This document shows positions 1 through 64,000 of a DNA stretch of 64,000 nt, one piece after another. Under the pieces are notes generated by a model. That model was not told where the DNA came from, made no database searches, and saw only the letters and a program-made list of their open reading frames with translations. How positions within the stretch are numbered: the first letter of the stretch is position 1; each line of letters starts with the position of its first letter. The DNA is from a virus. Its lineage: Duplodnaviria > Caudoviricetes. The DNA lies in the IMG/VR virus record IMGVR_UViG_3300015360_000023, positions 138,610 to 202,609 of that record, one strand, 5' to 3'. The translations under genes were made by a program, and so were the position numbers.

Positions 1-1
1 T

Positions 2-55
2 CAGGATGATGGAACGCTTATTTGCTGGTCTTGTCGTAAAAATCCATATCGCTAG
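2..55 (+). CDS. 3' end of an upstream ORF cut by the window edge (…QDDGTLICWSCRKNPYR*), CxxC-containing
   Basis: Manual translation of frame 2; stop TAG at 53-55. Confidence 0.4.
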   Translation, partial: QDDGTLICWSCRKNPYR

Positions 56-69
56 ACAGGCATTACAAT

Positions 70-759
70 ATGGTACAGTCCGAAGATACATATATTTCCA
101 GCCTTTTAGGTGAATTAAAGGAACTTTTCCCTAGCCAGAAAACTACCTCTCTCACACCAGCTCCTACTAGCACGGGTGGTTATCAAGCGCCTCTTAAAGG
201 TTCTTGGAATAACTCTGGAGGTTTTGATGCTTCTGGAGCTTTACGCCCTAATGGTCGTAAGGGCCATGGCGGTGTTGATATGAGAGCCCCAGCAGGTACA
301 TCTATTTATCCTATGGCTCCAGGAGTTGTCTCCAGTGTCGGAACCGATCCGCTTGGAGGTAATGTAGTTAATGTTCAACATGCAGATAATGTTAGAACCT
401 ATTATGCTCATTGCTCTACTGTCAAAGTACAAAAGGGCGATAAGGTAGATTATGATACCGTACTTGGTACTGTAGGAGAAACTGGTAATGCTAAGGGTAC
501 CGTCCCTCATTGTCATTTTCAAGTTTGGAAAGACAATCAATTACAAGATCCTGCTAGATATTTTACTGTTCCTAAATATACTAATCTATCTGAAGATGAA
601 AAGAAAAATGGTCTTTGGTCTGAAAAGGCTAGACAAGAGGCCGCCGCCTTCAATATGTCAGAGCACGTTCAAAAGGGCCGTAGTCGTGTTGCATTTACAT
701 CTGACGTCGACCAGCTCCTAAAGATTGCACACCAATTTTATAAGTTAACCTCAGGCTGA
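70..759 (+). CDS. M23 (LytM-type) metallopeptidase, probable peptidoglycan hydrolase
   Basis: HGGVD (HxxxD), YYAH and HCH (HxH) motifs in M23 order; GTxIYxMAPGVV and VxVQH segments. Confidence 0.9.
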   Translation: MVQSEDTYISSLLGELKELFPSQKTTSLTPAPTSTGGYQAPLKGSWNNSGGFDASGALRPNGRKGHGGVDMRAPAGTSIYPMAPGVVSSVGTDPLGGNVVNVQHADNVRTYYAHCSTVKVQKGDKVDYDTVLGTVGETGNAKGTVPHCHFQVWKDNQLQDPARYFTVPKYTNLSEDEKKNGLWSEKARQEAAAFNMSEHVQKGRSRVAFTSDVDQLLKIAHQFYKLTSG

Positions 760-1074
760 TTAACGGTCCTTCCAGGTGCCGATGATACCTATGTTTTCTA
801 AGGCGTTTCCGCTTGGCGGATCTAATAATGGTGTACCCATAGAGTGCCAATCCTCATATATTTGAGTAAAAGGATTCCAACCTTGCATTTTGTAATAGGT
901 ATTAAATCCTGTAGTTATGTTGGCGTTAGAATTAAAAAGGCCGCCTAAAACAGATGTTTGCCCACTTCCAATTGATGAAGTTAGATCTTGACTACCAAGT
1001 GAGCCGGTACTTTGTCCTGTATATCCGGCAGCGTATACTAAATTCAATATATTTTGTTCAGTTATTAAAGCCAT
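760..1074 (-). CDS. Small virion-module protein (type C), paralog of 4636..5211
   Basis: YYKMQGWNP…PPSGNALENI matches YYKLKGWNP…PPSGNNLVNI. Confidence 0.7.
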   Translation of the reverse strand: MALITEQNILNLVYAAGYTGQSTGSLGSQDLTSSIGSGQTSVLGGLFNSNANITTGFNTYYKMQGWNPFTQIYEDWHSMGTPLLDPPSGNALENIGIIGTWKDR

Positions 1075-1081
1075 ATTATCC

Positions 1082-3346
1082 TTATGGGGTTAATCCACTA
1101 GGTCCATTCCATTGTAAATATATTCCATTTTGTAAATGAAGCCAACGAGCACATCCGGTTGCTGTGCCACCACTTGTGTATGTTCCATTACCTACAGAGT
1201 TATTTAATGTAAATTGGGTACTATTTAATACAGTAACTATCCAAGTACCATTAGCAGCGGTATTGCCTAAAACTCCAGATATGGTTACAGTTTGACCAGT
1301 TGTTAGAGCATTAGCTGCCGCAGTAATTTGGATAGGAGAAGCATTGGTGGCGGCAGAGATAGCGCGAGAGGTAACTTCATCTGATGTCAAACTAAAATCA
1401 CCAAAATTAGTTCTACCATTTCTTAATGCTGGAGCTGTTCCCATAAATCCAGGGTTGTAACTAAAAGGAGAGATAATTGCTGTAGTTAAAGTAACATCAG
1501 CAGTTGTTGCCCTCCACACTTCTATTGGTAAAATTTCAGTAGTGCTAGTAAATGGAGAGTCACCAGCATTAGCAGATAACATAGGATTGGTTGCTGAGGT
1601 GCCATCTAGATTCGCCCAACTTGTTAGTGCACAAAATTCAGGAGTATTAGTGCCTATAGTAACGCCAACATTAGTGGCCGCGCCCATTCTTAATCTAATA
1701 GTGCCGAAATCTGTTGTAGGCGCTCCGCCATAACAGAATATTCTGCTTGGATTATCTGGTAAAGGAGCCGGCTCATTATCAGATATCCCGAAAACCAACA
1801 TCCCATTATTGCCACCTGTTTCTCTCATAAAAGCAGCAACATATTGGCCGTACCCATCTCCCACCATTGACATGCGAGAAACAAGAGTAACATGTCCGCC
1901 GCCTGGCACTGTGTTAGCAAGTGATGTATTTGAGGCAGAATTAATATCCATGAATTCTACTACATGGGTACTGGTTGCGCCAGCCGGAAAATCTCCCGCC
2001 GAATTTCCGCCATAACCAACAGCAATAGATACGCAAGGTAAATTGGCGCCCATTGGCTCGGCACATATTCTTACTTGCCATGCAGAGCTATGAGGGCTTT
2101 GTAAAATGATTCTGCTATTAGCTGTGTCCGGACCGCCAGTATATCCAAAAAGAGATAGTGTGCCACCTGAACCAAATGCACCACCAGCAACAGAACCATT
2201 TAAAGAAAAGCGAGTACTATCGGTTGCCTGCGTAATAGTCCAAGTTCCGTTGGCATTTACATTACCAGTTCCACTGACAACAACCTTTTGTCCAGTTATC
2301 CATGTATGAGGGAAGTTACTGTCCCCCTGAATTACGATCGGAGTTGTGTTAGTCGATCCGCCGACCCCCCAGTTACCGCCATAAAATTTGGATAAATAAC
2401 CAGCAGCAATTACTTCTGTTTCATATAGCCACCAATCAATAGAATTAGTAGCTTCAACAGGGGGAGTTTCGGTTGATCTATAATCAATAATGTATCTATT
2501 AAGATTAGCTACCTCACCACCAGTTGCCATAGTCCCGGTACCACCTGAACATCCTGTAAAAGTAGTTCCAGTTGTTCCCGTATAAGTAACTGTAGAAGTG
2601 TTAGTAGCTGTAGTAACAAAAATAGTCCCGCTGGCGGGGAATCCAGCCGTAGAGGCTACGTTGATAGTAGCTTGTGGTAGGGTGGCGCCATTTGAAGCCG
2701 CCGCAATTGTAGTTGTATTGCCCGTATTACGAGCAGAAATCTTAAAGAGTCCGGTATTTTTAGTTGGGAAAGAATTACTTTTCAAAACCAATATTTTACC
2801 AACATCGCCAACGACCACTTTTCTTTGAGTAATAGGGATAGAGACATCAAAAAATGATCCCGCTCCAAAATTAAGGCCAGCTCCATAACCATCGGTTACC
2901 ATACCTGAAGCATACAGAAATCCGGTAGTCATTGTTGCGGTGCTAGCCGTATAAGTGCCATTACCAAAAGTACCATATAGTGTTGCTTGAGTTGAATTTA
3001 AAACAGTTACTTTCCAAGTTCCATTGACAGCGCTATTACCAGTTCCGCCCGTAATGTTAACTACGTAACCATCTGATAATCCATGAGCAGAAGCAGTAGT
3101 AATTGTAATTGGCGTAGTATTGGTGGCAGCGGTAACAACAAGAGATTTAATGTTATTGTTATCCATGTTCCAGGAAGTTTGACCAACAACAGTGTATCCT
3201 AAAACTTTTTGTAGAAAAAGAGTTAGTTGATACATAAATCCAACATAAAACCTACCAGTATTATTTGTGCTAAAAGAGCCTCCAAAAGGTTGACTAACGT
3301 AACCTGAAGTAGTTGGATTATAATCTCTTGAGATAAAAATTGTCAT
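1082..3346 (-). CDS. Gly/Thr-rich virion fibre or baseplate protein (type A) with three FCCH-like beta modules
   Basis: Shares DY start, PPVEA..I.WWLYE, RIILQSPH and HL.NG.Y..WNGP terminus with 5221..7746 and 9363..10826; structural role inferred from context. Confidence 0.7.
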   Translation of the reverse strand: MTIFISRDYNPTTSGYVSQPFGGSFSTNNTGRFYVGFMYQLTLFLQKVLGYTVVGQTSWNMDNNNIKSLVVTAATNTTPITITTASAHGLSDGYVVNITGGTGNSAVNGTWKVTVLNSTQATLYGTFGNGTYTASTATMTTGFLYASGMVTDGYGAGLNFGAGSFFDVSIPITQRKVVVGDVGKILVLKSNSFPTKNTGLFKISARNTGNTTTIAAASNGATLPQATINVASTAGFPASGTIFVTTATNTSTVTYTGTTGTTFTGCSGGTGTMATGGEVANLNRYIIDYRSTETPPVEATNSIDWWLYETEVIAAGYLSKFYGGNWGVGGSTNTTPIVIQGDSNFPHTWITGQKVVVSGTGNVNANGTWTITQATDSTRFSLNGSVAGGAFGSGGTLSLFGYTGGPDTANSRIILQSPHSSAWQVRICAEPMGANLPCVSIAVGYGGNSAGDFPAGATSTHVVEFMDINSASNTSLANTVPGGGHVTLVSRMSMVGDGYGQYVAAFMRETGGNNGMLVFGISDNEPAPLPDNPSRIFCYGGAPTTDFGTIRLRMGAATNVGVTIGTNTPEFCALTSWANLDGTSATNPMLSANAGDSPFTSTTEILPIEVWRATTADVTLTTAIISPFSYNPGFMGTAPALRNGRTNFGDFSLTSDEVTSRAISAATNASPIQITAAANALTTGQTVTISGVLGNTAANGTWIVTVLNSTQFTLNNSVGNGTYTSGGTATGCARWLHLQNGIYLQWNGPSGLTP

Positions 3347-4626
3347 TAGGTGCCTAAAGGTAGAAGACTATATGGTAGAACTGAGCCATCCCATGGCCAT
3401 AATACGCCGTTTCCTACGTGTATAAATTCCCCATTATCACCTATCAAATGGAAGGCGGGGAAGATGTTACTCGTAAACGCAATAGGTCTTAATTTTGCTC
3501 TTGCTAAAGAATATTGGCCTGCCGCAGAGATGGTGGAAATAATAGCTTCTGAGTAAAATACTTTACCTAATCTTGATGTTGCGGCGAGGAGATTAGTTAA
3601 GTTAGGGCCTACTGTGAATGCTGTGCCCGTAACACCATCACCTACTAAATTCTTTGTCATTAATTGGCAGGTTCTTGTAGTTCCATCAAAACCTACCATA
3701 GCAAAATTATTAGTATGAGAGTCAGTGGCTACAGATGCAAGAAGGTTATTACCAGCCACCATTATAGTTAGCGGGTTAGTATCTTGTGCTTGTGTATATA
3801 TTCTTTTTGGTATAATATTATAAAAATACAGCCCAGCATTATTTGTATTAGGAGTTCTAATATGACCTATGAAGAAATCTTTATCTGCGATCAATGTTAT
3901 GTTTCCGATAACATTAGATGTAGTTCCTGTAAAATTTGAGCTAGTAGGGGTTCGTTCTGTTAAAGTTGTTCCGGTAAAAGCTGAACCTGTCCATGTGCCA
4001 GCAGGAGATCCTACCATACCAAATTGTCCAAATGGAGTAGAAGAGCCTCTTAATAACATTTGAAATTGACTATTGGCTTGCCCAACATTAATGGTTGATG
4101 CTCCCGATAGAGTTCCAACCCAATAATTTCCGCTAGCGATACCTAATTGAGATGCTGCTATTACATCAATAATTCTATAATTAAGAGCAGAGCGAGATGT
4201 TAAGTTATTTTTAAGAGTAGTAATATCTCTAGTGCCGCCACTAAATGGAGCAATAATCATTTGAGTGGCGCCTAAAACATTGATAATTCTGTAAATAGAA
4301 TTATCAGTACTATCTGTATCAGTATGAGACCAGATAGTAATATGTTTACCAATCATAGATGTACTGAAATTGCCTGACAAAGAGACAAAATTAATTCCCA
4401 AATCAGAAGTAACGCCATCATTTCCCGTAGCTAAAACTGATGCCCCTTCAAAAAAACCAGCAGGCGCGCTGGTTGGAGTGGTTGGCATACCACCTGGAGT
4501 AGTTAATGAAGAAGTTCCATTAACACAATATCCCCAAAATTCATAGCAAATTCTCATGAAAATAGGAATATCACGACCGTTAGTCGATGTAGTGTATTGT
4601 AATCCTCTTAGATATTTTCTAGCCAT
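3346..4626 (-). CDS. Virion structural protein (type B)
   Basis: YEFWGYCVNG, SIYRI, GQAN.Q, QYSLARA and GV.WPWD motifs shared with 7759..9351 and 10836..12461; TAATG overlap with the next gene. Confidence 0.7.
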   Translation of the reverse strand: MARKYLRGLQYTTSTNGRDIPIFMRICYEFWGYCVNGTSSLTTPGGMPTTPTSAPAGFFEGASVLATGNDGVTSDLGINFVSLSGNFSTSMIGKHITIWSHTDTDSTDNSIYRIINVLGATQMIIAPFSGGTRDITTLKNNLTSRSALNYRIIDVIAASQLGIASGNYWVGTLSGASTINVGQANSQFQMLLRGSSTPFGQFGMVGSPAGTWTGSAFTGTTLTERTPTSSNFTGTTSNVIGNITLIADKDFFIGHIRTPNTNNAGLYFYNIIPKRIYTQAQDTNPLTIMVAGNNLLASVATDSHTNNFAMVGFDGTTRTCQLMTKNLVGDGVTGTAFTVGPNLTNLLAATSRLGKVFYSEAIISTISAAGQYSLARAKLRPIAFTSNIFPAFHLIGDNGEFIHVGNGVLWPWDGSVLPYSLLPLGT

Positions 4627-4635
4627 GAAAGTTCC

Positions 4636-5211
4636 TTATTCTATCCAACGTGATACTATAACTATATTAACTAAATTATTTCCACTTGGCGGTGTTTTGA
4701 AGACATCTCGCTCTACATTAGCTGGATGACGACCAGGTACTGGATCAAATAATTCTGGACGGCCAGTAATATTTTCCGAAATAACCCAAGCTTCCCATGA
4801 AGATGTTAAAGGGTTCCATCCCTTTAGTTTATAATAAATAGTTTGATCTTTAGGGTGATCAATAACAGAATTAATATCTATATCAAATAAAGATTCTTCA
4901 ATTGGTTGTTCGTACTTTCCCCAATTGGTATTGTATCCAGTATATAATTCATTCTTAAATGAATCTACCATGTTATCAGAAGTGACGCCGCCCCAATTTG
5001 AGTTGTATCCAGCATATGGTTGATTAAAAAATGGTGAGTTTACGTTTTGATTATCGTAAGATCCCCAATCTAGCATATAGCCTTGGAACACTCCATCTGT
5101 AAACTGTATAGGAGTAGTGCCCGCATAGCCATCCCAATGATCACCAGTACTAGGTAAGCTAAATCCATCGGAAAATGATAATAGTATGTTTGAAGTTTGT
5201 GCTATTGCCAT
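4636..5211 (-). CDS. Small virion-module protein (type C)
   Basis: C-terminal YYKLKGWNP module; internal YAGYNSNWG/YTGYNTNWG duplication. Confidence 0.7.
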   Translation of the reverse strand: MAIAQTSNILLSFSDGFSLPSTGDHWDGYAGTTPIQFTDGVFQGYMLDWGSYDNQNVNSPFFNQPYAGYNSNWGGVTSDNMVDSFKNELYTGYNTNWGKYEQPIEESLFDIDINSVIDHPKDQTIYYKLKGWNPLTSSWEAWVISENITGRPELFDPVPGRHPANVERDVFKTPPSGNNLVNIVIVSRWIE

Positions 5212-5220
5212 GATTTCCTA

Positions 5221-7746
5221 TTATGGAACAACCGCTGGACCATTCCACGGTATGTAGATTCCTCTTCTTAAATGCTGCCATTGTCCACCGCGTAATACCG
5301 TTCCTCCAGAAGTAAAAGCACCATTACCAGTTGTACCATTTAATGTAAAATTAGTGCTATTTATAACGGTTATAATAAACGTTCCATTCGCATTAGTGTT
5401 TCCGCCAACGCTATGAATTGCTACTGATTGACCAGTTATTAATGTGTTTGCAGCCGTAGTTGTTATCTGAATTGGTGAAATACCGTTTCCTGATGTAGTT
5501 TGAACCGACCAAGTTGAATTATCTGTTGTTAAAGTATATTCTGCAAAATTTCCTCTTCCTACTTTAATAATTGGAAGCTGCCCCAAAACTTTTGGATAGA
5601 AAGCAAGTGCTTGTACTGGAGTACCGCCGTTCCACGAGTAAACAGTTCCAGCAGTTAGGTCTACTGGTAATAACTCTGTGGATGAGGTAAATGGACAATC
5701 ACCGCCGTTGGCATCGTACATTGGTCCCGCTCCTTGATTATTACTGGTTACATATGCCAACATGGATGGATGACAAGAAATAGGAGATTCATGAAATGTT
5801 ATTCCTTGTATTGGTGAAATGCCGTTAGTGTAGCCTACTTGCAGAGAAACATCATTTCCAGTGCCGTTACCAACATCTCCACGAGTATTACCTAATACAT
5901 ATAGTCTTCTTATTGGTTTTATTGGTAGTGGCACCGGCTCATTATCTGGCAAACCAAATGTTACAAGAAAAGAGCGTGGACTTGTAAGATTTGAGGCTCT
6001 TCTCATAATCATAGTAACGGATTGTCCAGTATCATCGCCAATAAGCGTATATCTCATTACTTGACCAGAATTACCTGCATCGTCACCAAATCCATTACCA
6101 CCAGAATAGTCTTGATTTGCTACATTACCAGTGAGATTAAAGAAATTTAAATTATGTAAAGAATCTCCTCCAATTGGGAAGTCGCCAACACCATTTCCAC
6201 CAAAACCGGGGGCCGCACTTATTGGAGCGCCAGCACCGTTAAAAATGTTACGAGCACTATCAGCAGTTGATTCGTTACAAACTCTAACCTGCCATGCCAA
6301 AGCATGTGGACTTTGAAGAATGATTCGCGGAGTAACTGAGGATCCTACGCTATTATAGCCGCTAGTTCCGTTGCCAGCCCCATTTTGTGGAGCGCTTGAA
6401 TCTCTCTCGTATAACCACCACATAACGGTATCGTTAGCTTCTACAATAGCTGCATCACCGTTTCCACGATAATCAATAACATACTTATTTTGATTGGTGA
6501 TAGATTGACCAGTTACTAAAGTTCCAGTACCACCAGTTGCGCTAGTAAATGCTTGTTGCGTAACAGCTCCGCCTGTAGTCATGGCTCCAGTTCCACCAGT
6601 ACATCCTGTGAAACTTGTTCCAGTAGTTCCTGAATAAGTAACTGTTTGTAAACCAGCTCCAGTAGTTACCGTGATAACACCGCTAGCAAGAAATCCCGTT
6701 GTTGAAGCGACGTTAATGGTTGCTTGGGGCAAGGATTGGCCGTTAGAGCCAGACGCAATAGTAGTATTAGCATTAGTAACGGTGCCATATGTAATTGTTT
6801 GAAAACCATTACCAATAAGAACTGTTCCTCCCGTAAATGTTGTGCCCGTGCCGCCCGTACAACCAGTAAAGCTAGTTCCAGTTATTCCAGTATAAGTTAT
6901 TGTTGAAGTTCCAGCAGATGTACTTAATAAAAAGGTTCCAGTAGTTGGAAATCCTGTTGTAGAAATTACGTTAATAGTTATGGATGCTGGTAATGATACA
7001 AGATTTCCAGTAGTCATTGTACCAGTACCACCCGTACAACCTGTAAATTGGGTTGCATTAGTTCCAGTATAAGTGACTGTTTGTGTTCCAGCACTAGTCA
7101 CAACTGAAATAGTTCCGCTTGTTGGAAAACCAACAGTAGAGGCTACGTTAACATTTCCATTTGGAAGTGCAACACCATTAGAGGCAGACGCGGTCGTAGT
7201 AGTAGTACCAAAAGTAACAGCATTTGATGTAGATGCAACAGTGGTGCTTGCCCCCACAAAAAAACTTCCGCTTGTTGGAAATCCTGATACAGAGTTAACG
7301 TAAATTGTTCCTTGTGGAAGCGATACGTTATTTGATCCACCTGTAATAGTTGTTGTATTTCCTTGTTGAATTGAAGTGATACCAAAAATGCCAGAATTAC
7401 TTGTAGGATATCTAGTACTTTTAATAACTAATGTTCTACCAATATCAAATGAAGTTACAGTTTTAATATTAAGTGGTATTTGTACCTCAATATTAGCGCC
7501 ATTATTAGCTATACCCACTCTATTGCCACCTGGGAAAGTTGGAGCGGAAGCTGTAGGAGTGGTATCTCCAGAGGCGATTAGTAATGAACCGAAATTATTG
7601 ATTGGATAGTTGGTGTCACCGACGTAAGTGTACCCCAAAATTCTACGTAAAAATAGAACTAATAAATATGACGATATGTATGTTCTAGCTGTGCTAGAAG
7701 TGCCTGTTGAAGTAGCGTTATAATCTCTGCAAGTATAGTGTGCCAT
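5221..7746 (-). CDS. Virion fibre or baseplate protein (type A) with four nested Thr/Gly beta modules
   Basis: Type A core motifs plus repeated SNGxxLPQxTINVxSTxGFPxSG…FTGCTGGTG units. Confidence 0.72.
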   Translation of the reverse strand: MAHYTCRDYNATSTGTSSTARTYISSYLLVLFLRRILGYTYVGDTNYPINNFGSLLIASGDTTPTASAPTFPGGNRVGIANNGANIEVQIPLNIKTVTSFDIGRTLVIKSTRYPTSNSGIFGITSIQQGNTTTITGGSNNVSLPQGTIYVNSVSGFPTSGSFFVGASTTVASTSNAVTFGTTTTTASASNGVALPNGNVNVASTVGFPTSGTISVVTSAGTQTVTYTGTNATQFTGCTGGTGTMTTGNLVSLPASITINVISTTGFPTTGTFLLSTSAGTSTITYTGITGTSFTGCTGGTGTTFTGGTVLIGNGFQTITYGTVTNANTTIASGSNGQSLPQATINVASTTGFLASGVITVTTGAGLQTVTYSGTTGTSFTGCTGGTGAMTTGGAVTQQAFTSATGGTGTLVTGQSITNQNKYVIDYRGNGDAAIVEANDTVMWWLYERDSSAPQNGAGNGTSGYNSVGSSVTPRIILQSPHALAWQVRVCNESTADSARNIFNGAGAPISAAPGFGGNGVGDFPIGGDSLHNLNFFNLTGNVANQDYSGGNGFGDDAGNSGQVMRYTLIGDDTGQSVTMIMRRASNLTSPRSFLVTFGLPDNEPVPLPIKPIRRLYVLGNTRGDVGNGTGNDVSLQVGYTNGISPIQGITFHESPISCHPSMLAYVTSNNQGAGPMYDANGGDCPFTSSTELLPVDLTAGTVYSWNGGTPVQALAFYPKVLGQLPIIKVGRGNFAEYTLTTDNSTWSVQTTSGNGISPIQITTTAANTLITGQSVAIHSVGGNTNANGTFIITVINSTNFTLNGTTGNGAFTSGGTVLRGGQWQHLRRGIYIPWNGPAVVP

Positions 7747-7758
7747 GATAAAACCTTA

Positions 7759-9351
7759 TTAGTACGGGAACCAAGTATATGGTAAGACCACTTTATCCCA
7801 TGGAAGAGCAACTCCCTGATTTAAAAGAATAAAATCACCATCACTGCCGCCATTAAATCTTGTAAAAACCTTCATAAAGCTATTTGCGAATCTTATTTTT
7901 TTAACTCTAGCTCTAGCTAATGAATACTGATTTACAACTCCAACTAGCGAAAGAAATCCGGTTGAGTTAGCTAGTTGACCAGTAACTAGATTAGCCCCGG
8001 CCCTAATATCTACTAATGAATTTCCAGGTACTTTAGGTAATTGTGTTGCTGAAACTTGAAGTCTATCTGTATCTCCATCACCTATTAAGGCTTTTACAGA
8101 CATACGATGGTTACGGAAAACTCCATCATTGCATCGCATGACAAATCCACCACCGTATCCATATGTCGTGCCCGTTGAATTGAAAAAATTTGGGGAGGAT
8201 GGGTTACCATATCCATTTATTTGAACTGCGAACGGATTAGGATCTTGTGTTTGAGAATATAATCTTTCTGGTATCTCCCAATGAAAGTGAAATCCATTTG
8301 AAGATGCATGATTTGAATCTTTACCATATACTATTAAAAATTCTTTATCACCAATTAATGTTATAGTACATTGACCGGCAGAAGTGGTATTTTGCATAGA
8401 ATTACTGCTATTGGCGGATGCGAGGTTTGGGAGAATAGTACTACTTCCATCTACTCCAAATGCAGTTCCGTTCCAAGTTCCATTAGGAGACATTCTAAAA
8501 TCTAATCTTTGATTAGTGGAGGCAACGAATAATTGAAGCTGTGGATTAGCTTGCCCCGGATTTACAATAGTTCCATCTAATTGAAACACTATGAAATTAC
8601 CATCAGCAATACCTGTAAACGCTCCCGCAACAGTAACATCAATTACTCTGTAATTAATTGACGATCTATTTGTAAATGAGGGCCTATAACCATCATTACC
8701 TGAACTTGGAGTTCCACCATTGTTAACATTTACAACTATATTTGTTGGAGATTTAAATGCAATTATGTTGTAAATAGAGTCTTCTGAACTATTAGATCCT
8801 GCTTTCCAGGTTACCAATTGTTTACCAACCATACTAGCAGTAAAAGGTCCGCTAGCAGCAGTAAAATCTTGATAACCATCCATTCTATAAATGGTCGTTG
8901 CAGTAGTAGCTCCGTCAGTTCCAACGGTCATTAAACTTGAACTTGTAACGTTGTCACCAGTGGTCATAGTACCAGTACCACCAGTACAACCAGTAAAGGT
9001 TGTGGCACCTACACCAGTGTATGTTATAGTTTGTGTTCCGGTTGTAGTTTTTACGAAAATAGTTCCAGAAGCTGGAAATCCTGTGGTGGAAGCTACGTTA
9101 ATAGTTCCCTGGGGTAAAACGGCTCCGTTAGAAGCGACAGCAATAGTAGTGGCAACTCCAAGAAAGTTTGCTGGCAAAGCTCCACCAGTAGGGGTAGTGG
9201 CAGCGAATGCATTTGTACCAGGAGATCCAACCGAAGCGCCCCCAAAAATACAATACCCCCAGAATTCATACATTATTTTAAGAAAGTATGTCATTCTGGC
9301 AGTTGTACTTCCAGTAGAAAAATTTAGTACTCTAACGAACTTGGTTGCCAT
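7759..9351 (-). CDS. Virion structural protein (type B) with one inserted Thr/Gly module
   Basis: YEFWGYC, WKAGSNSSEDSIY, EIPERLY, GVALPWD. Confidence 0.7.
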   Translation of the reverse strand: MATKFVRVLNFSTGSTTARMTYFLKIMYEFWGYCIFGGASVGSPGTNAFAATTPTGGALPANFLGVATTIAVASNGAVLPQGTINVASTTGFPASGTIFVKTTTGTQTITYTGVGATTFTGCTGGTGTMTTGDNVTSSSLMTVGTDGATTATTIYRMDGYQDFTAASGPFTASMVGKQLVTWKAGSNSSEDSIYNIIAFKSPTNIVVNVNNGGTPSSGNDGYRPSFTNRSSINYRVIDVTVAGAFTGIADGNFIVFQLDGTIVNPGQANPQLQLFVASTNQRLDFRMSPNGTWNGTAFGVDGSSTILPNLASANSSNSMQNTTSAGQCTITLIGDKEFLIVYGKDSNHASSNGFHFHWEIPERLYSQTQDPNPFAVQINGYGNPSSPNFFNSTGTTYGYGGGFVMRCNDGVFRNHRMSVKALIGDGDTDRLQVSATQLPKVPGNSLVDIRAGANLVTGQLANSTGFLSLVGVVNQYSLARARVKKIRFANSFMKVFTRFNGGSDGDFILLNQGVALPWDKVVLPYTWFPY

Positions 9352-9362
9352 TATTTACTCTC

Positions 9363-10826
9363 TTATGGGATTAAGTTTGGACCATTCCATGGAATGTATA
9401 GTCCCCTTCTTAGATGTTGATATGATCTTGCAAAATCTGTTGTAGGGGAGAAATCTCCAAAGTTTGAGCGCCCTTCTCTAAGGTGAGGGATAGTGCCAAT
9501 TGTTCTTGGAGCAAATGGATAAACTGAAGCGTTTTGTCCACTAGAAACAACCCCCCATCTATCTAGTGTTGCTTGCATAATGTCTATTGGTAACACTTCT
9601 GTTGAGCTAGTAAATGGGTTATCTGTAGAAAGACTATCGAAAATAGGACTAGCTCCTTGAGAAACGCCAGTTACGTAAGTCCACATTGCGGCGGAAGTAA
9701 CACAAGGAGTTCCGAATGGTGTAGATCCCATTCCCTGTGATGATCCTCTAGAAAGGAAAAAGGAGCCCGCAGGAGATCCTAGCATTGCGAATAACGCACC
9801 ATCATTAATGCATCTAGATCCAAAACCATCGCTACCTGTAAATCCAGTACCAAGAACAAATAATCTAGCATGATTATTAACTGGTAATGGAGATGGTTCA
9901 TTTTCAGCAAGTCCTACACAAAGAATATTAGAATCTGGTAAGGTTCCATTACCAGGACGACGGCAATACATTACTACGCCTTGTCCAGTATCATCTCCAA
10001 TTAATGTTAATCTGAATTGAATTCCAGAATAACCACCATCTCCAAATCCCGGAGCGCCCCCTAGAAAATTAGTACTACTGCTATTGTACCACATTGGAGC
10101 ATGAAAGTGCTTTCCAAATGCAGCAAAATCTCCAGCACTATTTCCACTAAATCCTGGTGATACAGTCATTGCTGGGCAGTTTCTAGCCGCCAAATCAGTT
10201 GCCACATCTCCCGTGCTTTCGTTACAAATTCTTACTTGATAACCAGTTACATGCGGACTCTGTAGAATTATTCTTGGAGTAGTAGAATTACCATCTCCCC
10301 TATACTCTGTTGATGTTTTAATAGAATTAGGTGCGCCTTGAGATGGGCAATTTAAGTCTTTTTCATATAGCCACCATTGAATGGTATCCGTAGCTTCAAC
10401 TGGAGGTTTATCTCCTAAAGTTCTATAATCAATAACATAAGAGTTTGTAGATATCTCAATTCCTACAATCAAGAAAATTCCAGAGTTGAAAGTAGGATTA
10501 GCTGTACTTTTAAGAACAAGCAACCTTCCAATATCATTTCCTGTGACAGATCTAACGCTAACAGGAATGGAAACATAAAATTCTTTTTGAGTTCCAATAT
10601 TGATTCCAGCTTTATTGCCCATAGGAAAACTAGCAGCACCAGTTGGGTTAATATCACCAGTAGCAATTAATAATGTTCCAATAGCGTTAATTGGATAGTT
10701 AGTATCTCCGATATAAGAGTATGATAATATCCTTCTCATAAATATAGATAAAAGGTATGTATAAACATATTGTCTAGTTGTAGATATGTTTTGAGTTAGA
10801 TAATCTCTGCAAAGGTGTGTAGCCAT
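9363..10826 (-). CDS. Virion structural protein (type A), minimal form without inserts
   Basis: CRDY start, PPVEATDTIQWWLYE, PRIILQSPH, QHLRRGLYIPWNGP terminus. Confidence 0.7.
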   Translation of the reverse strand: MATHLCRDYLTQNISTTRQYVYTYLLSIFMRRILSYSYIGDTNYPINAIGTLLIATGDINPTGAASFPMGNKAGINIGTQKEFYVSIPVSVRSVTGNDIGRLLVLKSTANPTFNSGIFLIVGIEISTNSYVIDYRTLGDKPPVEATDTIQWWLYEKDLNCPSQGAPNSIKTSTEYRGDGNSTTPRIILQSPHVTGYQVRICNESTGDVATDLAARNCPAMTVSPGFSGNSAGDFAAFGKHFHAPMWYNSSSTNFLGGAPGFGDGGYSGIQFRLTLIGDDTGQGVVMYCRRPGNGTLPDSNILCVGLAENEPSPLPVNNHARLFVLGTGFTGSDGFGSRCINDGALFAMLGSPAGSFFLSRGSSQGMGSTPFGTPCVTSAAMWTYVTGVSQGASPIFDSLSTDNPFTSSTEVLPIDIMQATLDRWGVVSSGQNASVYPFAPRTIGTIPHLREGRSNFGDFSPTTDFARSYQHLRRGLYIPWNGPNLIP

Positions 10827-10835
10827 TATTTTCCC

Positions 10836-12461
10836 TTAAGCTCCAAACAATATAAGTTGATGTGGGATGATTGCATTGTCCCAGGGCCAACAAATACCGT
10901 TTTGCATCTGTATAAACTCGCCATTTAAACCAATTCTGTGATGCTTTGGTACGTGTGTTCCTGTAAATTTAACTGTTCTTAATCTAATTCTCGCAAGTTG
11001 ATATTGATTAGTAATACCAGGAAGACATAGTAGTCCATCAGAAATTGGAATAGTTCCCGCAATCGTATTATAACCAACTCTATAATCGCTTAATGATTGA
11101 CCGAATACATCAGGGGTGCCATCACCTCTTAAGGCCTTGACTAGAGTTCTGTATGGTCTATTAGTAACGGCATCACCGCTATGAGTGCGCATAGTAAATC
11201 CGCCACCATAACTTCCACTTGTACTACTAGTATTTAAACCGTTAGTAGTCGTAAATAGAATTGCCATTGGATGTAAATCTTGTCCCTGGGGATAAAGTCT
11301 GGTTGGTATTTCAAAATGAAAACTTATTTGAAGGTTATTTTGAAATAAATCTTGCTCTCTAACATGACAAAGCATAAACGTTTTATCTGCAATCATAGTG
11401 ATGGCAGTCTGTCCACCAGAATAGGCTGCGTTGGTATTAGGATTAGCCGCAAAAAAAGTGGCATATCCATCATTTTGAAATCCATTATAAACTGTACCGC
11501 CGCTAGTATAAGTACCATTACCAGTAGTTGTTCCAGGTACGGTACCATAATACAATCCTCCGCTGCTAACGCCAGCAAGTCCTGATAAAGAAAAAGTATT
11601 TGCTCCAGTAGAAGTTACTAAGAACATACCATTAGCATTGGTATTGCCACCAACACCAGCAATGTTAACTGTTTGTCCAGTTATAAATCCATGTGGAGTA
11701 GAAGTAGTAACTACAATTGGTGATACGCCTGCGCCGGTTACTGAAGATACGGTTAATGTTGATCCATTCCAAGAGCCAGAGCCAGACATACCGGCAGCCC
11801 ACAAAGCGCTTGATGTATTTCCAAAATTAGTTGTATTTGCACTAGTATCCCATTGTTGAGTTAAAGAAAATTGGGAGTTTGCTTGGCCCGGATTAATACT
11901 AGATGCATCCGTTTGAAATACCATAAAAGTACCATTAACAAATCCGGCGACCGCCCCAACAACCATATCTACAATCCTATAATTTACTCCGGTTCTTGCA
12001 GTCATCGATGGATGCTTAGTAGATGCATTAGGTGTACCACCTGTGTTAATATTAATCATTAATTGAGTAGCAGAAATTACTCTAGTAATTAGATAAATAG
12101 AGTCTTCAGAACTATTGGAGTTAGCCTTCCAAATTACTATAGCTTTACCTACCATAGCGGTATTAAATGTAGCAGAAGCGGATGTGAATATGCAATCTCC
12201 GCTGAATAAATCTCCAGAAACGGCATCGTGAGAGCCATCTGTCCCAGAAGCTAGTAAGCTAGTGCCACCCGTAAAGTTGGTTGGAAAATTAACTCCATTT
12301 GTTGGAAATCCGCCAGGAATAGTTGTGGAGGCCGTTCCATTGACACAAAATCCCCAGAATTCATAGGCCCATTTCATTCTCCATGTAACACCACCAGTTC
12401 CACCAGCGAAAGTATTGTTGGCATTTGGGTAAACCATTCCTCTAATAAATTTCATTCCCAT
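10836..12461 (-). CDS. Virion structural protein (type B) with one FCCH-like insert
   Basis: YEFWGFCVNG, WKANSNSSEDSIY, EIPTRLY, NGICWPWD. Confidence 0.7.
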   Translation of the reverse strand: MGMKFIRGMVYPNANNTFAGGTGGVTWRMKWAYEFWGFCVNGTASTTIPGGFPTNGVNFPTNFTGGTSLLASGTDGSHDAVSGDLFSGDCIFTSASATFNTAMVGKAIVIWKANSNSSEDSIYLITRVISATQLMININTGGTPNASTKHPSMTARTGVNYRIVDMVVGAVAGFVNGTFMVFQTDASSINPGQANSQFSLTQQWDTSANTTNFGNTSSALWAAGMSGSGSWNGSTLTVSSVTGAGVSPIVVTTSTPHGFITGQTVNIAGVGGNTNANGMFLVTSTGANTFSLSGLAGVSSGGLYYGTVPGTTTGNGTYTSGGTVYNGFQNDGYATFFAANPNTNAAYSGGQTAITMIADKTFMLCHVREQDLFQNNLQISFHFEIPTRLYPQGQDLHPMAILFTTTNGLNTSSTSGSYGGGFTMRTHSGDAVTNRPYRTLVKALRGDGTPDVFGQSLSDYRVGYNTIAGTIPISDGLLCLPGITNQYQLARIRLRTVKFTGTHVPKHHRIGLNGEFIQMQNGICWPWDNAIIPHQLILFGA

Positions 12462-12504
12462 CTAAAACTCCTCTAAGTAAACAAAATACCTAAATATTAG
12501 GTGG

Positions 12505-14013
12505 TCATGCGGCCCACCACTCAATTATCTCGATATCGCTATAAGGCCCTCCACATGGAAATACTGGCGCATTATCTAGTCTAATTGTAGTATCTACCCA
12601 AGTTACTGGTGTCGGAGTAGAACAAGATAAATCATAAACTCTTAGCTTATAATAAACGATTTGATCTGTTAATTGATTTGGTAGTGCTCCATAATTATAA
12701 ATTTGCTGAAAATATGATAAAGGCCTAGCAATATTAGCTATTCTAAGATCAGAGATCATAAAATTAGCTTCTTCCTTTGTTGGAGAGGAAGTTACTAAAT
12801 ATGGTGGAGTAGCTCCAATTGCTAAATATCCTGAGGCGGAGCTTGTAGGAGTAAAAATTAATCTTGTGTTAGCTGCTGGGATTGTAGTAGCATTACTAAA
12901 AACGGTACTTTTACCACCTGCTGCACTTTGTATACCAATAGACACTGTATTAACAGAGGTAGAGGTTGTATATAAAGTTTCATAAACATCTAAACCTTCA
13001 AAAAATTTGATTTCGGCATTTAGAGTACCTCCCGCCAAAGAGTTCATTCTCCATTCAATAATAAATGTTCTATTTGGGGCACTTCCTACTGTAGTGGTAA
13101 AAATACCTAATCCACCACCACTCGTAGTAGTATCTCTCTCACAAACGTTAATAAGGGGACCTAGTCCAGCATTCGGTAAGCTAAAACCAAATGCATTTGT
13201 ATTTTGTCCAAATTCTACAAATCCATTAGAAGAAGCAAAAACAGACGAATAAGAAGCTCCATATAAATTAACAGTAAATGGTAAGCTTACTGATGTCATT
13301 ACTTCATCTCCATGATTTCCAATATCATCAACTCCTGGAATATAAGTCCCTGTAGAAGAAGTAATAGCATAACTGACATCATTATATACTATTGATTGAG
13401 TTGTTGCCGCTAATGTATTTAATTGAGTAGCGCCGCTATATCTTATTAACTGACAGCCGTTTAAATAAGCTCTAATATTGGTTCCATCATGAGTCATTCC
13501 TATATGATTCCATTGTGCCAATGGCATTGGAAAATCTGTAATGGTCATATTAGTCTGAGTAGTTGCTGAGTTACTAAAGCCAAAATATAAATCTTGTCCG
13601 CTGTTTGTGGAAGCATTTGATATTTCAAATGAGAAGAAGGGGGACGCAGAGGTATTGGTAATAGTATGATCTCTAAATAGTTTTCTTACATATTGTTGAA
13701 AGCTACCATTGTTAATATACCCTCTTTGATTAAGCCAGAAAGATAATGTAAATGGTGGTTGTGGATTAATAGTATTGGCGCCAAAGATATAATTTCTAGT
13801 AGCTGATGCGCCAGTTGGATAGTTACCAGTTCCAGGAAACCACGGACAATTTCCACCATGAATTCCGGTTGCTGTTCTTATTATTGTTCCTGATACACTC
13901 AAATCAGTTAAACTATTATTAGGTGAAGTAACCCCTGTATTTCTATAAACGCCTGAGGTTTCATCTAATTTATAAACTAGTATGTCATTTGAGTCTGGAT
14001 TTACTTTAGCCAT
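12505..14013 (-). CDS. LamG/concanavalin A-like lectin-fold protein, probable receptor-binding or baseplate component
   Basis: WNHIGMTHDGTNIRAYLNG and DLRIANIARP LamG-like segments; extra central domain; C-terminal YYKLRVYD module. Confidence 0.75.
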   Translation of the reverse strand: MAKVNPDSNDILVYKLDETSGVYRNTGVTSPNNSLTDLSVSGTIIRTATGIHGGNCPWFPGTGNYPTGASATRNYIFGANTINPQPPFTLSFWLNQRGYINNGSFQQYVRKLFRDHTITNTSASPFFSFEISNASTNSGQDLYFGFSNSATTQTNMTITDFPMPLAQWNHIGMTHDGTNIRAYLNGCQLIRYSGATQLNTLAATTQSIVYNDVSYAITSSTGTYIPGVDDIGNHGDEVMTSVSLPFTVNLYGASYSSVFASSNGFVEFGQNTNAFGFSLPNAGLGPLINVCERDTTTSGGGLGIFTTTVGSAPNRTFIIEWRMNSLAGGTLNAEIKFFEGLDVYETLYTTSTSVNTVSIGIQSAAGGKSTVFSNATTIPAANTRLIFTPTSSASGYLAIGATPPYLVTSSPTKEEANFMISDLRIANIARPLSYFQQIYNYGALPNQLTDQIVYYKLRVYDLSCSTPTPVTWVDTTIRLDNAPVFPCGGPYSDIEIIEWWAA

Positions 14014-14022
14014 GTTATCCTT

Positions 14023-14961
14023 TTATAAACCTATTATAGTCCAAGTGTCTAAAATATCTATTGGTCCAAGAGTTCCACATGGTGTTGCTGGGGCGTCATC
14101 ATAATTAATAGTAGTTGATATCCAATAAACGGGGGTTATTGTGGAACAAGAAAGATCATATGCTCTTAGCTTGTAATAAATAGTGATTGGTTGTCCAGAA
14201 TCAGATTGTAACATACCTTGCCTATAAACATTTTGAAAATATGATTGAGGTCTAGCTATGTTCGCAATTCTAAAATCACAAATAGAGTAAGCTCCCTCTT
14301 CTACGCTACCAGATCCAAGTGGACCTCCAAAAAACCAAGGCCCATTATTACCATAGTTGATTGCCCCTGTAGAAGCCACTTGACCAACTAAATTTCCATT
14401 AAGATATCCATAAACAAAAGAGCCATCATAAACTAGCCCTATATGACACCAAGTTTGAATTGGGATATTGTTACCGGCATCGAGCACTATAGAACCGCCA
14501 GTACTTGGAGCTATGAATAGATCAAAAGCAGTTGATTGGGAAGTGTATGTTCTATTTTGTAATCCTACTTGAGCAAAAACTCCAGACCATGTATTAGCTG
14601 TATGCTGTTTTGAAAAATAATGTTGAGTTAATCCATTTGCATAAATTCTTAAATAAAGCCAACAAGAAAATGTAACGGGAGATTGAGGAACAACGGCATT
14701 AGCTCCTAAAATATAATTTCTGGGAGAGCCTGCATTATTGCCTGAAAATAAAACAGAAGTATTATTGCCCGTAGCTGCAAATGGGCTTGGTTGTTGAAGC
14801 TTAGGTGCGCCAGTACCAGTCCCTGATAGGGTAGCTAAATCTGAGACAGCATGCGAGGGCGCAGAGGTAGAGGTAGAAGAGTTGATGAACGGTGCTGCCG
14901 CATCATCAAATTTCCAAACTACAATATCATTATTATCAGGATCTACTCTTGTTCCAACCAT
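14023..14961 (-). CDS. LamG/concanavalin A-like lectin-fold protein
   Basis: WCHIGLVYDGSFVYGYLNG, DFRIANIARP; C-terminal YYKLRAYD module. Confidence 0.78.
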   Translation of the reverse strand: MVGTRVDPDNNDIVVWKFDDAAAPFINSSTSTSAPSHAVSDLATLSGTGTGAPKLQQPSPFAATGNNTSVLFSGNNAGSPRNYILGANAVVPQSPVTFSCWLYLRIYANGLTQHYFSKQHTANTWSGVFAQVGLQNRTYTSQSTAFDLFIAPSTGGSIVLDAGNNIPIQTWCHIGLVYDGSFVYGYLNGNLVGQVASTGAINYGNNGPWFFGGPLGSGSVEEGAYSICDFRIANIARPQSYFQNVYRQGMLQSDSGQPITIYYKLRAYDLSCSTITPVYWISTTINYDDAPATPCGTLGPIDILDTWTIIGL

Positions 14962-14970
14962 TATTCCGCC

Positions 14971-15702
14971 TTAAGGTAAAAATCCATTGTAATATATGTT
15001 TGCAAAATAAGATTGTGGCCTAGCTATATTAGCAACTCTTATGTCTTGCACTATAATTGAAGATTCTTGATTAACGCTAGTACCTGGAATGCCCCCAACA
15101 TACCATTGCCCTGGACTGCCAGAAGTATTATAATCAATAGTCGCTGTGTAAGCGGCAGAAGTAGCTAAACTTCCATTAATGTACATATTCATTGTAGTTC
15201 CATCCCAAGTTCCACCGAGATGGCACCATCTACCTACGGGAATTCCATAATTAGCGGGGCAACGTAATTGCGTTTGTAATACTCCGCCACTCGTAATGTA
15301 AAGATCGAGCTGACCATCTTGAGTTGTATGCATTTGAAAACCAAATGTTAAAAATGGATAACTCCAAGCATTTATAAAATATTGTTTATTAAAAATCTCA
15401 CCAGCTACTGAGGGGTACTTTCTCATAAAGACCCATCCTGAAAGAGAAACATTTGGTGAGGCTGTAATATTATTAGCCCCTCCAGCCCCATTACGCACGC
15501 TAGAAATAAGAATAGATCCCGGTATATAAAGAGCATTTCTTTTATTATTTATATTGAGTAAGCCCGTTGCATTGTTAACCGGCGCCCCGAATTGAACAAA
15601 ATCTCCGGCCGTTCCCGCAGTACCATCATTAATGTGAGTAGATGTACCTTGTGTTAAAGGAATAACTAATACATCATATCCGTCTGGAGATATTCTTGGC
15701 AT
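14971..15702 (-). CDS. LamG/concanavalin A-like lectin-fold protein
   Basis: WCHLGGTWDGTTMNMYING, DIRVANIARP. Confidence 0.78.
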   Translation of the reverse strand: MPRISPDGYDVLVIPLTQGTSTHINDGTAGTAGDFVQFGAPVNNATGLLNINNKRNALYIPGSILISSVRNGAGGANNITASPNVSLSGWVFMRKYPSVAGEIFNKQYFINAWSYPFLTFGFQMHTTQDGQLDLYITSGGVLQTQLRCPANYGIPVGRWCHLGGTWDGTTMNMYINGSLATSAAYTATIDYNTSGSPGQWYVGGIPGTSVNQESSIIVQDIRVANIARPQSYFANIYYNGFLP

Positions 15703-15711
15703 TATATTTCC

Positions 15712-16956
15712 TTATACGTACGTTATTTGTAATCGCGCATTATTGCATATAGCTCGGTCGGCTGGCGAGCCACTTACTTTCCATAATTGAACTTCATATC
15801 TAGTTGAAACATCATTTCTAATATTTCCAGCAGAAGCACCAACTGTAAGTAATACAGATACTTCAGCAGCAATTGTATTAGTAAATTGAAATTTAGTTCC
15901 AGTTACTAATATATTATGTGTTGTGTCCCAAAGCTGGATGTATCCATCTGTTCCTGGGGCAGAGATCTCAATATCTGCCATAAATCTGACAAATCTTCCT
16001 CGACCATCAGGTAGTGTAGCTGGGAAATTGCTCATATTTAAAACTCTTCCACCAATTCCTGCTGGAGTTGTAAAACCACTTACATCAACCCCTGTTACAA
16101 TATTAATATCAGTTGGTAAAGCTAAAGGAACGAGGGCGCTAACTAAAATTGGAGAGCTATAACTAAATTCTATTCTAGCATTTCTACAAATAACTTGGTC
16201 GTTTACCCCGCCACCCAATAAATAAATTTGAGCTTCATACATTGTAAGGTCACAGTAACCGTCTCTTATGTATCCATCAGTAGTGCCTGATGTAATTACT
16301 GCTGAAAGCTCTACAGAAGATAAACTGTTTGTACTTAATGTAGAATTAAAAATAATTGCATTATGAGTAATGTCTTTAAGTTGAACATATCCTACGGTTG
16401 CAGTATTAGTAACCTCTAAATCTGCAATAAATTTCATTGTTCTATTTCTGCCATCTGTATATTGAGATGGAAATAGATTTAAATCAATAACACGGGCGCC
16501 AACTCTAGATGGGCTTGTGCTATTGGTGTAGCCGTCGCCTGATAAAAATTGAACATCAACAGGTAAAAGAACAGAAGTTGGTAAAACATTAATAATAATG
16601 CTGCTATTAGTACTTGGAACCCAGGCAATACCATTCCAAGCAATAATTTGATTAACGCTGGGGGCTTGGTCAGAAAAGGGTCTTCCTCCAAAGCCCATAA
16701 CTTTGGTTGTTGATAATCCTCCAATAACATCTCCGCTTACTCCGCTTATAGAAAGATTAGAAATAGCTAAATCCATAGCATCTAGTCTTGATCTAACTGT
16801 AGAGTAAGCTCCACTTGGTTTAATTCCAAGCTCAGCTTCAACGGCTACAATGGCATTTCTTAGTCTATTGACAGTATCGCCTTGAACTGTGGTCGAATTG
16901 TCAGTAACTAAAGGCAATGTAACAAGATTATCTATCTGGGCAGGGTATTTGGACAT
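15712..16956 (-). CDS. Putative tail/head fibre protein with a duplicated C-terminal domain
   Basis: N-terminus (YP.QIDN…LR.A..A.E.ELG..PSG.YS.VR.R.D) shared with 17045..19780; two internal repeats (LPxDV/I…F.AD.E…GY.QL.D.THN…YE.Q…ICxNAR). Confidence 0.65.
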   Translation of the reverse strand: MSKYPAQIDNLVTLPLVTDNSTTVQGDTVNRLRNAIVAVEAELGIKPSGAYSTVRSRLDAMDLAISNLSISGVSGDVIGGLSTTKVMGFGGRPFSDQAPSVNQIIAWNGIAWVPSTNSSIIINVLPTSVLLPVDVQFLSGDGYTNSTSPSRVGARVIDLNLFPSQYTDGRNRTMKFIADLEVTNTATVGYVQLKDITHNAIIFNSTLSTNSLSSVELSAVITSGTTDGYIRDGYCDLTMYEAQIYLLGGGVNDQVICRNARIEFSYSSPILVSALVPLALPTDINIVTGVDVSGFTTPAGIGGRVLNMSNFPATLPDGRGRFVRFMADIEISAPGTDGYIQLWDTTHNILVTGTKFQFTNTIAAEVSVLLTVGASAGNIRNDVSTRYEVQLWKVSGSPADRAICNNARLQITYV

Positions 16957-17044
16957 GAAAGCCTTAGTTGTCTAGCGATTAAAATTTCCTGAAGATATGC
17001 TAAAAGTTTAGTATACTTGTGAATATACGTACAAAAGATAAAAC

Positions 17045-19780
17045 ATGACAAATTACCCTAACAGCCAAGACAATATCATCACGCTTCCTGGCGTTTCAGG
17101 AGTCACCGACGAGGACATTGCTATCAATGCCTTAAGAGAGGCCGCATTTGCAATTGAAAAAGAATTGGGAATTGTGCCTAGCGGTGTTTATTCTGATGTT
17201 AGAGCTAGATTTGATATTCTAGAAGCTAGAATCAATAGTCCAGCATCTGGTATTATCTTAAGCGATGGCTACACTAATAGCCCATTTTTTATTGTAAATA
17301 CTCCATCAGCCGTAACGCTAAGTATCAGTGACGGATACGGAGTTCCTACTGAAAATAGAATCGATGGTTCTCTTTTCATGCGAGCAGACGGCTACGCTAA
17401 TCATGAACTTTACATTCGTAGAAGCGGAGCTTGGTATCCAATGCAATCTGATTTATGGGTTGCTGGCGGAGACCTATCTGGAACTTACACGAATCAAACA
17501 GTTATTGGCATTAGGGGAAAATCTCTTAACGTATCTTTAGCTACTACGGGCGCGACCCAAGACGGATATCATCTTACTTGGAACAATGTCATTACTTCTT
17601 GGGAAGCACAAACTGGTTTTATTGCTAATGGAGATCTTGCAATTCTTAGCGGTCCATTTGGTAGGACTGGTCAAACAGTTGTAAGACTTCAAGGCAGAAC
17701 TTTAGCTAGTACAGCTCCTAGCGGAGCTACTTCTTCAGATGGTGACGGACTTGCTTGGGATCCTTCCACTAGCCAGTGGCAACCAAGGCCCCGTGCTATT
17801 ATCTTTGACGGATATGTTGCTAGAAGCAATATAAGATCAAATAAAATTTTACAATCACCAATTCTAAATACTAAAACTGGTATCGTTAATTTTGGTAGTC
17901 GTTCTACTGGTGGCGCAGTGGGAGCCCAAGAAGATTACTCGGCTATTCTTTCTGGTGACAGAGGCGCAGCAACTAATACATTCAGCCTAATAGTTGGTGG
18001 TGATAGCCATATCGTTAGCGGCCAATACGGCACTGCAATTAATGGATTAAGTAATATTATTAGCGGTCAATATGGATCTGTAATTAATGGATTAAGTAAT
18101 ACTGCCTCTTCTCAATATTCTTTCGTAGGAAATGGAACGCTTAATACAGCTAGCCAGACTCATGCTTTTGTATTAGATGGCTATTCTAACACTGCATCTG
18201 GCGTTAATTCATTTGTCTTGGGCGGGGGCAGCAACGCTCCAGCAGCCTCCTTCTCTGGAGTGCTAAACGGTATCTCCAATACCATTACTTCCACCTCAAC
18301 TCATGCGGGTATCGGCTTTGGCTCCAACAACGCGATTGCTGGCGCCACGTCAACTTATACGATTATTCTAGGCGGTAGCGGCAACACGGCCAATGGACAG
18401 AACATCTTCTTAGGAAATCCAACTGGAGCCAGCGTATCCTCTGCTTATTCAGCAGTTGTCTCCGGTCAAACAAATATAATTAACGCGGCCTCAACTTTCT
18501 CATTCGTTGGCGCGGGCGTTAATAATACGCTAACCGGATTGTATGCAACAATCTTAAACGGTACAACTTCAACAGTTAACGGTTTACACGGTCTAATTCT
18601 AAATGGTAATACTAATTCTGTAACAGGAAGTTATTCTACCATCGTAAATGGGCTTAACAACATCATTAGCGGTGCAGTATCTCATGCCGGCATCTTTGAC
18701 GGATATAGCAATACAGTATCTATTTCAGGCGGACTTGTTCTAGGCGGATTTAGTAATACAGTTTCTGGATTGTATTCAACTGTTGTAAATGGTAATGGAA
18801 ATAATTTTGCAGCAAGTAACTCTACAGTTCTAAATGGAAGCACTAATACGGCTGATGCTGCCAGCATGCAATGCACAGTTCTTAATGGAACTGGTAATGC
18901 TATTATTGGTACAATTAACGGATTGATTTCAGGCAACACAAACACAGTAACTAATGCAAGTAATTCTTATGTCTTTGGTGGTTCTAACATTGTTCTAGCT
19001 GCATCTTCCAAAATTATTGGAAACAGTAATACTGTTGCGCCGGGTGGCACTTTCAATAGAATTTTTGGTAGCACAAATGCACTTAGCGCAGGGGCCACCA
19101 CGAATACTATATTTGGTAATTCTAATCAATTAATAAATACGGCTAATAACTCTGTTGTGGCTGGGCATTCTAACATTGTTGATGCTGGCGGAAATAACGT
19201 TGTCTTAGGCTCAACAAATATTACAAATGGTAATTTCTCTACTGTCATGGGACAATATGGTAAGTCCAGAATGTTTGGACAATATGTTCATGCCAACTCT
19301 AGATTCACTGGTGGAACCATTGGTCAAGCTCAGTTCTCTAGATTAATTCTAACTGGAACGGCAAACTCAGGCGCCGCTATCCAATGTTTATTGCAGGACG
19401 CTGCACCAACGCCCCCAACGTTCGTAGATGGCTATTCTTATGATATGCAGATTAGAGTACTAGTAGTTAATACTTCTCCAATCTCACCTAACCCTGTTGT
19501 TCCTGCTCGTTTTGTTTTTGATGTATTAGCTCATCAAGAAGGTGGCGTTCTAATCTTAGATAATATTAATCAAAGTGTAATTACTCTAAATACATCTGAT
19601 GATCCTACGGGCGTTACCCGTACAGTAGGTTGGTCTGTCAGCGTAACAGCGTCTACTAATCAATTATTAGTTACCGTTGATCCTGAGATATCATCCGCTA
19701 ATTATGTTCAACCAACAAATACCGCATCAAATAGAAGAGCTATTGCAACTATCGATATGCGCGAGGTAACGAGACTATAA
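17045..19780 (+). CDS. Putative long tail fibre with beta-helical Asn/Gly/Ser repeats
   Basis: GDLSGTY…TV.GIRG motif; many NTASGxxSxVxGGxxN-type repeats typical of trimeric fibres and adhesins. Confidence 0.72.
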   Translation: MTNYPNSQDNIITLPGVSGVTDEDIAINALREAAFAIEKELGIVPSGVYSDVRARFDILEARINSPASGIILSDGYTNSPFFIVNTPSAVTLSISDGYGVPTENRIDGSLFMRADGYANHELYIRRSGAWYPMQSDLWVAGGDLSGTYTNQTVIGIRGKSLNVSLATTGATQDGYHLTWNNVITSWEAQTGFIANGDLAILSGPFGRTGQTVVRLQGRTLASTAPSGATSSDGDGLAWDPSTSQWQPRPRAIIFDGYVARSNIRSNKILQSPILNTKTGIVNFGSRSTGGAVGAQEDYSAILSGDRGAATNTFSLIVGGDSHIVSGQYGTAINGLSNIISGQYGSVINGLSNTASSQYSFVGNGTLNTASQTHAFVLDGYSNTASGVNSFVLGGGSNAPAASFSGVLNGISNTITSTSTHAGIGFGSNNAIAGATSTYTIILGGSGNTANGQNIFLGNPTGASVSSAYSAVVSGQTNIINAASTFSFVGAGVNNTLTGLYATILNGTTSTVNGLHGLILNGNTNSVTGSYSTIVNGLNNIISGAVSHAGIFDGYSNTVSISGGLVLGGFSNTVSGLYSTVVNGNGNNFAASNSTVLNGSTNTADAASMQCTVLNGTGNAIIGTINGLISGNTNTVTNASNSYVFGGSNIVLAASSKIIGNSNTVAPGGTFNRIFGSTNALSAGATTNTIFGNSNQLINTANNSVVAGHSNIVDAGGNNVVLGSTNITNGNFSTVMGQYGKSRMFGQYVHANSRFTGGTIGQAQFSRLILTGTANSGAAIQCLLQDAAPTPPTFVDGYSYDMQIRVLVVNTSPISPNPVVPARFVFDVLAHQEGGVLILDNINQSVITLNTSDDPTGVTRTVGWSVSVTASTNQLLVTVDPEISSANYVQPTNTASNRRAIATIDMREVTRL

Positions 19781-20211
19781 TGCCAAGACATACTCCTAGA
19801 ACTAAAACATTTGTTATGCCAGAGATAACTGACAGGTTTCCTGCTGGAAATCCTCCTGACGGCTATGTAGTAACTTTCAGTGGGACTGATGGTTATTATT
19901 ATCCTAGACCTACTTCTAAACTTTTACTTTTAGGAGTTCCATCTGCGGGCGGGCCTCATACGATTACGACAGAAGATCTTGTTTTAGTTCCAAGTCATAG
20001 CGGAACTTACATTGTTAACTTGCCAGTAGCCCCTCCAATTGGATTTCATGTATTTGTTAAAGATTTCGCAGGTGTAGCTCTTGCTAACCCAATCAATGTT
20101 GTGGCCGCCGCCAATATAGATGGCACTTCGCCTTACATAATAAATGTAAATTATGGTGGTGCCCATTTTGTTTTCAATGGTGCGACCTGGTCAATTATCA
20201 GTAAATTCTAA
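19780..20211 (+). CDS. Small fibre-associated beta-sandwich protein
   Basis: VNLP.AP..G….VKD..G…NPI…IDG…YG…F.FNG..W matches the C-terminal domain of 20281..24393; TAATG overlap. Confidence 0.65.
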   Translation: MPRHTPRTKTFVMPEITDRFPAGNPPDGYVVTFSGTDGYYYPRPTSKLLLLGVPSAGGPHTITTEDLVLVPSHSGTYIVNLPVAPPIGFHVFVKDFAGVALANPINVVAAANIDGTSPYIINVNYGGAHFVFNGATWSIISKF

Positions 20212-20280
20212 GAAGTTACAGAATTCTACGTATTTAGAATGGTCATAATCTAATAAAGAGACATCTCTCTAGGAGAATCT

Positions 20281-23200
20281 ATGGCAATTCAGTACTACAT
20301 GCGAGCATACAATACAAGCCTTTCCAATTATGTGGAGTGGATTGTAAATGACACGCCCGACACAGTCGGTACCTTTTCTGGTTATCCAACTAACCAGTTA
20401 ACTAATATTATTGTCAATAGAATAGTTAGTTCAAAGGTTGATAATTTTCTAAAACCCAATCAATCTCTTGGTGGAAATGATGGTTATTATTTCCATATTA
20501 ATAGTTATGATTGGTTAAAGGCTACAGCCCCAATTGGCGTTCCTACTACCTTAGCTGGTGTCGCCATTGAAAGAGGAATTACCTCTATAGCTACTGTTTC
20601 AGCAGCCACTAATGCAACGCCTATCGTATTAACTACGTCTGCCCATGGTATTACTGTAGGTGCTCAGGTTATGATTACGGTGATAGGCGTTTTAGGTAAC
20701 GTCGCTGCCAATGGCACTTTTCCGGCCGTAGCTACTACGGGAACTAGTTTTTCATTAATTGGTTCTGAAGGTAGTGGAGCTTATACTTCCGGTGGTACTA
20801 TTTATACGCCAACCGATTTCTCAACTCTTACTTGGGATGAAACTAATAACAGTTGGAGAATGGCACTTAATACAAGTGGCAATGGACTTACCTTGGGCGC
20901 AAGTCAAAATCTTAGAGTATTAAATTCCTTCGTTGATGGCTATGCCTCCTTAGGAACTACCGCTCATGGAACGACCACCGTAGCGGCAACGGGCACAATA
21001 AGATTTCCAAACAATCAATTTATGATTGGTAGAAATGTTGGTTTAACTGCCGATATTTCTATGATTGGTATTGATACTTTGAATAGAATTAAAATCGGAG
21101 CTGGTGTTTCTGATTTAGTTTATTTACCAGGTAATCTTGATGTTGATGGATACATTGTTCATGACGGAACGGGAACTAACGTTCCGCTTACCGGATTTAT
21201 CCGTGAGCAAAATGGTACTAACATCATTGCTGTTAGAAATCAAGCAGGCACTCTTGATATCGTAGTTCTATCTACTACCGCAGCTAATCGTATCGTCCTT
21301 GGAGACGCTGTTAATGCTGGAACAGTTTATAATACTGCTACTGGCGGACTTCATGCTTTCCAGATTAACTCAGTTTCAACAATTGAGTTAGGAGACGTAT
21401 ATGCAAGATTTACTGCCGGCGTAGTTGCTCCAACCATTATGCAAGTAACTGCTGGTGCTGGTCAAACTGGTCAGACACTAACGCTACAAGCTCAGAACGG
21501 TGGAACAGGCAGCACCACAGGCGGTATCGCCCAAGTAATGTCAGGTACTGGTAGCTCATTTTCAGGAACTGTTGACCTAAGTACTGGGGGTGTTGTTAAA
21601 GTAAGAGTACACCCAACAACTGCTCCGGCAGCCGCCAACAACAGTACTATCGAATTGTTTAATAACAATTTAAGGTTTGATGATCTTCAGACTTTACCAT
21701 TTATTTTTCAAGAAACTACGGCTGGAGCTACTGCAACTCACTTAACAGTTCAGGCACAAAACGCAGCAACTACTGGCGGTAATTTACTACTATCTTCTGG
21801 AACTGGCGCAGGTACTGCTGGTAACGTTATTATTAAAACTGGTAATACCAATCAGATTATCGTCACACCAACATTAACTACCATTTTAGGTAATTTATTA
21901 GTTAACGGAACTACAACCAGCGTAGCTAGCACTGTAGTTGAAATTGCAGATAGAGTTATTAACCTAAACAGCTCTGCTAACCAATTTCCTGGAACAACTG
22001 TTCCTCTACCAACTCAACTTACTGGTTTTGCAGTTGACAGAGGCTCTACAGATAATACTACTAAAAGAGCGTATCACGGTCTATTCTGGTCTGAAACTGA
22101 TAGCTATTGGAGATTCGCTGTTAACACTGACGGTTATACTGCTCAGAACGTATTAACAACTACTCTTCCAGTTATTGGCTCTCATTTCTTAGTTCAACCA
22201 AGTGCTTCCGTTCCAGTAACTGCCGCCTTAATCCCAACTGTTGGCGGATTTAGAACTCTAAATAACACGGTATCATTAGCCTCACGTAATGCGGCCGGTA
22301 CACAAGATTTAATTCAAGCAAGTACAGACTCAACCAATCATTTGATATGGGGATCCCCAACTCAAAATGCTGGTCATATCTTTAATACGACCACGTCTAC
22401 AATATATGATTTCCAGGTTAACTCTGTTTCAACTTATCAGATCCAACCAATATCAAACGGAACTACTACACTTCAAGCAACTTCAGGTGTAACAGCGCTA
22501 GTTTATAATCAAGCAACTACTGGCTCCGCAACCGGCGCCCCAACTACCTTGCAAGCTCAAAATGCTGCAACTACAGGTGGCGCTCTAATCCTTACCTCAG
22601 GTACGGGAGCAACAACTGCCGGTAATCTTCAACTTCAAACTGGTGCAGTAGACCGCGTTGTTGTTCATCCGGACTTTACTGAATTTAGAGATACTGCTGA
22701 GGCTCTAAGAATTACTCCAGTATCTGCTGGTACTACTTTAATCACTTACGCTTCTACGGTAACCACTGCTCAAATTGATCAGACGGCTACTGGTAGCGCA
22801 ACTGGCGCATTGATGTTTATCAAGGCACAGAACGCAGCCACTACGGGTGGCGAACTAAGATTAAGTTCTGGTACAGGCGGTACTACAGCAGGAAACGCTA
22901 ACATCCAAACGGGTGGCGTCACTAAAGTTTCTGTCAATCCAACTTTTACGACCTTTAATGATACTGCCGAAGCAGTACGCATCACCCCAGTCTCTGCTGG
23001 CACTACTCAAGTTACATTCGCAACAGGCATCACGTCAGTTTCCTTTAATCAAACGGCAACTGGTGGAGCAACCGGAGCACCTTGGACTATTCAGGCTCAA
23101 ACAGGTGCATCAGGTACTGGTGGAGCTATCAGCTTAATTGCAGGCAATGCCACTACTACAGGTGGAAATGCAATAGTTAGTTCAGGTACAGGCGCTACCG

Positions 23201-24393
23201 CAGGTAACGTTAACCTACAGACTGGGGCAGTTACCAGAGTATCTATCAACCCCACCTTTACTACCTTTAATGATACTGTAGAAGCATTAAGAGTTACCCC
23301 AGTATCTTCTGGTACAACTCAGATTACTTATGCTTCTACAGTAACGGCCGCTCAGATTAACCAAACGGCAACCGCTGGTGCAACTGGCGCCCCGATGACT
23401 CATCAGGCTCAGAACGCAGTCACCACAGGTGGTGCGTTGAACCTTAGCTCAGGTACGGGAGTTACAGCCGGCAATACCAACCTTCAAACTGGAGCTGTTA
23501 CTAGGGTATCTGTTAATCCGACCTTCACAACCTTTAATGATACAATAGAGGCTTTGAGAGTTACTCCAGTGTCTTCTGGTAGTACGCTTATTACATTTGC
23601 TTCTACGGTTACCGCCGCCACAGTTAACCAAACTACTACTGGTGGGGCAACTGGAGCTAACCTTACGATTCAGGCACAGAATGCTGTAACCACTGGTGGA
23701 AATGCAGTCATTACTTCAGGTACTGGCGCAACGGCTGGTAATGTTCAATTGCAGACCGGAGCTGTAGATAGAATAATTGTCCATCCAACCTACACTGAGT
23801 TCAGAGATATGGCTGAAGCCGTACGTATTGTACCAGTCTCTTCCGGTATAAGCTATATACAATTCGCTAGCACAGTAACTACATCTGGTATCGCTCAAGC
23901 AGATACAGTAGTAAATGCAGCAACCGGCGCTCCGTTAGCCGTTATAGCGCAACATGCAACTGGAACTACTACTGTTGGCGGTGCCTTACTTCTAAGTTCT
24001 GGAACTGGTACAACTACTAACGGTGCAGTTAACTTACAAGTTGGTACAGTTACTACTGCCTCTCTAGTAACTAACAAGTTTGTCTTTAATAAGGGTCGTC
24101 GTAGAAACGTTACCCAAATCAGCAGCGCAGGTGGCACATACGCTGTTCTTGCTACGAATGATTACATCGCCATTACAACGGTAGCAGCTTCGTTTACCAT
24201 TAATCTTCCAACAACGCCAACTCTTGGTGATACTTATGAGATCAAAGATACTACTGGAAATGCCTCTCCAACCTTTGTTGTTACTATAGGTGGAAATGGT
24301 ACCAATATCGATGGTGCAGCTTCAATCCCAATTACCACTGGTTATGCCGCAGTAACTGTAACGTACACTGGTACTCAATGGAGTCTAAGCTAA
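20281..24393 (+). CDS. Very long tail fibre (1370 aa) with about 90-aa internal repeats
   Basis: SD AGGAG; FCCH-like module; repeated QAQNAxTTGG…QTGxVxRV…DTxEAxRxTPVS units; C-terminal beta-sandwich. Confidence 0.75.
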   Translation: MAIQYYMRAYNTSLSNYVEWIVNDTPDTVGTFSGYPTNQLTNIIVNRIVSSKVDNFLKPNQSLGGNDGYYFHINSYDWLKATAPIGVPTTLAGVAIERGITSIATVSAATNATPIVLTTSAHGITVGAQVMITVIGVLGNVAANGTFPAVATTGTSFSLIGSEGSGAYTSGGTIYTPTDFSTLTWDETNNSWRMALNTSGNGLTLGASQNLRVLNSFVDGYASLGTTAHGTTTVAATGTIRFPNNQFMIGRNVGLTADISMIGIDTLNRIKIGAGVSDLVYLPGNLDVDGYIVHDGTGTNVPLTGFIREQNGTNIIAVRNQAGTLDIVVLSTTAANRIVLGDAVNAGTVYNTATGGLHAFQINSVSTIELGDVYARFTAGVVAPTIMQVTAGAGQTGQTLTLQAQNGGTGSTTGGIAQVMSGTGSSFSGTVDLSTGGVVKVRVHPTTAPAAANNSTIELFNNNLRFDDLQTLPFIFQETTAGATATHLTVQAQNAATTGGNLLLSSGTGAGTAGNVIIKTGNTNQIIVTPTLTTILGNLLVNGTTTSVASTVVEIADRVINLNSSANQFPGTTVPLPTQLTGFAVDRGSTDNTTKRAYHGLFWSETDSYWRFAVNTDGYTAQNVLTTTLPVIGSHFLVQPSASVPVTAALIPTVGGFRTLNNTVSLASRNAAGTQDLIQASTDSTNHLIWGSPTQNAGHIFNTTTSTIYDFQVNSVSTYQIQPISNGTTTLQATSGVTALVYNQATTGSATGAPTTLQAQNAATTGGALILTSGTGATTAGNLQLQTGAVDRVVVHPDFTEFRDTAEALRITPVSAGTTLITYASTVTTAQIDQTATGSATGALMFIKAQNAATTGGELRLSSGTGGTTAGNANIQTGGVTKVSVNPTFTTFNDTAEAVRITPVSAGTTQVTFATGITSVSFNQTATGGATGAPWTIQAQTGASGTGGAISLIAGNATTTGGNAIVSSGTGATAGNVNLQTGAVTRVSINPTFTTFNDTVEALRVTPVSSGTTQITYASTVTAAQINQTATAGATGAPMTHQAQNAVTTGGALNLSSGTGVTAGNTNLQTGAVTRVSVNPTFTTFNDTIEALRVTPVSSGSTLITFASTVTAATVNQTTTGGATGANLTIQAQNAVTTGGNAVITSGTGATAGNVQLQTGAVDRIIVHPTYTEFRDMAEAVRIVPVSSGISYIQFASTVTTSGIAQADTVVNAATGAPLAVIAQHATGTTTVGGALLLSSGTGTTTNGAVNLQVGTVTTASLVTNKFVFNKGRRRNVTQISSAGGTYAVLATNDYIAITTVAASFTINLPTTPTLGDTYEIKDTTGNASPTFVVTIGGNGTNIDGAASIPITTGYAAVTVTYTGTQWSLS
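22552..24050 (+). repeat. Approximately 270-bp (90-aa) degenerate tandem coding repeat, 5-6 units
   Basis: QAQ/KAQ/IAQ anchors near 22552, 22822, 23092, 23404, 23671, 23944. Confidence 0.8.
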
Positions 24394-24725
24394 TGAGCTA
24401 TAAATATCTAGACGGATACGCTAATCCCGGAGTCAGAATTGTTAGGGATTTTCCTAGCAACGCAAACTACACTGCTGTAGTAAATGATTACCGCGCAGCA
24501 ATCATGGAATTTACCGCTACCGGAACTCCAATTACTGCTGACAGAGATGTAATCTTACCAAACATTGCAGGTCTTCAATGGATTGTATATAATAATACAA
24601 CCGCTTCTTTTAACTTGGTATTCAAAGTTTCTGGACAAACGGGGGTTACAGTCGCGTACAATAAACGTTGTATAGTCTACTGTGATGGTACTGATATAGT
24701 ACGAGCTACTCCAGACAATCCATAA
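24393..24725 (+). CDS. Small fibre-associated protein
   Basis: Probable start at TAATG overlap (24393); R.VILP…W.VYNNTT…GVTV….IVYCDGT pattern seen in fibre tip domains. Confidence 0.6.
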   Translation: MSYKYLDGYANPGVRIVRDFPSNANYTAVVNDYRAAIMEFTATGTPITADRDVILPNIAGLQWIVYNNTTASFNLVFKVSGQTGVTVAYNKRCIVYCDGTDIVRATPDNP

Positions 24726-25064
24726 TTACCAAAACACTCTCATCTTATTCATTCGATTACTAATCGATTCAAACTCCTGAGTAAACTCTTTCCAATATGT
24801 GGGTGGTTCGACTCCGAGATATTTGATCTTGATTCCGCCTTCGAAATTAATAGAGATAATTTTATTGATTTGAAGTTCATGTAATCCTGTAATGTATTCT
24901 TTTTCAAAGACATACTTGGCTAGACCATGAGCTACTTTTTTAACTTCCCCTTGTATAACAATCTCTCCATTAGCATGAATGGCCAGATAATTATCCTCAT
25001 GTTTAATGAAGGTTGTGTTATCAAGATCCCAAGTAATAGGAAATGACATAGGAAAATTAGCCAT
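24726..25064 (-). CDS. Hypothetical protein ending RMNKMRVFW, a possible variant of the array tail motif
   Basis: Probable start MANF at 25064 overlapping the thyX stop. Confidence 0.6.
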   Translation of the reverse strand: MANFPMSFPITWDLDNTTFIKHEDNYLAIHANGEIVIQGEVKKVAHGLAKYVFEKEYITGLHELQINKIISINFEGGIKIKYLGVEPPTYWKEFTQEFESISNRMNKMRVFW

Positions 25065-25734
25065 ATATTTTCTCTTTAGTCCAACCAAAAGCATCTAATG
25101 ATAAATCAAATTGGCCCGTCTGAGAAACTAGATTAAGCTTATTGTAAGCTACCTGTTTAACTTCTAGTTGAGCATGATCGCTATAGCGAAGTCCAATGAA
25201 GTGCATGAAAGAGCGGAAGTTAAACATAACATCGGCCGTTAGCTGGTTAGCATATGGTAGATAGAATCTGGCAGATTCCTTAGCACGTGTACGTGACATA
25301 CCCTTAGCAATCATTCGGTCCATACAGTCATGATACTTCTTGAAAGATTCTTCACAATGTTGAACTAGTTGAGCTTGTTCATCTTCTGCCCAATCTTGGG
25401 GAATGTAAAATTTATCATCATACACAACCTTGTCGCCTTCCTTCTTTTTGCCAAGCTCTTTGTATCGGGCTGACTCACCATTGAAGGAGACTCCAATACG
25501 ATGTTTCAGGATATGAATGTGAGTAGCAATGTCGGTAGTTACCAAGAAATGTATAGAAGACTTCTCAAATGGTGTGTGATGTCCTTCGCGGCCCAACATA
25601 CCAAGAAGCTTGCCCATACGCCCACGCTTCTCATCATTCAAATCTCTGGACGTTGAAGTCCAGGCTGATAATGCATGGGATTCATCAGAACCATATACTC
25701 CAACCAATTCAACTTTGTTCGTATAATCATTCAT
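25057..25734 (-). CDS. thyX: Flavin-dependent thymidylate synthase
   Basis: GHHTPFE, KHRIGVSFNGESARY (ThyX motif variant), ESARFYLP, NFRSFMHFIGLR….AQLE. Confidence 0.9.
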   Translation of the reverse strand: MNDYTNKVELVGVYGSDESHALSAWTSTSRDLNDEKRGRMGKLLGMLGREGHHTPFEKSSIHFLVTTDIATHIHILKHRIGVSFNGESARYKELGKKKEGDKVVYDDKFYIPQDWAEDEQAQLVQHCEESFKKYHDCMDRMIAKGMSRTRAKESARFYLPYANQLTADVMFNFRSFMHFIGLRYSDHAQLEVKQVAYNKLNLVSQTGQFDLSLDAFGWTKEKIYG

Positions 25735-26048
25735 ATATCTAATATCCTTATACTATCAGGCAAGAACCGATAAGTTCCTGGGTGAAACGGAAGATCCTTC
25801 CAACCTTGTTTGTTGTTAATAATTAATCTTTCCCAATCCATATGATGGTGATGAATAATATCATAGCGACCATCTTTATGCAAGAGGCCATCGCCTTCAT
25901 TATCGGTAAAAAAGATAATGCCGTAATACCATTTGTTTTGGTATGTTTCATACCTAACATGGCTCTCGAACATGATTAGCTTTTTACCGAGAGCGTAGAT
26001 CTGATATTCCACACTTAGACTTTCTAAATTTTGCATAAATGAATCCAC
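25731..26048 (-). CDS. Hypothetical protein
   Basis: ATGA overlap with thyX; true start may be downstream (about 25973). Confidence 0.5.
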   Translation of the reverse strand: MDSFMQNLESLSVEYQIYALGKKLIMFESHVRYETYQNKWYYGIIFFTDNEGDGLLHKDGRYDIIHHHHMDWERLIINNKQGWKDLPFHPGTYRFLPDSIRILDI

Positions 26049-26187
26049 TAATAAATCCTAAAACTAGTGTTCCGAAACCCATCCAATAGCCTAACTTCAG
26101 ACCACAATATAACGTAGAGGCCAGGACTAAAATAAAGAAAATCCCAGAAAGAATTTTCCAAAAAGTGCAGTTACTTAGTTGGTTCAT
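25984..26187 (-). CDS. Small membrane protein with two hydrophobic segments
   Basis: Probable start MNQL at 26187; hydrophobic stretches followed by a basic tail. Confidence 0.5.
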   Translation of the reverse strand: MNQLSNCTFWKILSGIFFILVLASTLYCGLKLGYWMGFGTLVLGFISGFIYAKFRKSKCGISDLRSR

Positions 26188-26383
26188 CTTTCTTCTTTTG
26201 GAAAAAGTAATAATAATCATTACGCACGAAGAAACCCATACCAACTGTCAATAGAAGACAAGTAGCGAATAGACCCCAATGTGGAATGGTTAAAGCAAAT
26301 ACTGTAAACCCTAACATAGCTAGTGCTGTAGCAAGGGTAGCGCAGGCGATTACTGTTTTGATAATTTTTGCTGTGTCGGTCAT
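26171..26383 (-). CDS. Small membrane protein with two hydrophobic segments
   Basis: Two TM-like stretches, SD-like GAGG upstream. Confidence 0.6.
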   Translation of the reverse strand: MTDTAKIIKTVIACATLATALAMLGFTVFALTIPHWGLFATCLLLTVGMGFFVRNDYYYFFQKKKDEPTK

Positions 26384-26390
26384 AATATCC

Positions 26391-27425
26391 TCATTTTAGG
26401 ATAACATCATGCGGATGGGACTCTTTCAAACCCGCATTGGTTATCCTAATAAATTCCGGATTATCCCTAAGGTCCACTAGATTATGGGCGCCTTGATAAG
26501 AGCATCCAGAACGTAGGCCTTCTAGTAATTTCGCTAGAATATCTCCGAACTTGCCTTTCGCCGGAACGATGGCAGCCACGCCTTCAACATGATTTGTCTT
26601 ATGGGTAGAGCTACCTACATAGTGCTTAAATGATCTCCCATCAATATTCATAATCTCGCCAGGAGTCTCTACACAGCCCGCGAACAAATTACCGACCATA
26701 ACCATGTCAGCAAAGCAAAGGGCCTTCACAAGGTCACCTGCGCTCTTGATACCGCCATCTGCAATGATAGGGAACTGACGTTTATAAGTAGTGGCTTTGG
26801 TTCTCTCCAATTCCATTAATTGTTTTTGAACCTGAGCAACGTCCATCAAAGCTGTAAGCTGAGGAACTCCGTTACCAGTTTCAATTCTAGTAGTACATAA
26901 GCTACCCGGCCCAACGCCAACCTTGACGGCGCTAGCTCCAGCTTCCCATAATCTGCGCGCCCCTTCTCCTGTAGCCACATTGCCAGCAATAATAAAGACT
27001 TGCTCGTTCAAAGCTCTCATGTTTTTAAGTGTTTGGATACATTGGGCGGAGTCGCCATGAGCCACATCGATACAGAAGTTTCTAACGCCAGCCTCTAGGA
27101 ACTTATGAAAGGCCGGCAAGTCTTCATTCTTTACTCCAAGTGAGATGCACACCCCTCTATCTCCAAAAGTATCAATCAAATGATTCGCAATAAATAATTG
27201 CTCTTCAATTGGCATGAAGCGATGAATGATAGCTAAACCACCACTTTTACATATTTCAAAGCCCATTTCTAATCCAGTAATAGTTTTCATATTAGCTGGA
27301 ATTACGGGATGCTTGAATTTAAGTCCACATAATGTAGCTGAGATGTCTACTTCAGAGCGACTCTTTATGGTTGAATGTTGCGGAACAAGTAACACGTCAT
27401 CAAAAGTTAATCCTTCACGAATCAT
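26391..27425 (-). CDS. IMP dehydrogenase / GMP reductase family enzyme lacking CBS domains
   Basis: [37 protein letters not shown] (catalytic Cys), [14 protein letters not shown]; start MIREG at 27425 preferred over 27467; IMPDH versus GMPR not resolved. Confidence 0.88.
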
Positions 27426-27530
27426 TGTACAGTCTCCTATGTCCAGAGCTGATATAACGCTCTCCATATTTCAGTATATTATGTAGAAGAGAATTCGACT
27501 GCCTTGCTTATTTCCACTAATATCATGTAT

Positions 27531-27559
27531 ATGATAATGATTTTCATTGAGTTTGTCAA
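27531..27559 (-). promoter_or_regulatory. Sigma70-type promoter for the IMPDH-to-thyX operon
   Basis: Minus strand TTGACA-N17-TATCAT. Confidence 0.7.
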
Positions 27560-27589
27560 GGTGCCGGATTTGAAAACAATAGGAATTAT

Positions 27590-28378
27590 ATGAGTATCAA
27601 TATCTTTAATATATTTGACGGTGAACCAGAGGGCAACTATCTATTCCCTACTAGAGATCCGGGCGCAGTTACAGGATCTGCTTTCGTTCAGAGTAATTTA
27701 AACACAAGCGGAGCTGGTCGTGAATCCAACATTCTTGATGAATTAATTCACGGCAACCTGCCAAATTTCCTAAGAGATTTGACTCCAGTTGTTGTTACTG
27801 ACGATGTAAATACTATTACCTATTTAGTAACTTTGGATTATTTGTCTATTGGCAATGACGATAATTTCGTTAGAATGCCAATGAGCCCACTTACGGCGCA
27901 AAAGATTGCGGATAAGTTTGATTGCTCACTTCCAACTAGGAAGATGGTTAAAGATATTTGGAAGAATGCCGTCAATAAACTTCCCCCCAAGACTACTCCA
28001 CCCGACGCTCAAATGACTAGCACCAAACGTTTCGGTGAACATAATGCACTTGTCAACAATCAAATGGCTTCATTGAGCGTAAATGATTTAACAGCAGGGC
28101 ACAAAAAGGATATCGTCCTAACGAACAAGCTTGCTCCTAAAAATCCAAATCATAGAGTTGCTATCTATGGATGGTTCTATTCTAATGGAACGGTGATTCA
28201 AGATTTGAATCCATCAGACCATAACGATATGTATGCTGATTACAGCCATGGAGTTAGACTCATTGCCAATGACGTTGTCGTCAATGGTAACCCAATGAGA
28301 ATACAAGACGTTTGGAAGAATCCTAAGTTCTCCGCCCTCATCAGTGATGAAGGCGTCCTTACCTTCCAAAGATATTAA
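27590..28378 (+). CDS. Conserved hypothetical protein (GHKKD / AIYGW / DYSHGVRL family)
   Basis: Long ORF with strongly conserved-looking motifs; function not recognised. Confidence 0.6.
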   Translation: MSINIFNIFDGEPEGNYLFPTRDPGAVTGSAFVQSNLNTSGAGRESNILDELIHGNLPNFLRDLTPVVVTDDVNTITYLVTLDYLSIGNDDNFVRMPMSPLTAQKIADKFDCSLPTRKMVKDIWKNAVNKLPPKTTPPDAQMTSTKRFGEHNALVNNQMASLSVNDLTAGHKKDIVLTNKLAPKNPNHRVAIYGWFYSNGTVIQDLNPSDHNDMYADYSHGVRLIANDVVVNGNPMRIQDVWKNPKFSALISDEGVLTFQRY

Positions 28379-28596
28379 GACTTGTTTCGATAAGTGATTC
28401 GACCTTGAGTGGTGTCATATTCTGATACTTCAATTCGAACCTTATCTCCAATCAAAATCTTGACGGAGTTCATTCGAATCTTGCCGCTCAATGTACAAAG
28501 CACGGTCAGGTTATCATTAACCTTGACTGTGAACTTGCCTTTGTTTGCGTCAATTACTTCACCTTCAAACTCTAATCTATCTCTGTTGTTAGCCAT
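28375..28596 (-). CDS. infA: Translation initiation factor IF-1
   Basis: EGEV…F.V…VLC.LSGKIR…I.IL.GDKV..E.S.YD…GRITYR, full-length S1/OB IF-1 pattern. Confidence 0.9.
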   Translation of the reverse strand: MANNRDRLEFEGEVIDANKGKFTVKVNDNLTVLCTLSGKIRMNSVKILIGDKVRIEVSEYDTTQGRITYRNKS

Positions 28597-28602
28597 AATA
28601 CC

Positions 28603-29265
28603 TTAATGTTCCTTTGTGTTTTCAAATAATGCGTGAGCCGGACGGCAATGCACGCTTAGTAAGCTCATAAACTCTTTACGAGGTGGCATGAAAGTTAGCC
28701 ACTGTTCCGCTAAAGCGCAAGGAATTGGGGAATTTTCTTTACTCTCTATTTTTTTATAATACTTTATGTCTCTGTTTTCACTCATCTTTTTGAGATGAGA
28801 TAGCCCTAAAAGAAGCGGCGACACCTGTTGCCACTCGCCATATAGATACATAAAGCTTCGTAGATAATTATCAATCCCTAAAAGAGTAATCATCAAACAA
28901 TCTTGATTCAAGTCATCGTCTTTTCCGAAACAGATGAAAGCTAGTTTACTAATCTTTACTACTTTGTCAATAGATAAACCATAATATAAATCAGTTGACG
29001 TTATACTTTTTCGAGGTAGTGATAGGTCATTGTAAATAATCTGAATGTTCTTAGAACCTTGCACTTTGAAAGAGTTTCCAAATTCATCAAACCACCATTT
29101 GTAAAGAATAAGCTTTTCGCTTTTTCCCTGAAAAATGTATTGGTGGGGCTTTAGGCGACAACTCTTGATAAGAAAAAAGAGATCACTGATCTCGGTGTAT
29201 GATTGCACCAACAAGATATGTTTATCTAATTGCGTATAAAAAACATCGAGACTTGGGCTCTTCAT
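28603..29265 (-). CDS. Hypothetical protein
   Basis: 220-aa ORF with ATGA overlap inside the operon. Confidence 0.6.
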   Translation of the reverse strand: MKSPSLDVFYTQLDKHILLVQSYTEISDLFFLIKSCRLKPHQYIFQGKSEKLILYKWWFDEFGNSFKVQGSKNIQIIYNDLSLPRKSITSTDLYYGLSIDKVVKISKLAFICFGKDDDLNQDCLMITLLGIDNYLRSFMYLYGEWQQVSPLLLGLSHLKKMSENRDIKYYKKIESKENSPIPCALAEQWLTFMPPRKEFMSLLSVHCRPAHALFENTKEH

Positions 29266-29930
29266 ATATCTAGCAATGATGGATCTAGTCCACCCTCTTC
29301 ATCTCCGGCTGGAGGGGCAAGATTAGGATAATGTACTTCTGTCTTGATGTACGGAAGATGATCTACTTGTTTTTCTTCAAGCAAATTACGATAAAGAAGA
29401 TAAGTATTTCTGCTATCAACCTTAGCATTGTGTGCTTCGCTAATCTTTTTGATACCAACAATGTCGCAAGCCGCATGCAACGCAAAACTTTGTCGTTTTT
29501 CACCCTTGGCAGCCTTGACAAGTAGCCCGGCCTTCTTAGCATATTCCTTAGTTAGACCAATAGAATCTAGCCAAAGATTGGCTGGAAATGCTTTACCATT
29601 CTGAGCCCAAAGAGCATGCAGGAATCTTCTATCAAATGGCGCGTTATGAGCAACGATGCAACGATGAGCTGGAGTGGCCCCGTCTTCGGCAAAAAACTTC
29701 TCACACTCTTCTACAACTTGTTGATTAGAATAACCCTTTTCTAGGTCTGCCATTGTCTTCTTAGTAATAGCAAGGGCATCAAAGTTGGCGCGTTCAGGAT
29801 ATTCGCATTTAATCTGGCGCCATAGTTGAACACGATCTGTGTAGCGAATGATGCCAATTTCGGTCATCTCATTGTAACCGGCTTTTAATCCAGTGGTCTC
29901 AGTATCAATTACATAATATAGTAGGCTCAT
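29262..29930 (-). CDS. DEDDh 3'-5' exonuclease (DnaQ-like)
   Basis: IDTETTG (ExoI), AHNAPFD (ExoII), HNAKVD (ExoIII). Confidence 0.88.
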   Translation of the reverse strand: MSLLYYVIDTETTGLKAGYNEMTEIGIIRYTDRVQLWRQIKCEYPERANFDALAITKKTMADLEKGYSNQQVVEECEKFFAEDGATPAHRCIVAHNAPFDRRFLHALWAQNGKAFPANLWLDSIGLTKEYAKKAGLLVKAAKGEKRQSFALHAACDIVGIKKISEAHNAKVDSRNTYLLYRNLLEEKQVDHLPYIKTEVHYPNLAPPAGDEEGGLDPSLLDI

Positions 29931-29931
29931 C

Positions 29932-30420
29932 TTAATCCCTTTGAATCAAATTGGGCATAGTAATAAACATTGGAATCATTCCCTTTGCCCGGTAGTCTTT
30001 CTTAATCTGATCGCTTAGGTACTGGTATCCGCTGATAGTACCCCTGCATTTATAACTGCTACATCCACAGCTCATCTTCCATTCTTCCAATGTATCGGTA
30101 GATGAGGTGGAATAATCGAAAAATAATTCCGTTCCCTCCGTAATCAAATACAAAGAATATAAGATGGCCCTGTTACCCACAATGTGGACAAAACAGTTTG
30201 GATCACAACTATGATTGATGTAGTCGTCAACGGCTCCAGATGGCCCCATAATCCTATTGGCCCCCACTTGTAAGAACAAAGCTGGATCAATAGCTGATTT
30301 ATTTTTAGGGACGATTGTACCAGTAAACTCAATGATGGGAGAGTTTGCAGGTATTTTTACCTTAGTAAAAACTCCTAATCCAGTTTTGGATTTCTTAATC
30401 TCTAAGTACTCGTTATACAT
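29932..30420 (-). CDS. SET-domain lysine methyltransferase with post-SET Cys cluster
   Basis: GLGVF, YINHSCDPNC, ELFFDY, CGCSSYKCRG. Confidence 0.88.
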   Translation of the reverse strand: MYNEYLEIKKSKTGLGVFTKVKIPANSPIIEFTGTIVPKNKSAIDPALFLQVGANRIMGPSGAVDDYINHSCDPNCFVHIVGNRAILYSLYLITEGTELFFDYSTSSTDTLEEWKMSCGCSSYKCRGTISGYQYLSDQIKKDYRAKGMIPMFITMPNLIQRD

Positions 30421-30734
30421 TAGTTACCCATTAATTTCTTCATAAATCGCATCATAGAACTACTTGCATCATAGACACGAAGAACTAACTCTTTCCTACC
30501 AACAAGTTTATGTTGAACTTGATTGGGCTGCTTGCCTCTAATCAATTCAGCAGCCTGCTGTGGGTCCTCAGCTAAAACCTTGTAAGTAATAGTGGCGGGA
30601 AGCATACACTCTACCTTAACGTCGTAATAATACTTAGGTTTTGGTGGAGGTATCTTCTGAGCTTCTTTCTTGATTGGCTCAGGCTTTGGAGCTGGCTTAT
30701 CTTCTAATTCTGGAAAATCATTATCTTTAGTCAT
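30420..30734 (-). CDS. Hypothetical protein
   Basis: TAATG overlap with the SET gene; extended -10 (TGATATAAT) 6 nt upstream of ATG. Confidence 0.6.
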   Translation of the reverse strand: MTKDNDFPELEDKPAPKPEPIKKEAQKIPPPKPKYYYDVKVECMLPATITYKVLAEDPQQAAELIRGKQPNQVQHKLVGRKELVLRVYDASSSMMRFMKKLMGN

Positions 30735-30752
30735 AATATGATTATATCAAGG

Positions 30753-31580
30753 TTAACCTTGGGTAGAAAGATAATGTGCATATACTTCAGGGCGACCAGT
30801 TAGTTCATAGAACCTCTTCATAAAGAGATTTTTGGCCACTTGCTGGGGCAAAGGATCTACAATGAAAGGAGCAGCTTCAACTGGGTTTCTCCAGTCAACA
30901 TGAAGTGGACCCATAAGATCTCTAGCTTCAGTAGAGAGCATAATCTTATCAGCGGTCTTAACCGAGGATGGTTCTTTTTCAGGTAACCCGAAGCGCTTGC
31001 AGATAGCCGCCTGCATAACTGTTTCAAATTCAATGTAAGCATCAAATTTACCAGAGTGCTTTAGTGGTCTTGGAACATCCACTAAATAAGCCTCAGAAGC
31101 ATCATGAAGTAATCCCCACAGCCTGTCCTTCTCATCGCATAGGTAGCTTACTAGAACTGAGTGCTGGGCGACTGAATAGAACTTTTTAACATGACCACTG
31201 AATCGACATTGCATGGATAGTGAGTGAGCTATGTCCTGAATGATAATTGAACCTACAACAGGATTGGTTGGGTTGAATCTAATTCCAGAATAGGTTTGAA
31301 TCCAAGGCTCATTTTCATGGAAAAGTCTCTCACTATTCTCAAATACCATAGAGTTTAATGGGCTTTGTTGGAGAGCAGGGTTGTTCTCAAAGAACTTTTT
31401 AATGGTAGCCTCCTCTTCTAAAGTAATGAAGGGTGCTGCAATATCACGCGGACCAGTCTTGATAACTGACTCACTTCTCTGCTCTGGAAAATAAGAGGGG
31501 AAATCTTCCCCACCAAAACTCTCAGGATCTAGATCAAATGTTTGCGTTGACTTCTCAATATGTTCTTTTGTTTTAGACAT
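30753..31580 (-). CDS. HD-domain phosphohydrolase (YfbR-like 5'-deoxynucleotidase)
   Basis: IQTYSG, DIAHSLS..CRF.GH, YSVAQHS, LLHDASEAYL.D.PRPLK, K.AD; start MSKT at 31580 preferred. Confidence 0.82.
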   Translation of the reverse strand: MSKTKEHIEKSTQTFDLDPESFGGEDFPSYFPEQRSESVIKTGPRDIAAPFITLEEEATIKKFFENNPALQQSPLNSMVFENSERLFHENEPWIQTYSGIRFNPTNPVVGSIIIQDIAHSLSMQCRFSGHVKKFYSVAQHSVLVSYLCDEKDRLWGLLHDASEAYLVDVPRPLKHSGKFDAYIEFETVMQAAICKRFGLPEKEPSSVKTADKIMLSTEARDLMGPLHVDWRNPVEAAPFIVDPLPQQVAKNLFMKRFYELTGRPEVYAHYLSTQG

Positions 31581-31582
31581 TT

Positions 31583-32146
31583 TTACTTTCCGGTAGAACC
31601 AAATCCACCTGCTCCTCTTATAGAGGCTCGTGCTTTGCACAGCTTATTATATTCTTCATTGGTAATTCCTTCGACTACCATTTCATCACGGCGTCTTGGA
31701 ATAATCTGTGCAACGGCATCACCGAACTCAATTTTCAATTCAGTGCATCCGCAGTAATCTCCCCACTTTTCTGGCTCATACCATGAACTATTATCATCCC
31801 ATTCTTCTCTGTAGGAGACAGGTGGTAGATATTGGCAAGCAAATACTAATTCACCTTCATATGTTTCATCTACAGTTCCATAGAGAGCATGAAGGTTTTT
31901 CTTAGCGAAAGTACTAGAGCGTGGTTTAATATCATACCACCATCCATCTGGACAATAACCTCGAATGCCTAATGGCATCTTGATAAGATCAAAAGGTTTA
32001 ACTATTAGCGTTTTTCGATCTGACATAGCTGCTCGCACGTCCCAGCCAGAAGCCTTGGGCTCTCCACGAGTTGGGAGGAATCTTTTATCATCCTGAAGGT
32101 CATCACGAAGGGCAAATTTGAAATTGGGGGTATTATATCCGTCCAT
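31583..32146 (-). CDS. dut: dUTPase (trimeric type)
   Basis: Motifs GWDV, PRSS, GTVDETYEGE, GDAVAQII, RGAGGFGSTG. Confidence 0.9.
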   Translation of the reverse strand: MDGYNTPNFKFALRDDLQDDKRFLPTRGEPKASGWDVRAAMSDRKTLIVKPFDLIKMPLGIRGYCPDGWWYDIKPRSSTFAKKNLHALYGTVDETYEGELVFACQYLPPVSYREEWDDNSSWYEPEKWGDYCGCTELKIEFGDAVAQIIPRRRDEMVVEGITNEEYNKLCKARASIRGAGGFGSTGK

Positions 32147-32205
32147 TATGCACTCACTTTAATTATGCTCTTTAAGCAGTCAAGGGTATAAAATATCATA
32201 TATTT

Positions 32206-32784
32206 ATGCCGTCATTTCCGCCAGCTATTATTTTCATCAATTCCGATCCAATCACTCATTATCCAGATGGATACATCTATACTGATGGTTATTATGTGGA
32301 TGGGTATCAAGTTAATCCTGATGGCTATATTAACGACCTTACTAGGAATCTATTGGAGCAACAGCTCTGGATAGATGAAACGATGACTTTTAGAGAGTTT
32401 TCTCTTAGAGTTTCTGTTGATCCTAATTATCAAGCCGTAGTTCATTTACAAGGTAAGAGAATTTTAGTTATTTTGACAGATTTTTATGACGTGACCCATC
32501 GAAACTTAGCGGACTTAGTGCTCTTCTATACCCATGGTCTGGTGTACGTAGAAAAAAATAATTATGGCCCGCCCGGATTATCCCTTCCTCTAGAAAGATT
32601 AAATATCTATGTACTATTACGAGACGTTGGTTCAAGATATGTAACGATTCTCCCTCCCACATCGACCAGACCTCCTCGTTCATTGGGTGGAATTGTAGTG
32701 ATTCAAGGCGCGGATTCTAGTGGTGTTCATGACCCTAATCCAGATAATATTTATAATAATCCAGATTTTATAAATAGGAAGTAA
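32206..32784 (+). CDS. Hypothetical protein
   Basis: 192-aa ORF; YTDGY/VDGY repeats resemble those in the fibre genes. Confidence 0.6.
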   Translation: MPSFPPAIIFINSDPITHYPDGYIYTDGYYVDGYQVNPDGYINDLTRNLLEQQLWIDETMTFREFSLRVSVDPNYQAVVHLQGKRILVILTDFYDVTHRNLADLVLFYTHGLVYVEKNNYGPPGLSLPLERLNIYVLLRDVGSRYVTILPPTSTRPPRSLGGIVVIQGADSSGVHDPNPDNIYNNPDFINRK

Positions 32785-32837
32785 TTTACATGGCATAATC
32801 ATGTATAGTTTGTAGTCTTTTCCATAAGGTACCTAAT

Positions 32838-33365
32838 ATGAAGAAAATTGATGAACTAGTAAAAAGAGTAGAATATTTTGAAAGACTTGCCGTTTATGGC
32901 GATCGATCAACCTTTCTAAAGAGATTAGCTCAAGAATTCACTCCACCACGTGCGGACTCTAATGTTCCATGGGAAGGTGGAAGCAGTCAAGGACCAGCCG
33001 CGAATCCAGTTCAAACAGTTAAAGAAACTGTAATTTCAGTTCCAAAACAAATAAGTCCAAGTGTTCAAAGAGCATTAAATGATTTGTTAGTTCCAACTGG
33101 AGATATTTTTGTTCTTAAAGAAGACGGCGAATTAGGTAAAAATACCCAAGATGCTATTAACAAATTCAAGACCAAATTCTCTAGAGAATTAGCTGGTCAA
33201 CCTGCAAGTGCTAGAAACATACTAGCAGTTAGAGATAAACTTAAAAACCAAAATAGTGCTGTTGCTAAGCAACCATCTTTCAATGCGCCAATAGGCGATA
33301 CTAAGTCATCTGGAATCGGTGAGCATGCCGGCCAAGAAACCTTTGTTCCAGGACCAAAAGTCTAA
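32838..33365 (+). CDS. Protein with a peptidoglycan-binding-like (PG_binding_1-type) segment
   Basis: VQRALN…DGELGKNTQDAINKF matches the DG..G..T..A…F signature. Confidence 0.55.
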   Translation: MKKIDELVKRVEYFERLAVYGDRSTFLKRLAQEFTPPRADSNVPWEGGSSQGPAANPVQTVKETVISVPKQISPSVQRALNDLLVPTGDIFVLKEDGELGKNTQDAINKFKTKFSRELAGQPASARNILAVRDKLKNQNSAVAKQPSFNAPIGDTKSSGIGEHAGQETFVPGPKV

Positions 33366-33467
33366 TACATTATACCAATTCTAATTAGCGTGTTGAGTAG
33401 TTATGTAAGGACTCCTACCTATGCGATTAAGTCTGGTAGAATACACAAAACAATAACTTATCTTTTT

Positions 33468-33505
33468 AAGGCGATGAACTAAAATTCATCGCCTTATATT
33501 TTTGC
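33468..33505 (+). terminator. Intrinsic terminator, possibly bidirectional
   Basis: AAGGCGATGAA / TTCATCGCCTT 11-bp stem with flanking T-rich runs. Confidence 0.7.
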
Positions 33506-33673
33506 TTTTTACTCAACTTAATCTCGACAAACCAATGGGGGATCTAGTAGGGGGTAATAGTATTATGATCTGGGTTAGGACGTTAGGTCACCCTGTAATT
33601 TTTATTTAATAAGCCTAAGGGACTGCTACTGTTTTCCCGTTTACCTGTGGTTATACTTAGTTTTGAGGAAAAC

Positions 33674-34552
33674 ATGAAACACATAGGGCCTATCCTACTA
33701 TTGTCTACCATTGTACTTGGGGCTTGCGTTCAGAAGGAAAATAAAAACATTGTCACTGGAGTCGACGCTTCCGCCCGGCCTGTAGCTCCTTCTAGTGTGC
33801 CCATTAGCACAACACCTACATCATCTCCACATCGTAATTGTCCACCAGATATGGTGAAAGTCGAAGGTGATTATTGTCCTAATGAAGAACAAGTTTGTTT
33901 GTACAATACAGATAATGATGGCAATCGATTGGAAGGTCCCGGTGACTTATCCAAAGCTTGTGGTGAATACAAACAGCCAAGCAAGTGTTTGGTTGAAAAA
34001 GTACATATGAATTTCTGCATTGATAAATATGAATGGCCCAATAAAGAAGGTCAACTCCCTCAAGATTGGATGACTTTTTTCGATGCGCAAAAAGCGGTAG
34101 CATCTGTAGGTAAGCGACTCTGTACTCATAAAGAATGGAGTCTAGCGGCCGAAGGGCCGAACATGCACCCACTGCCATATGGCGATGGATTTCATCGTAA
34201 AAGACTTTGCAATTTTGATAATCACAATCCTGGTATAGATGTTTTTCAGTCTAAGAGTCCGAACGATGAAGCTTCTCAGAAGCTTCGTGCACTATTAGTT
34301 CCTTCTGGTTCTATGGAAGAATGTGTCTCTGATTTTGGAGTACATGATATGTCAGGCAATATTGATGAATGGGTTATCAATGAAAGTAGTAATGATTACT
34401 GCATCAATAAAACCAGTGGTAATTGTAGAACTGGTTTAATGGGAGGGCACATCTGGCATGTGCGCAACGCTAGCCGTCCCATGACTACGGCTCATGGTGC
34501 AGGATTTGGGTGGTATGAGACTGGAGCTAGGGCCTGTAAGGATGCCGAATGA
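33674..34552 (+). CDS. Lipoprotein with an FGE-sulfatase (SUMF1/EgtB/PvdO, C-type lectin fold) domain
   Basis: SD GAGGA; signal peptide with LGAC lipobox; CPPDMV, FCIDKYEWPN, GKRLC…EW, GVHDMSGNIDEWV. Confidence 0.8.
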   Translation: MKHIGPILLLSTIVLGACVQKENKNIVTGVDASARPVAPSSVPISTTPTSSPHRNCPPDMVKVEGDYCPNEEQVCLYNTDNDGNRLEGPGDLSKACGEYKQPSKCLVEKVHMNFCIDKYEWPNKEGQLPQDWMTFFDAQKAVASVGKRLCTHKEWSLAAEGPNMHPLPYGDGFHRKRLCNFDNHNPGIDVFQSKSPNDEASQKLRALLVPSGSMEECVSDFGVHDMSGNIDEWVINESSNDYCINKTSGNCRTGLMGGHIWHVRNASRPMTTAHGAGFGWYETGARACKDAE

Positions 34553-35226
34553 ATCTTAAAGAGTTTTTGGAGTATAGGAAGATCTGCCCAATCTGTAGTG
34601 ATGTGTTGGTTACTTCTTTCCACTCTCAAAAGAAACAAATCATCAGATATGAAGATGATAGGTTTGTTGTTATCTTTCGACTTGATGCGCTTAAAAAGAA
34701 GCAAATCAATTATAAGGTAGGATACTCATTTGGATTCGAAAATAACTCTTGGCATGTAGAATTCTATTCTCAAGATGATAAGAGGTTTGAAAATGATTCG
34801 CCAAACTTTTTGAGGGATCGCTTCAAAGAACTTGATAAGAATCTAGGACAGTATAAGTTTTATCGTCATTGTACAGGGTGTTGCTGTTACAATTATTCAT
34901 CTCAAGATTTTTATCTTGATTATGATTTGGGTCTTATTGAAGAGTTAATAGTTAACGTAGAGTACATAGGAATGCTTCAGCCAGTTGAATCTGGATTCAA
35001 GGTGTATAAACTTCTGAATGATTATGGTGGTGGTAAAAGTACCATCGTATTCGGGCGTCATCACTCGGAACTGATTGCTCGCTCAGATGCCGGAGTAGTT
35101 AATAAGGGGCCATTTATTACTACTAGTTATGGTAGTAATCTGGATATGATTCAGACGCCCATCATTAAATTTACTTCTAATGAAGAAACAATGGAGCGCA
35201 TTAATAAACTCCTTATTTTCTCTTAA
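34549..35226 (+). CDS. CxxC/FS-tail array protein 1 (large type)
   Basis: YRKICPIC…CTGCCC; ends ERINKLLIFS; ATGA overlap. Confidence 0.8.
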   Translation: MNLKEFLEYRKICPICSDVLVTSFHSQKKQIIRYEDDRFVVIFRLDALKKKQINYKVGYSFGFENNSWHVEFYSQDDKRFENDSPNFLRDRFKELDKNLGQYKFYRHCTGCCCYNYSSQDFYLDYDLGLIEELIVNVEYIGMLQPVESGFKVYKLLNDYGGGKSTIVFGRHHSELIARSDAGVVNKGPFITTSYGSNLDMIQTPIIKFTSNEETMERINKLLIFS

Positions 35227-35729
35227 AGGAACGCGCTCAGCTTCTTGACAGCTTGCATCCACCTAATAATATCTACAATGGTATCTATAGGAACGTCATA
35301 AGCTCCGGACCCTTTGAAATAACTTAACCATGGACGGTCAGTAAATCTGTTATCTTTGGATAAGTCAGCACGAACATCCATGTTGCACGGATGACCATTA
35401 GGAGTTGTAGTTTTTTTTTCATAAACTGAAAAGGATAGGACGCCCTTTTCTAAAGGAGTTGTTCCATAATAACCGTTAATTTTGATAGAAAAAGAACCGA
35501 CCTGAATGTTTTGAGTTTTACAGATAGCAGTTTTAATTTGATCTTTACGTAAATTAGTGGCGTCCGTTATTCCATTGAAGATAATATTCTTCATCTTCTC
35601 TTTGGCCGGAGGCTCGGCCCAAATCCAAGAATCATCTGGAGTTTTTTCTTCTGGTTCCTCAGAATAATCGTATTGATGGTCAGTTAGATATTGTAGATAT
35701 TTAAGGTGTTCTTTGCGTGGCGTTGACAT
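35223..35729 (-). CDS. Antisense tail-motif protein without CxxC
   Basis: Ends IVDIIRWMQAVKKLSAFL; similar ending to 40475..40912. Confidence 0.7.
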   Translation of the reverse strand: MSTPRKEHLKYLQYLTDHQYDYSEEPEEKTPDDSWIWAEPPAKEKMKNIIFNGITDATNLRKDQIKTAICKTQNIQVGSFSIKINGYYGTTPLEKGVLSFSVYEKKTTTPNGHPCNMDVRADLSKDNRFTDRPWLSYFKGSGAYDVPIDTIVDIIRWMQAVKKLSAFL

Positions 35730-35774
35730 AGTAGGTCTAAATATAGCTATTTATTACTAATTTGTCATTATTAT

Positions 35775-36431
35775 ATGGATTCTAATAAACTACTTAAGAT
35801 GGCAGAATATTTTTATGCCTTAGCTGTCGGAGAGAAACTTCCGGCTGACGCTAAAGATCTGAAGACTATTTTAAAGAATCTAGAGACGCTTGAGAACTAT
35901 AACTCTCGCAAGAAGTATGCCGAGAAGAACTTAAAGCATTTATCATCTGGTTCATCTAGAATTGTTTATTCTAGCCCAGATGACACTATCATTAAGCTGG
36001 CCAAGAATGATAAGGGAATTGCTCAGAACAAAGCCGAATGTAACCCAAAGATGAAGTCCAAATACCTTAATAAAATTATTAGTCATGCCAAGAACTATTC
36101 TTGGATGGAGACTCACTTTTTAGACAAGATTACTGTCAAAGAATTTGAAGAAATGACTGGTCTTAATTTTGATGATTTTGGGAGCGCCATTAGATACGGG
36201 TTAAAAAATGTTTCGGGAAATACGGACAAAGAAAAACCAGAGAACTTCGACAAAGTTGAGAAGTCCGGAATATATAAGGAGATGAAAAAAATCGGCAATC
36301 AGTTCAAACTGATGCCCGGCGACCTAGCCAGAATCTCCTCATGGGGTACCAAAGATGGTAAACCAGTTTTGATTGATGCGGGTCTTACGAAAGACGTCTT
36401 CGCAGAATTCTATGAATCTTCCTCCTCTTAA
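35775..36431 (+). CDS. Atypical protein-kinase-fold protein
   Basis: GSSRIVY (Gly loop), IIKLA (Lys), QNKAE (alphaC Glu), GDL…SWG (catalytic loop), PVLIDAG (DFG-like). Confidence 0.6.
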   Translation: MDSNKLLKMAEYFYALAVGEKLPADAKDLKTILKNLETLENYNSRKKYAEKNLKHLSSGSSRIVYSSPDDTIIKLAKNDKGIAQNKAECNPKMKSKYLNKIISHAKNYSWMETHFLDKITVKEFEEMTGLNFDDFGSAIRYGLKNVSGNTDKEKPENFDKVEKSGIYKEMKKIGNQFKLMPGDLARISSWGTKDGKPVLIDAGLTKDVFAEFYESSSS

Positions 36432-37023
36432 ATTCCATTCTTTCAAAGAAGCTATTAGCTATAAAACTGTTTGCCCTCTGTGTACTAATGCATTACACAT
36501 CAACGATAGGGATTTAGCAACCGACTATCGCCGCTCAGATTGTGGATTGAAGGAAAGACTTTCTTTTCATGTTAATCAAAGAGAGCAGGACACGATCACT
36601 ATAGATCCAGAGACAGATGAGGTAGAGCTAGTTCTATCTGATAGAATATCTGATGAAGTACTTCAGTCATTACCTCCTGCGACTCAAAAAATAATGAACC
36701 CGCCCATTTACAATGGGATGTTTTTACATGGGCTAACTATTGATTGTAAGAGTTGTTGTCAATATAGTTTTACCTTACAAATTCATTTCGATTTATCTAA
36801 ACAAAAATTATTTGGAATCTTCTTAAACTCTGAGAATGTTAGCATCGAAGAGGGAGAAATGGTTCATGAGATCAAGAACTCTTATGCTACTCAAATAACT
36901 TACTATTCGTATTTTGATAAAGAGGGGGACTCGAAGAAGCTGTCTCTACCTTTAATTCCTCTGGATCTTTCGGAACCTAAGGAGACTGTGGCTCGTATTC
37001 GTAATTTACTAATTTTCTCTTGA
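36412..37023 (+). CDS. CxxC/FS-tail array protein 2 (large type)
   Basis: YKTVCPLC…CKSCC; ends ARIRNLLIFS; start MNLP at 36412 preferred. Confidence 0.8.
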   Translation: MNLPPLKFHSFKEAISYKTVCPLCTNALHINDRDLATDYRRSDCGLKERLSFHVNQREQDTITIDPETDEVELVLSDRISDEVLQSLPPATQKIMNPPIYNGMFLHGLTIDCKSCCQYSFTLQIHFDLSKQKLFGIFLNSENVSIEEGEMVHEIKNSYATQITYYSYFDKEGDSKKLSLPLIPLDLSEPKETVARIRNLLIFS

Positions 37024-37029
37024 GGCAAG

Positions 37030-37740
37030 ATGCTATCACAATTTGTTAACTATAATCATCAATGTCCGTTATGTAATGAGCCACTCAATTTATATATGCG
37101 TTGGCAGGACTCTTTGTTCTTTCAAGCAAAGAGTGTAGAAAGGGACATAATTCAATTTGATGCTTATGCCGGCACTGAAACAAAGGCTGGAACCAAGCCC
37201 GAGTTAGAGGCCTTGAGTGGCGAGAGCATGCTCCTAGGGTTTGAGGGAGATAAAGCGCTCACTGAATTTACCTCTAATGGATTAGCTAATGAAGCTAAGA
37301 AGCATCATATCTATTTCTTCTATCTATGTAATCCAAAAGGTATTAAACAAAAGGGGTTTGCAGATTTTTCCATTTCTCTTTATAAAGGATGTTACTATCG
37401 CTCTACTCCTTTTTATGAGTTCAAACAATCTGAAGATAAGACTTGGGCATTAGATACTGTTAATCCAGATTTTAAAGAAATAGTTAATAAGGACGAATCA
37501 TTTGCCTTCAATTCTATAGAAGATAATTTAGAGAAGGTATATATGATGAATCTAGATCATGAGAAGAAAGAGACTATGCTTTGGTACTATTCAGTAACTG
37601 AAGAGGATAAGAAGGTAAAAGGATTTAGACCTAAGTTATTTGAGAAGAGCGTTCCGTTGCTTTCAAACAGACCTAAGCTAGGGCGTGAGGATAGGGCTAG
37701 GCTGATTGAAAGATTCGATGGTTGGATTATCATGTCATGA
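37030..37740 (+). CDS. CxxC/FS-tail array protein 3 (large type)
   Basis: YNHQCPLC; ends [10 protein letters not shown]. Confidence 0.78.
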   Translation: MLSQFVNYNHQCPLCNEPLNLYMRWQDSLFFQAKSVERDIIQFDAYAGTETKAGTKPELEALSGESMLLGFEGDKALTEFTSNGLANEAKKHHIYFFYLCNPKGIKQKGFADFSISLYKGCYYRSTPFYEFKQSEDKTWALDTVNPDFKEIVNKDESFAFNSIEDNLEKVYMMNLDHEKKETMLWYYSVTEEDKKVKGFRPKLFEKSVPLLSNRPKLGREDRARLIERFDGWIIMS

Positions 37741-38132
37741 GCGATGTAGTTTTGGTTCCAGATCATTATTATAATTGCCCTATTTGTGGACAAGCATGTC
37801 TGGAAGAAAAGATTGATGGGTGGAGGACGGTGCTCAAGACGCAAGGAGCGTGCCAACAATTTATATGCATTAACCCACTTGCGAACAATCCGCTTCATTA
37901 TTACGATCACCTCGTGGATGAGGCTACCCCCAATCGTATTGCTTACCAAGAGTTCTCGATCGATATTGGCAGCAAATATATTATGTTTGCTTTAGATCTG
38001 GTACACCAAAAAACTTTGATTAAAAACAGTGTCAATGCTGATGCATTAGAGCTAGACTTTATAATCGTCCCAGACTTTCCAACTCTTGGCTCCCTCAAAA
38101 AGAAGATTAGAACAGCAATTACATTCTCATGA
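37737..38132 (+). CDS. CxxC/FS-tail array protein 4
   Basis: ATGA overlap start; CPICG; ends [17 protein letters not shown]. Confidence 0.8.
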
Positions 38133-39223
38133 AAACTGCAACTCAATTAGTGGAATCCTGTCGAGACTTACTTAAAGGTCTTGAGGATATGATTCCCATT
38201 AAAAATCATCAGAATAGGTTGGAGGAGATTGATGAACGCTCCAGCAACCCTAACTTTTGGACTAATACTAATGAAGCTACTAAGCTCATGAAAGAGCGTC
38301 AGAAAGTATCTGATATTCTTTCTTTTATGAAGGGTGCCCAGGACCAGGTAGCTTTCTTCGTAGAGGTGTATGACAATATGGCCGAAGAGCTGGAGGCCAT
38401 GAAGCCTGAACTATCTCTTTTAGAGTCGTCTATGGCTGATTTTGAGTTCCGTCAGATGCTCAAGGAGCCTATTGATGAGAGCCCCGCCATTATGACCATT
38501 TCTGCCGGCGCAGGAGGCCTTGAGGCAGCCAATTGGGTTACCATGCTCCTCCGCATGTACTCCCGCTATGCTGATTCTTTTAAATTCAAAGTAGAGCTAT
38601 TGGATATGAAGCCTTCTGAGGAACATAGCTCTATTTGTACAGATTCAGTCTCTATCAGGATAGATGGCCCTTATGCTTACGGCTTTCTAAGGGGCGAGGC
38701 CGGTGTCCATCGACTTATCCGCAACTCCCCATTCAATTCAGGCGATGCCCGTCATACCTCCTTTGCAGCCGTAGCCGTCACGCCCGACATTGAAGATACC
38801 ATTGAGGTAGTGATAAATGAAAAAGATATTGAGATTACTACTATGCGAGCTTCCGGTGCTGGTGGTCAGAATGTTAACAAAGTAGAGAGTGCCGTTCGTC
38901 TCAAGCACATTCCTACTGGAATCGTCATCAACTCTCGTTCAGAACGAGACCAACATACCAACCGCCGCCTCGCCATGAAGATGCTTAAGGCGAAGTTGTA
39001 TGATTTAGAGATGCGAAGGAAGATGACAGAGAAGGAGAAGTATCTGGCTAGCATGCAGGAGAACTCTTTCGGCAACCAAATGCGCACATACACTCTGACG
39101 CCCTATCAACTAGTCAAGGATGAAAGAACCGACTACCAGGTAAGGGATGCAGATAATGTACTAGATGGAGACATCCAAGGATTCATTACTTCTTATTTAC
39201 ATTTTAGAGATAAAATCGTATAA
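38129..39223 (+). CDS. prfB: Peptide chain release factor 2, uninterrupted reading frame
   Basis: GAGGLEA..W..ML.RMY, GE.GVHRL.R.SPF (RF2 SPF), [15 protein letters not shown] (GGQ), ER.Q..N, FGNQMR.Y. Confidence 0.93.
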
Positions 39224-39227
39224 ATGG

Positions 39228-39806
39228 ATGAAGCAATTTACCGTCAAAGACTTCATTACATACAACAGCCCTTGTTTTAGTTGTGATGAAAAAATCTCTT
39301 TCAGTATAGTTTCGACGACCCTACAAGGTCCGGCAGATATTGTTCATCTCCGACCAACAGTTAATCCAGATCATATCTCGGTAGATCTAAAGATTACTTA
39401 TAACCAAACATTATCTTTAAAGATTCAAAATAAAACTAATGCAATCTTCTATAATGATAATAAAGGTGTAGCTGACTATATTTATAGTCACAGGTTATTT
39501 CTAACCAGTAGCTGTAATAAGTGTCTTACTAAAATTGAAAGCCAGTTCTTAGAGTTTAACTTATCAAATGGCTATATTAAACCTGTAGGTATTGCTAGGG
39601 AGTCTCTCATTGTATCAGATGCTACACATAGATATCACGTGTATTCTACGACCATTAGCGATAAGAGTGTAATTACTATGGATAGGATTGATAAGCCAAT
39701 TCCTATCTCTCCAGTCCGCATTGAAACACCACTGCTCCCCTTATATAGGTTTAAGGATCGCCAGCATTTTATTAACAAGATGAAGACATTTTTGATATTC
39801 TCATGA
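39228..39806 (+). CDS. CxxC/FS-tail array protein 5 (large type)
   Basis: YNSPCFSC…CNKC; ends NKMKTFLIFS; start MKQF at 39228. Confidence 0.8.
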   Translation: MKQFTVKDFITYNSPCFSCDEKISFSIVSTTLQGPADIVHLRPTVNPDHISVDLKITYNQTLSLKIQNKTNAIFYNDNKGVADYIYSHRLFLTSSCNKCLTKIESQFLEFNLSNGYIKPVGIARESLIVSDATHRYHVYSTTISDKSVITMDRIDKPIPISPVRIETPLLPLYRFKDRQHFINKMKTFLIFS

Positions 39807-40480
39807 ATTTATTAGACATTTTATCCTATCGAACCCGCTGTATGATATGTGACCGCAAGCTGGAGATGAAGTCTTTGGATTTGGCCGGCGTCAACATAAC
39901 AAGAACTCAAGAAGGCCTTTATGTTGAGGTAGGAAGTAAAGATAAAGATTATGCTGTCTATTTCAAGTATGATGGCTCTTATGAGAGAATGAAGAAGTGG
40001 AATAGTATGTATGTTAGGCCACTATCTATCCTCAAAGAATGTCCTAAATGTATTCCCAAGGTTGACTTGGTGGAAGATGTAGTTTTAACTGGCATCCCCA
40101 AGGCGCCCTCAACCATTATCCTCAAGGCTAGGAGCGTGGGCATGACAACAATGCATGGGGTCATGTCCCAGTTCTTAGTGGATACCACCTTAAAGTCTCT
40201 GAAGGATAAGCGATGCGCTTATACCTTTGACCTGTTTGGGGACGCTGAGGGTAACTTTGACTGCCAGCTAAACTGGGAGGACATTAGTTTCCACACTAAG
40301 AGAGAGTTCCATCAAATCAAGACGAACTTCAAAGAAGACACTACTAGTATCAAGAGCGGCGCTTTTAACGGCACCCTTGATGACATCATTAGAATGAATG
40401 TTCCGGCCGTTAAAACCAACACCATTCCTACTACAGATAAATTGATTGAAAAAATTAAGTTGTATAACTTATTCTCATGA
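39803..40480 (+). CDS. CxxC/FS-tail array protein 6 (large type)
   Basis: YRTRCMIC…CPKC; ends EKIKLYNLFS. Confidence 0.8.
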   Translation: MNLLDILSYRTRCMICDRKLEMKSLDLAGVNITRTQEGLYVEVGSKDKDYAVYFKYDGSYERMKKWNSMYVRPLSILKECPKCIPKVDLVEDVVLTGIPKAPSTIILKARSVGMTTMHGVMSQFLVDTTLKSLKDKRCAYTFDLFGDAEGNFDCQLNWEDISFHTKREFHQIKTNFKEDTTSIKSGAFNGTLDDIIRMNVPAVKTNTIPTTDKLIEKIKLYNLFS

Positions 40481-40912
40481 GAATATCTTCAAATTATCTA
40501 ATCTTTTCAAATACATAATGATGTCAGTTAGATTTTTCATTCTGATTTTATAATTTGGATTGAGGTTAACCCAATATTGATTTTTGAATAACTTACTATC
40601 TAGTTTAATATTGCGTAAGACTTTATTTTTGCCGGTGCTAGTAACTTCATAAATGGCAACACGGAAGCCGCCATACTCTCTTAGTAGTTGACGGTCTCTA
40701 TAAGCAGAGAGGGAGGGGAACAAGATTCGTACCTTGTACATTCCTATCTTAATTTGGTTCTCCACAAATGTATAGCTCTCAGAGTCAGGAAGTTTAGTTA
40801 CTTCTTGAACCTTAGCCTCACGGAGAGCCCGCTTAATCATGTTCTTAGATACTTTGCCTTTGCTGAAATCTAAGATCGTCCTAAATTCCTGCTTACCTTT
40901 AATCAAACTCAT
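40475..40912 (-). CDS. Antisense tail-motif protein without CxxC
   Basis: Ends LTDIIMYLKRLDNLKIFS; its TTCTCATGA end is shared palindromically with protein 6. Confidence 0.75.
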   Translation of the reverse strand: MSLIKGKQEFRTILDFSKGKVSKNMIKRALREAKVQEVTKLPDSESYTFVENQIKIGMYKVRILFPSLSAYRDRQLLREYGGFRVAIYEVTSTGKNKVLRNIKLDSKLFKNQYWVNLNPNYKIRMKNLTDIIMYLKRLDNLKIFS

Positions 40913-41181
40913 CTTTGTAATTCATTCCCTCCGAAGACCATGAAGTTATCAGTTATAACTAGCATTGCGCTCTCGGATATCTCATCATCGTGTAGCATTC
41001 CATAGATAGCTCCACCTACACATAATGCTACGTTATCTACTCTTTCACCATATCTAAAGTAAGTTCCGAAGGCTAACTTGCCCTCTTGTAAAAGCTCAAG
41101 ATGGTAGCCGATGTCAGATTTAAGAATTCTCAGAGAGTTGCGCCCGTCGAGGGCGTGTGTTACAATGATTATTGCGTTCAT
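40909..41181 (-). CDS. Hypothetical protein
   Basis: ATGA-coupled to 40475..40912. Confidence 0.6.
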   Translation of the reverse strand: MNAIIIVTHALDGRNSLRILKSDIGYHLELLQEGKLAFGTYFRYGERVDNVALCVGGAIYGMLHDDEISESAMLVITDNFMVFGGNELQR

Positions 41182-41195
41182 AATAGGTATATAAC

Positions 41196-41516
41196 ATGGA
41201 TCGTTTCTGTCCCATCTGTAATAAAAAACTCACCGTGCAGCTCATGATTCAGTACAACGATTATTTTTGTAACGCCGCTAAGGACCATCATTTTAGTGAG
41301 CGCGTGGTTGGTGAGGAGCGTAAGATGGTGAAGTTCCGTGTTAGCTCTGGTAAGCAACGTTTGTACTGTAAGTTTGATTATGGCAACGGCTACTCCGAGA
41401 TTTGGGAAGGCGCGGAGAATGCAAATAGGGTAAGAGTGGAGCAGGTTTTTGAGCCTAATTACTCTAGTGTAGAAGGACTGGTCTCTAAACTTCGAACCTA
41501 TCTGGTCTTCTCATGA
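41196..41516 (+). CDS. CxxC/FS-tail array protein 7
   Basis: CPIC; ends SKLRTYLVFS. Confidence 0.82.
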   Translation: MDRFCPICNKKLTVQLMIQYNDYFCNAAKDHHFSERVVGEERKMVKFRVSSGKQRLYCKFDYGNGYSEIWEGAENANRVRVEQVFEPNYSSVEGLVSKLRTYLVFS

Positions 41517-41851
41517 AGATGCCTTATCACTGTCCATTCTGTAAGGGACCAATGGTAAACTCTTACTACTATTGGAATGATGGTAGTAAGAATCTAATAA
41601 AGTCTTGTAATAAGAATATTACACATAGCGTTACGTTTACATCTCTAATACGTGATCACGATGAAGTTAATAAGATTACCATTCCATGGGGGCCTGACTG
41701 CTCATTCAGGTGGGCATTACATGCTGAAGAGAAATATAAATTAATCCTTCAACATAAGAAGGGCGAAACCAAGTTACCATTTTTTGAACCAGATCTATCT
41801 AATTATAGGAAGCTTGTCAATAAACTTAAAACCTATTTGGTCTTTTTATGA
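41513..41851 (+). CDS. CxxC/FS-tail array protein 8
   Basis: CPFC; ends NKLKTYLVFL. Confidence 0.82.
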   Translation: MKMPYHCPFCKGPMVNSYYYWNDGSKNLIKSCNKNITHSVTFTSLIRDHDEVNKITIPWGPDCSFRWALHAEEKYKLILQHKKGETKLPFFEPDLSNYRKLVNKLKTYLVFL

Positions 41852-42243
41852 CGTGTATGTTCTGTTTAGCTCCACTTACCAGGGTTGCTTCTCCAGCCGG
41901 TGATGATTTACACAAGATAATGGTTTGTCGCGGCTGCCAAGAACCTAACTTCAAAACGTATTGTCGAGAGCTTTACTTAACTAAAACCGAAATCAAATTA
42001 TATGATTCTATTCAAATAGATGAATTCATCATCACACGCCTTTATAGGTCATCCAGAACTGGGCAACCAATAGAGCAAACTAAATTCTATAAAGATTCTA
42101 TAGGTCAGATAGATTCACAAGTCGACGCTACCCCTCTAACTTACTATCTACCTATTTGTGAGCTTGATTATCATATCAAGCTGCCCCTCAATGACCTTGG
42201 CGCCTTCAAGCGCAAACTTAAACTTTGGACCATCTTCAGTTAA
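41848..42243 (+). CDS. CxxC/FS-tail array protein 9
   Basis: CMFC…CRGC; ends RKLKLWTIFS (Ser encoded by AGT). Confidence 0.82.
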   Translation: MTCMFCLAPLTRVASPAGDDLHKIMVCRGCQEPNFKTYCRELYLTKTEIKLYDSIQIDEFIITRLYRSSRTGQPIEQTKFYKDSIGQIDSQVDATPLTYYLPICELDYHIKLPLNDLGAFKRKLKLWTIFS

Positions 42244-42275
42244 CGTAGTAATTTGTAGGGGTTATATACCCCTAT

Positions 42276-42641
42276 ATGGATGATACGCCTACATGTCCAA
42301 TTTGCGGAAATAAAATGCGCACGGTTAATCTTGATAACAAGTTACTTCATATTATCAAAAAGCAAGCTAATTATGTAGAAAGAACCTGTGTTAATGGAAT
42401 GAATCATAGCTTGCGGCTTTTTGCTGATAAAGCTACTGGTCAGGTAGACTTTATCAACCTATCTTTGAATCCTAAGTATTCTAAATACCTAGAGATAGAT
42501 TTTATTAACTCAAAATGTCGAATTAATTGCATGAAGGAAGGTAAGCCAGAGTACATTGAAATACCTAAGATGATTATCCCTGATTTCCCTTTACTAGAGA
42601 AACTTAAGGAACGTGTTAACCTCTACGTAGTATTTTCCTAA
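42276..42641 (+). CDS. CxxC/FS-tail array protein 10
   Basis: CPIC; ends PDFP.LEKLKERVNLYVVFS. Confidence 0.82.
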   Translation: MDDTPTCPICGNKMRTVNLDNKLLHIIKKQANYVERTCVNGMNHSLRLFADKATGQVDFINLSLNPKYSKYLEIDFINSKCRINCMKEGKPEYIEIPKMIIPDFPLLEKLKERVNLYVVFS

Positions 42642-42973
42642 TGTACACACAATGCGTTTTATGTAAAGCAGAGCCATTAGAGCATGTTGATAATGGGTGG
42701 TTTTATACTAAGCTTTGTGTAGTTTGTGAAGTAGATGGAATGTCTAAGTTTCAAGCTTCTTATCGAAAGAAGGATGATAAGCTAATCTATATGGTTTGGT
42801 GGATAGAAGATTTCTATATTAAAATAGATTATGTAGAACAAATGACTGAAATATCAAAGATAGATCTCATAATACTTCTAAGTACTTTTCGACTGTCTCA
42901 CACTTTAGAGATTGATCACGAAGATCCCTCAGCCACTGCCCGCCGCCTTCAAGCTCTAATGGCATTTTCATGA
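42641..42973 (+). CDS. CxxC/FS-tail array protein 11
   Basis: CVLC…CVVC; ends RRLQALMAFS; TAATG overlap. Confidence 0.82.
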   Translation: MYTQCVLCKAEPLEHVDNGWFYTKLCVVCEVDGMSKFQASYRKKDDKLIYMVWWIEDFYIKIDYVEQMTEISKIDLIILLSTFRLSHTLEIDHEDPSATARRLQALMAFS

Positions 42974-43356
42974 CCGTTGACTTTATCTTCTGCCCATTAT
43001 GTGGCGCTTCTAAATGGCTAACCGATAAGACAGGATCCTGCTCGACAGGTAAATTAACTAAGTACAATTGCAGCGGCTGCAAAAATTTCAAATATGTAAA
43101 CGTCACCAGATTAGTAAAGCATTCAGTTCTTGTCGGGATTACACAAACGGTTAGATATTCAGTTGAAGCAGTTATCAAGCCTTATAGTGTTACTGTCTTC
43201 TACTTCTCAGGTATAAATGGCGATGAGCCAGGCTTCACTAACATTAGGTCTGACACCGGAGAATTGCTGGTATCTATTAAGTCAATAATTACTTTCAATT
43301 GGTATAAAGACGAGTTACTGCTAGACAAGATTAAAAAGTATATATTATTTTCATGA
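42970..43356 (+). CDS. CxxC/FS-tail array protein 12
   Basis: CPLC…CSGC; ends DKIKKYILFS. Confidence 0.82.
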   Translation: MTVDFIFCPLCGASKWLTDKTGSCSTGKLTKYNCSGCKNFKYVNVTRLVKHSVLVGITQTVRYSVEAVIKPYSVTVFYFSGINGDEPGFTNIRSDTGELLVSIKSIITFNWYKDELLLDKIKKYILFS

Positions 43357-43745
43357 TTTGGGATAAAAAAATCTGTCCAATATGCGATAGTCCATTAAAA
43401 GTAGTTAATGGGTTTGATGAAGAAGACCTTTATCTAATGATGTGCCCAACATCAATAGCAAAAGACATACCAGTGGCCCATTCTACAAATTTAGCGAGTC
43501 ATCAAATGACCTATTCTCATTTTGAATTAGAATTTCAAAATCACCAGCCTTCCTATCAAACAGTTAGAGTATACCCATATTGTGTTAAATCATATGTTGA
43601 TGTAAGTAACATTTATATGTATAGAATGATATCCGAACTTAAAATGTACGCTGAGTTCGTTGTCGAAACACCATTCATAGATCTTCCTTGGAAAGACAAA
43701 GAGAAGATTATTGCTAAACTTTCTACCTATACGTTGTTCTCATGA
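43353..43745 (+). CDS. CxxC/FS-tail array protein 13
   Basis: CPIC…CP…H; ends AKLSTYTLFS. Confidence 0.82.
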   Translation: MIWDKKICPICDSPLKVVNGFDEEDLYLMMCPTSIAKDIPVAHSTNLASHQMTYSHFELEFQNHQPSYQTVRVYPYCVKSYVDVSNIYMYRMISELKMYAEFVVETPFIDLPWKDKEKIIAKLSTYTLFS

Positions 43746-44140
43746 ACTGCCCTATCTGTAATAAAACTATGCTGGAAACTGAAACCGCAGGCATGATGAC
43801 CTGCGAACGAACTACTATAAAAGTTCCAGCCATAGATATGGAAGTTGAAAGCGTTCATGCTATCTACTTCTTAAATAAAGAAGGCCAAGCAATCATCAAG
43901 ACTATTGAGGCGCTTCCTTATATCTTCCAGATTCATGATGATCCTAAGTCCATTCGTCAGACTAGAATTTCCAAACTAATTAAAGGATACAAATACGGGG
44001 ATAACGTATCAATGATTACTTTTGGAGAACAAAGAATTAATTGTGAACAGCTTATAGTTGTTCCGTCCGTAGTTAATATACAGTGGGATAATCCTGAAGC
44101 AGTCAAAGAGCGCGTCCAAATGTATATGTTGTTCTCATGA
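43742..44140 (+). CDS. CxxC/FS-tail array protein 14
   Basis: CPIC…C…H; ends ERVQMYMLFS. Confidence 0.82.
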   Translation: MNCPICNKTMLETETAGMMTCERTTIKVPAIDMEVESVHAIYFLNKEGQAIIKTIEALPYIFQIHDDPKSIRQTRISKLIKGYKYGDNVSMITFGEQRINCEQLIVVPSVVNIQWDNPEAVKERVQMYMLFS

Positions 44141-44505
44141 TCTTCTCTACTGATATTTGCCCTATCTGTAAAAGTAAACTAGAGCTACAAATTGTAGAGG
44201 GCAATTATACTGTTCAGATTAATTACTATTGTAATAACAATGAGGTAGTTAGAAATGAATCAGATACCTTTGCAATATCTAAATCACATTACCTGAACAA
44301 ATGCTATCAGAATGGTAAAATGTGTTTTATGATTCTGCCACCATTTGAATTGTTGCACCATGAAAAGAGTAATAGAACGTTGGTTAAAAGTGTCAGCGCC
44401 CATCAGCCAGAGAAACTAATTTTAGATATTCCCTTACTTGACGCGGACTACGGCAATCCCTATGCTGTGCTCAACCGTTTAAAACTCCTGGTGACCTTTT
44501 CATGA
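44137..44505 (+). CDS. CxxC/FS-tail array protein 15
   Basis: CPIC…C…HY; ends NRLKLLVTFS. Confidence 0.82.
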   Translation: MIFSTDICPICKSKLELQIVEGNYTVQINYYCNNNEVVRNESDTFAISKSHYLNKCYQNGKMCFMILPPFELLHHEKSNRTLVKSVSAHQPEKLILDIPLLDADYGNPYAVLNRLKLLVTFS

Positions 44506-44846
44506 ACAAGTTCGAGACCAATCAGTGCCCCTTGTGTGGTGAAGTTTTGAAGCTCCGCAGAGTTTGCGGCGTCAATGTCTTCTCTTGCCCAACCGTAACC
44601 CTCAGTAACCACACTCATTATGAGGTGGAAGTGGATGGTCAAACAAGCATCCAACATATGTATGTTGGCTCTTGGAGCATCGATAACTTCGCCAACTCTT
44701 CTAGATCTCGTATCTATAAACAAACTCCTCATCCCAGTGGAACAGGGATTCGATGGAAGTTGATGACGGAAGTGTCACACATCCGTCCCGACCTTGAAGC
44801 TTCAATGTCAGAGCGCCTGGAAAAACTTATGATGACCTATGAGTGA
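44502..44846 (+). CDS. CxxC array protein 16 with a variant tail
   Basis: CPLC…CP…HY; ends ERLEKLMMTYE. Confidence 0.78.
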   Translation: MNKFETNQCPLCGEVLKLRRVCGVNVFSCPTVTLSNHTHYEVEVDGQTSIQHMYVGSWSIDNFANSSRSRIYKQTPHPSGTGIRWKLMTEVSHIRPDLEASMSERLEKLMMTYE

Positions 44847-45225
44847 TAACGATAACTTCCAGAAGCATCACCTACCTAAACCCTGCCAGTTCTGCCCGAA
44901 CATGGCGGGTTATCATCCATTGGAAGCAATGGAAAGACATAATGTTAGCGTTTACTTCTGTCATCCTTGCCAGGCCGAATACTTGTTTTTCCGAGATGGG
45001 AGTAGAGCTTCCGTGTCGTTATATACAACCATCAAAGACAAAATGTATCGCTGGACTGTAACCTCCGTTGGTTCGGCTCAGCTATGGCATGTTAAAGAAC
45101 CAGGAGTTCCTGGTGTAAAAGTAAATGAAGGAATGTTTACTGTTAAAAGTTTTAGTGGAAACATACCTCAATTGACTCCAGATAATATCAATGAGAAGGT
45201 AAGAACGTGGCTGCTTTTTCTTTAA
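44839..45225 (+). CDS. CxxC/FS-tail array protein 17
   Basis: CQFC…CHPC; ends EKVRTWLLFL. Confidence 0.8.
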   Translation: MSDNDNFQKHHLPKPCQFCPNMAGYHPLEAMERHNVSVYFCHPCQAEYLFFRDGSRASVSLYTTIKDKMYRWTVTSVGSAQLWHVKEPGVPGVKVNEGMFTVKSFSGNIPQLTPDNINEKVRTWLLFL

Positions 45226-45626
45226 AGTGCCATTTATGCGGTACCTATTTAAGTGAGTCGTCCCCAATATGGAATGTTGGAGGCAGAAGACGTGTAGCTT
45301 TTCGATGCCTGGACCAAAAATGTGGCCTCATTAAGGTAGTGAATCGTTCAGTTATCGAAATCATTTTACCAGATGAAGACATAGTATCTTATCAATTACT
45401 TATCTCATCTGGTGAGAAATGGTATCGTATCTGGGGTAGAGTTAATTCTGAGGAGCCAAATGATACATCTATCTCTAATATGGATGTAGGTAGGCCAAAT
45501 GCTACTGGAAAAGAACAGTTTATTATTAATGTTCCTCGTTTTTACCCTCTACACTTAGAAGAAGATCTCTATACTCAAGCACAAGAAATGCTGAAGAAAC
45601 TTAAAAATCTTGTAATATTCTCATGA
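45207..45626 (+). CDS. CxxC/FS-tail array protein 18
   Basis: GTG start; CHLC…CLDQKC; ends KKLKNLVIFS. Confidence 0.78.
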   Translation: MAAFSLKCHLCGTYLSESSPIWNVGGRRRVAFRCLDQKCGLIKVVNRSVIEIILPDEDIVSYQLLISSGEKWYRIWGRVNSEEPNDTSISNMDVGRPNATGKEQFIINVPRFYPLHLEEDLYTQAQEMLKKLKNLVIFS

Positions 45627-46000
45627 ATTGTCCTTTGTGTAATAGAAAGATTGCAGTAGAAATAGATAGCTATGAGCACGCGCCTTCATTCTATTGTAGC
45701 TCTATGATTACGCCAGATCCCCCTGGCAACAATACAATCAGCCATTACGGCAAGAGTTATTTATTTCACGGCGGATATGAAGAGGAGGCCATCGTCCTAC
45801 CTTACAAGATAGTAAACTACTTCGTTAATACTGATTACAAAAAACCCAGAAGCGAAATACATAAGTACCAACTTAAGGATATTCAATATTTTGGTAAGCG
45901 TTGGACCTGGGTAAAGATTATGGATCTTCCATATATTCTTGAGATCCTTCAGTACAAAAAGATGCGAAATAGACTTAAAAACATATTATTGTTCTCATGA
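45623..46000 (+). CDS. CxxC/FS-tail array protein 19
   Basis: CPLC…C…HY; ends NRLKNILLFS. Confidence 0.82.
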   Translation: MNCPLCNRKIAVEIDSYEHAPSFYCSSMITPDPPGNNTISHYGKSYLFHGGYEEEAIVLPYKIVNYFVNTDYKKPRSEIHKYQLKDIQYFGKRWTWVKIMDLPYILEILQYKKMRNRLKNILLFS

Positions 46001-46359
46001 AAAACTGTCCTCTTTGTGATAAATTGTTGGTCAAACAGTCTACCGTAGATGCGTGCGGATATGAGCCAGCTATCTATTGTCCAGAAGAGATAACTCAAAT
46101 AGGTGATAACCGAAAAGCTAATCACTATCGAGAAGACCCCGAGCTGAATACAGTTACCATGTATGTCGGCTCTTTTCGCATTTTAACTAAGGATGGCACT
46201 TCCAAGGTCGGAACTAGAATGCAGTACAAGACCAGACGAGGCCTTAGAACAACCCGAGGCCGCTGGCGATATAAGACTCTAATCGAAGTCCCCATCATCC
46301 ATCCCGATACAGAAGAGAGGCTGTATTCGAGGATTAAACTATTGCTATTACTATCATGA
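45997..46359 (+). CDS. CxxC/FS-tail array protein 20
   Basis: CPLC…CP…HY; ends SRIKLLLLLS. Confidence 0.82.
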   Translation: MKNCPLCDKLLVKQSTVDACGYEPAIYCPEEITQIGDNRKANHYREDPELNTVTMYVGSFRILTKDGTSKVGTRMQYKTRRGLRTTRGRWRYKTLIEVPIIHPDTEERLYSRIKLLLLLS

Positions 46360-46706
46360 CCAATTGTTATTACTGTCAGAAGCCAAGCAGATATACAATG
46401 GATGAGATGACCCGCATCTATTATTGGCAATGCGATTGGCATGGTGCCGTTAGAGTAAGGCAAACCGAAATGCTAACCGATAGTGGAGCCTTCAATGTCT
46501 CCTTAGTTGTCCTATACAAAGACGCGACCTACAGCGCAACTTTCTTTCGCAATTACGATGTCTTAGCCGGTCTTCCTAAGTTCCGCATCGATAAGATTAA
46601 CCGCCGCCCCAAGACCTCAGAGATTATTCTCGTTCTAGATTTTCATCCAGATATTACTCCAGAGAATATCGCAGCTAAACTACCAACCTATATTCTATTT
46701 TCATGA
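46356..46706 (+). CDS. CxxC/FS-tail array protein 21
   Basis: CYYC…CDWH; ends PDITPENIAAKLPTYILFS. Confidence 0.82.
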   Translation: MTNCYYCQKPSRYTMDEMTRIYYWQCDWHGAVRVRQTEMLTDSGAFNVSLVVLYKDATYSATFFRNYDVLAGLPKFRIDKINRRPKTSEIILVLDFHPDITPENIAAKLPTYILFS

Positions 46707-47104
46707 CAAATACTCTTTATATTGAAGAGGCACCAGCCACTATCCCCTGCTGGTATTGCGGTGAGACCTGTTATCCCACTACAGAACCCTTTGCAGATCG
46801 TCATGCCACAGAGTATCGCTGCCTAAGACACGAACCATTAGATGTTATGTTCCGTTGCGTTAAACATGATATCCCGTCTCCCAATGTATTTTTCAATACC
46901 GTTAGAATTACACTAAAAGATATGAGATTGGACCATAACTTCTATGCTGGTCCAAGAGCTTACCTAGAATGGTATAGGCCCGCCAAAGATAGATGCTGGG
47001 GAGGAGAATGGCGCCAAGTCAAAGTCTTTCCAGTTGATGTTATGATCAATACCGATCTTCATCAAGTATATTCATTACTTAATCTCTATAAGGTATGGTC
47101 ATGA
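46703..47104 (+). CDS. CxxC/FS-tail array protein 22
   Basis: CWYC…CLRH; ends SLLNLYKVWS. Confidence 0.8.
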   Translation: MTNTLYIEEAPATIPCWYCGETCYPTTEPFADRHATEYRCLRHEPLDVMFRCVKHDIPSPNVFFNTVRITLKDMRLDHNFYAGPRAYLEWYRPAKDRCWGGEWRQVKVFPVDVMINTDLHQVYSLLNLYKVWS

Positions 47105-47460
47105 GACTCATCTGCCAATCTTGTAAGCACGAACTCATCCAAAATGTTTACTGGAAAAATAACATCAAATATGAAGATAATGTCTGGGAATGTTCCGAAG
47201 GTCACTGCGCCCTTAAAATAGAAGGAAGCAATATAGTTAGCTATACCGTCTTCTTTGAACGTAGCAAGATAATGTACAGGCTATATGCTGATTATAATAA
47301 CGGTATGCAACTAGCCTCCAAAGATACCTCCAGATTTAAAAGAGGCGGTTTCAAAACATCTCTAACCATTCCACAATACATTAATTTAATCATCAAAGAT
47401 GAAATTATACAAGTAGAATACTTAGTAGATAAACTAAGGAAGTTAGTCATCTTTTCATGA
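47101..47460 (+). CDS. CxxC/FS-tail array protein 23
   Basis: ATGA overlap start at 47101; CQSC…CSEGHC; ends DKLRKLVIFS. Confidence 0.8.
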   Translation: MRLICQSCKHELIQNVYWKNNIKYEDNVWECSEGHCALKIEGSNIVSYTVFFERSKIMYRLYADYNNGMQLASKDTSRFKRGGFKTSLTIPQYINLIIKDEIIQVEYLVDKLRKLVIFS

Positions 47461-47496
47461 CGACACAATGTTAAACCGATCCGCGAGCCAACGCGC

Positions 47497-47793
47497 ATGA
47501 ACTGCCATTACTGCCAAAAGGAATGCCGACACATCAATATCTCCAATAATCATTGGAGATGTCTACCTTGCAAAGTGGATTATCGCGGAGTGGAAACCAA
47601 TATCTTCGGCATGATCAACAGCACTTCTTACTACTTCAATATCTATAATGGCCCCAGAGAGTTCCCCGTTAGAATCATGAAAGGATTGCCCAATGACTTT
47701 GCCGTCAACATTGTCGTCAACCTAACAAGTCGCCCGGATATAACCCCTTCCAACGTGGAAGAGAAACTCAGAACCTACCTGCTATTCTCATGA
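47497..47793 (+). CDS. CxxC/FS-tail array protein 24
   Basis: CHYC…CLPC; ends PDITPSNVEEKLRTYLLFS. Confidence 0.82.
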   Translation: MNCHYCQKECRHINISNNHWRCLPCKVDYRGVETNIFGMINSTSYYFNIYNGPREFPVRIMKGLPNDFAVNIVVNLTSRPDITPSNVEEKLRTYLLFS

Positions 47794-48158
47794 GAATCCC
47801 CTGCAAATTTTGCCAACGTCACTATACTCCCAAAGATTACATCGACGTTAAACGCATCAATGGCGGCTGGATTACCTTCAAGAACCAACACGTCAATTGT
47901 CAAACATGTCTGGTTGACTTCTATTATGATTATACTGATAACTCTAAACTAGTTAGAATTAACTATCGAATAAGAAGTAGACCTTACTCAGATGTTAATA
48001 TGGACCTAGCCCTAAATAAGACTTTCCTTATCTTCCATCCCAAACAAAAGACTTTTTCAACCAGCATCATTGCCTTCGATGGTACCTGGCCCGAGACCAA
48101 GCCCAATGATGCTCTCGCCCTAGCCAAACGTCTAACTAACCTATTGATGTTCCTATGA
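47790..48158 (+). CDS. CxxC/FS-tail array protein 25
   Basis: CKFC…CQTC; ends KRLTNLLMFL. Confidence 0.82.
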   Translation: MRIPCKFCQRHYTPKDYIDVKRINGGWITFKNQHVNCQTCLVDFYYDYTDNSKLVRINYRIRSRPYSDVNMDLALNKTFLIFHPKQKTFSTSIIAFDGTWPETKPNDALALAKRLTNLLMFL

Positions 48159-48514
48159 CTTTCTACTGTCACTTCTGCGATAAACGATGCCGACAAACCT
48201 TTCCGGAACTTAAAGAATGGTGGTGCGAACATTGCAGAGTCACCTTCCAAGAAGGCAATGGCTCTTTCGGTTTGGATGGAATCAAATTCTCCCTAGCCAA
48301 TCCAGACTATAGCCATTATTACTTGACCATTAATTTCGCTTCAAGCTTAACCATCTTGTCCTGGCATCGTCCCCCAAGACACCTCAATGAAGACCCTCAA
48401 GCCTATGATGAACTGCCCAAGGAAAAGGTTGTGCTCCGTATCTGGCAAGCTATCCAAGGTGTCAAGCCCAATAATCTCAAAGACAAAATTCAAACTCTAT
48501 TAACCTTCTCATGA
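48155..48514 (+). CDS. CxxC/FS-tail array protein 26
   Basis: CHFC…CEHC; ends DKIQTLLTFS. Confidence 0.82.
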   Translation: MTFYCHFCDKRCRQTFPELKEWWCEHCRVTFQEGNGSFGLDGIKFSLANPDYSHYYLTINFASSLTILSWHRPPRHLNEDPQAYDELPKEKVVLRIWQAIQGVKPNNLKDKIQTLLTFS

Positions 48515-48870
48515 ACCTTAAAGTTGTCCAGTGCTACTCCAAAAACAAAGTCTATTGCTATTATTGTGACGAGGATATGACCCCAGATGATGGTCAACAA
48601 ATCAATGGTTACTTCGATTGCAAACCCTGTCATACCAGATTCATCTGCTCCGGTAACTTCTCCAACCCAGATATTGAATACATTCATTTTACCGTTGATA
48701 GCTATCTAATTGAATTGAATTATGATAGGAATCAAACCTTCCTATTCCATAAGGATGAATCCCCTATGCGTAGACTGCATATGATGGAGTTAGCTTACAT
48801 TGCAGATATTAATCCAACCAACGCTAAGTATTGGCTAACTAAACTATTAAATCTCAAAGCCTTCTCATAA
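48511..48870 (+). CDS. CxxC/FS-tail array protein 27
   Basis: CYYC…CKPC; ends TKLLNLKAFS. Confidence 0.82.
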   Translation: MNLKVVQCYSKNKVYCYYCDEDMTPDDGQQINGYFDCKPCHTRFICSGNFSNPDIEYIHFTVDSYLIELNYDRNQTFLFHKDESPMRRLHMMELAYIADINPTNAKYWLTKLLNLKAFS

Positions 48871-48994
48871 ATGGCCTATAATTTCCTATCATTATGATTG
48901 ATATCAATGATTCTCCTTGATTTACCGAGTGATTATAAACTAACCCCCAAAAATTTCCCTGGAAAACTACAGGTTTTACCCAACTTCCTATAAA

Positions 48995-49336
48995 ATGAAT
49001 TGCCCACTTTGCCAACGCAGCCTAAGACCAGATCCACAGTATCCGTCTTGTCTAACTTGCCCCACCAAAATTACCTATCCTCATTGCACACCTATATCTC
49101 ATTACGAATTTGATGGAGAAGTACTCTGTACAAGCCACCAATGGTATGTCGGCCCCTTCAAACTAGAAATAGATGCTACTGGCTTATCCATTTATAAAAT
49201 CGATGTCCTGAAAACTAAACCAGATTATCCTGCCAAACCCTCTGTCGAATACATCATGTACCTGGATATTCAAATCCCCATTGATGATTCCAATAAAACT
49301 ATTAACAAAATCAAGACTTTCATTCTATTCTCATGA
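48995..49336 (+). CDS. CxxC/FS-tail array protein 28
   Basis: CPLC…CP…HY; ends NKIKTFILFS. Confidence 0.82.
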   Translation: MNCPLCQRSLRPDPQYPSCLTCPTKITYPHCTPISHYEFDGEVLCTSHQWYVGPFKLEIDATGLSIYKIDVLKTKPDYPAKPSVEYIMYLDIQIPIDDSNKTINKIKTFILFS

Positions 49337-49674
49337 ACTGTCCTATCTGTCAGAAAAGAATTAAACCTTTCCGCTATTGGGATGCAGACCGTACTACCGG
49401 CCAAAAGGTGTATGATCAAGAACCAACCTTTCAATGCGAAACAAGAGTCCCATTAAACAATGGCCAAGCCTTATGTCACTATAGTTATGAGGCCGTCACC
49501 AAATATTCTTGGATAATTATCTATCCATTTAGAATTAAACAATCATTAACCCATTCAACTTTCCAGCAATACTCCCAAACCTCTTGGACCCAACTCTTGC
49601 AAATACCTAGAGTTACCCATAAGCAAGCCATCCAAATATTGTCTCGCTTTAAAAATCTAAACCCCTTCCTATAA
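49333..49674 (+). CDS. CxxC/FS-tail array protein 29
   Basis: CPIC…C…HY; ends SRFKNLNPFL. Confidence 0.8.
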   Translation: MNCPICQKRIKPFRYWDADRTTGQKVYDQEPTFQCETRVPLNNGQALCHYSYEAVTKYSWIIIYPFRIKQSLTHSTFQQYSQTSWTQLLQIPRVTHKQAIQILSRFKNLNPFL

Positions 49675-49743
49675 AAAACTTTGGCCAAGTTAACCCAAAA
49701 GCTAACTCGGCCAGAATTTTCACACATATTTTTACTCAGACTT

Positions 49744-50400
49744 TCAATGAGGTAACTGAACCTTATCTCCATATTGACAATAATTCAATTGACTCATCGG
49801 AATAACTTGAAAAGCCGCCACTCTCTTCAAAGCCTCATAATCCACACAGCGATAGTCTTCCCAGTTGTAATGAGGTTGCATCAAGTAAACTTCATCATGC
49901 CGAGCCCCCAACAAATGTCCTATCTCATGCATGATAATACCTTCCATCCAAGTATTGCTAATCCTATTCCTAATAACAAACATCCTATTACCACCAATAG
50001 CATTAACCCAAGCTAAAGTGTAGAATTGCTTCTCTCCAGAGTTTCCCCTATCCAATGGCTCCACCATCGGATTCATGGAGTCAATCTTCAAGATCACCCA
50101 GCCATCCCCGCGCATGACTCTATCCAATACACCCACTTCCATGTTGTATTCATACGTCTCAATGTCTATCCTAACATAGCCGTTCAATGCAAAATTCCAT
50201 TGCTTTATTGCATTGTCAATGGATAACCTATCCGCTACCCCAAATTCCCTATCTACCCAGACATGATACACACGTGTAGGAACAATAGCTGCATGACCAT
50301 TACTATGAACATAGTAGAACGGTAATACCACATGACCGCAACCTATCAAACCACAAACTAAAATAAAAGCCGCTATGAATAACCCTTTAAGGAGTTTCAT
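49744..50400 (-). CDS. Matrixin-like (metzincin, M10-type) zinc metalloprotease, probable lipoprotein
   Basis: HEIGHLLGARH (HExxHxxGxxH) followed by the Met-turn LM.P; signal peptide with LIGC. Confidence 0.82.
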   Translation of the reverse strand: MKLLKGLFIAAFILVCGLIGCGHVVLPFYYVHSNGHAAIVPTRVYHVWVDREFGVADRLSIDNAIKQWNFALNGYVRIDIETYEYNMEVGVLDRVMRGDGWVILKIDSMNPMVEPLDRGNSGEKQFYTLAWVNAIGGNRMFVIRNRISNTWMEGIIMHEIGHLLGARHDEVYLMQPHYNWEDYRCVDYEALKRVAAFQVIPMSQLNYCQYGDKVQLPH

Positions 50401-50402
50401 AA

Positions 50403-51119
50403 TTACTCTTTAATGTCAGATGGGGTGTGAGCGTCCCTTACAAACTTCTTAACACTATCCAAATGAACAAACAAACTCATGTTGGGAATGCGAGTTAATC
50501 GAGAACAAACTCCAAGCAAGTTGCCAGAATCATCAAAGACTCCGCCGCCTGAATTACCATACCATACCGTACCATTGAATTGAACTACTTTACCAATAAC
50601 ACTCTCTTCACGGTAGGCTGCAACTGTTCCTTCTGTATAAGACCAGTATGCTCCTCGTGGATGTCCAACCACGAAAATGTGCTCTCCAATACCAGGCATC
50701 TCCTCAGCTAAACTAGCAACCTCATGCAAGCCAGGTACTCCACGCTTATCTGCCTTAATTAAAGCAAGATCATGGTCTTCATCAAAAGCTGTTACCTTAG
50801 CAAGATGTAAAGCTGCTGGATCCTCTCCCACTTCATGAACTTCTTTCTGTACTACGTAATAGATCTTACGGTCCACTGGGTCAGCTCCCTCTTCACGTGC
50901 TACACAATGTCCTGCCGTTAGAATCTCATCCTTCCCAATCCATATGCCAGTGCAATAAACATGGACATCTCCATCTTCGCTTATAGCTACTAGTGCAACT
51001 GTAGATTCACCAATGTGTTGGTGTAATGCTGATGGACTCCTAACAGGTGTATTCTTACCTGTAGCGCAACCTAGCATCGTTAATACCGCAACCAAACTTA
51101 GAATAAATAATCGCTTCAT
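50403..51119 (-). CDS. Trypsin-like (S1) serine protease, probable lipoprotein
   Basis: LTAGHC (His), DLALIK (Asp), GNSGGG (Ser); start MKRLF at 51119 with MLGC lipobox. Confidence 0.85.
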   Translation of the reverse strand: MKRLFILSLVAVLTMLGCATGKNTPVRSPSALHQHIGESTVALVAISEDGDVHVYCTGIWIGKDEILTAGHCVAREEGADPVDRKIYYVVQKEVHEVGEDPAALHLAKVTAFDEDHDLALIKADKRGVPGLHEVASLAEEMPGIGEHIFVVGHPRGAYWSYTEGTVAAYREESVIGKVVQFNGTVWYGNSGGGVFDDSGNLLGVCSRLTRIPNMSLFVHLDSVKKFVRDAHTPSDIKE

Positions 51120-52088
51120 GCAAACCCTCTTAACGCCTGATTGAGGTAGTGAAATACTACTTCGTGCTTGCACCAGGTCAAACTACCAAAAATACTAATT
51201 TATTCACCTATTTGTCACACTACCTAACACCCCTTTATTTTTATTAATTAGTAGTGCCTCTATACGCCATGTACAGGGCTCTAAAGCCCGCATGCCCTGG
51301 TCTACCTGATAGGTGGCGCGGATTAGTTTAAATAGCCACTCCGCCCCAGGACAACCCCTTCTTAAGGCATAGTGGTAATCGCATATTGTGATCTTTTATA
51401 ATGGCATTAGATGCTTATGGTGGGATATCTTCCCATATTGTGGGATTGAGTGGCATGTATGGTCATATATAGTTGATCAAAAGGGCTGTTTTGGTAATTT
51501 ATATGTTAGTTGAAGGCTTATGGATGCTATCGTAACGAATCAATTAGTGCTATCTGATTGGTTAATAGCTATCGGAACTTAATAGTGCCCATTTGGGAGG
51601 CGGACTGCCAGCGCACACGTCGGACACCCCCACCTTTTGTATGCTGTTGTAGGTGGCATGCTTCTTGCACCTTGCAAATTTTAGACTACCTACATCGCGC
51701 ATATCATCTAACAATCTCTTTATTTTAATCATAGCACACGATAAGTAATATTTTTAATTACATAGCACACATTGTATTGTTTTATAAGATATCATCCGAC
51801 ATTGGGCCGATCGACCTGTTTCGGCCCTCTGGCATACTCTTTGCTCCTTGCAAGGCCCGAGCCAAGGCCCCGTCAAGCCTCCCTAGGCCCTATGACACCA
51901 AGATCATACCCCTAACCCCTCGATATCATTAGGTAACTACTAAGACCTACATTGATCTTTCGGACCAAACATGATCGATCTGTCATGTAGTCAACAAACT
52001 TACCCAGTCATATCGCGTAGTTAGCGCTGGCATGTCTCGTGCATCGTTCCAGGGTAGGGGAAGGACCCCAAAGGAGACGAGGTACGAC

Positions 52089-52802
52089 ATGCCGCACTTC
52101 AACCGACTTGGTGGTGACATGGACGAGGCGAACGCCGAGTGTGCGGCGATGGACCAGGAAGACGCAGACCGTAAGGAGACCGCCCACATGAAGACCCTGA
52201 TTGAAGCCGTCAAGAACCATGCCAAAGCCAACTACGAAGTCGGCGGGTGGGACATGGTGGTTGAATGTTACGAAGACGCCGAGATCGGCGAGGCCATCGC
52301 AGGATGTGCGACGGTGGAGGAGGCCATTGCCGAGGTGGGCAAGACGGCGTCCCTCTACCACGAGAGGCGACAAGAGGCCTGGAGTGAGGGCGGGTTGGAC
52401 AAGAACGGCCGAAGTGTGGAAGACAACGACATGCTGTACGCTGAGGAGGAAGCTGCCCACATTGCAGCAGAGCATCAGGGGGTGTCCTACCTCAACACTG
52501 ATGAGCTGACGGGGTACGAGGAGCACTGCCGAGATGAGGAAAGCACCTACGGTGACCCCCGACGCTGCCCGCGTCACCCACATGTCACCATTGGTTCCCC
52601 GTGTGGGATGTTTGACGGTGTGTGCGGTGAGTGTGAGTATGGTATGGAAATGGAGGACGAAGAGTTCCAGGGTACGGTGCCTGCGGTGGTTGTCAGTGTT
52701 GCACCGACTGGTGTGGAAGTTGTGGCCTGCTGTAAGGAACCGAAGGTGCTGGGCGGCAAGTGTGAGAACTGTGGGACTTGGTCCGACGACATTCCCTTCT
52801 GA
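52089..52802 (+). CDS. Acidic hypothetical protein with Cys clusters
   Basis: SD AGGAG/GAGG before ATG at 52089; CPRHP…C…C..C and CC…C..C motifs. Confidence 0.65.
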   Translation: MPHFNRLGGDMDEANAECAAMDQEDADRKETAHMKTLIEAVKNHAKANYEVGGWDMVVECYEDAEIGEAIAGCATVEEAIAEVGKTASLYHERRQEAWSEGGLDKNGRSVEDNDMLYAEEEAAHIAAEHQGVSYLNTDELTGYEEHCRDEESTYGDPRRCPRHPHVTIGSPCGMFDGVCGECEYGMEMEDEEFQGTVPAVVVSVAPTGVEVVACCKEPKVLGGKCENCGTWSDDIPF

Positions 52803-52826
52803 CCTACATCACCTCTGATGTGAGAG

Positions 52827-52856
52827 AGCCTGCCACACGGCGGGCTTTTTCTTTTT
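52827..52856 (+). terminator. Intrinsic terminator
   Basis: AGCCTGCC-ACAC-GGCGGGCT stem followed by a T tract. Confidence 0.8.
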
Positions 52857-53025
52857 CCGTTTTCCGTATGGAATACTCTTTGCAAGTTGCAAGACCCGAG
52901 CCAAGTTCCGGCGCAACCCACATGAAAGTAAAGGTGGGACAAAAGTGATGTAGCATGTTTGATCGTTCCGCGTTTTCTGCTAGGCTCTTAGTCGTCCCAC
53001 CCTTTCCCTCAGAGGCCAGACCTAC

Positions 53026-53481
53026 ATGTCCTACATCTACCTCGTGATCCTCACTGCTGGCTACTCCTGCTGCGATCAGCTCCAGCGTACGTTGCGAGCC
53101 TTCACCGACAAGGGAGAGGCCGAGTCCTACATGGGTGACATGAAGCACACCATCAGCCGAAACATGGGACTGCGGCATGCGGTCGACGTCTACATGTCCG
53201 ACGTGTGGGGCAAGGTCAACCCGGCTCCCACTTCCTGCCCCTCGTGGGATAACCAGCGCTCCGACGAGGAGAACGAAAAAGCCTACAAGGATCACCAAGA
53301 GGCGTACAACACCTACAGCGATGCCCGACATGCGGAAGAAACCCGCATGCTCTCACTGGTCGGGTGGAAGTGCGAGCTGGACCTACGTTGGGAGGAGCAG
53401 TACGACCTCCACCTCCAAGAGGTGCCGCTGGGGTTTGAGGTGGTTGCCCCTCCGACAGAGGTGGCAGAAGCCGCAGAGTAA
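53026..53481 (+). CDS. Hypothetical protein
   Basis: 151-aa ORF between a promoter motif and a terminator. Confidence 0.65.
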   Translation: MSYIYLVILTAGYSCCDQLQRTLRAFTDKGEAESYMGDMKHTISRNMGLRHAVDVYMSDVWGKVNPAPTSCPSWDNQRSDEENEKAYKDHQEAYNTYSDARHAEETRMLSLVGWKCELDLRWEEQYDLHLQEVPLGFEVVAPPTEVAEAAE

Positions 53482-53494
53482 CTCACAGTGTGAG

Positions 53495-53522
53495 AGCCCA
53501 CCTTACACGGTGGGCTTTTTTC
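53495..53522 (+). terminator. Intrinsic terminator
   Basis: AGCCCACC-TTACAC-GGTGGGCT stem followed by a T tract. Confidence 0.82.
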
Positions 53523-53656
53523 TGGGCCACGTTTCTCGCGGCATACTCTTTGCAATGTGCAACGTCTATGCCAAGTAAGAAACTGTATTGAGATGTAGGA
53601 TAAAAGTTTTTTTGTAGTTTCGTCAGAAAGGGATGGTCCGTTGCGTCTTCTAGATC

Positions 53657-54007
53657 ATGAGCGCAACGGAAACCGCTACGGTGCAAAGCGCAGTTTGCAC
53701 CACCTCTGACCACATCTCCCACTTTGTGGATGTTATCTCCGGTGAGGTACTGGATGAGGACGAGGTAGGATGTTTCATTGATTGTGATGCGGAGGGTCAC
53801 CCTCTCGCAGGTTCTGATGAGATGGGTGTATGGTGGGGAACTGAGCGAGCTGTGTGGGTTCTGTCCCAGCAGTACTACACTGTAGAGGTTTGGGGCTGGA
53901 TGGGGCCCGATCCTTACATTGGCCACTTCCTCGGTACAGAGGAGGAGGTTCGTCACTACTGTGAGACTCATGGAGTGAAGGTAGACCTTATCCAGAGCGG
54001 GCGGTAA
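53657..54007 (+). CDS. Hypothetical protein
   Basis: 116-aa ORF between a promoter motif and a terminator-like hairpin. Confidence 0.6.
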   Translation: MSATETATVQSAVCTTSDHISHFVDVISGEVLDEDEVGCFIDCDAEGHPLAGSDEMGVWWGTERAVWVLSQQYYTVEVWGWMGPDPYIGHFLGTEEEVRHYCETHGVKVDLIQSGR

Positions 54008-54020
54008 TCTGCTTACATCG

Positions 54021-54049
54021 GAGGGGAGGGCTTACCTCCCCCTTCTTTT
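54021..54049 (+). terminator. Probable intrinsic terminator
   Basis: GGGGAGG / CCTCCCC stem followed by TTCTTTT. Confidence 0.55.
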
Positions 54050-54317
54050 GTCTCCAATGAAGGCAAAAGTTTACCCGTATCGTACTTACCCAGACAGTGT
54101 GGTATAGGTGATACCTGGCATACTCTGTGCAAGTTGCATGATCTGGGCCAACTACAGCTCGCTTACCATACGACAAGGGGTAATGTAGGCTAATGTAGTT
54201 GGTATACTCTATGCAATATGCAAGCTAGCTATGCCAACACACAATGTAGGAGAACAAGCCGAAGATCCAGACCAGTCGGGGGTTGGCATACTCTTTGCTA
54301 CTTGCACTCCACGTGCC

Positions 54318-54556
54318 GCGCCAGCGGCGCCAGCGCACTAGAAGAGGAGACCGCCGAGGCAGGTTTTGCCCACATCTCCTGACGTTGGCATACTCTGTGC
54401 GATAAGCACTCCTCGTGCCATGGCGCCAGCGGCGCCAGCGTCGGACCATGCCGCGCCAGCGGCGCCAGCGGCGCCAGCGTGGGAAGGGTCGCGCGAGACG
54501 CGCCAGCGGCGCCAGCGTCGGACCATGCCGCGCCAGCGGCGCCAGCGGCGCCAGCG
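54318..54556. repeat. 12 copies of GCGCCAGCG, including a perfect 57-bp direct repeat (54423-54479 = 54500-54556)
   Basis: Read directly: blocks of 2, 2+3 and 2+3 units, with the TCGGACCATGCC spacer inside each 57-mer. Confidence 0.9.
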
Positions 54557-55498
54557 CTCGCACAATGCGAGCAAAACCTATGACACGAAGATCATACCCA
54601 CGAGGTGGTTTTGACTACCTCTTGCGACGTTTACCTACAGTGCCAGTTTCTCGGGGTTTCTCGACAATCGGCGAGCCCATGAAAGATAATTGCTTATCCT
54701 ACATCGCAGAATGTAGCGGAAGATCGATCAAGCATGACGCTAAGATCATTGTCGTACCTTTGGTCACCCTAACAATATCATATAGTTACGTTTGGCACCG
54801 ACGTTGCATTAGTGTCTTTCCGTAACGAGCGGCGGAACGGGACGGGACGCTAAGCGGCCCAAGCGCACTATGTGCGACCTTTCCCTGCTCGCTTGACCGC
54901 GCCTCGGGCGCCTACATATCCCACCTCTGGTGGGACGCAGTGGGGTTGCACCCACATGTAGTTGACATGCTCACAAGTCCTACTCTGGCGACCGTGTGAA
55001 CGGTATGCGCGCTCTCGTAACTCCCGCACCTACATGGTGCAAAAGGGAGCGAGGGAAGGCGATACCGGGATAAGCGGTAGCGAAAGGTAGGCAAGGGTCG
55101 GCTGGCTAGAACGGTCGCGGGCAAAACCTGGAACCTACAGTGTAGGTTCGGTTGCAAGCTGCGCGGTGACGCCTAGTGCGAGACGACCCTACAGTGTATC
55201 CCGAGGAGGGATAACCCGTTCAAGGGGCTGCGACCAGCGATTACACCGTCCGACAATGTAGGACATAAGGTGGCGAGGGCTTCGCGACTAGGCAATCCGA
55301 CGTAGGCAATCAACCTACAGTATCGCGACCTAGGCTTCTTAGGGGAGGTGGTAAGAATCCACCTACACTAAACAACGCTATGTGGGACCTATGTAGGTCC
55401 CGCGTAGCGGAAAGCTTACAAGGTACGACAATCTTGTTGGCTTTCCGCTACGACTGTAAACTCTCTAACCCAAGCAAAAGAAAAGGTAGGATACTATC

Positions 55499-56065
55499 AT
55501 GAAGAACACCACCACGTCGGACAAGTCGGTCAAGGTCGTCTCGGATGCGCGCTCGGAGGAGATCCTCTCCTGCTTCCGCACGCTTCACCACAAGGTGCTC
55601 CAGGCTCTCACGGAGTGCGAGATCCCCGCACTCTTCAACGCAGACTTCGCCAAGTGTGCGCCGGAGGACTACAAGCTCCTCCACCAGCAGAGCCGCGCCC
55701 TGATCGGCGCCAAGGCCAAGGCGGCGTGGGACACCTACATCTCCGACATCAAGGAGAAGATCCAGGGTGTCATCGACACCCACATGAACCTCGCACGTGA
55801 GGACAAGTCGGAGTGGGATTGCCTCTCGGATCGCGCCAAGGGTCGCAGCCCGTGGTCCAATGTGGTCAAGGTGCCGGTGTCGGACCTCATCCCCTGTTTC
55901 GCCGAGGGTAAGGCCCTGTCGGAGGTGGTGGCAGAGCTGGACAAGCTGTTCTCCGGAAAGGTGGGCAAGGGTAAGGACGACTCCTTCTACCTGAGCCTCG
56001 CGTTCACCCCGGCCGCCAAGGTGGTCGAGGTGGTCGAAAGTGAGACGGCGGCAGTCGCGGCCTGA
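55499..56065 (+). CDS. Hypothetical protein with strongly GC3-biased codons
   Basis: SD-like AGGTAGG; clean 188-aa ORF. Confidence 0.75.
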   Translation: MKNTTTSDKSVKVVSDARSEEILSCFRTLHHKVLQALTECEIPALFNADFAKCAPEDYKLLHQQSRALIGAKAKAAWDTYISDIKEKIQGVIDTHMNLAREDKSEWDCLSDRAKGRSPWSNVVKVPVSDLIPCFAEGKALSEVVAELDKLFSGKVGKGKDDSFYLSLAFTPAAKVVEVVESETAAVAA

Positions 56066-56487
56066 GCCACCTACACCCTGCTCCCAGGTGCCCCTATGTG
56101 GGTGCCTGGGGGCATGAGTAGTTTGCTCAACCACATTGGCATACTCTGTGCTACTTGCACCGACCATGCCATAGGAGTGATCTAATGTGCAACCGATGTC
56201 GAACGGGGACGTGTAAGCCCTTGTGTCATGACGTGGTTTGCTACGAGAGCAAGGCTTCCCGTATGTGGGTATCTAGTCCACATGATGGTCAACTCGTTCC
56301 CATCGTGTGCTTCCCCCATACATGGAAGCTCAAGTGGGGCTCGCCGGCCAACTGTAGCGGCAAGTAGCATCTTGGCATACTCTGTGCTCCTTGCAAGGTT
56401 CATACCAACCCAAGGCACACATGCGCCCACAATTCTAGTTGCATCAATCCTGATTGGTGCTACAATTCTATCTGTCCTAAAGGAGCA

Positions 56488-57012
56488 ATGACCATGCGAA
56501 TGATCAGCCATCGGACCCACACCTACATCCCCCACTTCCTGCTCATCTTCACCTACGGTGGGCAAGGTGGGTGCTTCACCTTCGAGTGCGATAAGCACGG
56601 CAACGTCAATGTGAGCAATCTCTCACCGTGTGCGCTCAAGAACTACAACACCTGCATGAGCGGACATGTGGTTGCCTCCCCTCGCCGGCAGCAACGGTCG
56701 TATGTGGTCGATGGTGAGACCATGTACGAGAACGCCCCTGGATGTGACCAGGAGGTTACCTACAAGGTGGACAGTGATGTGCGGGACTACGGCAAGTACG
56801 AGCACACCGCCGCTGTAGGTGAGTGTGACCGCTGCGGCCGACACGTCCACCTACATGGGTTCACCAACACCTGCGAGTGTGGGGCGGACTACAACATGTC
56901 GGGTCAACGTCTCGCTGACCGCTCGCAATGGGGCGAAGAGACGGGTGAGAGTGTATCCGACATCCTCTCCGTCGACTCCGACATGTCCTACAACGACTAC
57001 GGCTGTCCGTAG
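56488..57012 (+). CDS. Hypothetical Zn-finger protein
   Basis: SD AGGAG; C-terminal CDRCG…CECGADYN.SGQ.LA…QWGEETGE. Confidence 0.7.
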   Translation: MTMRMISHRTHTYIPHFLLIFTYGGQGGCFTFECDKHGNVNVSNLSPCALKNYNTCMSGHVVASPRRQQRSYVVDGETMYENAPGCDQEVTYKVDSDVRDYGKYEHTAAVGECDRCGRHVHLHGFTNTCECGADYNMSGQRLADRSQWGEETGESVSDILSVDSDMSYNDYGCP

Positions 57013-57059
57013 TTCACTCACATCCACCCACACCAACCTTCACTGAAAGGAAACATCCC

Positions 57060-57230
57060 ATGATCAAGTTCATTCTCCTCATTCTCCTCTGTTTCGGCGC
57101 CTATACGGCGCTGTGTGTGTTCGCCCCCTCCACGTGGGCGCCGGCCTTCCGCATCTCGGGTCATGGCATTCCCTACCTGGCACTCGGTGTGTGCCTGTGT
57201 GGGTACGTTGGCTACAAGGCCATCAAGTGA
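57060..57230 (+). CDS. Small membrane protein (56 aa), absent from the ORF track
   Basis: Manual translation MIKFILLILLCFGAY…YKAIK; AGGA upstream; two hydrophobic segments. Confidence 0.6.
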   Translation: MIKFILLILLCFGAYTALCVFAPSTWAPAFRISGHGIPYLALGVCLCGYVGYKAIK

Positions 57231-57337
57231 AGGCGGAAACGCAGGAGGTAGGATACCTGGCCACCATTCTCCTCACCATCGCAGTGGGAGGTGTCTTCCT
57301 CCCCGTCTACTACATGGTGGTTTCCTTCCTCTTCTAG
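57227..57337 (+). CDS. Small membrane peptide (36 aa)
   Basis: GTGA overlap with the previous gene; single hydrophobic stretch. Confidence 0.45.
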   Translation: MKAETQEVGYLATILLTIAVGGVFLPVYYMVVSFLF

Positions 57338-57472
57338 AGGAGTGCAGCGACAGAAAGGAATCAGGTGGGTTCGACTCCCACCCTGCCTGTCGCCTAATTC
57401 ACACATTGGCATACTCTGTGCAACTTGCAGGGTGCATGCCCACGAACGTCAACCCACACGTAGGAGGATGTC

Positions 57473-58024
57473 ATGAACGGTATGAGCAAGGAGACGCTTC
57501 TGGTCATCATCAGCACCTTGTCGGAGAAGGTGGCAGTGATGGAGCTGGTCAACGACGGGTACGCCAAGGTGGTTCAGGGCCTGGAAGCACACAACGACCG
57601 ACATCACCTCGACTTGGACGATGCGCAGTACACCATCTCCGACCTCCGCCGACAGTTGGAGCGGGTCAACAACGACAAGGACGACAGCTCCTACCGTATC
57701 CGACAGGAGAACGACCGCCTGTACGCGGAGGTGCGACAGCTCAAGCAGGAGAACTACAGGCTCACCTACGGTGGGTCGTCTCCCGAAGAGACGGCGACTG
57801 CCTACATGCAGCGCCAGGGGGCGGCCGTGTGGGCAAACGGTGAGCGGATTGCCTGTATCAAGGTGTGCCGCGAGGTGAGCGGATGGGGGCTGAAGGAGAC
57901 CAAGGACTTCTGCGAAGCCTACATGGACCGACAGAAGGTGACGGAGGAGGAGTCGCCCTCCGGTACCAAGCGGTCCTCGCAGATTCCCGCAGGTGTGGGA
58001 GTGCAGAGCAAACGGTCGGCCTAA
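57473..58024 (+). CDS. Coiled-coil protein with a C-terminal ribosomal L7/L12 CTD-like segment
   Basis: SD AGGAGG; RIACIKVCREVSGWGLKETKDFCE resembles KIxVIKxVRxxTGLGLKEAKxxVE. Confidence 0.6.
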   Translation: MNGMSKETLLVIISTLSEKVAVMELVNDGYAKVVQGLEAHNDRHHLDLDDAQYTISDLRRQLERVNNDKDDSSYRIRQENDRLYAEVRQLKQENYRLTYGGSSPEETATAYMQRQGAAVWANGERIACIKVCREVSGWGLKETKDFCEAYMDRQKVTEEESPSGTKRSSQIPAGVGVQSKRSA

Positions 58025-58081
58025 GCCTACACCCTGCTCACCTGGGAAACCATGTGGGCAGGAGTAGTCCAAGGAGGACAC

Positions 58082-58297
58082 ATGAAAGCAATCATCCTAC
58101 TCATCGCACTCTCAACCACTGGGTGCGTACCTGTCATCGCAGGTATGGCGCTGAGGGACCACGGTGATCGCAAGTGGCAGGAGATGGAATACCGACATAA
58201 GGAGAAGATGCGCGAGCTGGACATACAGGAGCGCACACTCAAACAGAACGCACCACAACAGAGTAACGGTGCGATAGTCAGGGACAACCCTTACTGA
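58082..58297 (+). CDS. Small probable lipoprotein
   Basis: SD AGGAGG; MKAIILLIALSTTGC signal/lipobox-like start. Confidence 0.6.
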   Translation: MKAIILLIALSTTGCVPVIAGMALRDHGDRKWQEMEYRHKEKMRELDIQERTLKQNAPQQSNGAIVRDNPY

Positions 58298-58478
58298 CCT
58301 TGGCATACTCCGTGCTCCTTGCAAGACTCATACCGCACCAAGGGACACCCACCTCTACACACATCAATCTTTCCTAAAAGACTTGGTGCATCTTACTTGA
58401 TACGTGCTATCTTATCAGTCTCTCGTTTCACTCCAACCAAGCCGCTCCGAGAGGAGCCAAGTACGAGGAGGTAGGACA

Positions 58479-59363
58479 ATGGCTATCAGCGTCTACGAAG
58501 TGGTTACGGAGCGCATCATTGCGGCACTTGAGAAGGGTGTCGTACCTTGGCGCATGCCCTGGCGCACACAAGGTGGGAGCAACATGCCCCGCAACCTACA
58601 GTCCGGCAAGGACTACCGTGGAGTCAACATCCTACTCCTGGGGTGCATGGGGTTTTCGGACCCACGTTGGTGCTCCTACAAGCAGGCTGGCGCCAAGGGC
58701 GGACAGGTGCGCAAAGGTGAGAAGTCCACCCCGGTCATCTTCTGGAAGGTGCTTGACAAGAAAGGTGGGAAGCCGGGGGAAAAGTCCTTCATCCTCCGCT
58801 ACTACAATGTCTTCAATGTGAGTCAGTGTGATTGGGCGGAGCCGCTGCCCTCTCTGACTGGAGACGCACCTGCACCCACCTTCGACCCCATCGAAGAGTG
58901 CGAGCGGATCGTGCTGTCCTACAAGACCATACCTGCCATCGACCATGGCGGTAGCCGAGCCTGCTACATGCCTACCTTTGACCGGGTATGTATGCCTGCC
59001 AAGGAGAGCTTTGGTAAGAGAGAGGAATACTATTCCACACTCTTCCACGAGCTGACTCACTCTACCGGACATGAGAGCAGGTTGAACCGTGATGGGATCA
59101 TGAATCCTATCCGGTTTGGCTCACATGACTACAGCTTTGAGGAGCTTGTAGCCGAATGTGGGGCGGCGTTCCTCTGCGCACAAGCGGGTATCATTGACCA
59201 CACCCTGGACAACAGTGTGGCATATATCCAGAACTGGGCAAAGAAGCTGAAAAGTGAGCCCAAGTGGATTGTGGAAGCGGCAAGCAAAGCGGCCAAGGCG
59301 GCTGACTACATCTTCCCACCTCCTGCGGTGAAGGAAGAGGAGTCGGAAGAAGAGGCTGCGTGA
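58479..59363 (+). CDS. ardC: ArdC-like ssDNA-binding antirestriction protein (DUF1738 plus zincin-like domain)
   Basis: VT.RII..LE.G..PW..PW, Y.G.N, YYSTLFHEL.H.TGH, Y..EELVAE; SD GGAGG before 58479. Confidence 0.85.
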   Translation: MAISVYEVVTERIIAALEKGVVPWRMPWRTQGGSNMPRNLQSGKDYRGVNILLLGCMGFSDPRWCSYKQAGAKGGQVRKGEKSTPVIFWKVLDKKGGKPGEKSFILRYYNVFNVSQCDWAEPLPSLTGDAPAPTFDPIEECERIVLSYKTIPAIDHGGSRACYMPTFDRVCMPAKESFGKREEYYSTLFHELTHSTGHESRLNRDGIMNPIRFGSHDYSFEELVAECGAAFLCAQAGIIDHTLDNSVAYIQNWAKKLKSEPKWIVEAASKAAKAADYIFPPPAVKEEESEEEAA

Positions 59364-59762
59364 AGGTAGTGTACGTGACTGGGCCATCTATCTCCTTAGT
59401 GTGGGAGGATGGCTCAGTCTGCTCCTACATCTGGTCACCAAGTAAAGCGGCGGGCAAGCCCACATCAGGGGGGGTGACGCTAGCCTACCCGCCGCATCTG
59501 TAAGTTAGTTCTTCTGACAGCGGATGCGAGCGCGACTGTAAAACGAGCGCCTACACCCTGACCATATGTGAGCATTACGCCAGCATGTGGTCAGAAGTAG
59601 GCTCTTGCTGACATTGGCATACTCTGTGCTACTTGCAAGATAGCTGCCACGGCGAGCGAGAGAAAGGGCACACACCCACCCACAATTATGTTGGGAAGGT
59701 GTCGAATGTAATTGAAGCTAGCATCACTTCTGATAGAATGATGCTGGTAGAAAGGAACACAC

Positions 59763-60047
59763 ATGTTGACGCGCAAAGAGGCAATGTCGGATATCAACCT
59801 GGGACGTGGGATTCAGCTCACCTTCGTGGGTATGTTCACTACCTTCTCCGTCATTGTGCGCCAAGGGTACAACGGTGTGGGTGCGGTTGCCCACATCGAG
59901 TGTCCTGTCATGCGCCGCACCTACAAGGTGTTCCTGACCAGCAAGCAGACGCTTGCCTACATCAAACGACATTACACCCGACATGATGCGGGTGTGGATG
60001 GTGTGCGTGTCCAAGCGGATCCATTCAACTACAAGAGGGTAGCATGA
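59763..60047 (+). CDS. Hypothetical protein
   Basis: AGGA upstream; follows the promoter motif at 59615. Confidence 0.6.
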   Translation: MLTRKEAMSDINLGRGIQLTFVGMFTTFSVIVRQGYNGVGAVAHIECPVMRRTYKVFLTSKQTLAYIKRHYTRHDAGVDGVRVQADPFNYKRVA

Positions 60048-60475
60048 ACGACAAGCGGCCTTGGAGTGAGGGAGGGTGCGACAAGCCCTTCTGTGTCAGT
60101 GCATGGTCCGACACCCCTGGTGAAACGGACACATGTAGCATGGGCGTCGACTTCTCCACCGAAGTGGAAGCACGTGAGTGCTTGGCGCAGTTCAGCGCAC
60201 GATTCCCCTGGACGAAGGATCTTCCCTACCTTCTCCTCGACGGTCCCGACGTTCACGAGGTGACCACGCGCACACTTCAGCTCAAGCGCTCACAACGTGA
60301 GCAGGAGAGGGACGAACGTGAGGCAAGGTCGGAGCAGGCCATGCAAGCAGGGATGGGTATGGGGATTCACGCCTACAACGATGCCATGGGGTACGACAGT
60401 GAGCCCTATGACCCTGCCATTCACGACAGTGACTACGATCGTGAGCCCATGGGTTCCGATGAAGGTTGGTTCTGA
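60044..60475 (+). CDS. Hypothetical protein
   Basis: ATGA overlap; acidic tail. Confidence 0.65.
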   Translation: MNDKRPWSEGGCDKPFCVSAWSDTPGETDTCSMGVDFSTEVEARECLAQFSARFPWTKDLPYLLLDGPDVHEVTTRTLQLKRSQREQERDEREARSEQAMQAGMGMGIHAYNDAMGYDSEPYDPAIHDSDYDREPMGSDEGWF

Positions 60476-60702
60476 TGGATCGGGCCTACACTGGGCACCA
60501 TGAGATTCTTCTTCCCGACATCGAGATCAAGGAGAACCGTGCAGAATACATCTACGTACCTCTGCGCGGTTACTCTCACACCATGGCAGTCTTCACTGCA
60601 AACCTAGACTGTCCGATCGGATGGATCAATAGTGAGACACTTGGTTGCAGTTCCGTCCCTGCGTGGATGGCACTCACCAAGTGGGTTGACCAAGGCTACT
60701 AA
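60475..60702 (+). CDS. Hypothetical protein
   Basis: TGATG overlap start at 60475. Confidence 0.5.
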   Translation: MDRAYTGHHEILLPDIEIKENRAEYIYVPLRGYSHTMAVFTANLDCPIGWINSETLGCSSVPAWMALTKWVDQGY

Positions 60703-60718
60703 CCTGAAAGGTACGACC

Positions 60719-60994
60719 ATGAACGAAGAAGACGATGATCTGGACGAGTGTGAGGAAGAGGAGCAGGAGTACTACGATGACCGTGAGTGTGAGGATGGCG
60801 ACTACCTAATCGACGGTGTAGGTTTTGCGGACCCTGGCGGTCACTCTTCCCTACGTGCGGAGACGGCCAGCAACCCCCGCAACCTTCCTTGTGGGACGTG
60901 TGGGGAACCTGACCGCCTGACCCCTGCTGACAAGCGACGTGGGTATCAGTGCGACAGTTGCGCTGACCGCGCAGAAGGGCGTGGGGGATACTGA
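60719..60994 (+). CDS. Acidic hypothetical protein with a Zn ribbon
   Basis: SSLRA….NPRNLPCGTCG….LTPAD…GYQCDSCAD. Confidence 0.65.
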   Translation: MNEEDDDLDECEEEEQEYYDDRECEDGDYLIDGVGFADPGGHSSLRAETASNPRNLPCGTCGEPDRLTPADKRRGYQCDSCADRAEGRGGY

Positions 60995-60995
60995 G

Positions 60996-61232
60996 ATGAT
61001 CACCTACCTCAACCCCGACCACGTTGTGGGCAAGCGTCAGACAGCGACTCCGCCCAATCGGAGTCGGTCGGGCTATGGGAACAAGTTGCCTACATCCTGG
61101 CAGCTTCAACTACAGGACAAGAGGTGGAGGCGTGTGTACGTCATCTGCTGGTCAAACAGCGGGTCGGCCTACATCCTGACCAAAAGTGGGAAGTTGTTCC
61201 TGGGCTACTACGAGCCAAGTTACAACCCATGA
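60996..61232 (+). CDS. Hypothetical phage protein
   Basis: GYG.KLPT.W…RWRRVY..CWSNSGSAYI; start MITY at 60996. Confidence 0.65.
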   Translation: MITYLNPDHVVGKRQTATPPNRSRSGYGNKLPTSWQLQLQDKRWRRVYVICWSNSGSAYILTKSGKLFLGYYEPSYNP

Positions 61233-61366
61233 GAACCTACATTCTGGAGCTTCCTCCTCCGGTGGTAGTCAAGCGTAGGTGTGAGTGTTGCAACAACCTA
61301 CTTGGATGTCAGAATCCTGGGTGGGTATGCGACATGTGCAAAAGCATGGGAGGCAAACAGACATGA
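61229..61366 (+). CDS. Small Zn-ribbon peptide
   Basis: ATGA overlap; CECC…CDMC. Confidence 0.5.
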   Translation: MRTYILELPPPVVVKRRCECCNNLLGCQNPGWVCDMCKSMGGKQT

Positions 61367-61584
61367 AGGTGCAAGTGGAGAATGAGGATCTGGTAGCGCA
61401 GCAAGTGGCAGTTATTGAGGGCAACACCTGCATTGTGGTGAGCTGCAATGACTTTGACCACTACAAGCGTCTGCCTGCGGTTGTCTCCTACAACGGAGTC
61501 AAGTGTGGGAAGACGGGGTGGAACAGCGATACCAACCGCTGTCACTACCAGAGCAACGCCCACATCGTTCAGGTGTGTAGGTGA
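61363..61584 (+). CDS. Hypothetical protein
   Basis: ATGA overlap start MKVQ; SD GGAGG. Confidence 0.6.
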   Translation: MKVQVENEDLVAQQVAVIEGNTCIVVSCNDFDHYKRLPAVVSYNGVKCGKTGWNSDTNRCHYQSNAHIVQVCR

Positions 61585-61832
61585 GTGTCAGGGTCTCTAT
61601 TCTGGCAGACCACATCTGCATAGAAGATGAGAGAGGTGAGATAGCGTACTGGGACCGGCAGGAATGGCTGGACGATCCTGACCTTATCCTATCTATCGCC
61701 AATGCAATTCGGGTTGCATGTACGCAAGGAGGAGACGCGGCACGACAATATCCCCGATGCCCTACAGAAGCGTCGGATGAGGAAGACGCTGTACGACATA
61801 CCTTCGTCAATGAAGGCACACGGGAAGACTAG
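61581..61832 (+). CDS. Hypothetical protein
   Basis: GTGA overlap. Confidence 0.55.
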   Translation: MSVRVSILADHICIEDERGEIAYWDRQEWLDDPDLILSIANAIRVACTQGGDAARQYPRCPTEASDEEDAVRHTFVNEGTRED

Positions 61833-61968
61833 CATACAAGTAGAGAGGAGGTAGGATGATCAAGCGCATCATTGGTAGGATCAAGTGGTTCTTCGAGAAC
61901 GACACACACGGACCATGTGACTGGTAACCGTTCACACACCTACATCAACCCACAACGAAAGGCTACAT

Positions 61969-62211
61969 ATGTCTAATACCGACAACAACAAGACGCTCCC
62001 CACTCCTACCACTCCTGCCGACAAGACGGACAAGCGTAAGCAAAGTCTGTACTTTCCGGAGAGTATGCTCCAAGAGATCAAGGAGGAGGCGGCTCGGCTG
62101 GATCGTAGTCTGTCGTGGGTGGTTCAGCGTGCGTGGAAGCTGGCACGGTTGGAAGTCAAGAAACTTCCCAGTGTGTCGGAGGTGTCGGGCGAAGAGGAAG
62201 AAGATATCTGA
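61969..62211 (+). CDS. TIGR04563-like (MXAN_4361/4362 family) small ribbon-helix-helix-like protein
   Basis: TDKRKQSLYFPE.ML.EI.EEA.R.DRSLSW.VQ.AWK.AR recalled as this myxobacterial family. Confidence 0.75.
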   Translation: MSNTDNNKTLPTPTTPADKTDKRKQSLYFPESMLQEIKEEAARLDRSLSWVVQRAWKLARLEVKKLPSVSEVSGEEEEDI

Positions 62212-62283
62212 TGCACTTACACCCTGCTTCATACGCAAGTATGGGGCAGGAGTAAGTTTATCACTCACCAAAAAGGAGACGAT

Positions 62284-62814
62284 ATGCGACAAGTCAAGAT
62301 GGTGTCGGGCGTGAGCGGTTCAGGTAAGAGCACGCACGTGCTCAACGTCATCATGGACTACATGAAGGGCCTAGGTATGACAGCGGAGCAGATGATGTCC
62401 TCTCCCATGCCTACGGCTACGGTGTCGTTGTGTTCGGCTGATTCCTTCTTCGAGGTGCCCAATGAGGGCGGGCCTCCTACCTACAACTTCGATGCATCCA
62501 AGCTGAGCGAGGCACATGGTAAGTGCTTTCGCGACTTCATCACCGCTTTGACTTCCAATGTGGAGTTGGTGGTTGTGGATAACACCAATACCACGGTGGC
62601 GGAGGTTGCCCCTTACTTCCTGGGAGCCCAGGCGTATGGGTACGACATCGACCTCATCACGGTCATGTGTGAGACAGATGCCGACATCAAGCTCTGCGCT
62701 GCGCGGAACACCCACAACGTGCCGGAGGGTGGTATCTTCGCCCAGCATCGGCGCTTGTGTGCGAGGGAGCTGATGCCCTGGTGGAAGAACACCTTTCAGC
62801 CGGTGGTGCGCTGA
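62284..62814 (+). CDS. P-loop kinase/ATPase (AAA_33, polynucleotide-kinase-like)
   Basis: SD AGGAG; GVSGSGKST Walker A, CSAD.F, VVVDNTN, RN.H.VP. Confidence 0.75.
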   Translation: MRQVKMVSGVSGSGKSTHVLNVIMDYMKGLGMTAEQMMSSPMPTATVSLCSADSFFEVPNEGGPPTYNFDASKLSEAHGKCFRDFITALTSNVELVVVDNTNTTVAEVAPYFLGAQAYGYDIDLITVMCETDADIKLCAARNTHNVPEGGIFAQHRRLCARELMPWWKNTFQPVVR

Positions 62815-63041
62815 TGCGCAAGGTTGAATACCTGAGAGCCCTGGATGACCAAACGTGGGATACGGTAGTCATCGAGGTTCCTTCTACTGAGGAGGGACCT
62901 GACAATGGGATTGACTACGACAACCTGAGTGAATCGGATATTGAGGTGGAATTGCAGGACTACAGCAATTCGGTCCTCAGTCGCCTAGAGGCACACAGGA
63001 AGGTGGTTCTGTTCGCCGTCTACAACAACGAGGTGAGCTAA
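62814..63041 (+). CDS. Hypothetical acidic protein
   Basis: TGATG overlap start MRKV. Confidence 0.55.
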   Translation: MRKVEYLRALDDQTWDTVVIEVPSTEEGPDNGIDYDNLSESDIEVELQDYSNSVLSRLEAHRKVVLFAVYNNEVS

Positions 63042-63286
63042 TGCTCTACATCCACTACATCCTGCCGGATGGTGAGGGATTGAAGGAGAGGGAGTGGGAA
63101 GTAGGACAGGCGCAGCCATCCAAGCAGTTGGAAGACGGCGACCTACAGATTCACACCATATCAGCCGAAGGTAAGGAGTTAGCGCACATCATCTCCACTT
63201 TCTCTAACCTGCCTTACAAGTACACACAAGACAACCTATGTGTGTGGAGGGGTGACCTGGCGCGGTTCATCTTCGACAATCTGTAG
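63041..63286 (+). CDS. Hypothetical protein
   Basis: TAATG overlap. Confidence 0.6.
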   Translation: MLYIHYILPDGEGLKEREWEVGQAQPSKQLEDGDLQIHTISAEGKELAHIISTFSNLPYKYTQDNLCVWRGDLARFIFDNL

Positions 63287-63439
63287 GATGAGCGAAGGCG
63301 CGGTGATCGTAAGTAGGGAGTGTGCGCCCACATACTACACCCTGTCTATTATCTGTCTGGCGAATAAGTCGGGTTTATTCGTGTGGCAGATAATGGGCAG
63401 TCGTAGGAGGTGAGACCATGTAACCGATAAGGGGATACG

Positions 63440-63760
63440 ATGGGATGTGAGAACTGTCAGTGCGAGTGTCATAAGCCGGACCGAGGTAGGATGCTAAACG
63501 AGCATGCAAGCCTGGGTGCGCTTATCGTCACTCTCCTACAACAGATACCCGAGGTAGAGAAAGCGGCGAGAAAGACGCCGGCTAAAACAATGATAGCCGA
63601 GCGTGCGAAAGTGAAAGCGGCTCAACTACAACTGCCCATCATGAAGGATAACCTGCTCAAAGCACGGACCGAGCATAGGCAACTAACACTCACATTGGAG
63701 TGCTCGGGTGCTTGGGGTAGGTGGAGACAAGAGAATCCCGGTAAGTCAACTCCCCTATAA
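63440..63760 (+). CDS. Hypothetical protein
   Basis: AGGGG upstream; CENCQCECH start. Confidence 0.55.
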   Translation: MGCENCQCECHKPDRGRMLNEHASLGALIVTLLQQIPEVEKAARKTPAKTMIAERAKVKAAQLQLPIMKDNLLKARTEHRQLTLTLECSGAWGRWRQENPGKSTPL

Positions 63761-63769
63761 AGAGGACTC

Positions 63770-63952
63770 ATGATATCCTACGCTACATTCACCCTCATAG
63801 TCCTCGTACTGTCGATGATGTCCTCCTATGTAGTTAGCATGTGCATTGGTGGGAGTGGACGGGGTACGTGGACCACAATTCGTGGAGTGGAGACAACCTG
63901 CATACACTGTCGGCGTATGCGCAAGTTCACTAGGAAGGGACCTTACCGCTGA
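63770..63952 (+). CDS. Small membrane-anchored Zn-ribbon protein
   Basis: SD GAGG; hydrophobic N-terminus followed by CIHC. Confidence 0.5.
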   Translation: MISYATFTLIVLVLSMMSSYVVSMCIGGSGRGTWTTIRGVETTCIHCRRMRKFTRKGPYR

Positions 63953-64000
63953 TATCCTACAACCGAAGAAAGCTAATTGCCATGTAGGGGTGACGCCCGA

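Follow-up and report, generated by a model that had tools for sequence, protein, structure and literature searches.

The window, a stretch of 64,000 nucleotides, is the terminal part of a viral contig of 202.6 kb obtained from microbial-mat metagenomes. The capsid protein of this contig shares 53% identity with its counterpart in Lysinibacillus/Bacillus phage G. The first-pass annotation, made from the letters alone, was right in taking the DNA for phage; its idea of a link to Myxococcus finds support neither in the relationship to phage G nor in the mat metagenomes. About 15 kb of this megaphage, and of each of its relatives, is given over to an array of 29 genes on the plus strand, five of them long and the other 24 short, and one deleted relic. 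All 29 of the previously listed open reading frames with an N-terminal CxxC are indeed present, the motif lying within about the first 25 residues, and the consensus end of the proteins is [KR]-[IL]-[KR]-T-[YL]-L-x-F-S-COOH. Four starts (36412, 37737, 39228 and 47101) were corrected using orthologs and ATGA overlaps. After this correction, 4-nt ATGA overlaps are found at 20 array junctions; the array stop codons are TGA (23) or TAA (6), never TAG. The features of the locus are as follows.

34549-35226, plus: long member 1, 225 aa, tail ...KLLIFS (tail HMM; orthologs in L036 and L037)
35223-35729, minus: zinc-free protein, 168 aa, ending ...KKLSAFL, second small family (conserved in 4 genomes)
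35775-36431, plus: kinase-like protein, 218 aa, inside the operon (orthologs 81/70/71%)
36412-37023, plus: long member 2, about 203 aa from ATG 36412, tail ...NLLIFS
37030-37740, plus: long divergent member 3, 236 aa, tail ...GWIIMS (tail HMM E 0.0017; ortholog in L036)
37737-38132, plus: member 4, 131 aa from ATG 37737, tail ...TAITFS
38129-39223, plus: peptide chain release factor 2 (RF2), ATGA-coupled to member 4 (PCRF 9e-46, RF-1 1e-36)
39228-39806, plus: long member 5, 192 aa from ATG 39228, tail ...TFLIFS
39803-40480, plus: long member 6, 225 aa, modelled (AF2 pLDDT 81, pTM 0.76, helix 211-224)
40475-40912, minus: Cys-free protein, 145 aa, ending ...NLKIFS
41196-41516, plus: member 7, 106 aa, modelled (AF2 pLDDT 85, pTM 0.71, helix 92-105)
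41513-41851, plus: member 8, 112 aa, FL end
41848-42243, plus: member 9, 131 aa, Ser codon AGT, stop TAA
42276-42641, plus: member 10, 121 aa, best conserved ortholog group (60-64%)
42641-42973, plus: member 11, 110 aa
42970-43356, plus: member 12, 128 aa
43353-43745, plus: member 13, 130 aa
43742-44140, plus: member 14, 132 aa
44137-44505, plus: member 15, 122 aa
44502-44846, plus: member 16, 114 aa, degenerate tail ...MMTYE (family HMM E 2e-20)
44839-45225, plus: member 17, 128 aa, FL end
45207-45626, plus: member 18, 139 aa
45623-46000, plus: member 19, 125 aa
45997-46359, plus: member 20, 120 aa, LS end
46356-46706, plus: member 21, 116 aa
46703-47104, plus: member 22, 133 aa, WS end
47101-47460, plus: member 23, 119 aa from ATG 47101
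47497-47793, plus: member 24, 98 aa
47790-48158, plus: member 25, 122 aa, FL end
48155-48514, plus: member 26, 119 aa
48511-48870, plus: member 27, 119 aa
48871-48993, plus: relic of a deleted member, frame broken, still encoding the tail ...LPNFL
48995-49336, plus: member 28, 113 aa
49333-49674, plus: member 29, 113 aa, last array gene, FL end, stop TAA
49682-49713, no strand: hairpin with a 14-bp stem directly past the array, between convergent genes (consensus scan only)

Two genes of the operon stand apart from the family, and both are found inside the operon in all four genomes. The kinase-like protein belongs to phrog_4301, matches the SteC kinase G-loop with an E value of 0.044 and has Atlas features near the T7 kinase and Kinase-PolyVal clusters (0.94). 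The position of RF2 is unchanged in L001, L036 and L037. These two genes provide a host-takeover context, which was counted for the reading preferred below. The two minus-strand proteins of 145 and 168 aa are homologous to each other (hhalign 87%, E 4e-6) and form a second, zinc-free family; the stop codon of the 145-aa protein is shared with that of member 6 within a 16-bp palindrome. The wider neighbourhood comprises the kinase, RF2, a dUTPase, an exonuclease and a GMP-reductase-like gene, and is not a head module.

Arrays are present in L001, L036, L037 and L038, those of the three related contigs being collinear, with 25-31 members. Collinear orthologs are 30-64% identical, as opposed to at most 28% for paralogs, which indicates that the duplications are old and have been retained. 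No ortholog of member 22 was found in the three related loci, and the orthologs of member 16 end in FL or YL instead of TYE. A search with the family profile gave full-length matches in 507 database clusters. Judged from these comparisons, the array arose by an old, lineage-specific expansion within a single family of small proteins, so far confined to relatives of phage G. With its stable collinear orthologs and limited turnover, the locus looks less like a classic arms-race anti-defence locus, which was counted against the reading preferred below. The family is assigned neither in Pfam, nor in PHROGs, nor in the source names, in agreement with the initial impression that it had no name.

The C-terminal motif reported at first pass for nearly all members could be confirmed. 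An HMM of the last 22 residues matches 28 of the 29 members with E values of 0.0017 or lower, the exception being the degenerate member 16. Searched against the whole 202.6-kb contig, it gives matches at E <= 0.002 in the array exclusively; the next-best (E 0.0038) is a 53-aa ORF outside the window, which lacks the motif at its end. FS or FL ends are found in 29 of the 265 contig ORFs of at least 90 aa, 25 of these 29 being array members and two further ones lying within the array on the opposite strand. In the logo of 176 family sequences, position -9 is K/R (97%), -8 I/L (90%), -5 Y/L (84%), -2 F (94%) and -1 S (78%) or L (14%). Among the 150 representatives listed, nearly all stop one residue past the Phe/aromatic position, and the last residue itself may be S, L, Q, A, I, Y, G or T. 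A tail-like ending (hydrophobic residues at -8 and -5, then F[SL]-COOH) is also carried by the zinc-free family inside the locus and by one further protein encoded in another part of the contig; chance alone would be expected to give about 0.15 such cases.

This conservation operates on the protein, not on the DNA. The -9 residue is encoded by AAA, AAG, CGY or AGR, and the -1 Ser by TCA, TCT, TCC or AGT. Synonymous sites of the tail codons are saturated in two of three genome comparisons, with a dS of about 3 (near saturation) in the third, much as in the remainder of the gene, and dS is low at the last codon only, which overlaps the next start.

The middles of the proteins had been described as impossible to align. 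This holds by eye; some paralog pairs nevertheless align over their full length, with 20-28% identity, and conserved core columns emerge in the family alignment. The zinc ligands C5, C8 and C25 are invariant in this alignment, and H31 is present in 64% of the sequences, the other members having a second CxxC instead. In the strands, hydrophobic and variable columns alternate. AlphaFold models of members 7 and 6 both show one compact fold, in which a zinc ribbon is combined with a curved sheet and a helix at the C-terminus. The hallmark of the zinc ribbon as a fold class is a pair of metal-binding knuckles on beta hairpins; the family has it, with the ligands conserved in the alignment and the knuckles on the N-terminal hairpins in these models. 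The terminal helix is predicted as confidently as the remainder of the models (pLDDT 86-93 over the last 14 residues), and follows the last strand directly, without a flexible linker. About 15 independent BFVD viral models, corresponding to paralogs from one uncultured phage, have the same fold (TM 0.58-0.86). Beyond these, no fold match was found among solved structures, and a profile search of the PDB with the family gave matches only at E >= 0.03. No Pfam zinc-ribbon family exceeded its gathering threshold, the best being Zn_ribbon_6 (15.7 bits for a cut-off of 25), with TFIIB-type ribbons at a sub-threshold 12-14 bits.

Both the fold and the way in which the helix packs are predictions, and on these models the tail is most likely a core helix of a common fold rather than a loose docking tag. 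The former picture of a separate docking peptide on unrelated cores does not hold, since the cores share zinc ligands, a hydrophobic skeleton and one predicted fold. A tail integral to one common fold had itself been named as the outcome that would speak against docking, and this is partly what is seen, as a C-terminal helix predicted in models only. The most conserved tail residues lie on the hydrophobic side expected to be buried. However, the positions -7 (K/R/Q) and -6 (T) and the fixed chain end past the Phe, all of which should point outward if the helix is packed, are more conserved than exposed strand positions, which hints at a shared function beyond folding.

The family itself, the conservation of its array, the selection on the tail at the protein level and the ATGA coupling are directly observed. 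The reading that we favour, with a probability of about 0.4, is that the array encodes small binding proteins built on a constant scaffold and used for host takeover. Each protein would be a single compact domain, in which the zinc site, made up in order of a CxxC, a Cys and either a His or another CxxC, would staple the N-terminal hairpins and be followed by a curved antiparallel sheet of 6-7 strands, long forms having additional strands and a disordered loop. The C-terminal amphipathic helix, of 14 residues, would rest on the sheet with the penultimate Phe as its anchor. Its conservation would then result from its being the constant core element under all the variable strands, whereas strand residues facing away from it, together with the loops, would vary freely and thus give each paralog a different surface. 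The combination of constant parts with variable surfaces, already proposed at first pass, is in this respect borne out. The genes would be made as one translationally coupled polycistron with the T7-like protein kinase and the phage RF2. We infer a binding library, in which each paralog would bind a host protein of its own and either block or redirect it; defence proteins would be among these targets.

The pI of the members spans 5.1 to 9.6, with a median of about 8 and about one third of them acidic; the varied surfaces that this implies were counted for the preferred reading. So was a weak likeness in shape, of the curved sheet plus helix, to toxin-binding immunity proteins, as scored on predicted models (Imm33, TM 0.68; TipC, TM 0.61). 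TipC2 and TriTu also appear among the low PDB rows of the fold search. Polyimmunity loci (Imm33, TipC, TriTu) resemble the window array as tandem sets of diverged small binding proteins. However, these immunity families have no zinc ribbon, no sequence relation to the window family and no Pfam match with it, and their fold scores (best Z 6.3 and 4.8) are within the range of common arrangements.

A docking or adaptor library appears unlikely. The K-Y-F stripe and the fixed Hb-F-X-COOH end of the conserved helix would then form a shared handle, by which all paralogs plug into a single partner (for instance an AAA+ unfoldase or protease, a protease of the PDZ type or a hub protein of the phage), and the variable sheet would select different substrates or serve as a decoy. 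The constant distance from the aromatic residue to a variable last residue, the conserved outward-facing K/R and T positions and the tail-like endings on other proteins all argue for it. A conserved extreme C-terminus at a fixed carboxylate distance, with a penultimate aromatic residue, is common to the array tail and the class of the SspB XB peptide, the ssrA tag and HbYX motifs. However, flexible linkers carry the docking tails that are known, that of SspB (XB peptide) among them; the ClpX adaptor, degron and HbYX tails are flexible peptides with another consensus, while the array tail is predicted as a confident packed helix without linker, its most conserved residues on the side expected to be buried. 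The FS end has no exact match to a known ClpX, PDZ or HbYX consensus. On the models, the tail does not show the flexible linker plus short peptide of a ClpX adaptor or degron tail. Docking is favoured by the presence, in the related phage G, of a ClpP gene and also of ClpX (PMC12484599). A search for ClpP and ClpX in the contig, which is 47% complete, and in two related fragments detected neither (all three being 42-48% complete).

Poxvirus ankyrin/PRANC F-box-like proteins and the ASFV MGF families are likewise tandem diverged paralogs in which a C-terminal element stays constant and the rest varies, and are accessory, host-interaction genes. PRANC, though, is a separate domain with Skp1 as its hub, whereas the constant element of the window array is predicted to lie within the same small domain. 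On this prediction the array does not fit an F-box, BC-box or PRANC-type adaptor repertoire, the tail being modelled as an integral terminal helix and not as a separable hub-binding module. A variant that we consider slightly less probable still would make the invariant K-phi-K-T-Y-L-x-F-S-COOH helix both core element and common handle, by which some 30 paralogs and the two zinc-free proteins would dock to one phage or host machine, a ClpXP-type unfoldase as in phage G being a candidate, each sheet bringing a different host protein. If true, the set would be the phage equivalent of F-box/PRANC repertoires of substrate receptors, with the kinase of the operon perhaps acting as a switch.

Among known cases, the closest is the lineage-specific expansion of zinc ribbons to about 35 copies in phage G; Iyer et al. 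2021, who described it, suggested a nucleic-acid-binding role (PMC7824862). This expansion (phrog_13559, phrog_4661) and the window array come from related megaphages of about 500 kb; that of phage G comprises gp447-474 and scattered small copies, with 35 matches in all. Like the window, phage G has a tandem array of about 30 genes, with a domain of about 100 aa that starts with a CPxC zinc ribbon and ends with a strongly conserved helix motif. This motif, however, is YWKENDRYLxKIL, followed by variable extra residues without the F-S-COOH end; it is missing from the window tail, which reads [KR][IL][KR]T[YL]LxFS. Most phage G copies have an extra N-terminal half of about 100 aa, and the array flanks are not syntenic. 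The hhalign comparison covers a 26-column zinc ribbon only (probability 85%); phrog_13559 is a recurring weak top match for window members, again restricted to the ribbon (E 0.05-0.22), and the BFVD fold neighbours do not include the phage G proteins. A significant whole-domain match to phrog_13559 or phrog_4661 was not obtained.

That the window paralogs are nucleic-acid-binding regulators or architectural proteins, each recognising a different promoter, RNA or DNA feature, seems improbable. The classical N-terminal zinc ribbon, sub-threshold profile matches to eL43, an RNA polymerase subunit and TFIIB/TFIIS-type ribbons, the slightly basic median pI and a conserved basic patch on the helix are consistent with such a role; the wide pI range with its acidic third is not, fold searches gave no known DNA- or RNA-binding fold, and it would be unusual for a single operon to encode thirty specific regulators. 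Membrane targeting is very improbable: the K-I-K-T-Y-L-L-F-S end, which we take to resemble MinD-type C-terminal amphipathic helices, would tether varied heads to the inner membrane as in MinD or FtsA, in keeping with its amphipathic pattern and terminal Lys and aromatic residues, but the high model confidence and compact pTM point to a packed helix, no linker precedes it and the K at -9 falls inside the hydrophobic arc. Least credible of all are virion-internal or ejected proteins with the tail as a capsid-packaging address, like encapsulin cargo peptides, since the genes lie beside the kinase, RF2 and the other genes named above and not in a head module, even though the particles of giant phages contain many proteins (104 were detected in those of phage G, PMC12484599).

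Jumbo-phage reviews mention such arrays only as evidence of duplication (PMC13282480), and the phage G zinc-ribbon expansion, the one described, has only a guessed role (PMC7824862). The window array adds an unnamed protein with some 30 retained copies and more than 500 database clusters. It offers a well-defined study case, with a constant scaffold that is, as far as the models go, stapled by zinc and varied in its faces, a stripe conserved at the C-terminus and a kinase co-transcribed with the array, and could help show what giant phages do with large paralog families. If its members are binders, the scaffold could be a small natural binding framework.

Between 34549 and 49674, 29 plus-strand ORFs each encode a protein with a CxxC near its N-terminus and a common C-terminal ending. 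Most of these members are short (24, of 98–139 aa); in the five long ones (192–236 aa), about 90 residues separate the first from the second zinc knuckle. An HMM built on the last 22 residues (the tail) matches 28 of the 29 members at E ≤ 0.0017 and nothing outside the array in the 202.6-kb contig at E ≤ 0.002. The next match (E 0.0038) is a 53-aa ORF beyond the window, without the motif at its end. The 29th member (44502–44846) ends in TYE, its related-phage orthologs in FL or YL. With start codons corrected to 36412, 37737, 39228 and 47101 on the basis of orthologs and overlaps, ATGA overlaps are found at 20 junctions; the array stop codons are TGA (23) and TAA (6), never TAG. The 124-bp gap at 48871–48993, a broken frame in which the tail ...LPNFL is still encoded, is what remains of a deleted member. 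A promoter and terminator consensus scan gave counts not above those of shuffled sequence, no tRNA or tmRNA was found within the window, and none of the public runs holding the stretch is listed as RNA.

Other genes of the array locus
33647–34552, predicted lipoprotein, FGE-sulfatase-like, lipobox-like N-terminus
35223–35729, minus strand, zinc-free protein of 168 aa
35775–36431, inside the operon, kinase-like protein of 218 aa, showing the glycine loop and catalytic motifs of a kinase
38129–39223, inside the operon, full RF2, ATGA-coupled to the preceding member
40475–40912, minus strand, zinc-free protein of 145 aa
49744–50400, predicted lipoprotein, HExxH metalloprotease-like, lipobox-like N-terminus
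50403–51173, predicted lipoprotein, trypsin-like, lipobox-like N-terminus

The window covers the final 64 kb of its IMG/VR viral contig (202,609 bases), which is judged 47% complete. The capsid protein encoded on this contig shares 53% identity with gp27 of Bacillus/Lysinibacillus phage G, and the public runs in which the stretch is present are microbial-mat metagenomes. The same locus is found on a 498-kb contig and on two others from IMG/VR (204 and 179 kb), with 25, 25 and 31 members, respectively. The shared order runs from the FGE-sulfatase-like lipoprotein through the long members, the kinase-like gene, RF2 and the short members to the metalloprotease-like and then the trypsin-like lipoprotein, both on the opposite strand. 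The three flanking lipoproteins are conserved in these relatives, and the RF2 position is identical in all four genomes. This RF2 gene has no internal frameshift and lies in an operon whose genes mostly stop at TGA. A further contig (L038) has a run of about 30 additional genes that are similar in size. On the 498-kb contig (L001, 14100–16887), where public calls give short minus-strand genes, nine further members of the family are in fact encoded on the plus strand, with ATGA overlaps. More widely, a profile of 24 members matched 507 clusters (50% identity, E ≤ 0.001). All 150 matches listed align over essentially the whole protein, 111 of them ending in FS and 23 in FL. The family matches carry neither a Pfam domain nor a source name, ten members gave nothing above threshold against Pfam and PHROGs, and one member had no match among GenBank phages by tblastn.

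The best-conserved gene of the locus is that of the 218-aa protein (70–81% identity between phages), which is unannotated in Pfam. SteC kinase is its top PDB match (E 0.044), and by Atlas features it falls close to the T7-kinase and Kinase-PolyVal clusters (0.94). The protein resembles a minimal protein kinase of the T7 gp0.7 or Kinase-PolyVal kind. Upstream of the array are found an exonuclease, a GMP-reductase/IMPDH-like gene and large fibre-like proteins; several large minus-strand proteins at 1082–14013, with E1_FCCH-like and Laminin_G_3 domains, are probably fibre or receptor-binding proteins. On the other side, GC content increases near 51.6–52 kb, from about 40% to about 55%. An assembly chimera is ruled out here, since the boundary is spanned by contigs of four runs, of which two carry no flag as possible sources. 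Contigs diverge from the window around 53.6–54.5 kb and 56.2–56.4 kb. The high-GC part (51600–64000) encodes an ArdC-like anti-restriction protein (ArdcN and zincin peptidase, 58404–59363) and an AAA_33 kinase-like protein.

The first-pass annotation had noted that the middles of the members could not be aligned by eye. They do align, both in full-length BLAST alignments between some paralog pairs (20–28% identity) and in an alignment of 171 sequences. In the latter, C5, C8 and C25 do not vary and 64% of the sequences have H31, while along the strands conserved-hydrophobic columns, including Y56, I58, T/S67, I69 and Y/W70, alternate with variable ones. An AlphaFold2 model of a 106-aa member, obtained with the paralog alignment (pLDDT 85, pTM 0.71), starts with zinc hairpins at the N-terminus, continues as a meander sheet and closes with a helix (residues 92–105). 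The model of a 225-aa member (pLDDT 81, pTM 0.76) is built alike, but its sheet is larger, residues 90–126 form a disordered loop and the helix spans 211–224. About 15 independently predicted paralog models from one uncultured phage were retrieved from BFVD by Foldseek (TM 0.58–0.86, 11–27% identity). Nothing above the common-sheet background was found for either model in the PDB, AFDB clusters (Foldseek), VIA-align wide or Atlas shapes. Among Atlas shapes, immunity-protein clusters rank highest (Imm33, TM 0.68; TipC, TM 0.61), a likeness of predicted shapes that is a weak lead only. A homodimer prediction for a member scored 0.28 against a mark of 0.42, a result that says nothing on pairing either way.

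For most members, the relatives encode a collinear reciprocal-best ortholog (30–64% identity), whereas the best within-genome paralog is at most 28% identical; the duplications are therefore older than the divergence of these phages, and every copy has been retained. Some turnover is seen, in the relic and in members without orthologs. Tail and core were compared by dN and identity only, because dS is saturated or near saturation between genomes. Orthologs are 38.5% identical over the core, 68% at the CxxC and 65% over the final ten residues, compared with 64–78% for RF2 orthologs and 70–81% for the kinase-like protein.

The closest known case is the zinc-ribbon expansion of phage G, located here at gp447–474 and in small copies including gp32, 34, 35, 37 and 46 (35 matches in total) and corresponding to phrog_4661 and phrog_13559. 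Megaphage lineage, array form, CPxC ribbon and a conserved terminal helix are common to both. In contrast, the phage G helix motif is YWKENDRYLxKIL, its copies tolerate C-terminal extensions, and the hhalign match between the two families is limited to the ribbon. Synteny is rejected, as the flanking FGE-sulfatase-like and trypsin-like genes have no homolog in phage G. In phage G (352.5–371 kb), the tmRNA gene reported at 352812–353120 (PMC12484599) is placed at the start of the zinc-ribbon array, and in the window's lineage the array encloses RF2; both arrays thus adjoin a translation termination or rescue factor. For the phage G expansion, Iyer et al. proposed a transcription-factor or DNA-binding role (PMC7824862). 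Such a role is possible for the present family, although the wide spread of pI among members, from 5.1 to 9.6, weakens it.

Conserved tail positions, numbered from the C-terminus (176 sequences)
-12: L/I/V
-9: K/R 97%
-8: I/L 90%
-7: K/R/Q
-6: T 51%
-5: Y/L 84%
-4: L/I/V
-2: F 94%
-1: S 78%, L 14%

Positions -12, -8, -5, -4 and -2 share one helix side, a pattern that fits a helix lying on the sheet. In the models, the terminal helix is indeed as confident as the sheet, with no linker before it. The tails had initially been read as a shared docking element on divergent cores; the models instead suggest that the tail is integral to one common fold, which goes only part of the way against docking. 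Folding alone leaves unexplained three features that would suit a docking element: the conservation of -7 and -6, which are expected to face outward; the strictly fixed chain end, nearly every chain among the matches listed stopping one residue past the Phe/aromatic position; and the similar endings on other proteins. The zinc-free 145-aa and 168-aa proteins end in ...RLDNLKIFS and ...KKLSAFL, endings kept in all four genomes. They are homologous to each other (hhalign 87%), with no alignment to the zinc-ribbon family, and a third protein with such an ending is encoded 9 kb upstream of the window. At 40470–40485, TATTCTCATGAGAATA forms a perfect 16-bp palindrome in which two convergent genes both read F-S-stop from the same TCATGA. 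An Ntox toxin assignment of the 145-aa protein (Atlas features 0.82–0.90, low recognition) was dropped, being without Pfam support on eight orthologs. As to partners, phage G encodes ClpP and, according to PMC12484599, also ClpX; ClpP and the ClpX zinc finger were not found in the window's own contig and two related fragments, an uninformative result as all three are less than 50% complete. On balance, a docking role for the tail seems unlikely.

An RNA-level reinitiation signal is rejected, since K/R at -9 (AAA, AAG, CGY, AGR) and Ser at -1 (TCA, TCT, TCC, AGT) use dissimilar codons and the synonymous sites of the tail, the last codon excepted, have reached saturation in two of three genome comparisons and come close to it in the third (dS about 3). 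Tail-codon dS is much like that of the rest of the gene in ortholog comparisons, being low only in the last codon, as the overlapping start of the next gene would predict, and the FS or FL ending is kept also in genes without a downstream overlap. Tail conservation thus reflects selection on the protein.

The family would consist of a constant zinc-stapled scaffold, with the terminal helix as its core and with variable outer faces. Its members may be made in bulk from a coupled polycistron, together with host-takeover functions. Most likely, the array provides the phage with a set of small proteins, each binding a different host target.

Follow-up and report, generated by a model that had tools for sequence, protein, structure and literature searches.

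A 35-bp dyad of opposed sigma-54-type sites repeated in the GC-rich arm of a megaphage

The stretch of DNA analysed here (the window, 64,000 nucleotides) is the terminal part of a megaphage fragment of 202 kb, and in its GC-rich part a short motif returns in front of small genes, which raises the question of what exactly is repeated and of which protein reads it. The copies begin where the GC content changes from 40% to 57%, at a junction that parts leftward genes from a rightward, early and anti-defence-like arm. The switch is bridged by independent contigs from runs X1, X2 and X4, and is also present in the relatives G001 and G002. The arm is built of single small genes, each with a hairpin or terminator and its own putative promoter; cassette content varies among relatives, and the cassette at 53586-54013 is polymorphic in the mat samples, being missing from some of them. 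One Sigma70_r2 ORF was seen elsewhere, at about 122.7 kb of G000:C1. The original prediction took the motif for fourteen co-oriented sigma-54-type promoters carrying an extra TGCA box.

Copies of the motif and their surroundings

Thirteen copies resembling TGGCATACTCTkTGCw occur between 51654 and 59630, all on the plus strand and intergenic, as predicted; the fourteenth is probably the diverged copy at 52028. A search of the window with TGGCATACTCTKTGCW, allowing up to two mismatches, gave 13 matches against 0.14 expected, a number reached in 0 of 100 shuffles. Twelve of these matches lie at 51830-59630, again all on the plus strand, and the remaining one is a stray at 31697; the variant at 51654 has three mismatches to TGGCATACTCTKTGCW. 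No motif copies outside the array were found in the rest of the 202,609-bp record. Two additional forward GG-N10-GC sites were located, the diverged copy just mentioned and a generic sigma-54-like solo at 54793. With a cut-off score of at least 11 of 12, generic GG-N10-GC sites numbered 19 in the 12.8-kb GC-rich part, where 0.5 were expected, and 4 in the 190-kb AT-rich part, where 3 were expected.

The forward arms are positioned 48-259 nt upstream of start codons and point towards the genes, and the copies share the orientation of the small genes and come after terminators or hairpins (Table 1). The cluster of four copies at 54116-54401, correctly located in the original prediction, has spacings of 84, 84 and 102 bp.

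Table 1. Coordinates of the sigma-54-type sites and of neighbouring features in the window
Feature	Positions	Strand	Remarks
Trypsin-like peptidase	50403-51173	-	Among the leftward genes left of the junction
Compositional junction	51200-52000	.	About 40% GC to the left, 55-60% GC to the right
Solo forward sigma-54-type site, TGGCATG-CTTC-TTGCA	51654-51669	+	Without opposed half-site
35-bp dyad	51830-51864	+	Forward arm 51830-51845; reverse arm TGGCTCGGGCCTTGCA (minus strand) ends at 51864
Diverged solo forward GG-N10-GC site	52028-52043	+	ATG 52089 61 nt downstream
35-bp dyad	52869-52903	+	Terminator 52822-52851 17 nt upstream; ATG 53026 157 nt downstream
35-bp dyad	53539-53573	+	After terminator-like hairpin; ATG 53657 118 nt downstream
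Four-copy gene-less cluster	54116-54420	+	Starts 54116, 54200, 54284, 54386; three are 35-bp dyads; reverse arm of the copy at 54200 displaced 2 nt outward
Solo consensus-like site, TGGCACC-GACG-TTGCA	54793-54808	+	In ORF-free stretch; conserved in G001
35-bp dyad	56137-56171	+	Ribosome-binding site of a 60-aa ORF (ATG 56185) begins 2 nt downstream
35-bp dyad	56373-56407	+	ATG 56488 115 nt downstream
35-bp dyad	57407-57441	+	No space for another promoter, because ATG 57473 is only 66 nt from the dyad start
35-bp dyad	58301-58335	+	ArdC-like gene 178 nt downstream; orthologous to the G001 dyad upstream of G001 ArdC
ArdC-like anti-restriction gene (ArdcN + zincin peptidase)	58479-59363	+	PF08401 4e-34, PF18818 1e-36, phrog_7245 3.5e-76
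Final 35-bp dyad	59615-59649	+	ATG 59763 148 nt downstream; then tightly packed genes and no more copies
CdbA homologue, ribbon-helix-helix c-di-GMP- and DNA-binding protein	61969-62211	+	E 8.9e-24 to PDB 6SBW, about 72% identity

Architecture of the element

Judged from its sequence, the repeated motif is one half, the one turned towards the gene, of a symmetric 35-bp element in which two sigma-54 (RpoN)-type sites oppose each other. Eleven copies are dyads of the form TGGCA-N7-TGC-N5-GCA-N7-TGCCA, in which an opposed GG-N10-GC site ends exactly 34 nt past the forward start. The second (T/A)GCA box, found in 13 of 13 copies, had been suspected of being a separate operator and is instead the -12 box of the opposed sigma-54-type half-site, and the continuation into CCGAGCCAAG, seen as described at 51830 and 52869, is the -24 box of the same kind of site on the opposite strand. 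The assignment to sigma-54-type -24/-12 elements appears sound, both architecture and spacing being matched: the GG-N10-GC spacing is exact in 15 of 15 forward sites and in 11 of 12 reverse arms of the window, and the arms agree at 9-12 of 12 positions with the sigma-54 consensus, for which TGGCACG-N4-TTGCW served as reference (quoted in PMC3538637 and PMC6424431).

The consensus also emerges at positions that had been left free in the search. Among 246 arms, taken from 123 distinct dyads in 117 viral contigs, these positions match the known YTGGCACGr-N3-TTGCW, with T before TGGCA in 58%, G (61%) or A (35%) at position 7 and T before TGC in 68%; the remaining spacer is uninformative, and across 496 arms the spacers are highly diverse. 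In a search that allowed gaps of 0 to 14 nt, the two -12 boxes proved to be separated by 2-5 nt in 125 of 139 dyads, and this variation fits two independent overlapping sites, not a single rigid dimer.

In their GG-N10-GC core, boxes and flanking preferences the dyad arms are like the -24/-12 promoters glnAp2, pspA and nifH, with which they share an intergenic, gene-oriented location. Unlike ordinary sigma-54 promoters, the two sites stand face to face with their -12 boxes nearly touching, they are phage-borne in 13-15 copies with no visible enhancer site or activator gene, and one arm is wrongly spaced in the relative G001. The reverse arms of the array face only the 3' end of the preceding gene, yet keep GG and GC; the gene-facing arm is the better conserved of the two in the window phage, L150 and L149.

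Other kinds of element were considered and fit poorly. A structured hairpin (terminator, RNA element or attC-like) gave -5 to -8.4 kcal/mol with z of -0.6 to -4.4; the dyad stems are fixed words in which covariation is absent, and Rfam returned no relevant match. A promoter of a T7-like single-subunit RNA polymerase, in which a single uninterrupted block of about 20 bp is conserved up to the start site, disagrees with a conservation that is bipartite and palindromic and with spacers that vary across relatives; a search for PF00940 (phage RNAP) produced no match, its control being silent as well. That the dyads are crossover sites of a site-specific recombinase, shuffling single-gene cassettes in an integron-like manner, is hardly credible. 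Co-oriented imperfect palindromes do separate single-gene cassettes here, and cassette content differs between relatives, with one cassette polymorphic; however, the deletion of 53586-54013 does not extend from one dyad to another, the surroundings of the array showed no recombinase, and the match to the complete sigma-54 consensus would go without an explanation.

Occurrence in other phages and the putative host

A motif scan of related phages, which the original prediction had proposed, showed that the dyad recurs in contigs of related megaphages, and in all it matches at least 119 IMG/VR viral contigs with GC contents of 29-66%. In prokaryote genomes it was met in only 34 stretches in 596 Gbp. 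Frequent among uncultured phages, the dyad is seldom met in the genomes of bacteria, which suggests a phage-specific use of sigma-54, as bidirectional promoter or as trap, and its breadth across phages is best fitted by a reader conserved across bacteria. No description of an opposed double sigma-54 design was found in the literature searched. It is possible, if somewhat doubtful, that a dedicated symmetric double sigma-54 site of 34-37 bp serves many unrelated phage lineages as bidirectional promoter or holoenzyme trap, in which case phages would commonly hijack or disarm a minor host sigma factor, a strategy that has so far gone undescribed. The dyad would further provide a sequence signature to locate control regions of uncultured phages and a compact candidate for a bidirectional, activator-gated promoter in synthetic biology.

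The arrangement is reminiscent of symmetric bidirectional sigma-70 promoters, in which core elements abut on opposite strands, the divergent starts are separated by 7-25 bp and the two polymerase orientations exclude each other. From the geometry of the dyads their divergent starts are predicted to lie 16-19 bp apart; in the E. coli promoters the commonest start separation is 18 bp, and the class is enriched in horizontally acquired DNA and often found between divergent genes (Warman et al., bioRxiv 10.1101/2020.01.31.928960; PMC12825309). Of 53 classifiable dyads, 20 lie between divergent genes; in the background 173 of 1010 gene pairs are divergent (Fisher p = 7e-4, with crude ORF calls). 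Bidirectional sigma-70 promoters, however, arise because the -10 hexamer is itself symmetric, whereas the dyad pairs two bipartite sigma-54 sites, and most dyads of the window have a gene on one side only.

The link to myxobacteria drawn in the original prediction stands as far as the host is concerned as a plausible one, because the phage encodes a CdbA homologue (72% identical) and CdbA has been reported only from Myxococcales (PMC7156744). The homologue is conserved in G001, L168 and L190. When the window is compared with G001, no other gene of the arm is conserved as well (89% of nucleotides identical over 159 bases, 96% of amino acids over 45 residues); the homologue may be regarded as a host marker and as a candidate DNA-binding factor. 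The activator that had been expected did not appear, since no sigma-54 activator domain (PF00158), sigma-54 DNA-binding domain (PF04552) or GAFTGA ORF was found in G000-G003, megaphage records each less than 50% complete, or in 1.9 Mb of dyad-bearing loci; nor was a shared enhancer-like sequence found within 200 nt on either side of the dyads. For M. xanthus a total of 53 enhancer-binding proteins is reported (PMC3162934), and enhancer-independent activators of sigma-54 are known, FlgR for example, according to a reference given there.

Candidate readers of the dyad

We tentatively favour, at a little under an even chance, that the host sigma-54 holoenzyme binds the dyads and that the forward half drives the cassette genes. 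With two opposed -24/-12 sites and abutting -12 boxes, sigma-54 RNA polymerase would be bound in one of two mutually exclusive orientations. The near-invariant forward half would be the promoter of single-gene early or anti-defence cassettes, ordered as terminator or hairpin, dyad and gene, with transcription predicted to start about 12 nt past the forward GC, within the reverse arm. In keeping with this, the ribosome-binding site adjoins the dyad at 56137 in the window and at 163,963 of G001. The reverse half would confer a bidirectional potential, which makes sense because dyads lie at the junction of the genome arms and, in many phages, between divergent genes. Promoters of the sigma-54 class give no transcript before an ATPase has opened them; here complex opening would need an activator that is not encoded in the available sequence and that presumably is either an enhancer-binding protein of the host or encoded in the half of the genome that is missing. 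The early anti-defence arm of a megaphage would thereby run without a phage-encoded classical activator, and access to such a programme would depend on a host signalling protein or on an unknown phage activator, a logic unlike the textbook schemes based on sigma-70, a phage sigma factor or a phage polymerase.

The forward arms of G001 are left unaccounted for if the element is simply a sigma-54 promoter: 5 of 5 gene-facing arms have a spacer shortened by 3 nt (GG-N7-GC), the reverse arms being canonical, and sigma-54 is known to be intolerant of such spacing changes. A forward arm out of register beside a reverse arm that is kept would suit dyads that bind sigma-54 or its holoenzyme mainly as decoys, or as closed-complex roadblocks or insulators between cassettes, not for mRNA. 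As decoys, a role that the original prediction had suggested for the empty cluster, they would soak up a scarce sigma factor while phage DNA replicates; in M. xanthus sigma-54 is essential. Such a role, which we consider unlikely, would agree with the gene-less cluster of four copies, with the dense gene-less arrays of other phages (at least three dyads with 42-47-bp periods and no space for genes), with reverse arms conserved though facing no gene and with the lack of activator and enhancer site among the finds. Against it, nine copies stand exactly at promoter position, from terminator to gene and in gene orientation, conservation is stronger in the gene-facing arm, and a pure decoy would have no need of orientation.

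The element could also be read by a phage-encoded factor, either a protein that binds DNA or a subunit that gives host or phage RNA polymerase its specificity, the element's likeness to sigma-54 sites being convergent or partial. In the lineage of the window the forward spacer ATACTCT hardly varies, a variant rare elsewhere, and sigma-54 does not read the promoter spacer; in addition, the altered arm length is kept in all G001 copies, the Sigma70_r2 ORF mentioned above is present and the available sequence covers less than half of the genome. The four T(G/T)GCA blocks, spaced pairwise by one helical turn, might serve as subsites of a ribbon-helix-helix oligomer such as the CdbA homologue, the best conserved of the arm's genes in the comparison with G001. 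In this the dyad would resemble CdbA-type operators (M. xanthus, PDB 6SBW), where a CdbA tetramer binds direct repeats 4 bp apart, one turn (PMC7156744). We nevertheless hold a phage factor to be improbable, since the sigma-54 consensus is recovered at free positions, the inter-arm gap varies by 4 bp, and no protein family is common to most dyad loci, the largest being terminase with 22 of about 124. As to CdbA itself, the dyad is found in very different phages whereas CdbA is lineage-restricted, confined to Myxococcales and with no match in 50,697 phage records, and the CdbA site, to judge from the mutant oligonucleotide in the literature, is a GC-rich direct repeat unlike the dyad (PMC7156744).

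Under a sigma-70 reading the 3-nt indel of G001 would be tolerated, the forward arm being an extended -10 element (TG-n-CATACT) or a dual sigma-70/sigma-54 promoter with the remainder of the dyad at the start site or beyond it, and both TGGCATACT and the TGGCATGCT of G001 show TG followed by A2 and T6 of a -10-like hexamer. Across the family, however, those positions read TGGCACG(N), which holds no -10 element, a -35 element is absent, and a sigma-70 scan stayed at background (9 against 6.6 expected), all of which makes such a promoter very unlikely.

Architecture of the repeated element

The motif of the original prediction is a genuine repeat. Allowing up to two mismatches, it has 13 matches against 0.14 expected, 12 of them within 51830-59630 and on the plus strand; an extra copy carries three mismatches, and no occurrence was found elsewhere in the 202-kb record. 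Together with a diverged copy and a generic site, the forward GG-N10-GC sites amount to 15. A generic sigma-54 score returned 19 sites over the 12.8 kb of GC-rich sequence (0.5 expected) and 4 in the remaining 190 kb (3 expected). The copies are intergenic, typically located 3' of an intrinsic terminator or of a CTAC...GTAG hairpin and 48-259 nt 5' of a start codon, and four of them form a gene-less cluster.

Alignment of the copies showed conservation at positions 1-15, 19-23 and 31-34, with the downstream blocks mirroring the upstream ones, the element being TGGCA-N7-TGC-N5-GCA-N7-TGCCA. In 11 copies a minus-strand GG-N10-GC site ends exactly 34 nt past the forward start. The second TGCA, formerly read as an extra box, is the -12 box of this opposed sigma-54-type site, and the CCGAGCCAAG continuation is its -24 box (TTGGCTCGG). 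The element is referred to here as a dyad, with a gene-facing forward arm and a minus-strand reverse arm. The forward arm, spacer ATACTCT included, is near-invariant; in the reverse arm the spacers vary and the -24 boxes are less strict, but the GG and the GC are always kept.

Other readings of the repeat are poorly supported. A sigma-70 scan stayed at background and the idea of an extended -10 fails at the family level; the folds expected of a hairpin are weak. As for a recombination site, the polymorphic deletion does not span dyad to dyad: a 428-bp single-gene cassette, absent from contigs of two mat sequencing runs (X2 and X4) and from part of a third (X1), has its breakpoints 12 nt past one dyad and about 100 nt short of the next.

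Occurrence of the dyad in other phages

In a motif scan of related phages, a check suggested with the original prediction, the element recurred in the megaphage record G001 and as symmetric dyads in other relatives. In G001, whose ArdC is 75% identical, it precedes orthologous genes; the gene-facing arm is short by 3 nt (TTGGCAYGCTTGCAT, GG-N7-GC), the reverse arm is canonical, and the junction between the two GC compartments holds three copies of opposite polarity. This short-arm dyad was found in no viral contig but G001. Several symmetric 35-bp dyads each are present in the related records G002 and G003 and in the viral loci L150 (ArdC 95% identical), L188, L149/L157 (a 422-kb contig), L136, L168 and L143. 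Both arms of L136 read TGGCACG-N4-TTGCA with differing spacers, which is the textbook sigma-54 promoter consensus as quoted in PMC3538637.

A search with the generic pattern TGGCAY-N6-TGCW-N3-WGCA-N6-RTGCCA yielded at least 119 stretches from IMG/VR and 34 from 596 Gbp of prokaryotic genome sequence, the latter mostly single matches in scattered taxa. The exact 23-nt motif had no match in IMG/VR, and its 15-nt form gave only single matches per contig, judged to be chance. Among the 246 arms of 123 distinct dyads, the free positions show T before TGGCA (58%), G or A at position 7 (96%) and T before TGC (68%), the rest of the spacer holding little information; sigma-54 promoters are known to have these same secondary preferences, which were not imposed by the search. 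Spacers are highly diverse across 496 arms, the ATACT form being rare.

When 0-14 nt were allowed between the inner boxes, the gap was 2-5 nt in 125 of 139 dyads, which is too flexible for a single rigid dimer and tight enough for overlapping, mutually exclusive sites. If transcription begins 12 nt from the GC, as is usual, the starts predicted from this gap diverge by 16-19 bp. This geometry is that of symmetric sigma-70 bidirectional promoters, in which the commonest start distance is 18 bp (10.1101/2020.01.31.928960; PMC12825309). By crude ORF calls, divergent gene pairs surround 20 of 53 dyads in other phages against a background of 173 of 1010 (p = 7e-4). Several phages carry dense gene-less arrays of at least three dyads at 42-47-bp periods, and Fur-box-like sequences (AATGATTCTCATT-like) adjoin tandem arrays in two unrelated viral contigs. 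Caulobacter phage RLK, in which no dyad was found, has a terminase with 45% identity to the one encoded by a dyad-bearing lineage. Assigning many of the dyad contigs to T4-like cyanophages, an initial idea, proved wrong.

Candidate readers of the dyad

The box sequences, their exact spacing, the secondary consensus, the variable spacers across lineages, the breadth of phages and the gene-proximal orientation are best explained if a sigma-54-type factor reads the dyads; on the same six features, our best guess is that the gene-proximal copies would function as promoters. Several facts count against a simple sigma-54 promoter reading. Profile searches with PF04552 and PF00158 found nothing in the available phage DNA and a GAFTGA regular expression matched no ORF in 1.9 Mb, so that the search for an activator proposed with the original prediction yielded neither an activator nor a sigma-54-like gene in the available DNA. 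No enhancer or operator motif shared within 200 nt of the dyads rose above background. This lineage has an unvarying forward spacer, the forward arms of G001 are out of register, and reverse arms are maintained although they face no gene. A PF00940 profile search gave no match, and as its control was equally silent it is uninformative.

Owing to these contrary facts, two rivals to the sigma-54 promoter reading stay alive. The dyads may chiefly be traps for sigma-54 or its holoenzyme, or roadblocks; alternatively, they may be read by a phage-encoded protein, for which a CdbA-like ribbon-helix-helix protein is a concrete, weakly supported candidate. This 80-aa product matches Myxococcus xanthus CdbA (PDB 6SBW; E 8.9e-24, about 72% identity over 60 residues), retains the c-di-GMP-contact residues K8, S10, R27 and R30, and shows 96% conservation with its G001 counterpart over 45 aa; tblastn found no match to it among 50,697 phage records. 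Because CdbA homologues were reportedly not found outside Myxococcales (PMC7156744), the myxobacterial host implied in the original prediction is plausible. A GC content of 40%, as in the main genome, would not be expected with such a host. In M. xanthus rpoN is essential. A total of 53 sigma-54 enhancer-binding proteins is attributed to the species (PMC3162934).

The one sigma-70-family protein found in the phage record lies outside the window and presumably serves later genes. Literature searches found no description of paired, opposed sigma-54 sites in phages and none of sigma-54-driven early programmes or regions. Judged from sequence, what would be new is the symmetric, phage-typical arrangement, the sigma-54 promoter elements composing it being known.

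The GC-rich arm and its features

The window is the terminal part of a 202,609-bp IMG/VR record from microbial-mat metagenomes (CheckV completeness about 47%). Contigs of runs X3 and X4 continue for another 0.9-2.7 kb past the end of the window. GC content is about 40% over the first 190 kb and about 55-60% from the junction to the contig end, at least 12.8 kb; for the GC-rich compartment, which in G001 spans at least 43 kb, a figure of 50-57% was also obtained. The step is sharp and conserved in three relatives, giving two compositional compartments within one phage genome. A chimeric assembly was rejected, since single contigs of three runs (X1, X2 and X4) cross the junction at matching depth and G001 (204 kb) and G002 (179 kb) share the switch at the syntenic place.

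Left of the junction the genes point leftward, the first of them encoding a trypsin-like peptidase; those to the right all run rightward and are mostly small ORFans, together with an ArdC-like anti-restriction protein and the CdbA homologue. From this content and layout we infer that the GC-rich arm is the early arm. By megablast, 51600-59700 matched none of the 50,697 phage records, and a search with a 188-aa protein found no related loci. Ribosome-binding sites appear stronger in this arm.

Location of features in the window and in related records (coordinates without prefix refer to the window)
Feature	Location	Remarks
GC switch	51200-52000	
GC switch, G001	C1 ~160.5-161 kb	counterpart of window 51200-52000
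GC switch, G002 (L130)	~3100-3400	counterpart of window 51200-52000
Copy with three mismatches	51654	
Diverged copy	52028	
237-aa protein	52089-52802	acidic, Cys-rich
Single-gene cassette	53586-54013	116-aa ORF at 53657-54007
Gene-less dyad cluster	54116-54420	four copies
9-mer GCGCCAGCG array	54314-54565	tandem, in 77-bp higher-order repeat
ORF-free stretch	54566-55498	~900 nt without credible ORF
Conserved segment	54687-54808	71% identity to G001
Generic forward site	54793	
188-aa protein	55499-56065	
Hairpin GGTGGGTTCGACTCCCACC	57363-57383	24 nt 5' of dyad 57407
CdbA homologue	61969-62211	
Sigma-70-family protein	G000:C1 ~122,721-122,840	219-aa ORF, Sigma70_r2 E 5e-7
Word CCCATCGCCAAACGG	L130 1-17, 1434-1451, 1913-1930, 2078-2095, 3032-3049	coding strand, with or without dyad upstream
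Fur-box-like sequences	L133 ~120-200; L254 ~5630-5660	

The 9-mer array lies directly 3' of the gene-less cluster and shows 9-bp insertions and deletions between samples. Downstream of the four tandem dyads, the ORF-free stretch is rich in CCTACA/TGTAGG hairpins and may represent a non-coding RNA that is highly expressed; it had no match in Rfam, the single Rfam match, sub-threshold, being on a terminator. The hairpin near dyad 57407 resembles a tRNA T-arm, and ARAGORN found no tRNA in the window. The 237-aa protein ends in ...WSDDIPF, the C-terminal tail motif known from bacterial SSB. In 51500-64000 the hexamer CCTACA has 44 plus-strand and 12 minus-strand occurrences (3.5 per kb versus 0.18 per kb for the AT-rich part), some inside genes and others at the 5' foot of intergenic CTAC...GTAG hairpins. 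G002 uses another 15-17-nt word, located 5' of the ribosome-binding site in five consecutive early genes.

Follow-up and report, generated by a model that had tools for sequence, protein, structure and literature searches.

The window considered here, i.e., the whole 64-kb stretch of DNA that was analysed, comes from the 202.6-kb record of an uncultured megaphage and includes a 12-kb block of one-directional small genes, ArdC among them, with a GC content of 55–57% versus 40% in the remaining genome. Pfam provides names for only two of the 20 block proteins, ArdC and an AAA_33 kinase. The first three genes of the block have classical U-tract terminators at 52822, about 53495, and 54023. An earlier note on this DNA claimed five intergenic hairpins, and all five have been found on the plus strand (window positions 56071, 58027, 59551, 62216/62217, and 63335), with no further copy in the record of 202.6 kb. 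One coordinate needs adjusting: copy 3 is present, but position 59549, given as its start, marks the beginning of a 6-bp extended outer stem, while the motif begins at 59551. Each copy shows the architecture read earlier from the sequence, namely an outer CUAC/GUAG stem (CUUAC/GUAAG in copy 4), an asymmetric loop with ACC or ACCC on the 5′ side against 2–3 nt, and a long inner stem led by CUG/CAG (a CAU variant in copy 1). Also borne out are the GAAA and GCAA apical loops of copies 2 and 4, the closeness to stop codons (three copies begin 2–5 nt past one), and the lack of a U-tract in all five.

The fold z-scores of the five copies range from −3.7 to −7.7, and none of 200 shuffles folds equally well. 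The exact 10-mer YTACACCCTG occurs five times on the plus strand, always inside 7.3 kb of the 12-kb block, and has a single further occurrence in the genome of 202.6 kb, which is on the minus strand and lacks a hairpin. The covariance model R1 assigns the five copies E-values from 6e-17 to 1e-5, the rest of the genome never scoring better than E = 0.001. With such clustering of the 10-mer and such model scores, the hairpin set is not a product of chance.

The core of the structure stands as described before, but the element is longer, because in copies 1, 3, and 4 the outer stem (P1) and the inner stem (P2) are flanked by a basal helix, P0. Copy 1 (full element 56063–56129, plus strand; core 56071–56121) forms P0 by pairing UGAGC (56063–56067) with GCUCA (56125–56129), thereby taking in the TGA stop of the ORF 55499–56065; a 3 × 3 loop follows, then P1 (CUAC 56071–56074 with GUAG 56118–56121), the loop ACCC versus UGA, and a P2 of 15 bp (56079–56093 with 56100–56114). 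Its unconstrained minimum free energy (MFE) is −40.6 kcal/mol (z −4.7), its R1 score 49.6 bits (E 4e-13), and an ortholog with a diverged inner stem lies behind the homologous gene of G001, at about 162,562. Copy 2, of the 41-nt class (58027–58067, plus strand; P1 58027–58030 with 58064–58067), carries the GAAA loop and begins 2 nt past the TAA stop (58022–58024) of the ORF 57473–58024; directly 3′ of it come a Shine–Dalgarno sequence and an ATG at 58082. It has an MFE of −24.2 (z −3.7) and scores 61.3 bits (E 6e-17), and its ortholog again stands behind a homologous gene in G001, at 165,224.

In copy 3 (full element 59544–59607, plus strand; core 59551–59600), P0 pairs CGAG (59544–59547) with CUUG (59604–59607) across a 1 × 1 mismatch, P1 is extended to GCCUAC (59549–59554) with GUAGGC (59597–59602), the loop is ACC versus AA, and P2 consists of 12 bp plus an apical extension (unconstrained MFE −36.5, z −7.7; 49.9 bits). 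Copy 4 (full element 62209–62263, plus strand; core 62216–62256) has a P0 of UGAUG (62209–62213) with UAUCA (62259–62263), which takes in the TGA stop of the ORF 61969–62211, followed by P1 (CUUAC 62216–62220 with GUAAG 62252–62256), the loop ACC versus GA, and a P2 of 11–12 bp closed by the GCAA loop (unconstrained MFE −29.7, z −7.1; 39.8 bits, E 6e-10); its orthologs lie behind homologous TIGR04563-family genes in G001 (167,284) and in L141. Finally, copy 5 is a long form (63335–63406, plus strand; P1 63335–63338 with 63403–63406; loop ACC versus UC), in which a P2 of 16 bp is topped by a conserved 9-bp apical hairpin (MFE −36.2, z −6.5; 26.6 bits, E 1e-5). It shares 79% identity with G001 170,373–170,463, with compensatory changes, and its apical part is seen again in L141 at 10246. 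On its 3′ side, GGAGG precedes a start–stop pair (AUG 63418–63420, UAA 63421–63423).

The covariance modelling that the earlier note had advised has been carried out, and strong covariation was found in both stems. The model recovers 50 copies, all on the sense strand, from about a dozen related contigs of metagenomic phages. Among 16 copies of equal length, 97.3% of cells pair and 8 of 12 inner pairs have changed on both sides, a level of pairing and covariation reached by none of 500 shuffles; among the 50 matches, 98.1% of cells pair, and 14 of 16 pairs show two-sided changes. The latter include CUAC/GUAG to CCAC/GUGG in P1, and CUG/CAG to AUG/CAU and CUA/UAG in the first pairs of P2. The asymmetric 3 × 2 (or 4 × 3) loop is present in every copy, and about 20 nt, CCUAC-ACC-CUGC / GCAG-NA-GUAG, are nearly invariant (1.3–2.0 bits per position), the remaining stem being free to vary. 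The sense fold is the more stable one in 38 of 47 copies, G-U pairs make up 94 of 816 (about 11%), and model scores are about 50–70 bits for the sense strand versus about 12–23 bits for the antisense strand; the G-U pairs and this gap in scores point to an RNA of the sense strand. As read from these sequence comparisons, the element is an RNA structure of the sense strand, located at the 3′ ends of early cistrons in a clade of uncultured megaphages. It corresponds to a cis-RNA motif not described before, as had been surmised: Rfam 15 contains no match at gathering thresholds for the 64-kb window and none at E ≤ 1 for 54000–64000, and no copy of the hairpin occurs in 185,579 bacterial and archaeal species genomes. 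The phages that carry it share block proteins that are 34–79% identical.

P0 is the third helix of the element, lying basally across a symmetric loop and often containing the stop codon of the gene (UGA paired with a downstream UCA). It reaches at least 4 bp in 30 of 47 copies, compared with 11.1 ± 2.5 when flanks are swapped, and the pairing energy of the flanks is −10.1 versus −7.2 ± 0.36 kcal/mol; unconstrained folding recovers it in copies 1, 3, and 4, while 17 of 47 copies, including copy 2, are without a clear P0. P2 has at least 10 bp in 46 of 47 copies, most commonly 12 bp. Together, P0 (4–8 bp), P1 (4–6 bp), and P2 (at least 10 bp) make up an interrupted duplex of about 19–27 bp, or about 17 bp in copies lacking P0, such as copy 2. 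An ORF stop lies within 90 nt upstream in 49 of 50 copies, and the gap between stop and hairpin is most often 5 nt (18 copies) or 9 nt (10 copies). With the stop inside the base of the helix or at most 9 nt from it, a ribosome that terminates there has to open P0 and P1. A stop codon paired within a helix is unusual and ties translation termination physically to the state of the RNA.

An intrinsic (Rho-independent) terminator was ruled out by the missing U-tract: only 1 of 47 copies has at least five T in the 9 nt after P1, and two have a TTTT run within 18 nt. The next ORF starts no more than 45 nt away in 26 of 46 copies, so the hairpins are not strong terminators. In addition, the 3′ strand of P0 lies 5–13 nt past P1, and selection on this strand requires transcripts longer than the hairpin itself. 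Judging from start-codon spacing and from the selection on P0, the hairpins would sit inside a polycistronic transcript and be read through.

The block also harbours a promoter-like repeat, TTGGCAT..TGC..TTGCA, with 9–10 co-oriented copies at 51830–59637 (chance expectation 0.01); it is not σ70-like, and a σ70 scan stays at the chance level. One such repeat (TGGCATACTCTGTGC..TTGCA) occupies 56137–56159 on the plus strand, its full TTGGCA motif starting at 56136, 14 nt past copy 1, and another occupies 59615–59637 on the same strand, its full motif starting at 59614, 13 nt past the GUAG of copy 3. Several copies in the relatives G001, L162, and L167 have no spacer between hairpin and repeat (GUAG|UUGGCAU). 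The order hairpin-then-promoter was counted in about 14 of 47 copies by eye and in 8 of 46 by a strict pattern, and both elements share a sub-block of about 10 kb in G000 and in G001.

In phage T7, polycistronic mRNA is cut at intercistronic RNase III processing sites (R0.3, R0.5, R1.1, and others). Like these sites, the megaphage hairpins lie between cistrons of a phage mRNA that is, by inference, polycistronic, and consist of a duplex of about two turns broken by an asymmetric internal loop, with conserved sequence around the loop and no U-tract. The likeness is stronger than noted earlier because P0 extends the interrupted duplex to a length of about two helical turns. However, the sequences are not similar to those of the T7 sites; the loop region is far more strictly conserved in the megaphages, the lower stem is split into a 4-bp P1 and the stop-containing P0, and the hairpin stands before promoters rather than after them. 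The lambda sib site offers another parallel, since its complete RNase III substrate forms only when transcription continues past the inner hairpin, much as the megaphage P0 has its 3′ strand 5–13 nt beyond P1. But sib occurs once, overlaps a genuine terminator (tI), and lowers the stability of the int mRNA upstream of it, whereas the megaphage element exists in many copies and without a terminator. E. coli RNase III substrates typically comprise two helical turns, and stacked short helices can serve as well (PMC1540722), an arrangement that P0, P1, and P2 provide. Internal loops confine RNase III cleavage to a single strand, and the hairpins left at the 3′ side are protective (PMC1540722). The expected product, as in T7, is an upstream mRNA with a protective hairpin end.

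On these grounds, a role of the element as an intercistronic site for double-stranded RNA processing and 3′-end stabilisation, either of the T7 RNase III type or recognised by a dedicated factor, is preferred tentatively, with a probability somewhat short of even. In this reading, the two-turn helix would be bound by an endonuclease specific for double strands, either RNase III of the host or a specialised enzyme of phage or host origin, with the conserved asymmetric loop confining cleavage or setting its position. Cleavage would leave the upstream message with a stable hairpin shortly beyond its stop codon, as a barrier to 3′–5′ exonucleases, and would provide the following cistron with a separate 5′ end and a C/A-rich leader. 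The earlier suggestion of a processing or protein-binding site is partly supported, through the architectural resemblance to T7-type sites; the loop region is conserved beyond the known needs of RNase III, which makes a dedicated factor equally possible. No RNase III gene was found in the approximately 47–48% of the G000 and G001 genomes searched. Further observations count against processing, namely that about 20 nt are near-invariant across phages with such divergent block proteins, which is much stricter than the known RNase III box preferences and speaks at least equally for a sequence-specific factor, that about a third of the copies directly precede a promoter-like repeat, the classical place of a terminator, and that P0 is unclear in the 17 copies mentioned above.

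The position before promoters brings to mind the PeSL cassettes of T4-type phages, in which a stem-loop and an early promoter are repeated between small orphan genes; their stem-loops are simple G/C-tract terminators within or beside σ70-type promoters and are conserved as sequence (PMC2839356, PMC4122927). The megaphage block likewise combines stem-loops with putative early promoters among small orphan genes, as in the plastic early regions of large myophages, and its gene-plus-motif units are reshuffled among relatives. Its stem, however, covaries freely around a fixed loop, over half of the copies are not followed by a promoter, and the repeat is not σ70-type; membership in PeSL was rejected because the promoter order is found in a minority of copies and the repeat is not σ70-like, so that the architecture is analogous. 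By this analogy, the hairpin might attenuate or insulate transcription as the terminating half of a hairpin–promoter cassette, in which a factor or the polymerase reads the hairpin base in place of a U-tract and spill-over between dense early units is limited. Such a role would fit the 13–14-nt spacing to the promoter at copies 1 and 3, the direct abutment in the relatives, the common sub-block, the termination shown for PeSL stem-loops (PMC2839356), and the way in which a gene and its hairpin travel as one unit among G000, G001, and L141. It is rather improbable nonetheless, given that the hairpin has no U-tract although classical terminators serve elsewhere in the block, that genes starting within 45 nt of the hairpin need read-through since there is no room for a promoter, that selected pairing 5–13 nt beyond P1 means RNA made past the hairpin, and that some promoters (58301) have no hairpin upstream.

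The near-invariance of about 20 nt amid otherwise free stem positions could also reflect a non-cutting site of a dedicated phage or host RNA-binding regulator, which reads the loop and flanking pairs sequence-specifically; this regulator might load an antiterminator, repress or activate translation of the adjacent cistron, or protect the mRNA, with the state of the site set by whether a ribosome terminates on the stop inside P0. The stop at or near the helix base would agree with this, as would the copy 5 type, in which the 3′ arm of P1 shares nucleotides with the GGAGG of a conserved start–stop pair. Such a regulator seems unlikely, as no candidate protein emerges from the two Pfam names among 20 proteins or from the Atlas, the downstream ribosome-binding site lies outside the structure in most copies, and no known RNA 3D motif fits (the loop fails the K-turn consensus, judged by eye). 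Imperfect palindromes just past stops, with conserved outer boxes, unpaired spacers, and a variable apex, are shared with attC and REP elements, and the foot carries the GTAG/CTAC tetranucleotide of REPs. A single-stranded-DNA recombination site or priming signal (attC/REP/PeSL-type) might accordingly shuffle gene-plus-hairpin cassettes in this one-directional array after small ORFs: gene order differs between G000 and G001 with the gene–hairpin units kept together, and in the close relative L156, whose sequence on either side of copy 3 is about 85% identical, blastn alignments are interrupted at the hairpin. This is nevertheless highly improbable, since every copy is co-oriented with transcription and tied to a stop at a 5- or 9-nt gap, and the wobble pairs favour a transcribed sense strand. 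Integron attC was rejected, the boxes being CCUAC/GUAGG and not RYYYAAC/GTTRRRY, and so was REP/RAYT, the inner stem being not conserved in sequence and the orientation single. Within the same searched 47–48% of G000 and G001, no tyrosine recombinase (PF00589) and no Y1 transposase (PF01797) was present.

To our knowledge, almost nothing is known about the early programme of uncultured megaphages. The element provides it with a precisely defined cis-signal of 50 copies, an invariant core of about 20 nt, and three cleanly covarying helices, and marks the ends of early genes in a compositionally odd genome block; these genes, ArdC and many orphans, are probably engaged in anti-defence. The hairpin can help to track down the enzyme acting in trans and to annotate early operons among phage contigs from metagenomes; if cut at a defined place, it would also give synthetic operons a compact part for processing or insulation. 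It is conceivable, though doubtful, that the hairpin is one half of a new, dedicated RNA–protein pair of megaphages, in which a nuclease or regulator specific for sequence and structure reads the invariant core and is gated by the ribosome at the stop codon of P0; if so, cutting or protection of each early mRNA would require either that the upstream gene has been translated or that it has not.

All five hairpins that the earlier note had described are present in a block of small genes, at window positions 56071, 58027, 59551, 62216/7, and 63335 (copies 1 to 5), and on the plus strand only; the hairpin form of the motif has no further site in the G000 genome, the whole virus record to which the window belongs. 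Every copy shows the fold ascribed to it, in which an outer CUAC/GUAG helix (P1) is followed by an internal loop with 5′-ACC(C) facing 2–3 nt and then by a long inner stem (P2). The conserved core reads (C)CUAC-ACC-CUGCYC ... GGGCAG-NA-GUAG, and the fold z-scores of the five copies range from −3.7 to −7.7. Matches to the pattern have also been found in the related 204-kb contig G001 (IMGVR_UViG_3300009177_000028), in L141, a third large contig (Logan, 116 kb) reached via the protein encoded upstream of copy 4, and in about 15 more metagenomic contigs with a GC content of 52–59%, as in the block. Copies 1, 2, 4, and 5 have counterparts after homologous genes in G001, with the core kept and the apical stems rewritten.

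Sixteen copies of identical length (41-nt class) can be aligned without gaps, and in this set 97.3% of the cells are paired and two-sided changes occur in 8 of the 12 inner pairs, a degree of pairing approached by none of 500 shuffles and in no slid register. A covariance model built on these copies (R1) returned 50 hits at E ≤ 1e-5 in the loci searched, all on the sense strand except one, where a near-palindromic copy in L156 was matched on its antisense side. In the 50-hit alignment, 98.1% of the cells are paired and 14 of the 16 pairs show two-sided changes; because this alignment was fitted to the model, its counts lean towards structure, a bias that the gap-free set does not have. The covariation claimed in the earlier note is strong. 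Compensation is evident in the outer stem, where CUAC/GUAG becomes CCAC/GUGG in seven copies and CUUAC/GUAAG in copy 4, and the first inner pairs, CUG/CAG, are replaced by AUG/CAU or by CUA/UAG in some copies.

The sense strand is indicated by the number of G-U pairs (94 of 816), by the fold, which is more stable on that strand in 38 of 47 copies, and by the R1 scores, which for the sense strand are 2–5 times the antisense ones in most copies. Considered along with the constant placement of the copies relative to stop codons, these features point to a sense-strand RNA, plus-strand single-stranded DNA being less likely.

On either side of the core, the flanks are complementary and form a basal helix (P0). 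The energy of this pairing is −10.1 kcal/mol versus −7.2 ± 0.36 kcal/mol when 3′ flanks are swapped between copies, and 30 of 47 copies have a P0 of 4 bp or more beyond a symmetric internal loop, versus 11.1 ± 2.5 in the controls (maximum 20 in 1000 trials). The loop between P0 and P1 is mostly 3 × 3 or 5 × 5. P0 covaries as well, as UGAGC/GCUCA, UGAUC/GAUCA, UGAUU/AAUCA, and CCUAAUU/AAUUAGG are all seen, and it appears in unconstrained folds of copies 1, 3, and 4. An ORF stop lies within 90 nt upstream in 49 of 50 copies, the distance from stop to P1 being most often 5 nt (18 copies) or 9 nt (10 copies), and in 15 of the 30 copies with P0 the upstream ORF has its stop triplet inside the 5′ strand of the helix, typically as UGA paired with a downstream UCA. 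P2 has 10 bp or more in 46 of 47 copies, 12 bp being the commonest length, and apical tetraloops are present in 23 of 47. The element as a whole is thus a duplex with interruptions that extends over about two turns of helix.

G000, of which the window forms the last 64 kb, is a single virus record of 202,609 bp from microbial-mat metagenomes, about 47% complete according to CheckV, by which G001 too is about half complete; the seven runs that carry its DNA are all microbial-mat DNA contigs, with no RNA run among them. Its GC content is about 40% except at window positions ~51,800–64,000, where it rises to 53–58%. This jump is real, since G001 has a matching low-GC to high-GC junction with homologous flanking genes, and a chimeric assembly is thereby ruled out. 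All genes of the block lie on the plus strand, and its ~24 small ORFs are accompanied by 9–10 promoter-like repeats, three classical U-tract terminators (after the first three genes), and the five hairpins. A Pfam scan of 20 block ORFs named only an ArdC anti-restriction protein (58479–59363, plus strand) and an AAA_33 kinase (62284–62814, plus strand), and Pfam and PHROGs searches with the largest proteins indicated a divergent myophage and nothing more. Megablast with the block DNA revealed no cultured relative, tblastn with ORF 60044, the single block protein searched against cultured phages, gave no match, searches of viral contigs with the proteins encoded before copies 1 and 2 yielded no relatives, and Atlas look-ups of two block proteins provided no lead.

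In G001 the high-GC domain extends over more than 43 kb (161–204 kb), so that it measures at least 43 kb in these megaphages, not 12 kb, and the G000 record therefore stops inside its own. The hairpins and promoter-like repeats are limited to the first ~10 kb of the domain (G001 161–204 kb; L141), and L141 carries two response-regulator receiver genes farther downstream. The 80-aa ORF before copy 4 (61969–62211) belongs to the TIGR04563 small-protein family and is 70–90% identical to thousands of proteins, the named ones coming from Myxococcota (Polyangiaceae, Minicystis), a likeness that hints at the phage host or at the origin of the high-GC block.

The promoter-like repeat, TTGGCATACTCTGTGC..TTGCA, is present in the block as 9–10 copies of one orientation (51830–59637) and is also found in G001 (163,962–171,516); a scan of viral contigs with the 15-mer gave single, chance-like matches only. 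The G000 form (TGGCAT-N5-GTGC) matches the sigma54 spacing GG-N10-GC. A plain sigma54 reading is doubtful, since that spacing is broken in G001, whose variant (TTGGCATGCTTGCATGTWGCA) has the first GC 3 nt nearer and the second too distant; the sequenced half or so of G000 yielded no sigma54 activator domain. Both variants close with an inverted ATGCCA.

CCTACA hexamers number 43 on the plus strand of the 12.2-kb block, versus 2.7 expected and 11 on the minus strand; in the blocks of four diverged phages (window 51800–64000; G001 161–173 kb; L162; L141) the counts are 153 versus 31. In coding DNA the hexamer is found in every frame, mostly as xCC-UAC-Axx, its density is higher still in non-coding DNA, and no longer consensus surrounds it. 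Many hairpins have it as the 5′ strand of P1, yet its enrichment persists in L162, whose hairpins have CCCACA. Tandem GCGCCAGCG(G) repeats at 54310–54560 precede ~900 nt (54580–55480) without a convincing ORF, rich in CCTACA and short CCUAC..GUAGG hairpins (e.g., the perfect palindrome 55131–55147), which may be a structured non-coding RNA or an origin-like region. At 57347–57393, in the hairpin's usual place and 14 nt before a promoter-like repeat, lies a tRNA-like mini-element whose acceptor-like stem has 7 bp (GCGACAG/CUGUCGC) and whose T-arm is canonical (GUGGG-UUCGACU-CCCAC); it lacks D and anticodon arms and is not called by ARAGORN. In G001 (L137 ~13640–13690) the T-arm is unchanged and the acceptor stem is compensated (GCGGCAU/AUGCCGC), an element of similar make-up is present in L167, and the mini-element may be a punctuation signal of the RNase P/Z type. 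Right after copy 5, the stretch 63406–63423 holds a strong Shine–Dalgarno sequence (GGAGG) and, behind it, a minimal start–stop pair, AUG-UAA, which precedes the next real ORF (63440) and is kept in G001 (~170,447–170,463).

Several known identities have been rejected for the hairpin. In copies 1, 2, and 4 the frame xCC-UAC-ACC-CUG carries on from the ORF before the hairpin; a SECIS element or a read-through or frameshift stimulator is rejected because this continuity is absent in several relatives with other stop-to-hairpin gaps, copy 2 comes after UAA, and conservation resides at the hairpin foot, not the apex. Compared by eye, the loop sequences are off consensus for a K-turn and for group II domain V, and the stem sequences are not conserved as a CRISPR-repeat mimic would require. 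The lack of a U-tract pointed out earlier holds across the relatives, with a U-rich tail in just 1 of 47 copies, and 26 of 46 have the next start codon no more than 45 nt away, which rules out an intrinsic terminator; selection on P0 pairing likewise implies that transcripts must continue past the hairpin.

The tentatively favoured reading is that the hairpin would serve as an intercistronic site for mRNA processing and 3′ stabilisation, since its architecture fits RNase III substrates and is like that of the T7 intercistronic sites. RNase III substrates span two helix turns with short helices stacked, and internal loops in them lead to single-strand cuts and protective 3′ hairpins (PMC1540722); the two-turn duplex and stacked short helices of the phage element are similar, and the asymmetric internal loop present in every copy may act in the same way. 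Against processing count a core conserved far more strictly than RNase III requires, the position of about one-third of the copies directly before a promoter-like repeat, and the finding of no RNase III gene in the sequenced halves or so of G000 and G001. The same hairpin-before-promoter order recalls PeSL, the terminator/promoter cassettes of T4-type phages (PMC2839356, PMC4122927), so that a transcription attenuator is conceivable, if rather unlikely, and a regulatory binding site that is not cut is somewhat more doubtful. Recombination at single-stranded DNA is most improbable, as neither an integrase nor a Y1 transposase was found in the sequenced halves or so of the two genomes.

A literal literature search with the core sequence retrieved only unrelated papers, in which the sequence looks like primers, and the motif has no match in Rfam, in support of the earlier proposal of an undescribed cis-RNA motif. 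The strict pattern, scanned against 185,579 species of bacteria and archaea represented by one genome each, gave just three structureless chance matches, which rules out an origin in host genomes. The motif is therefore a property of the phage clade and not of host chromosomes, and the hairpin represents a well-supported RNA motif that is new but of a general kind already known.
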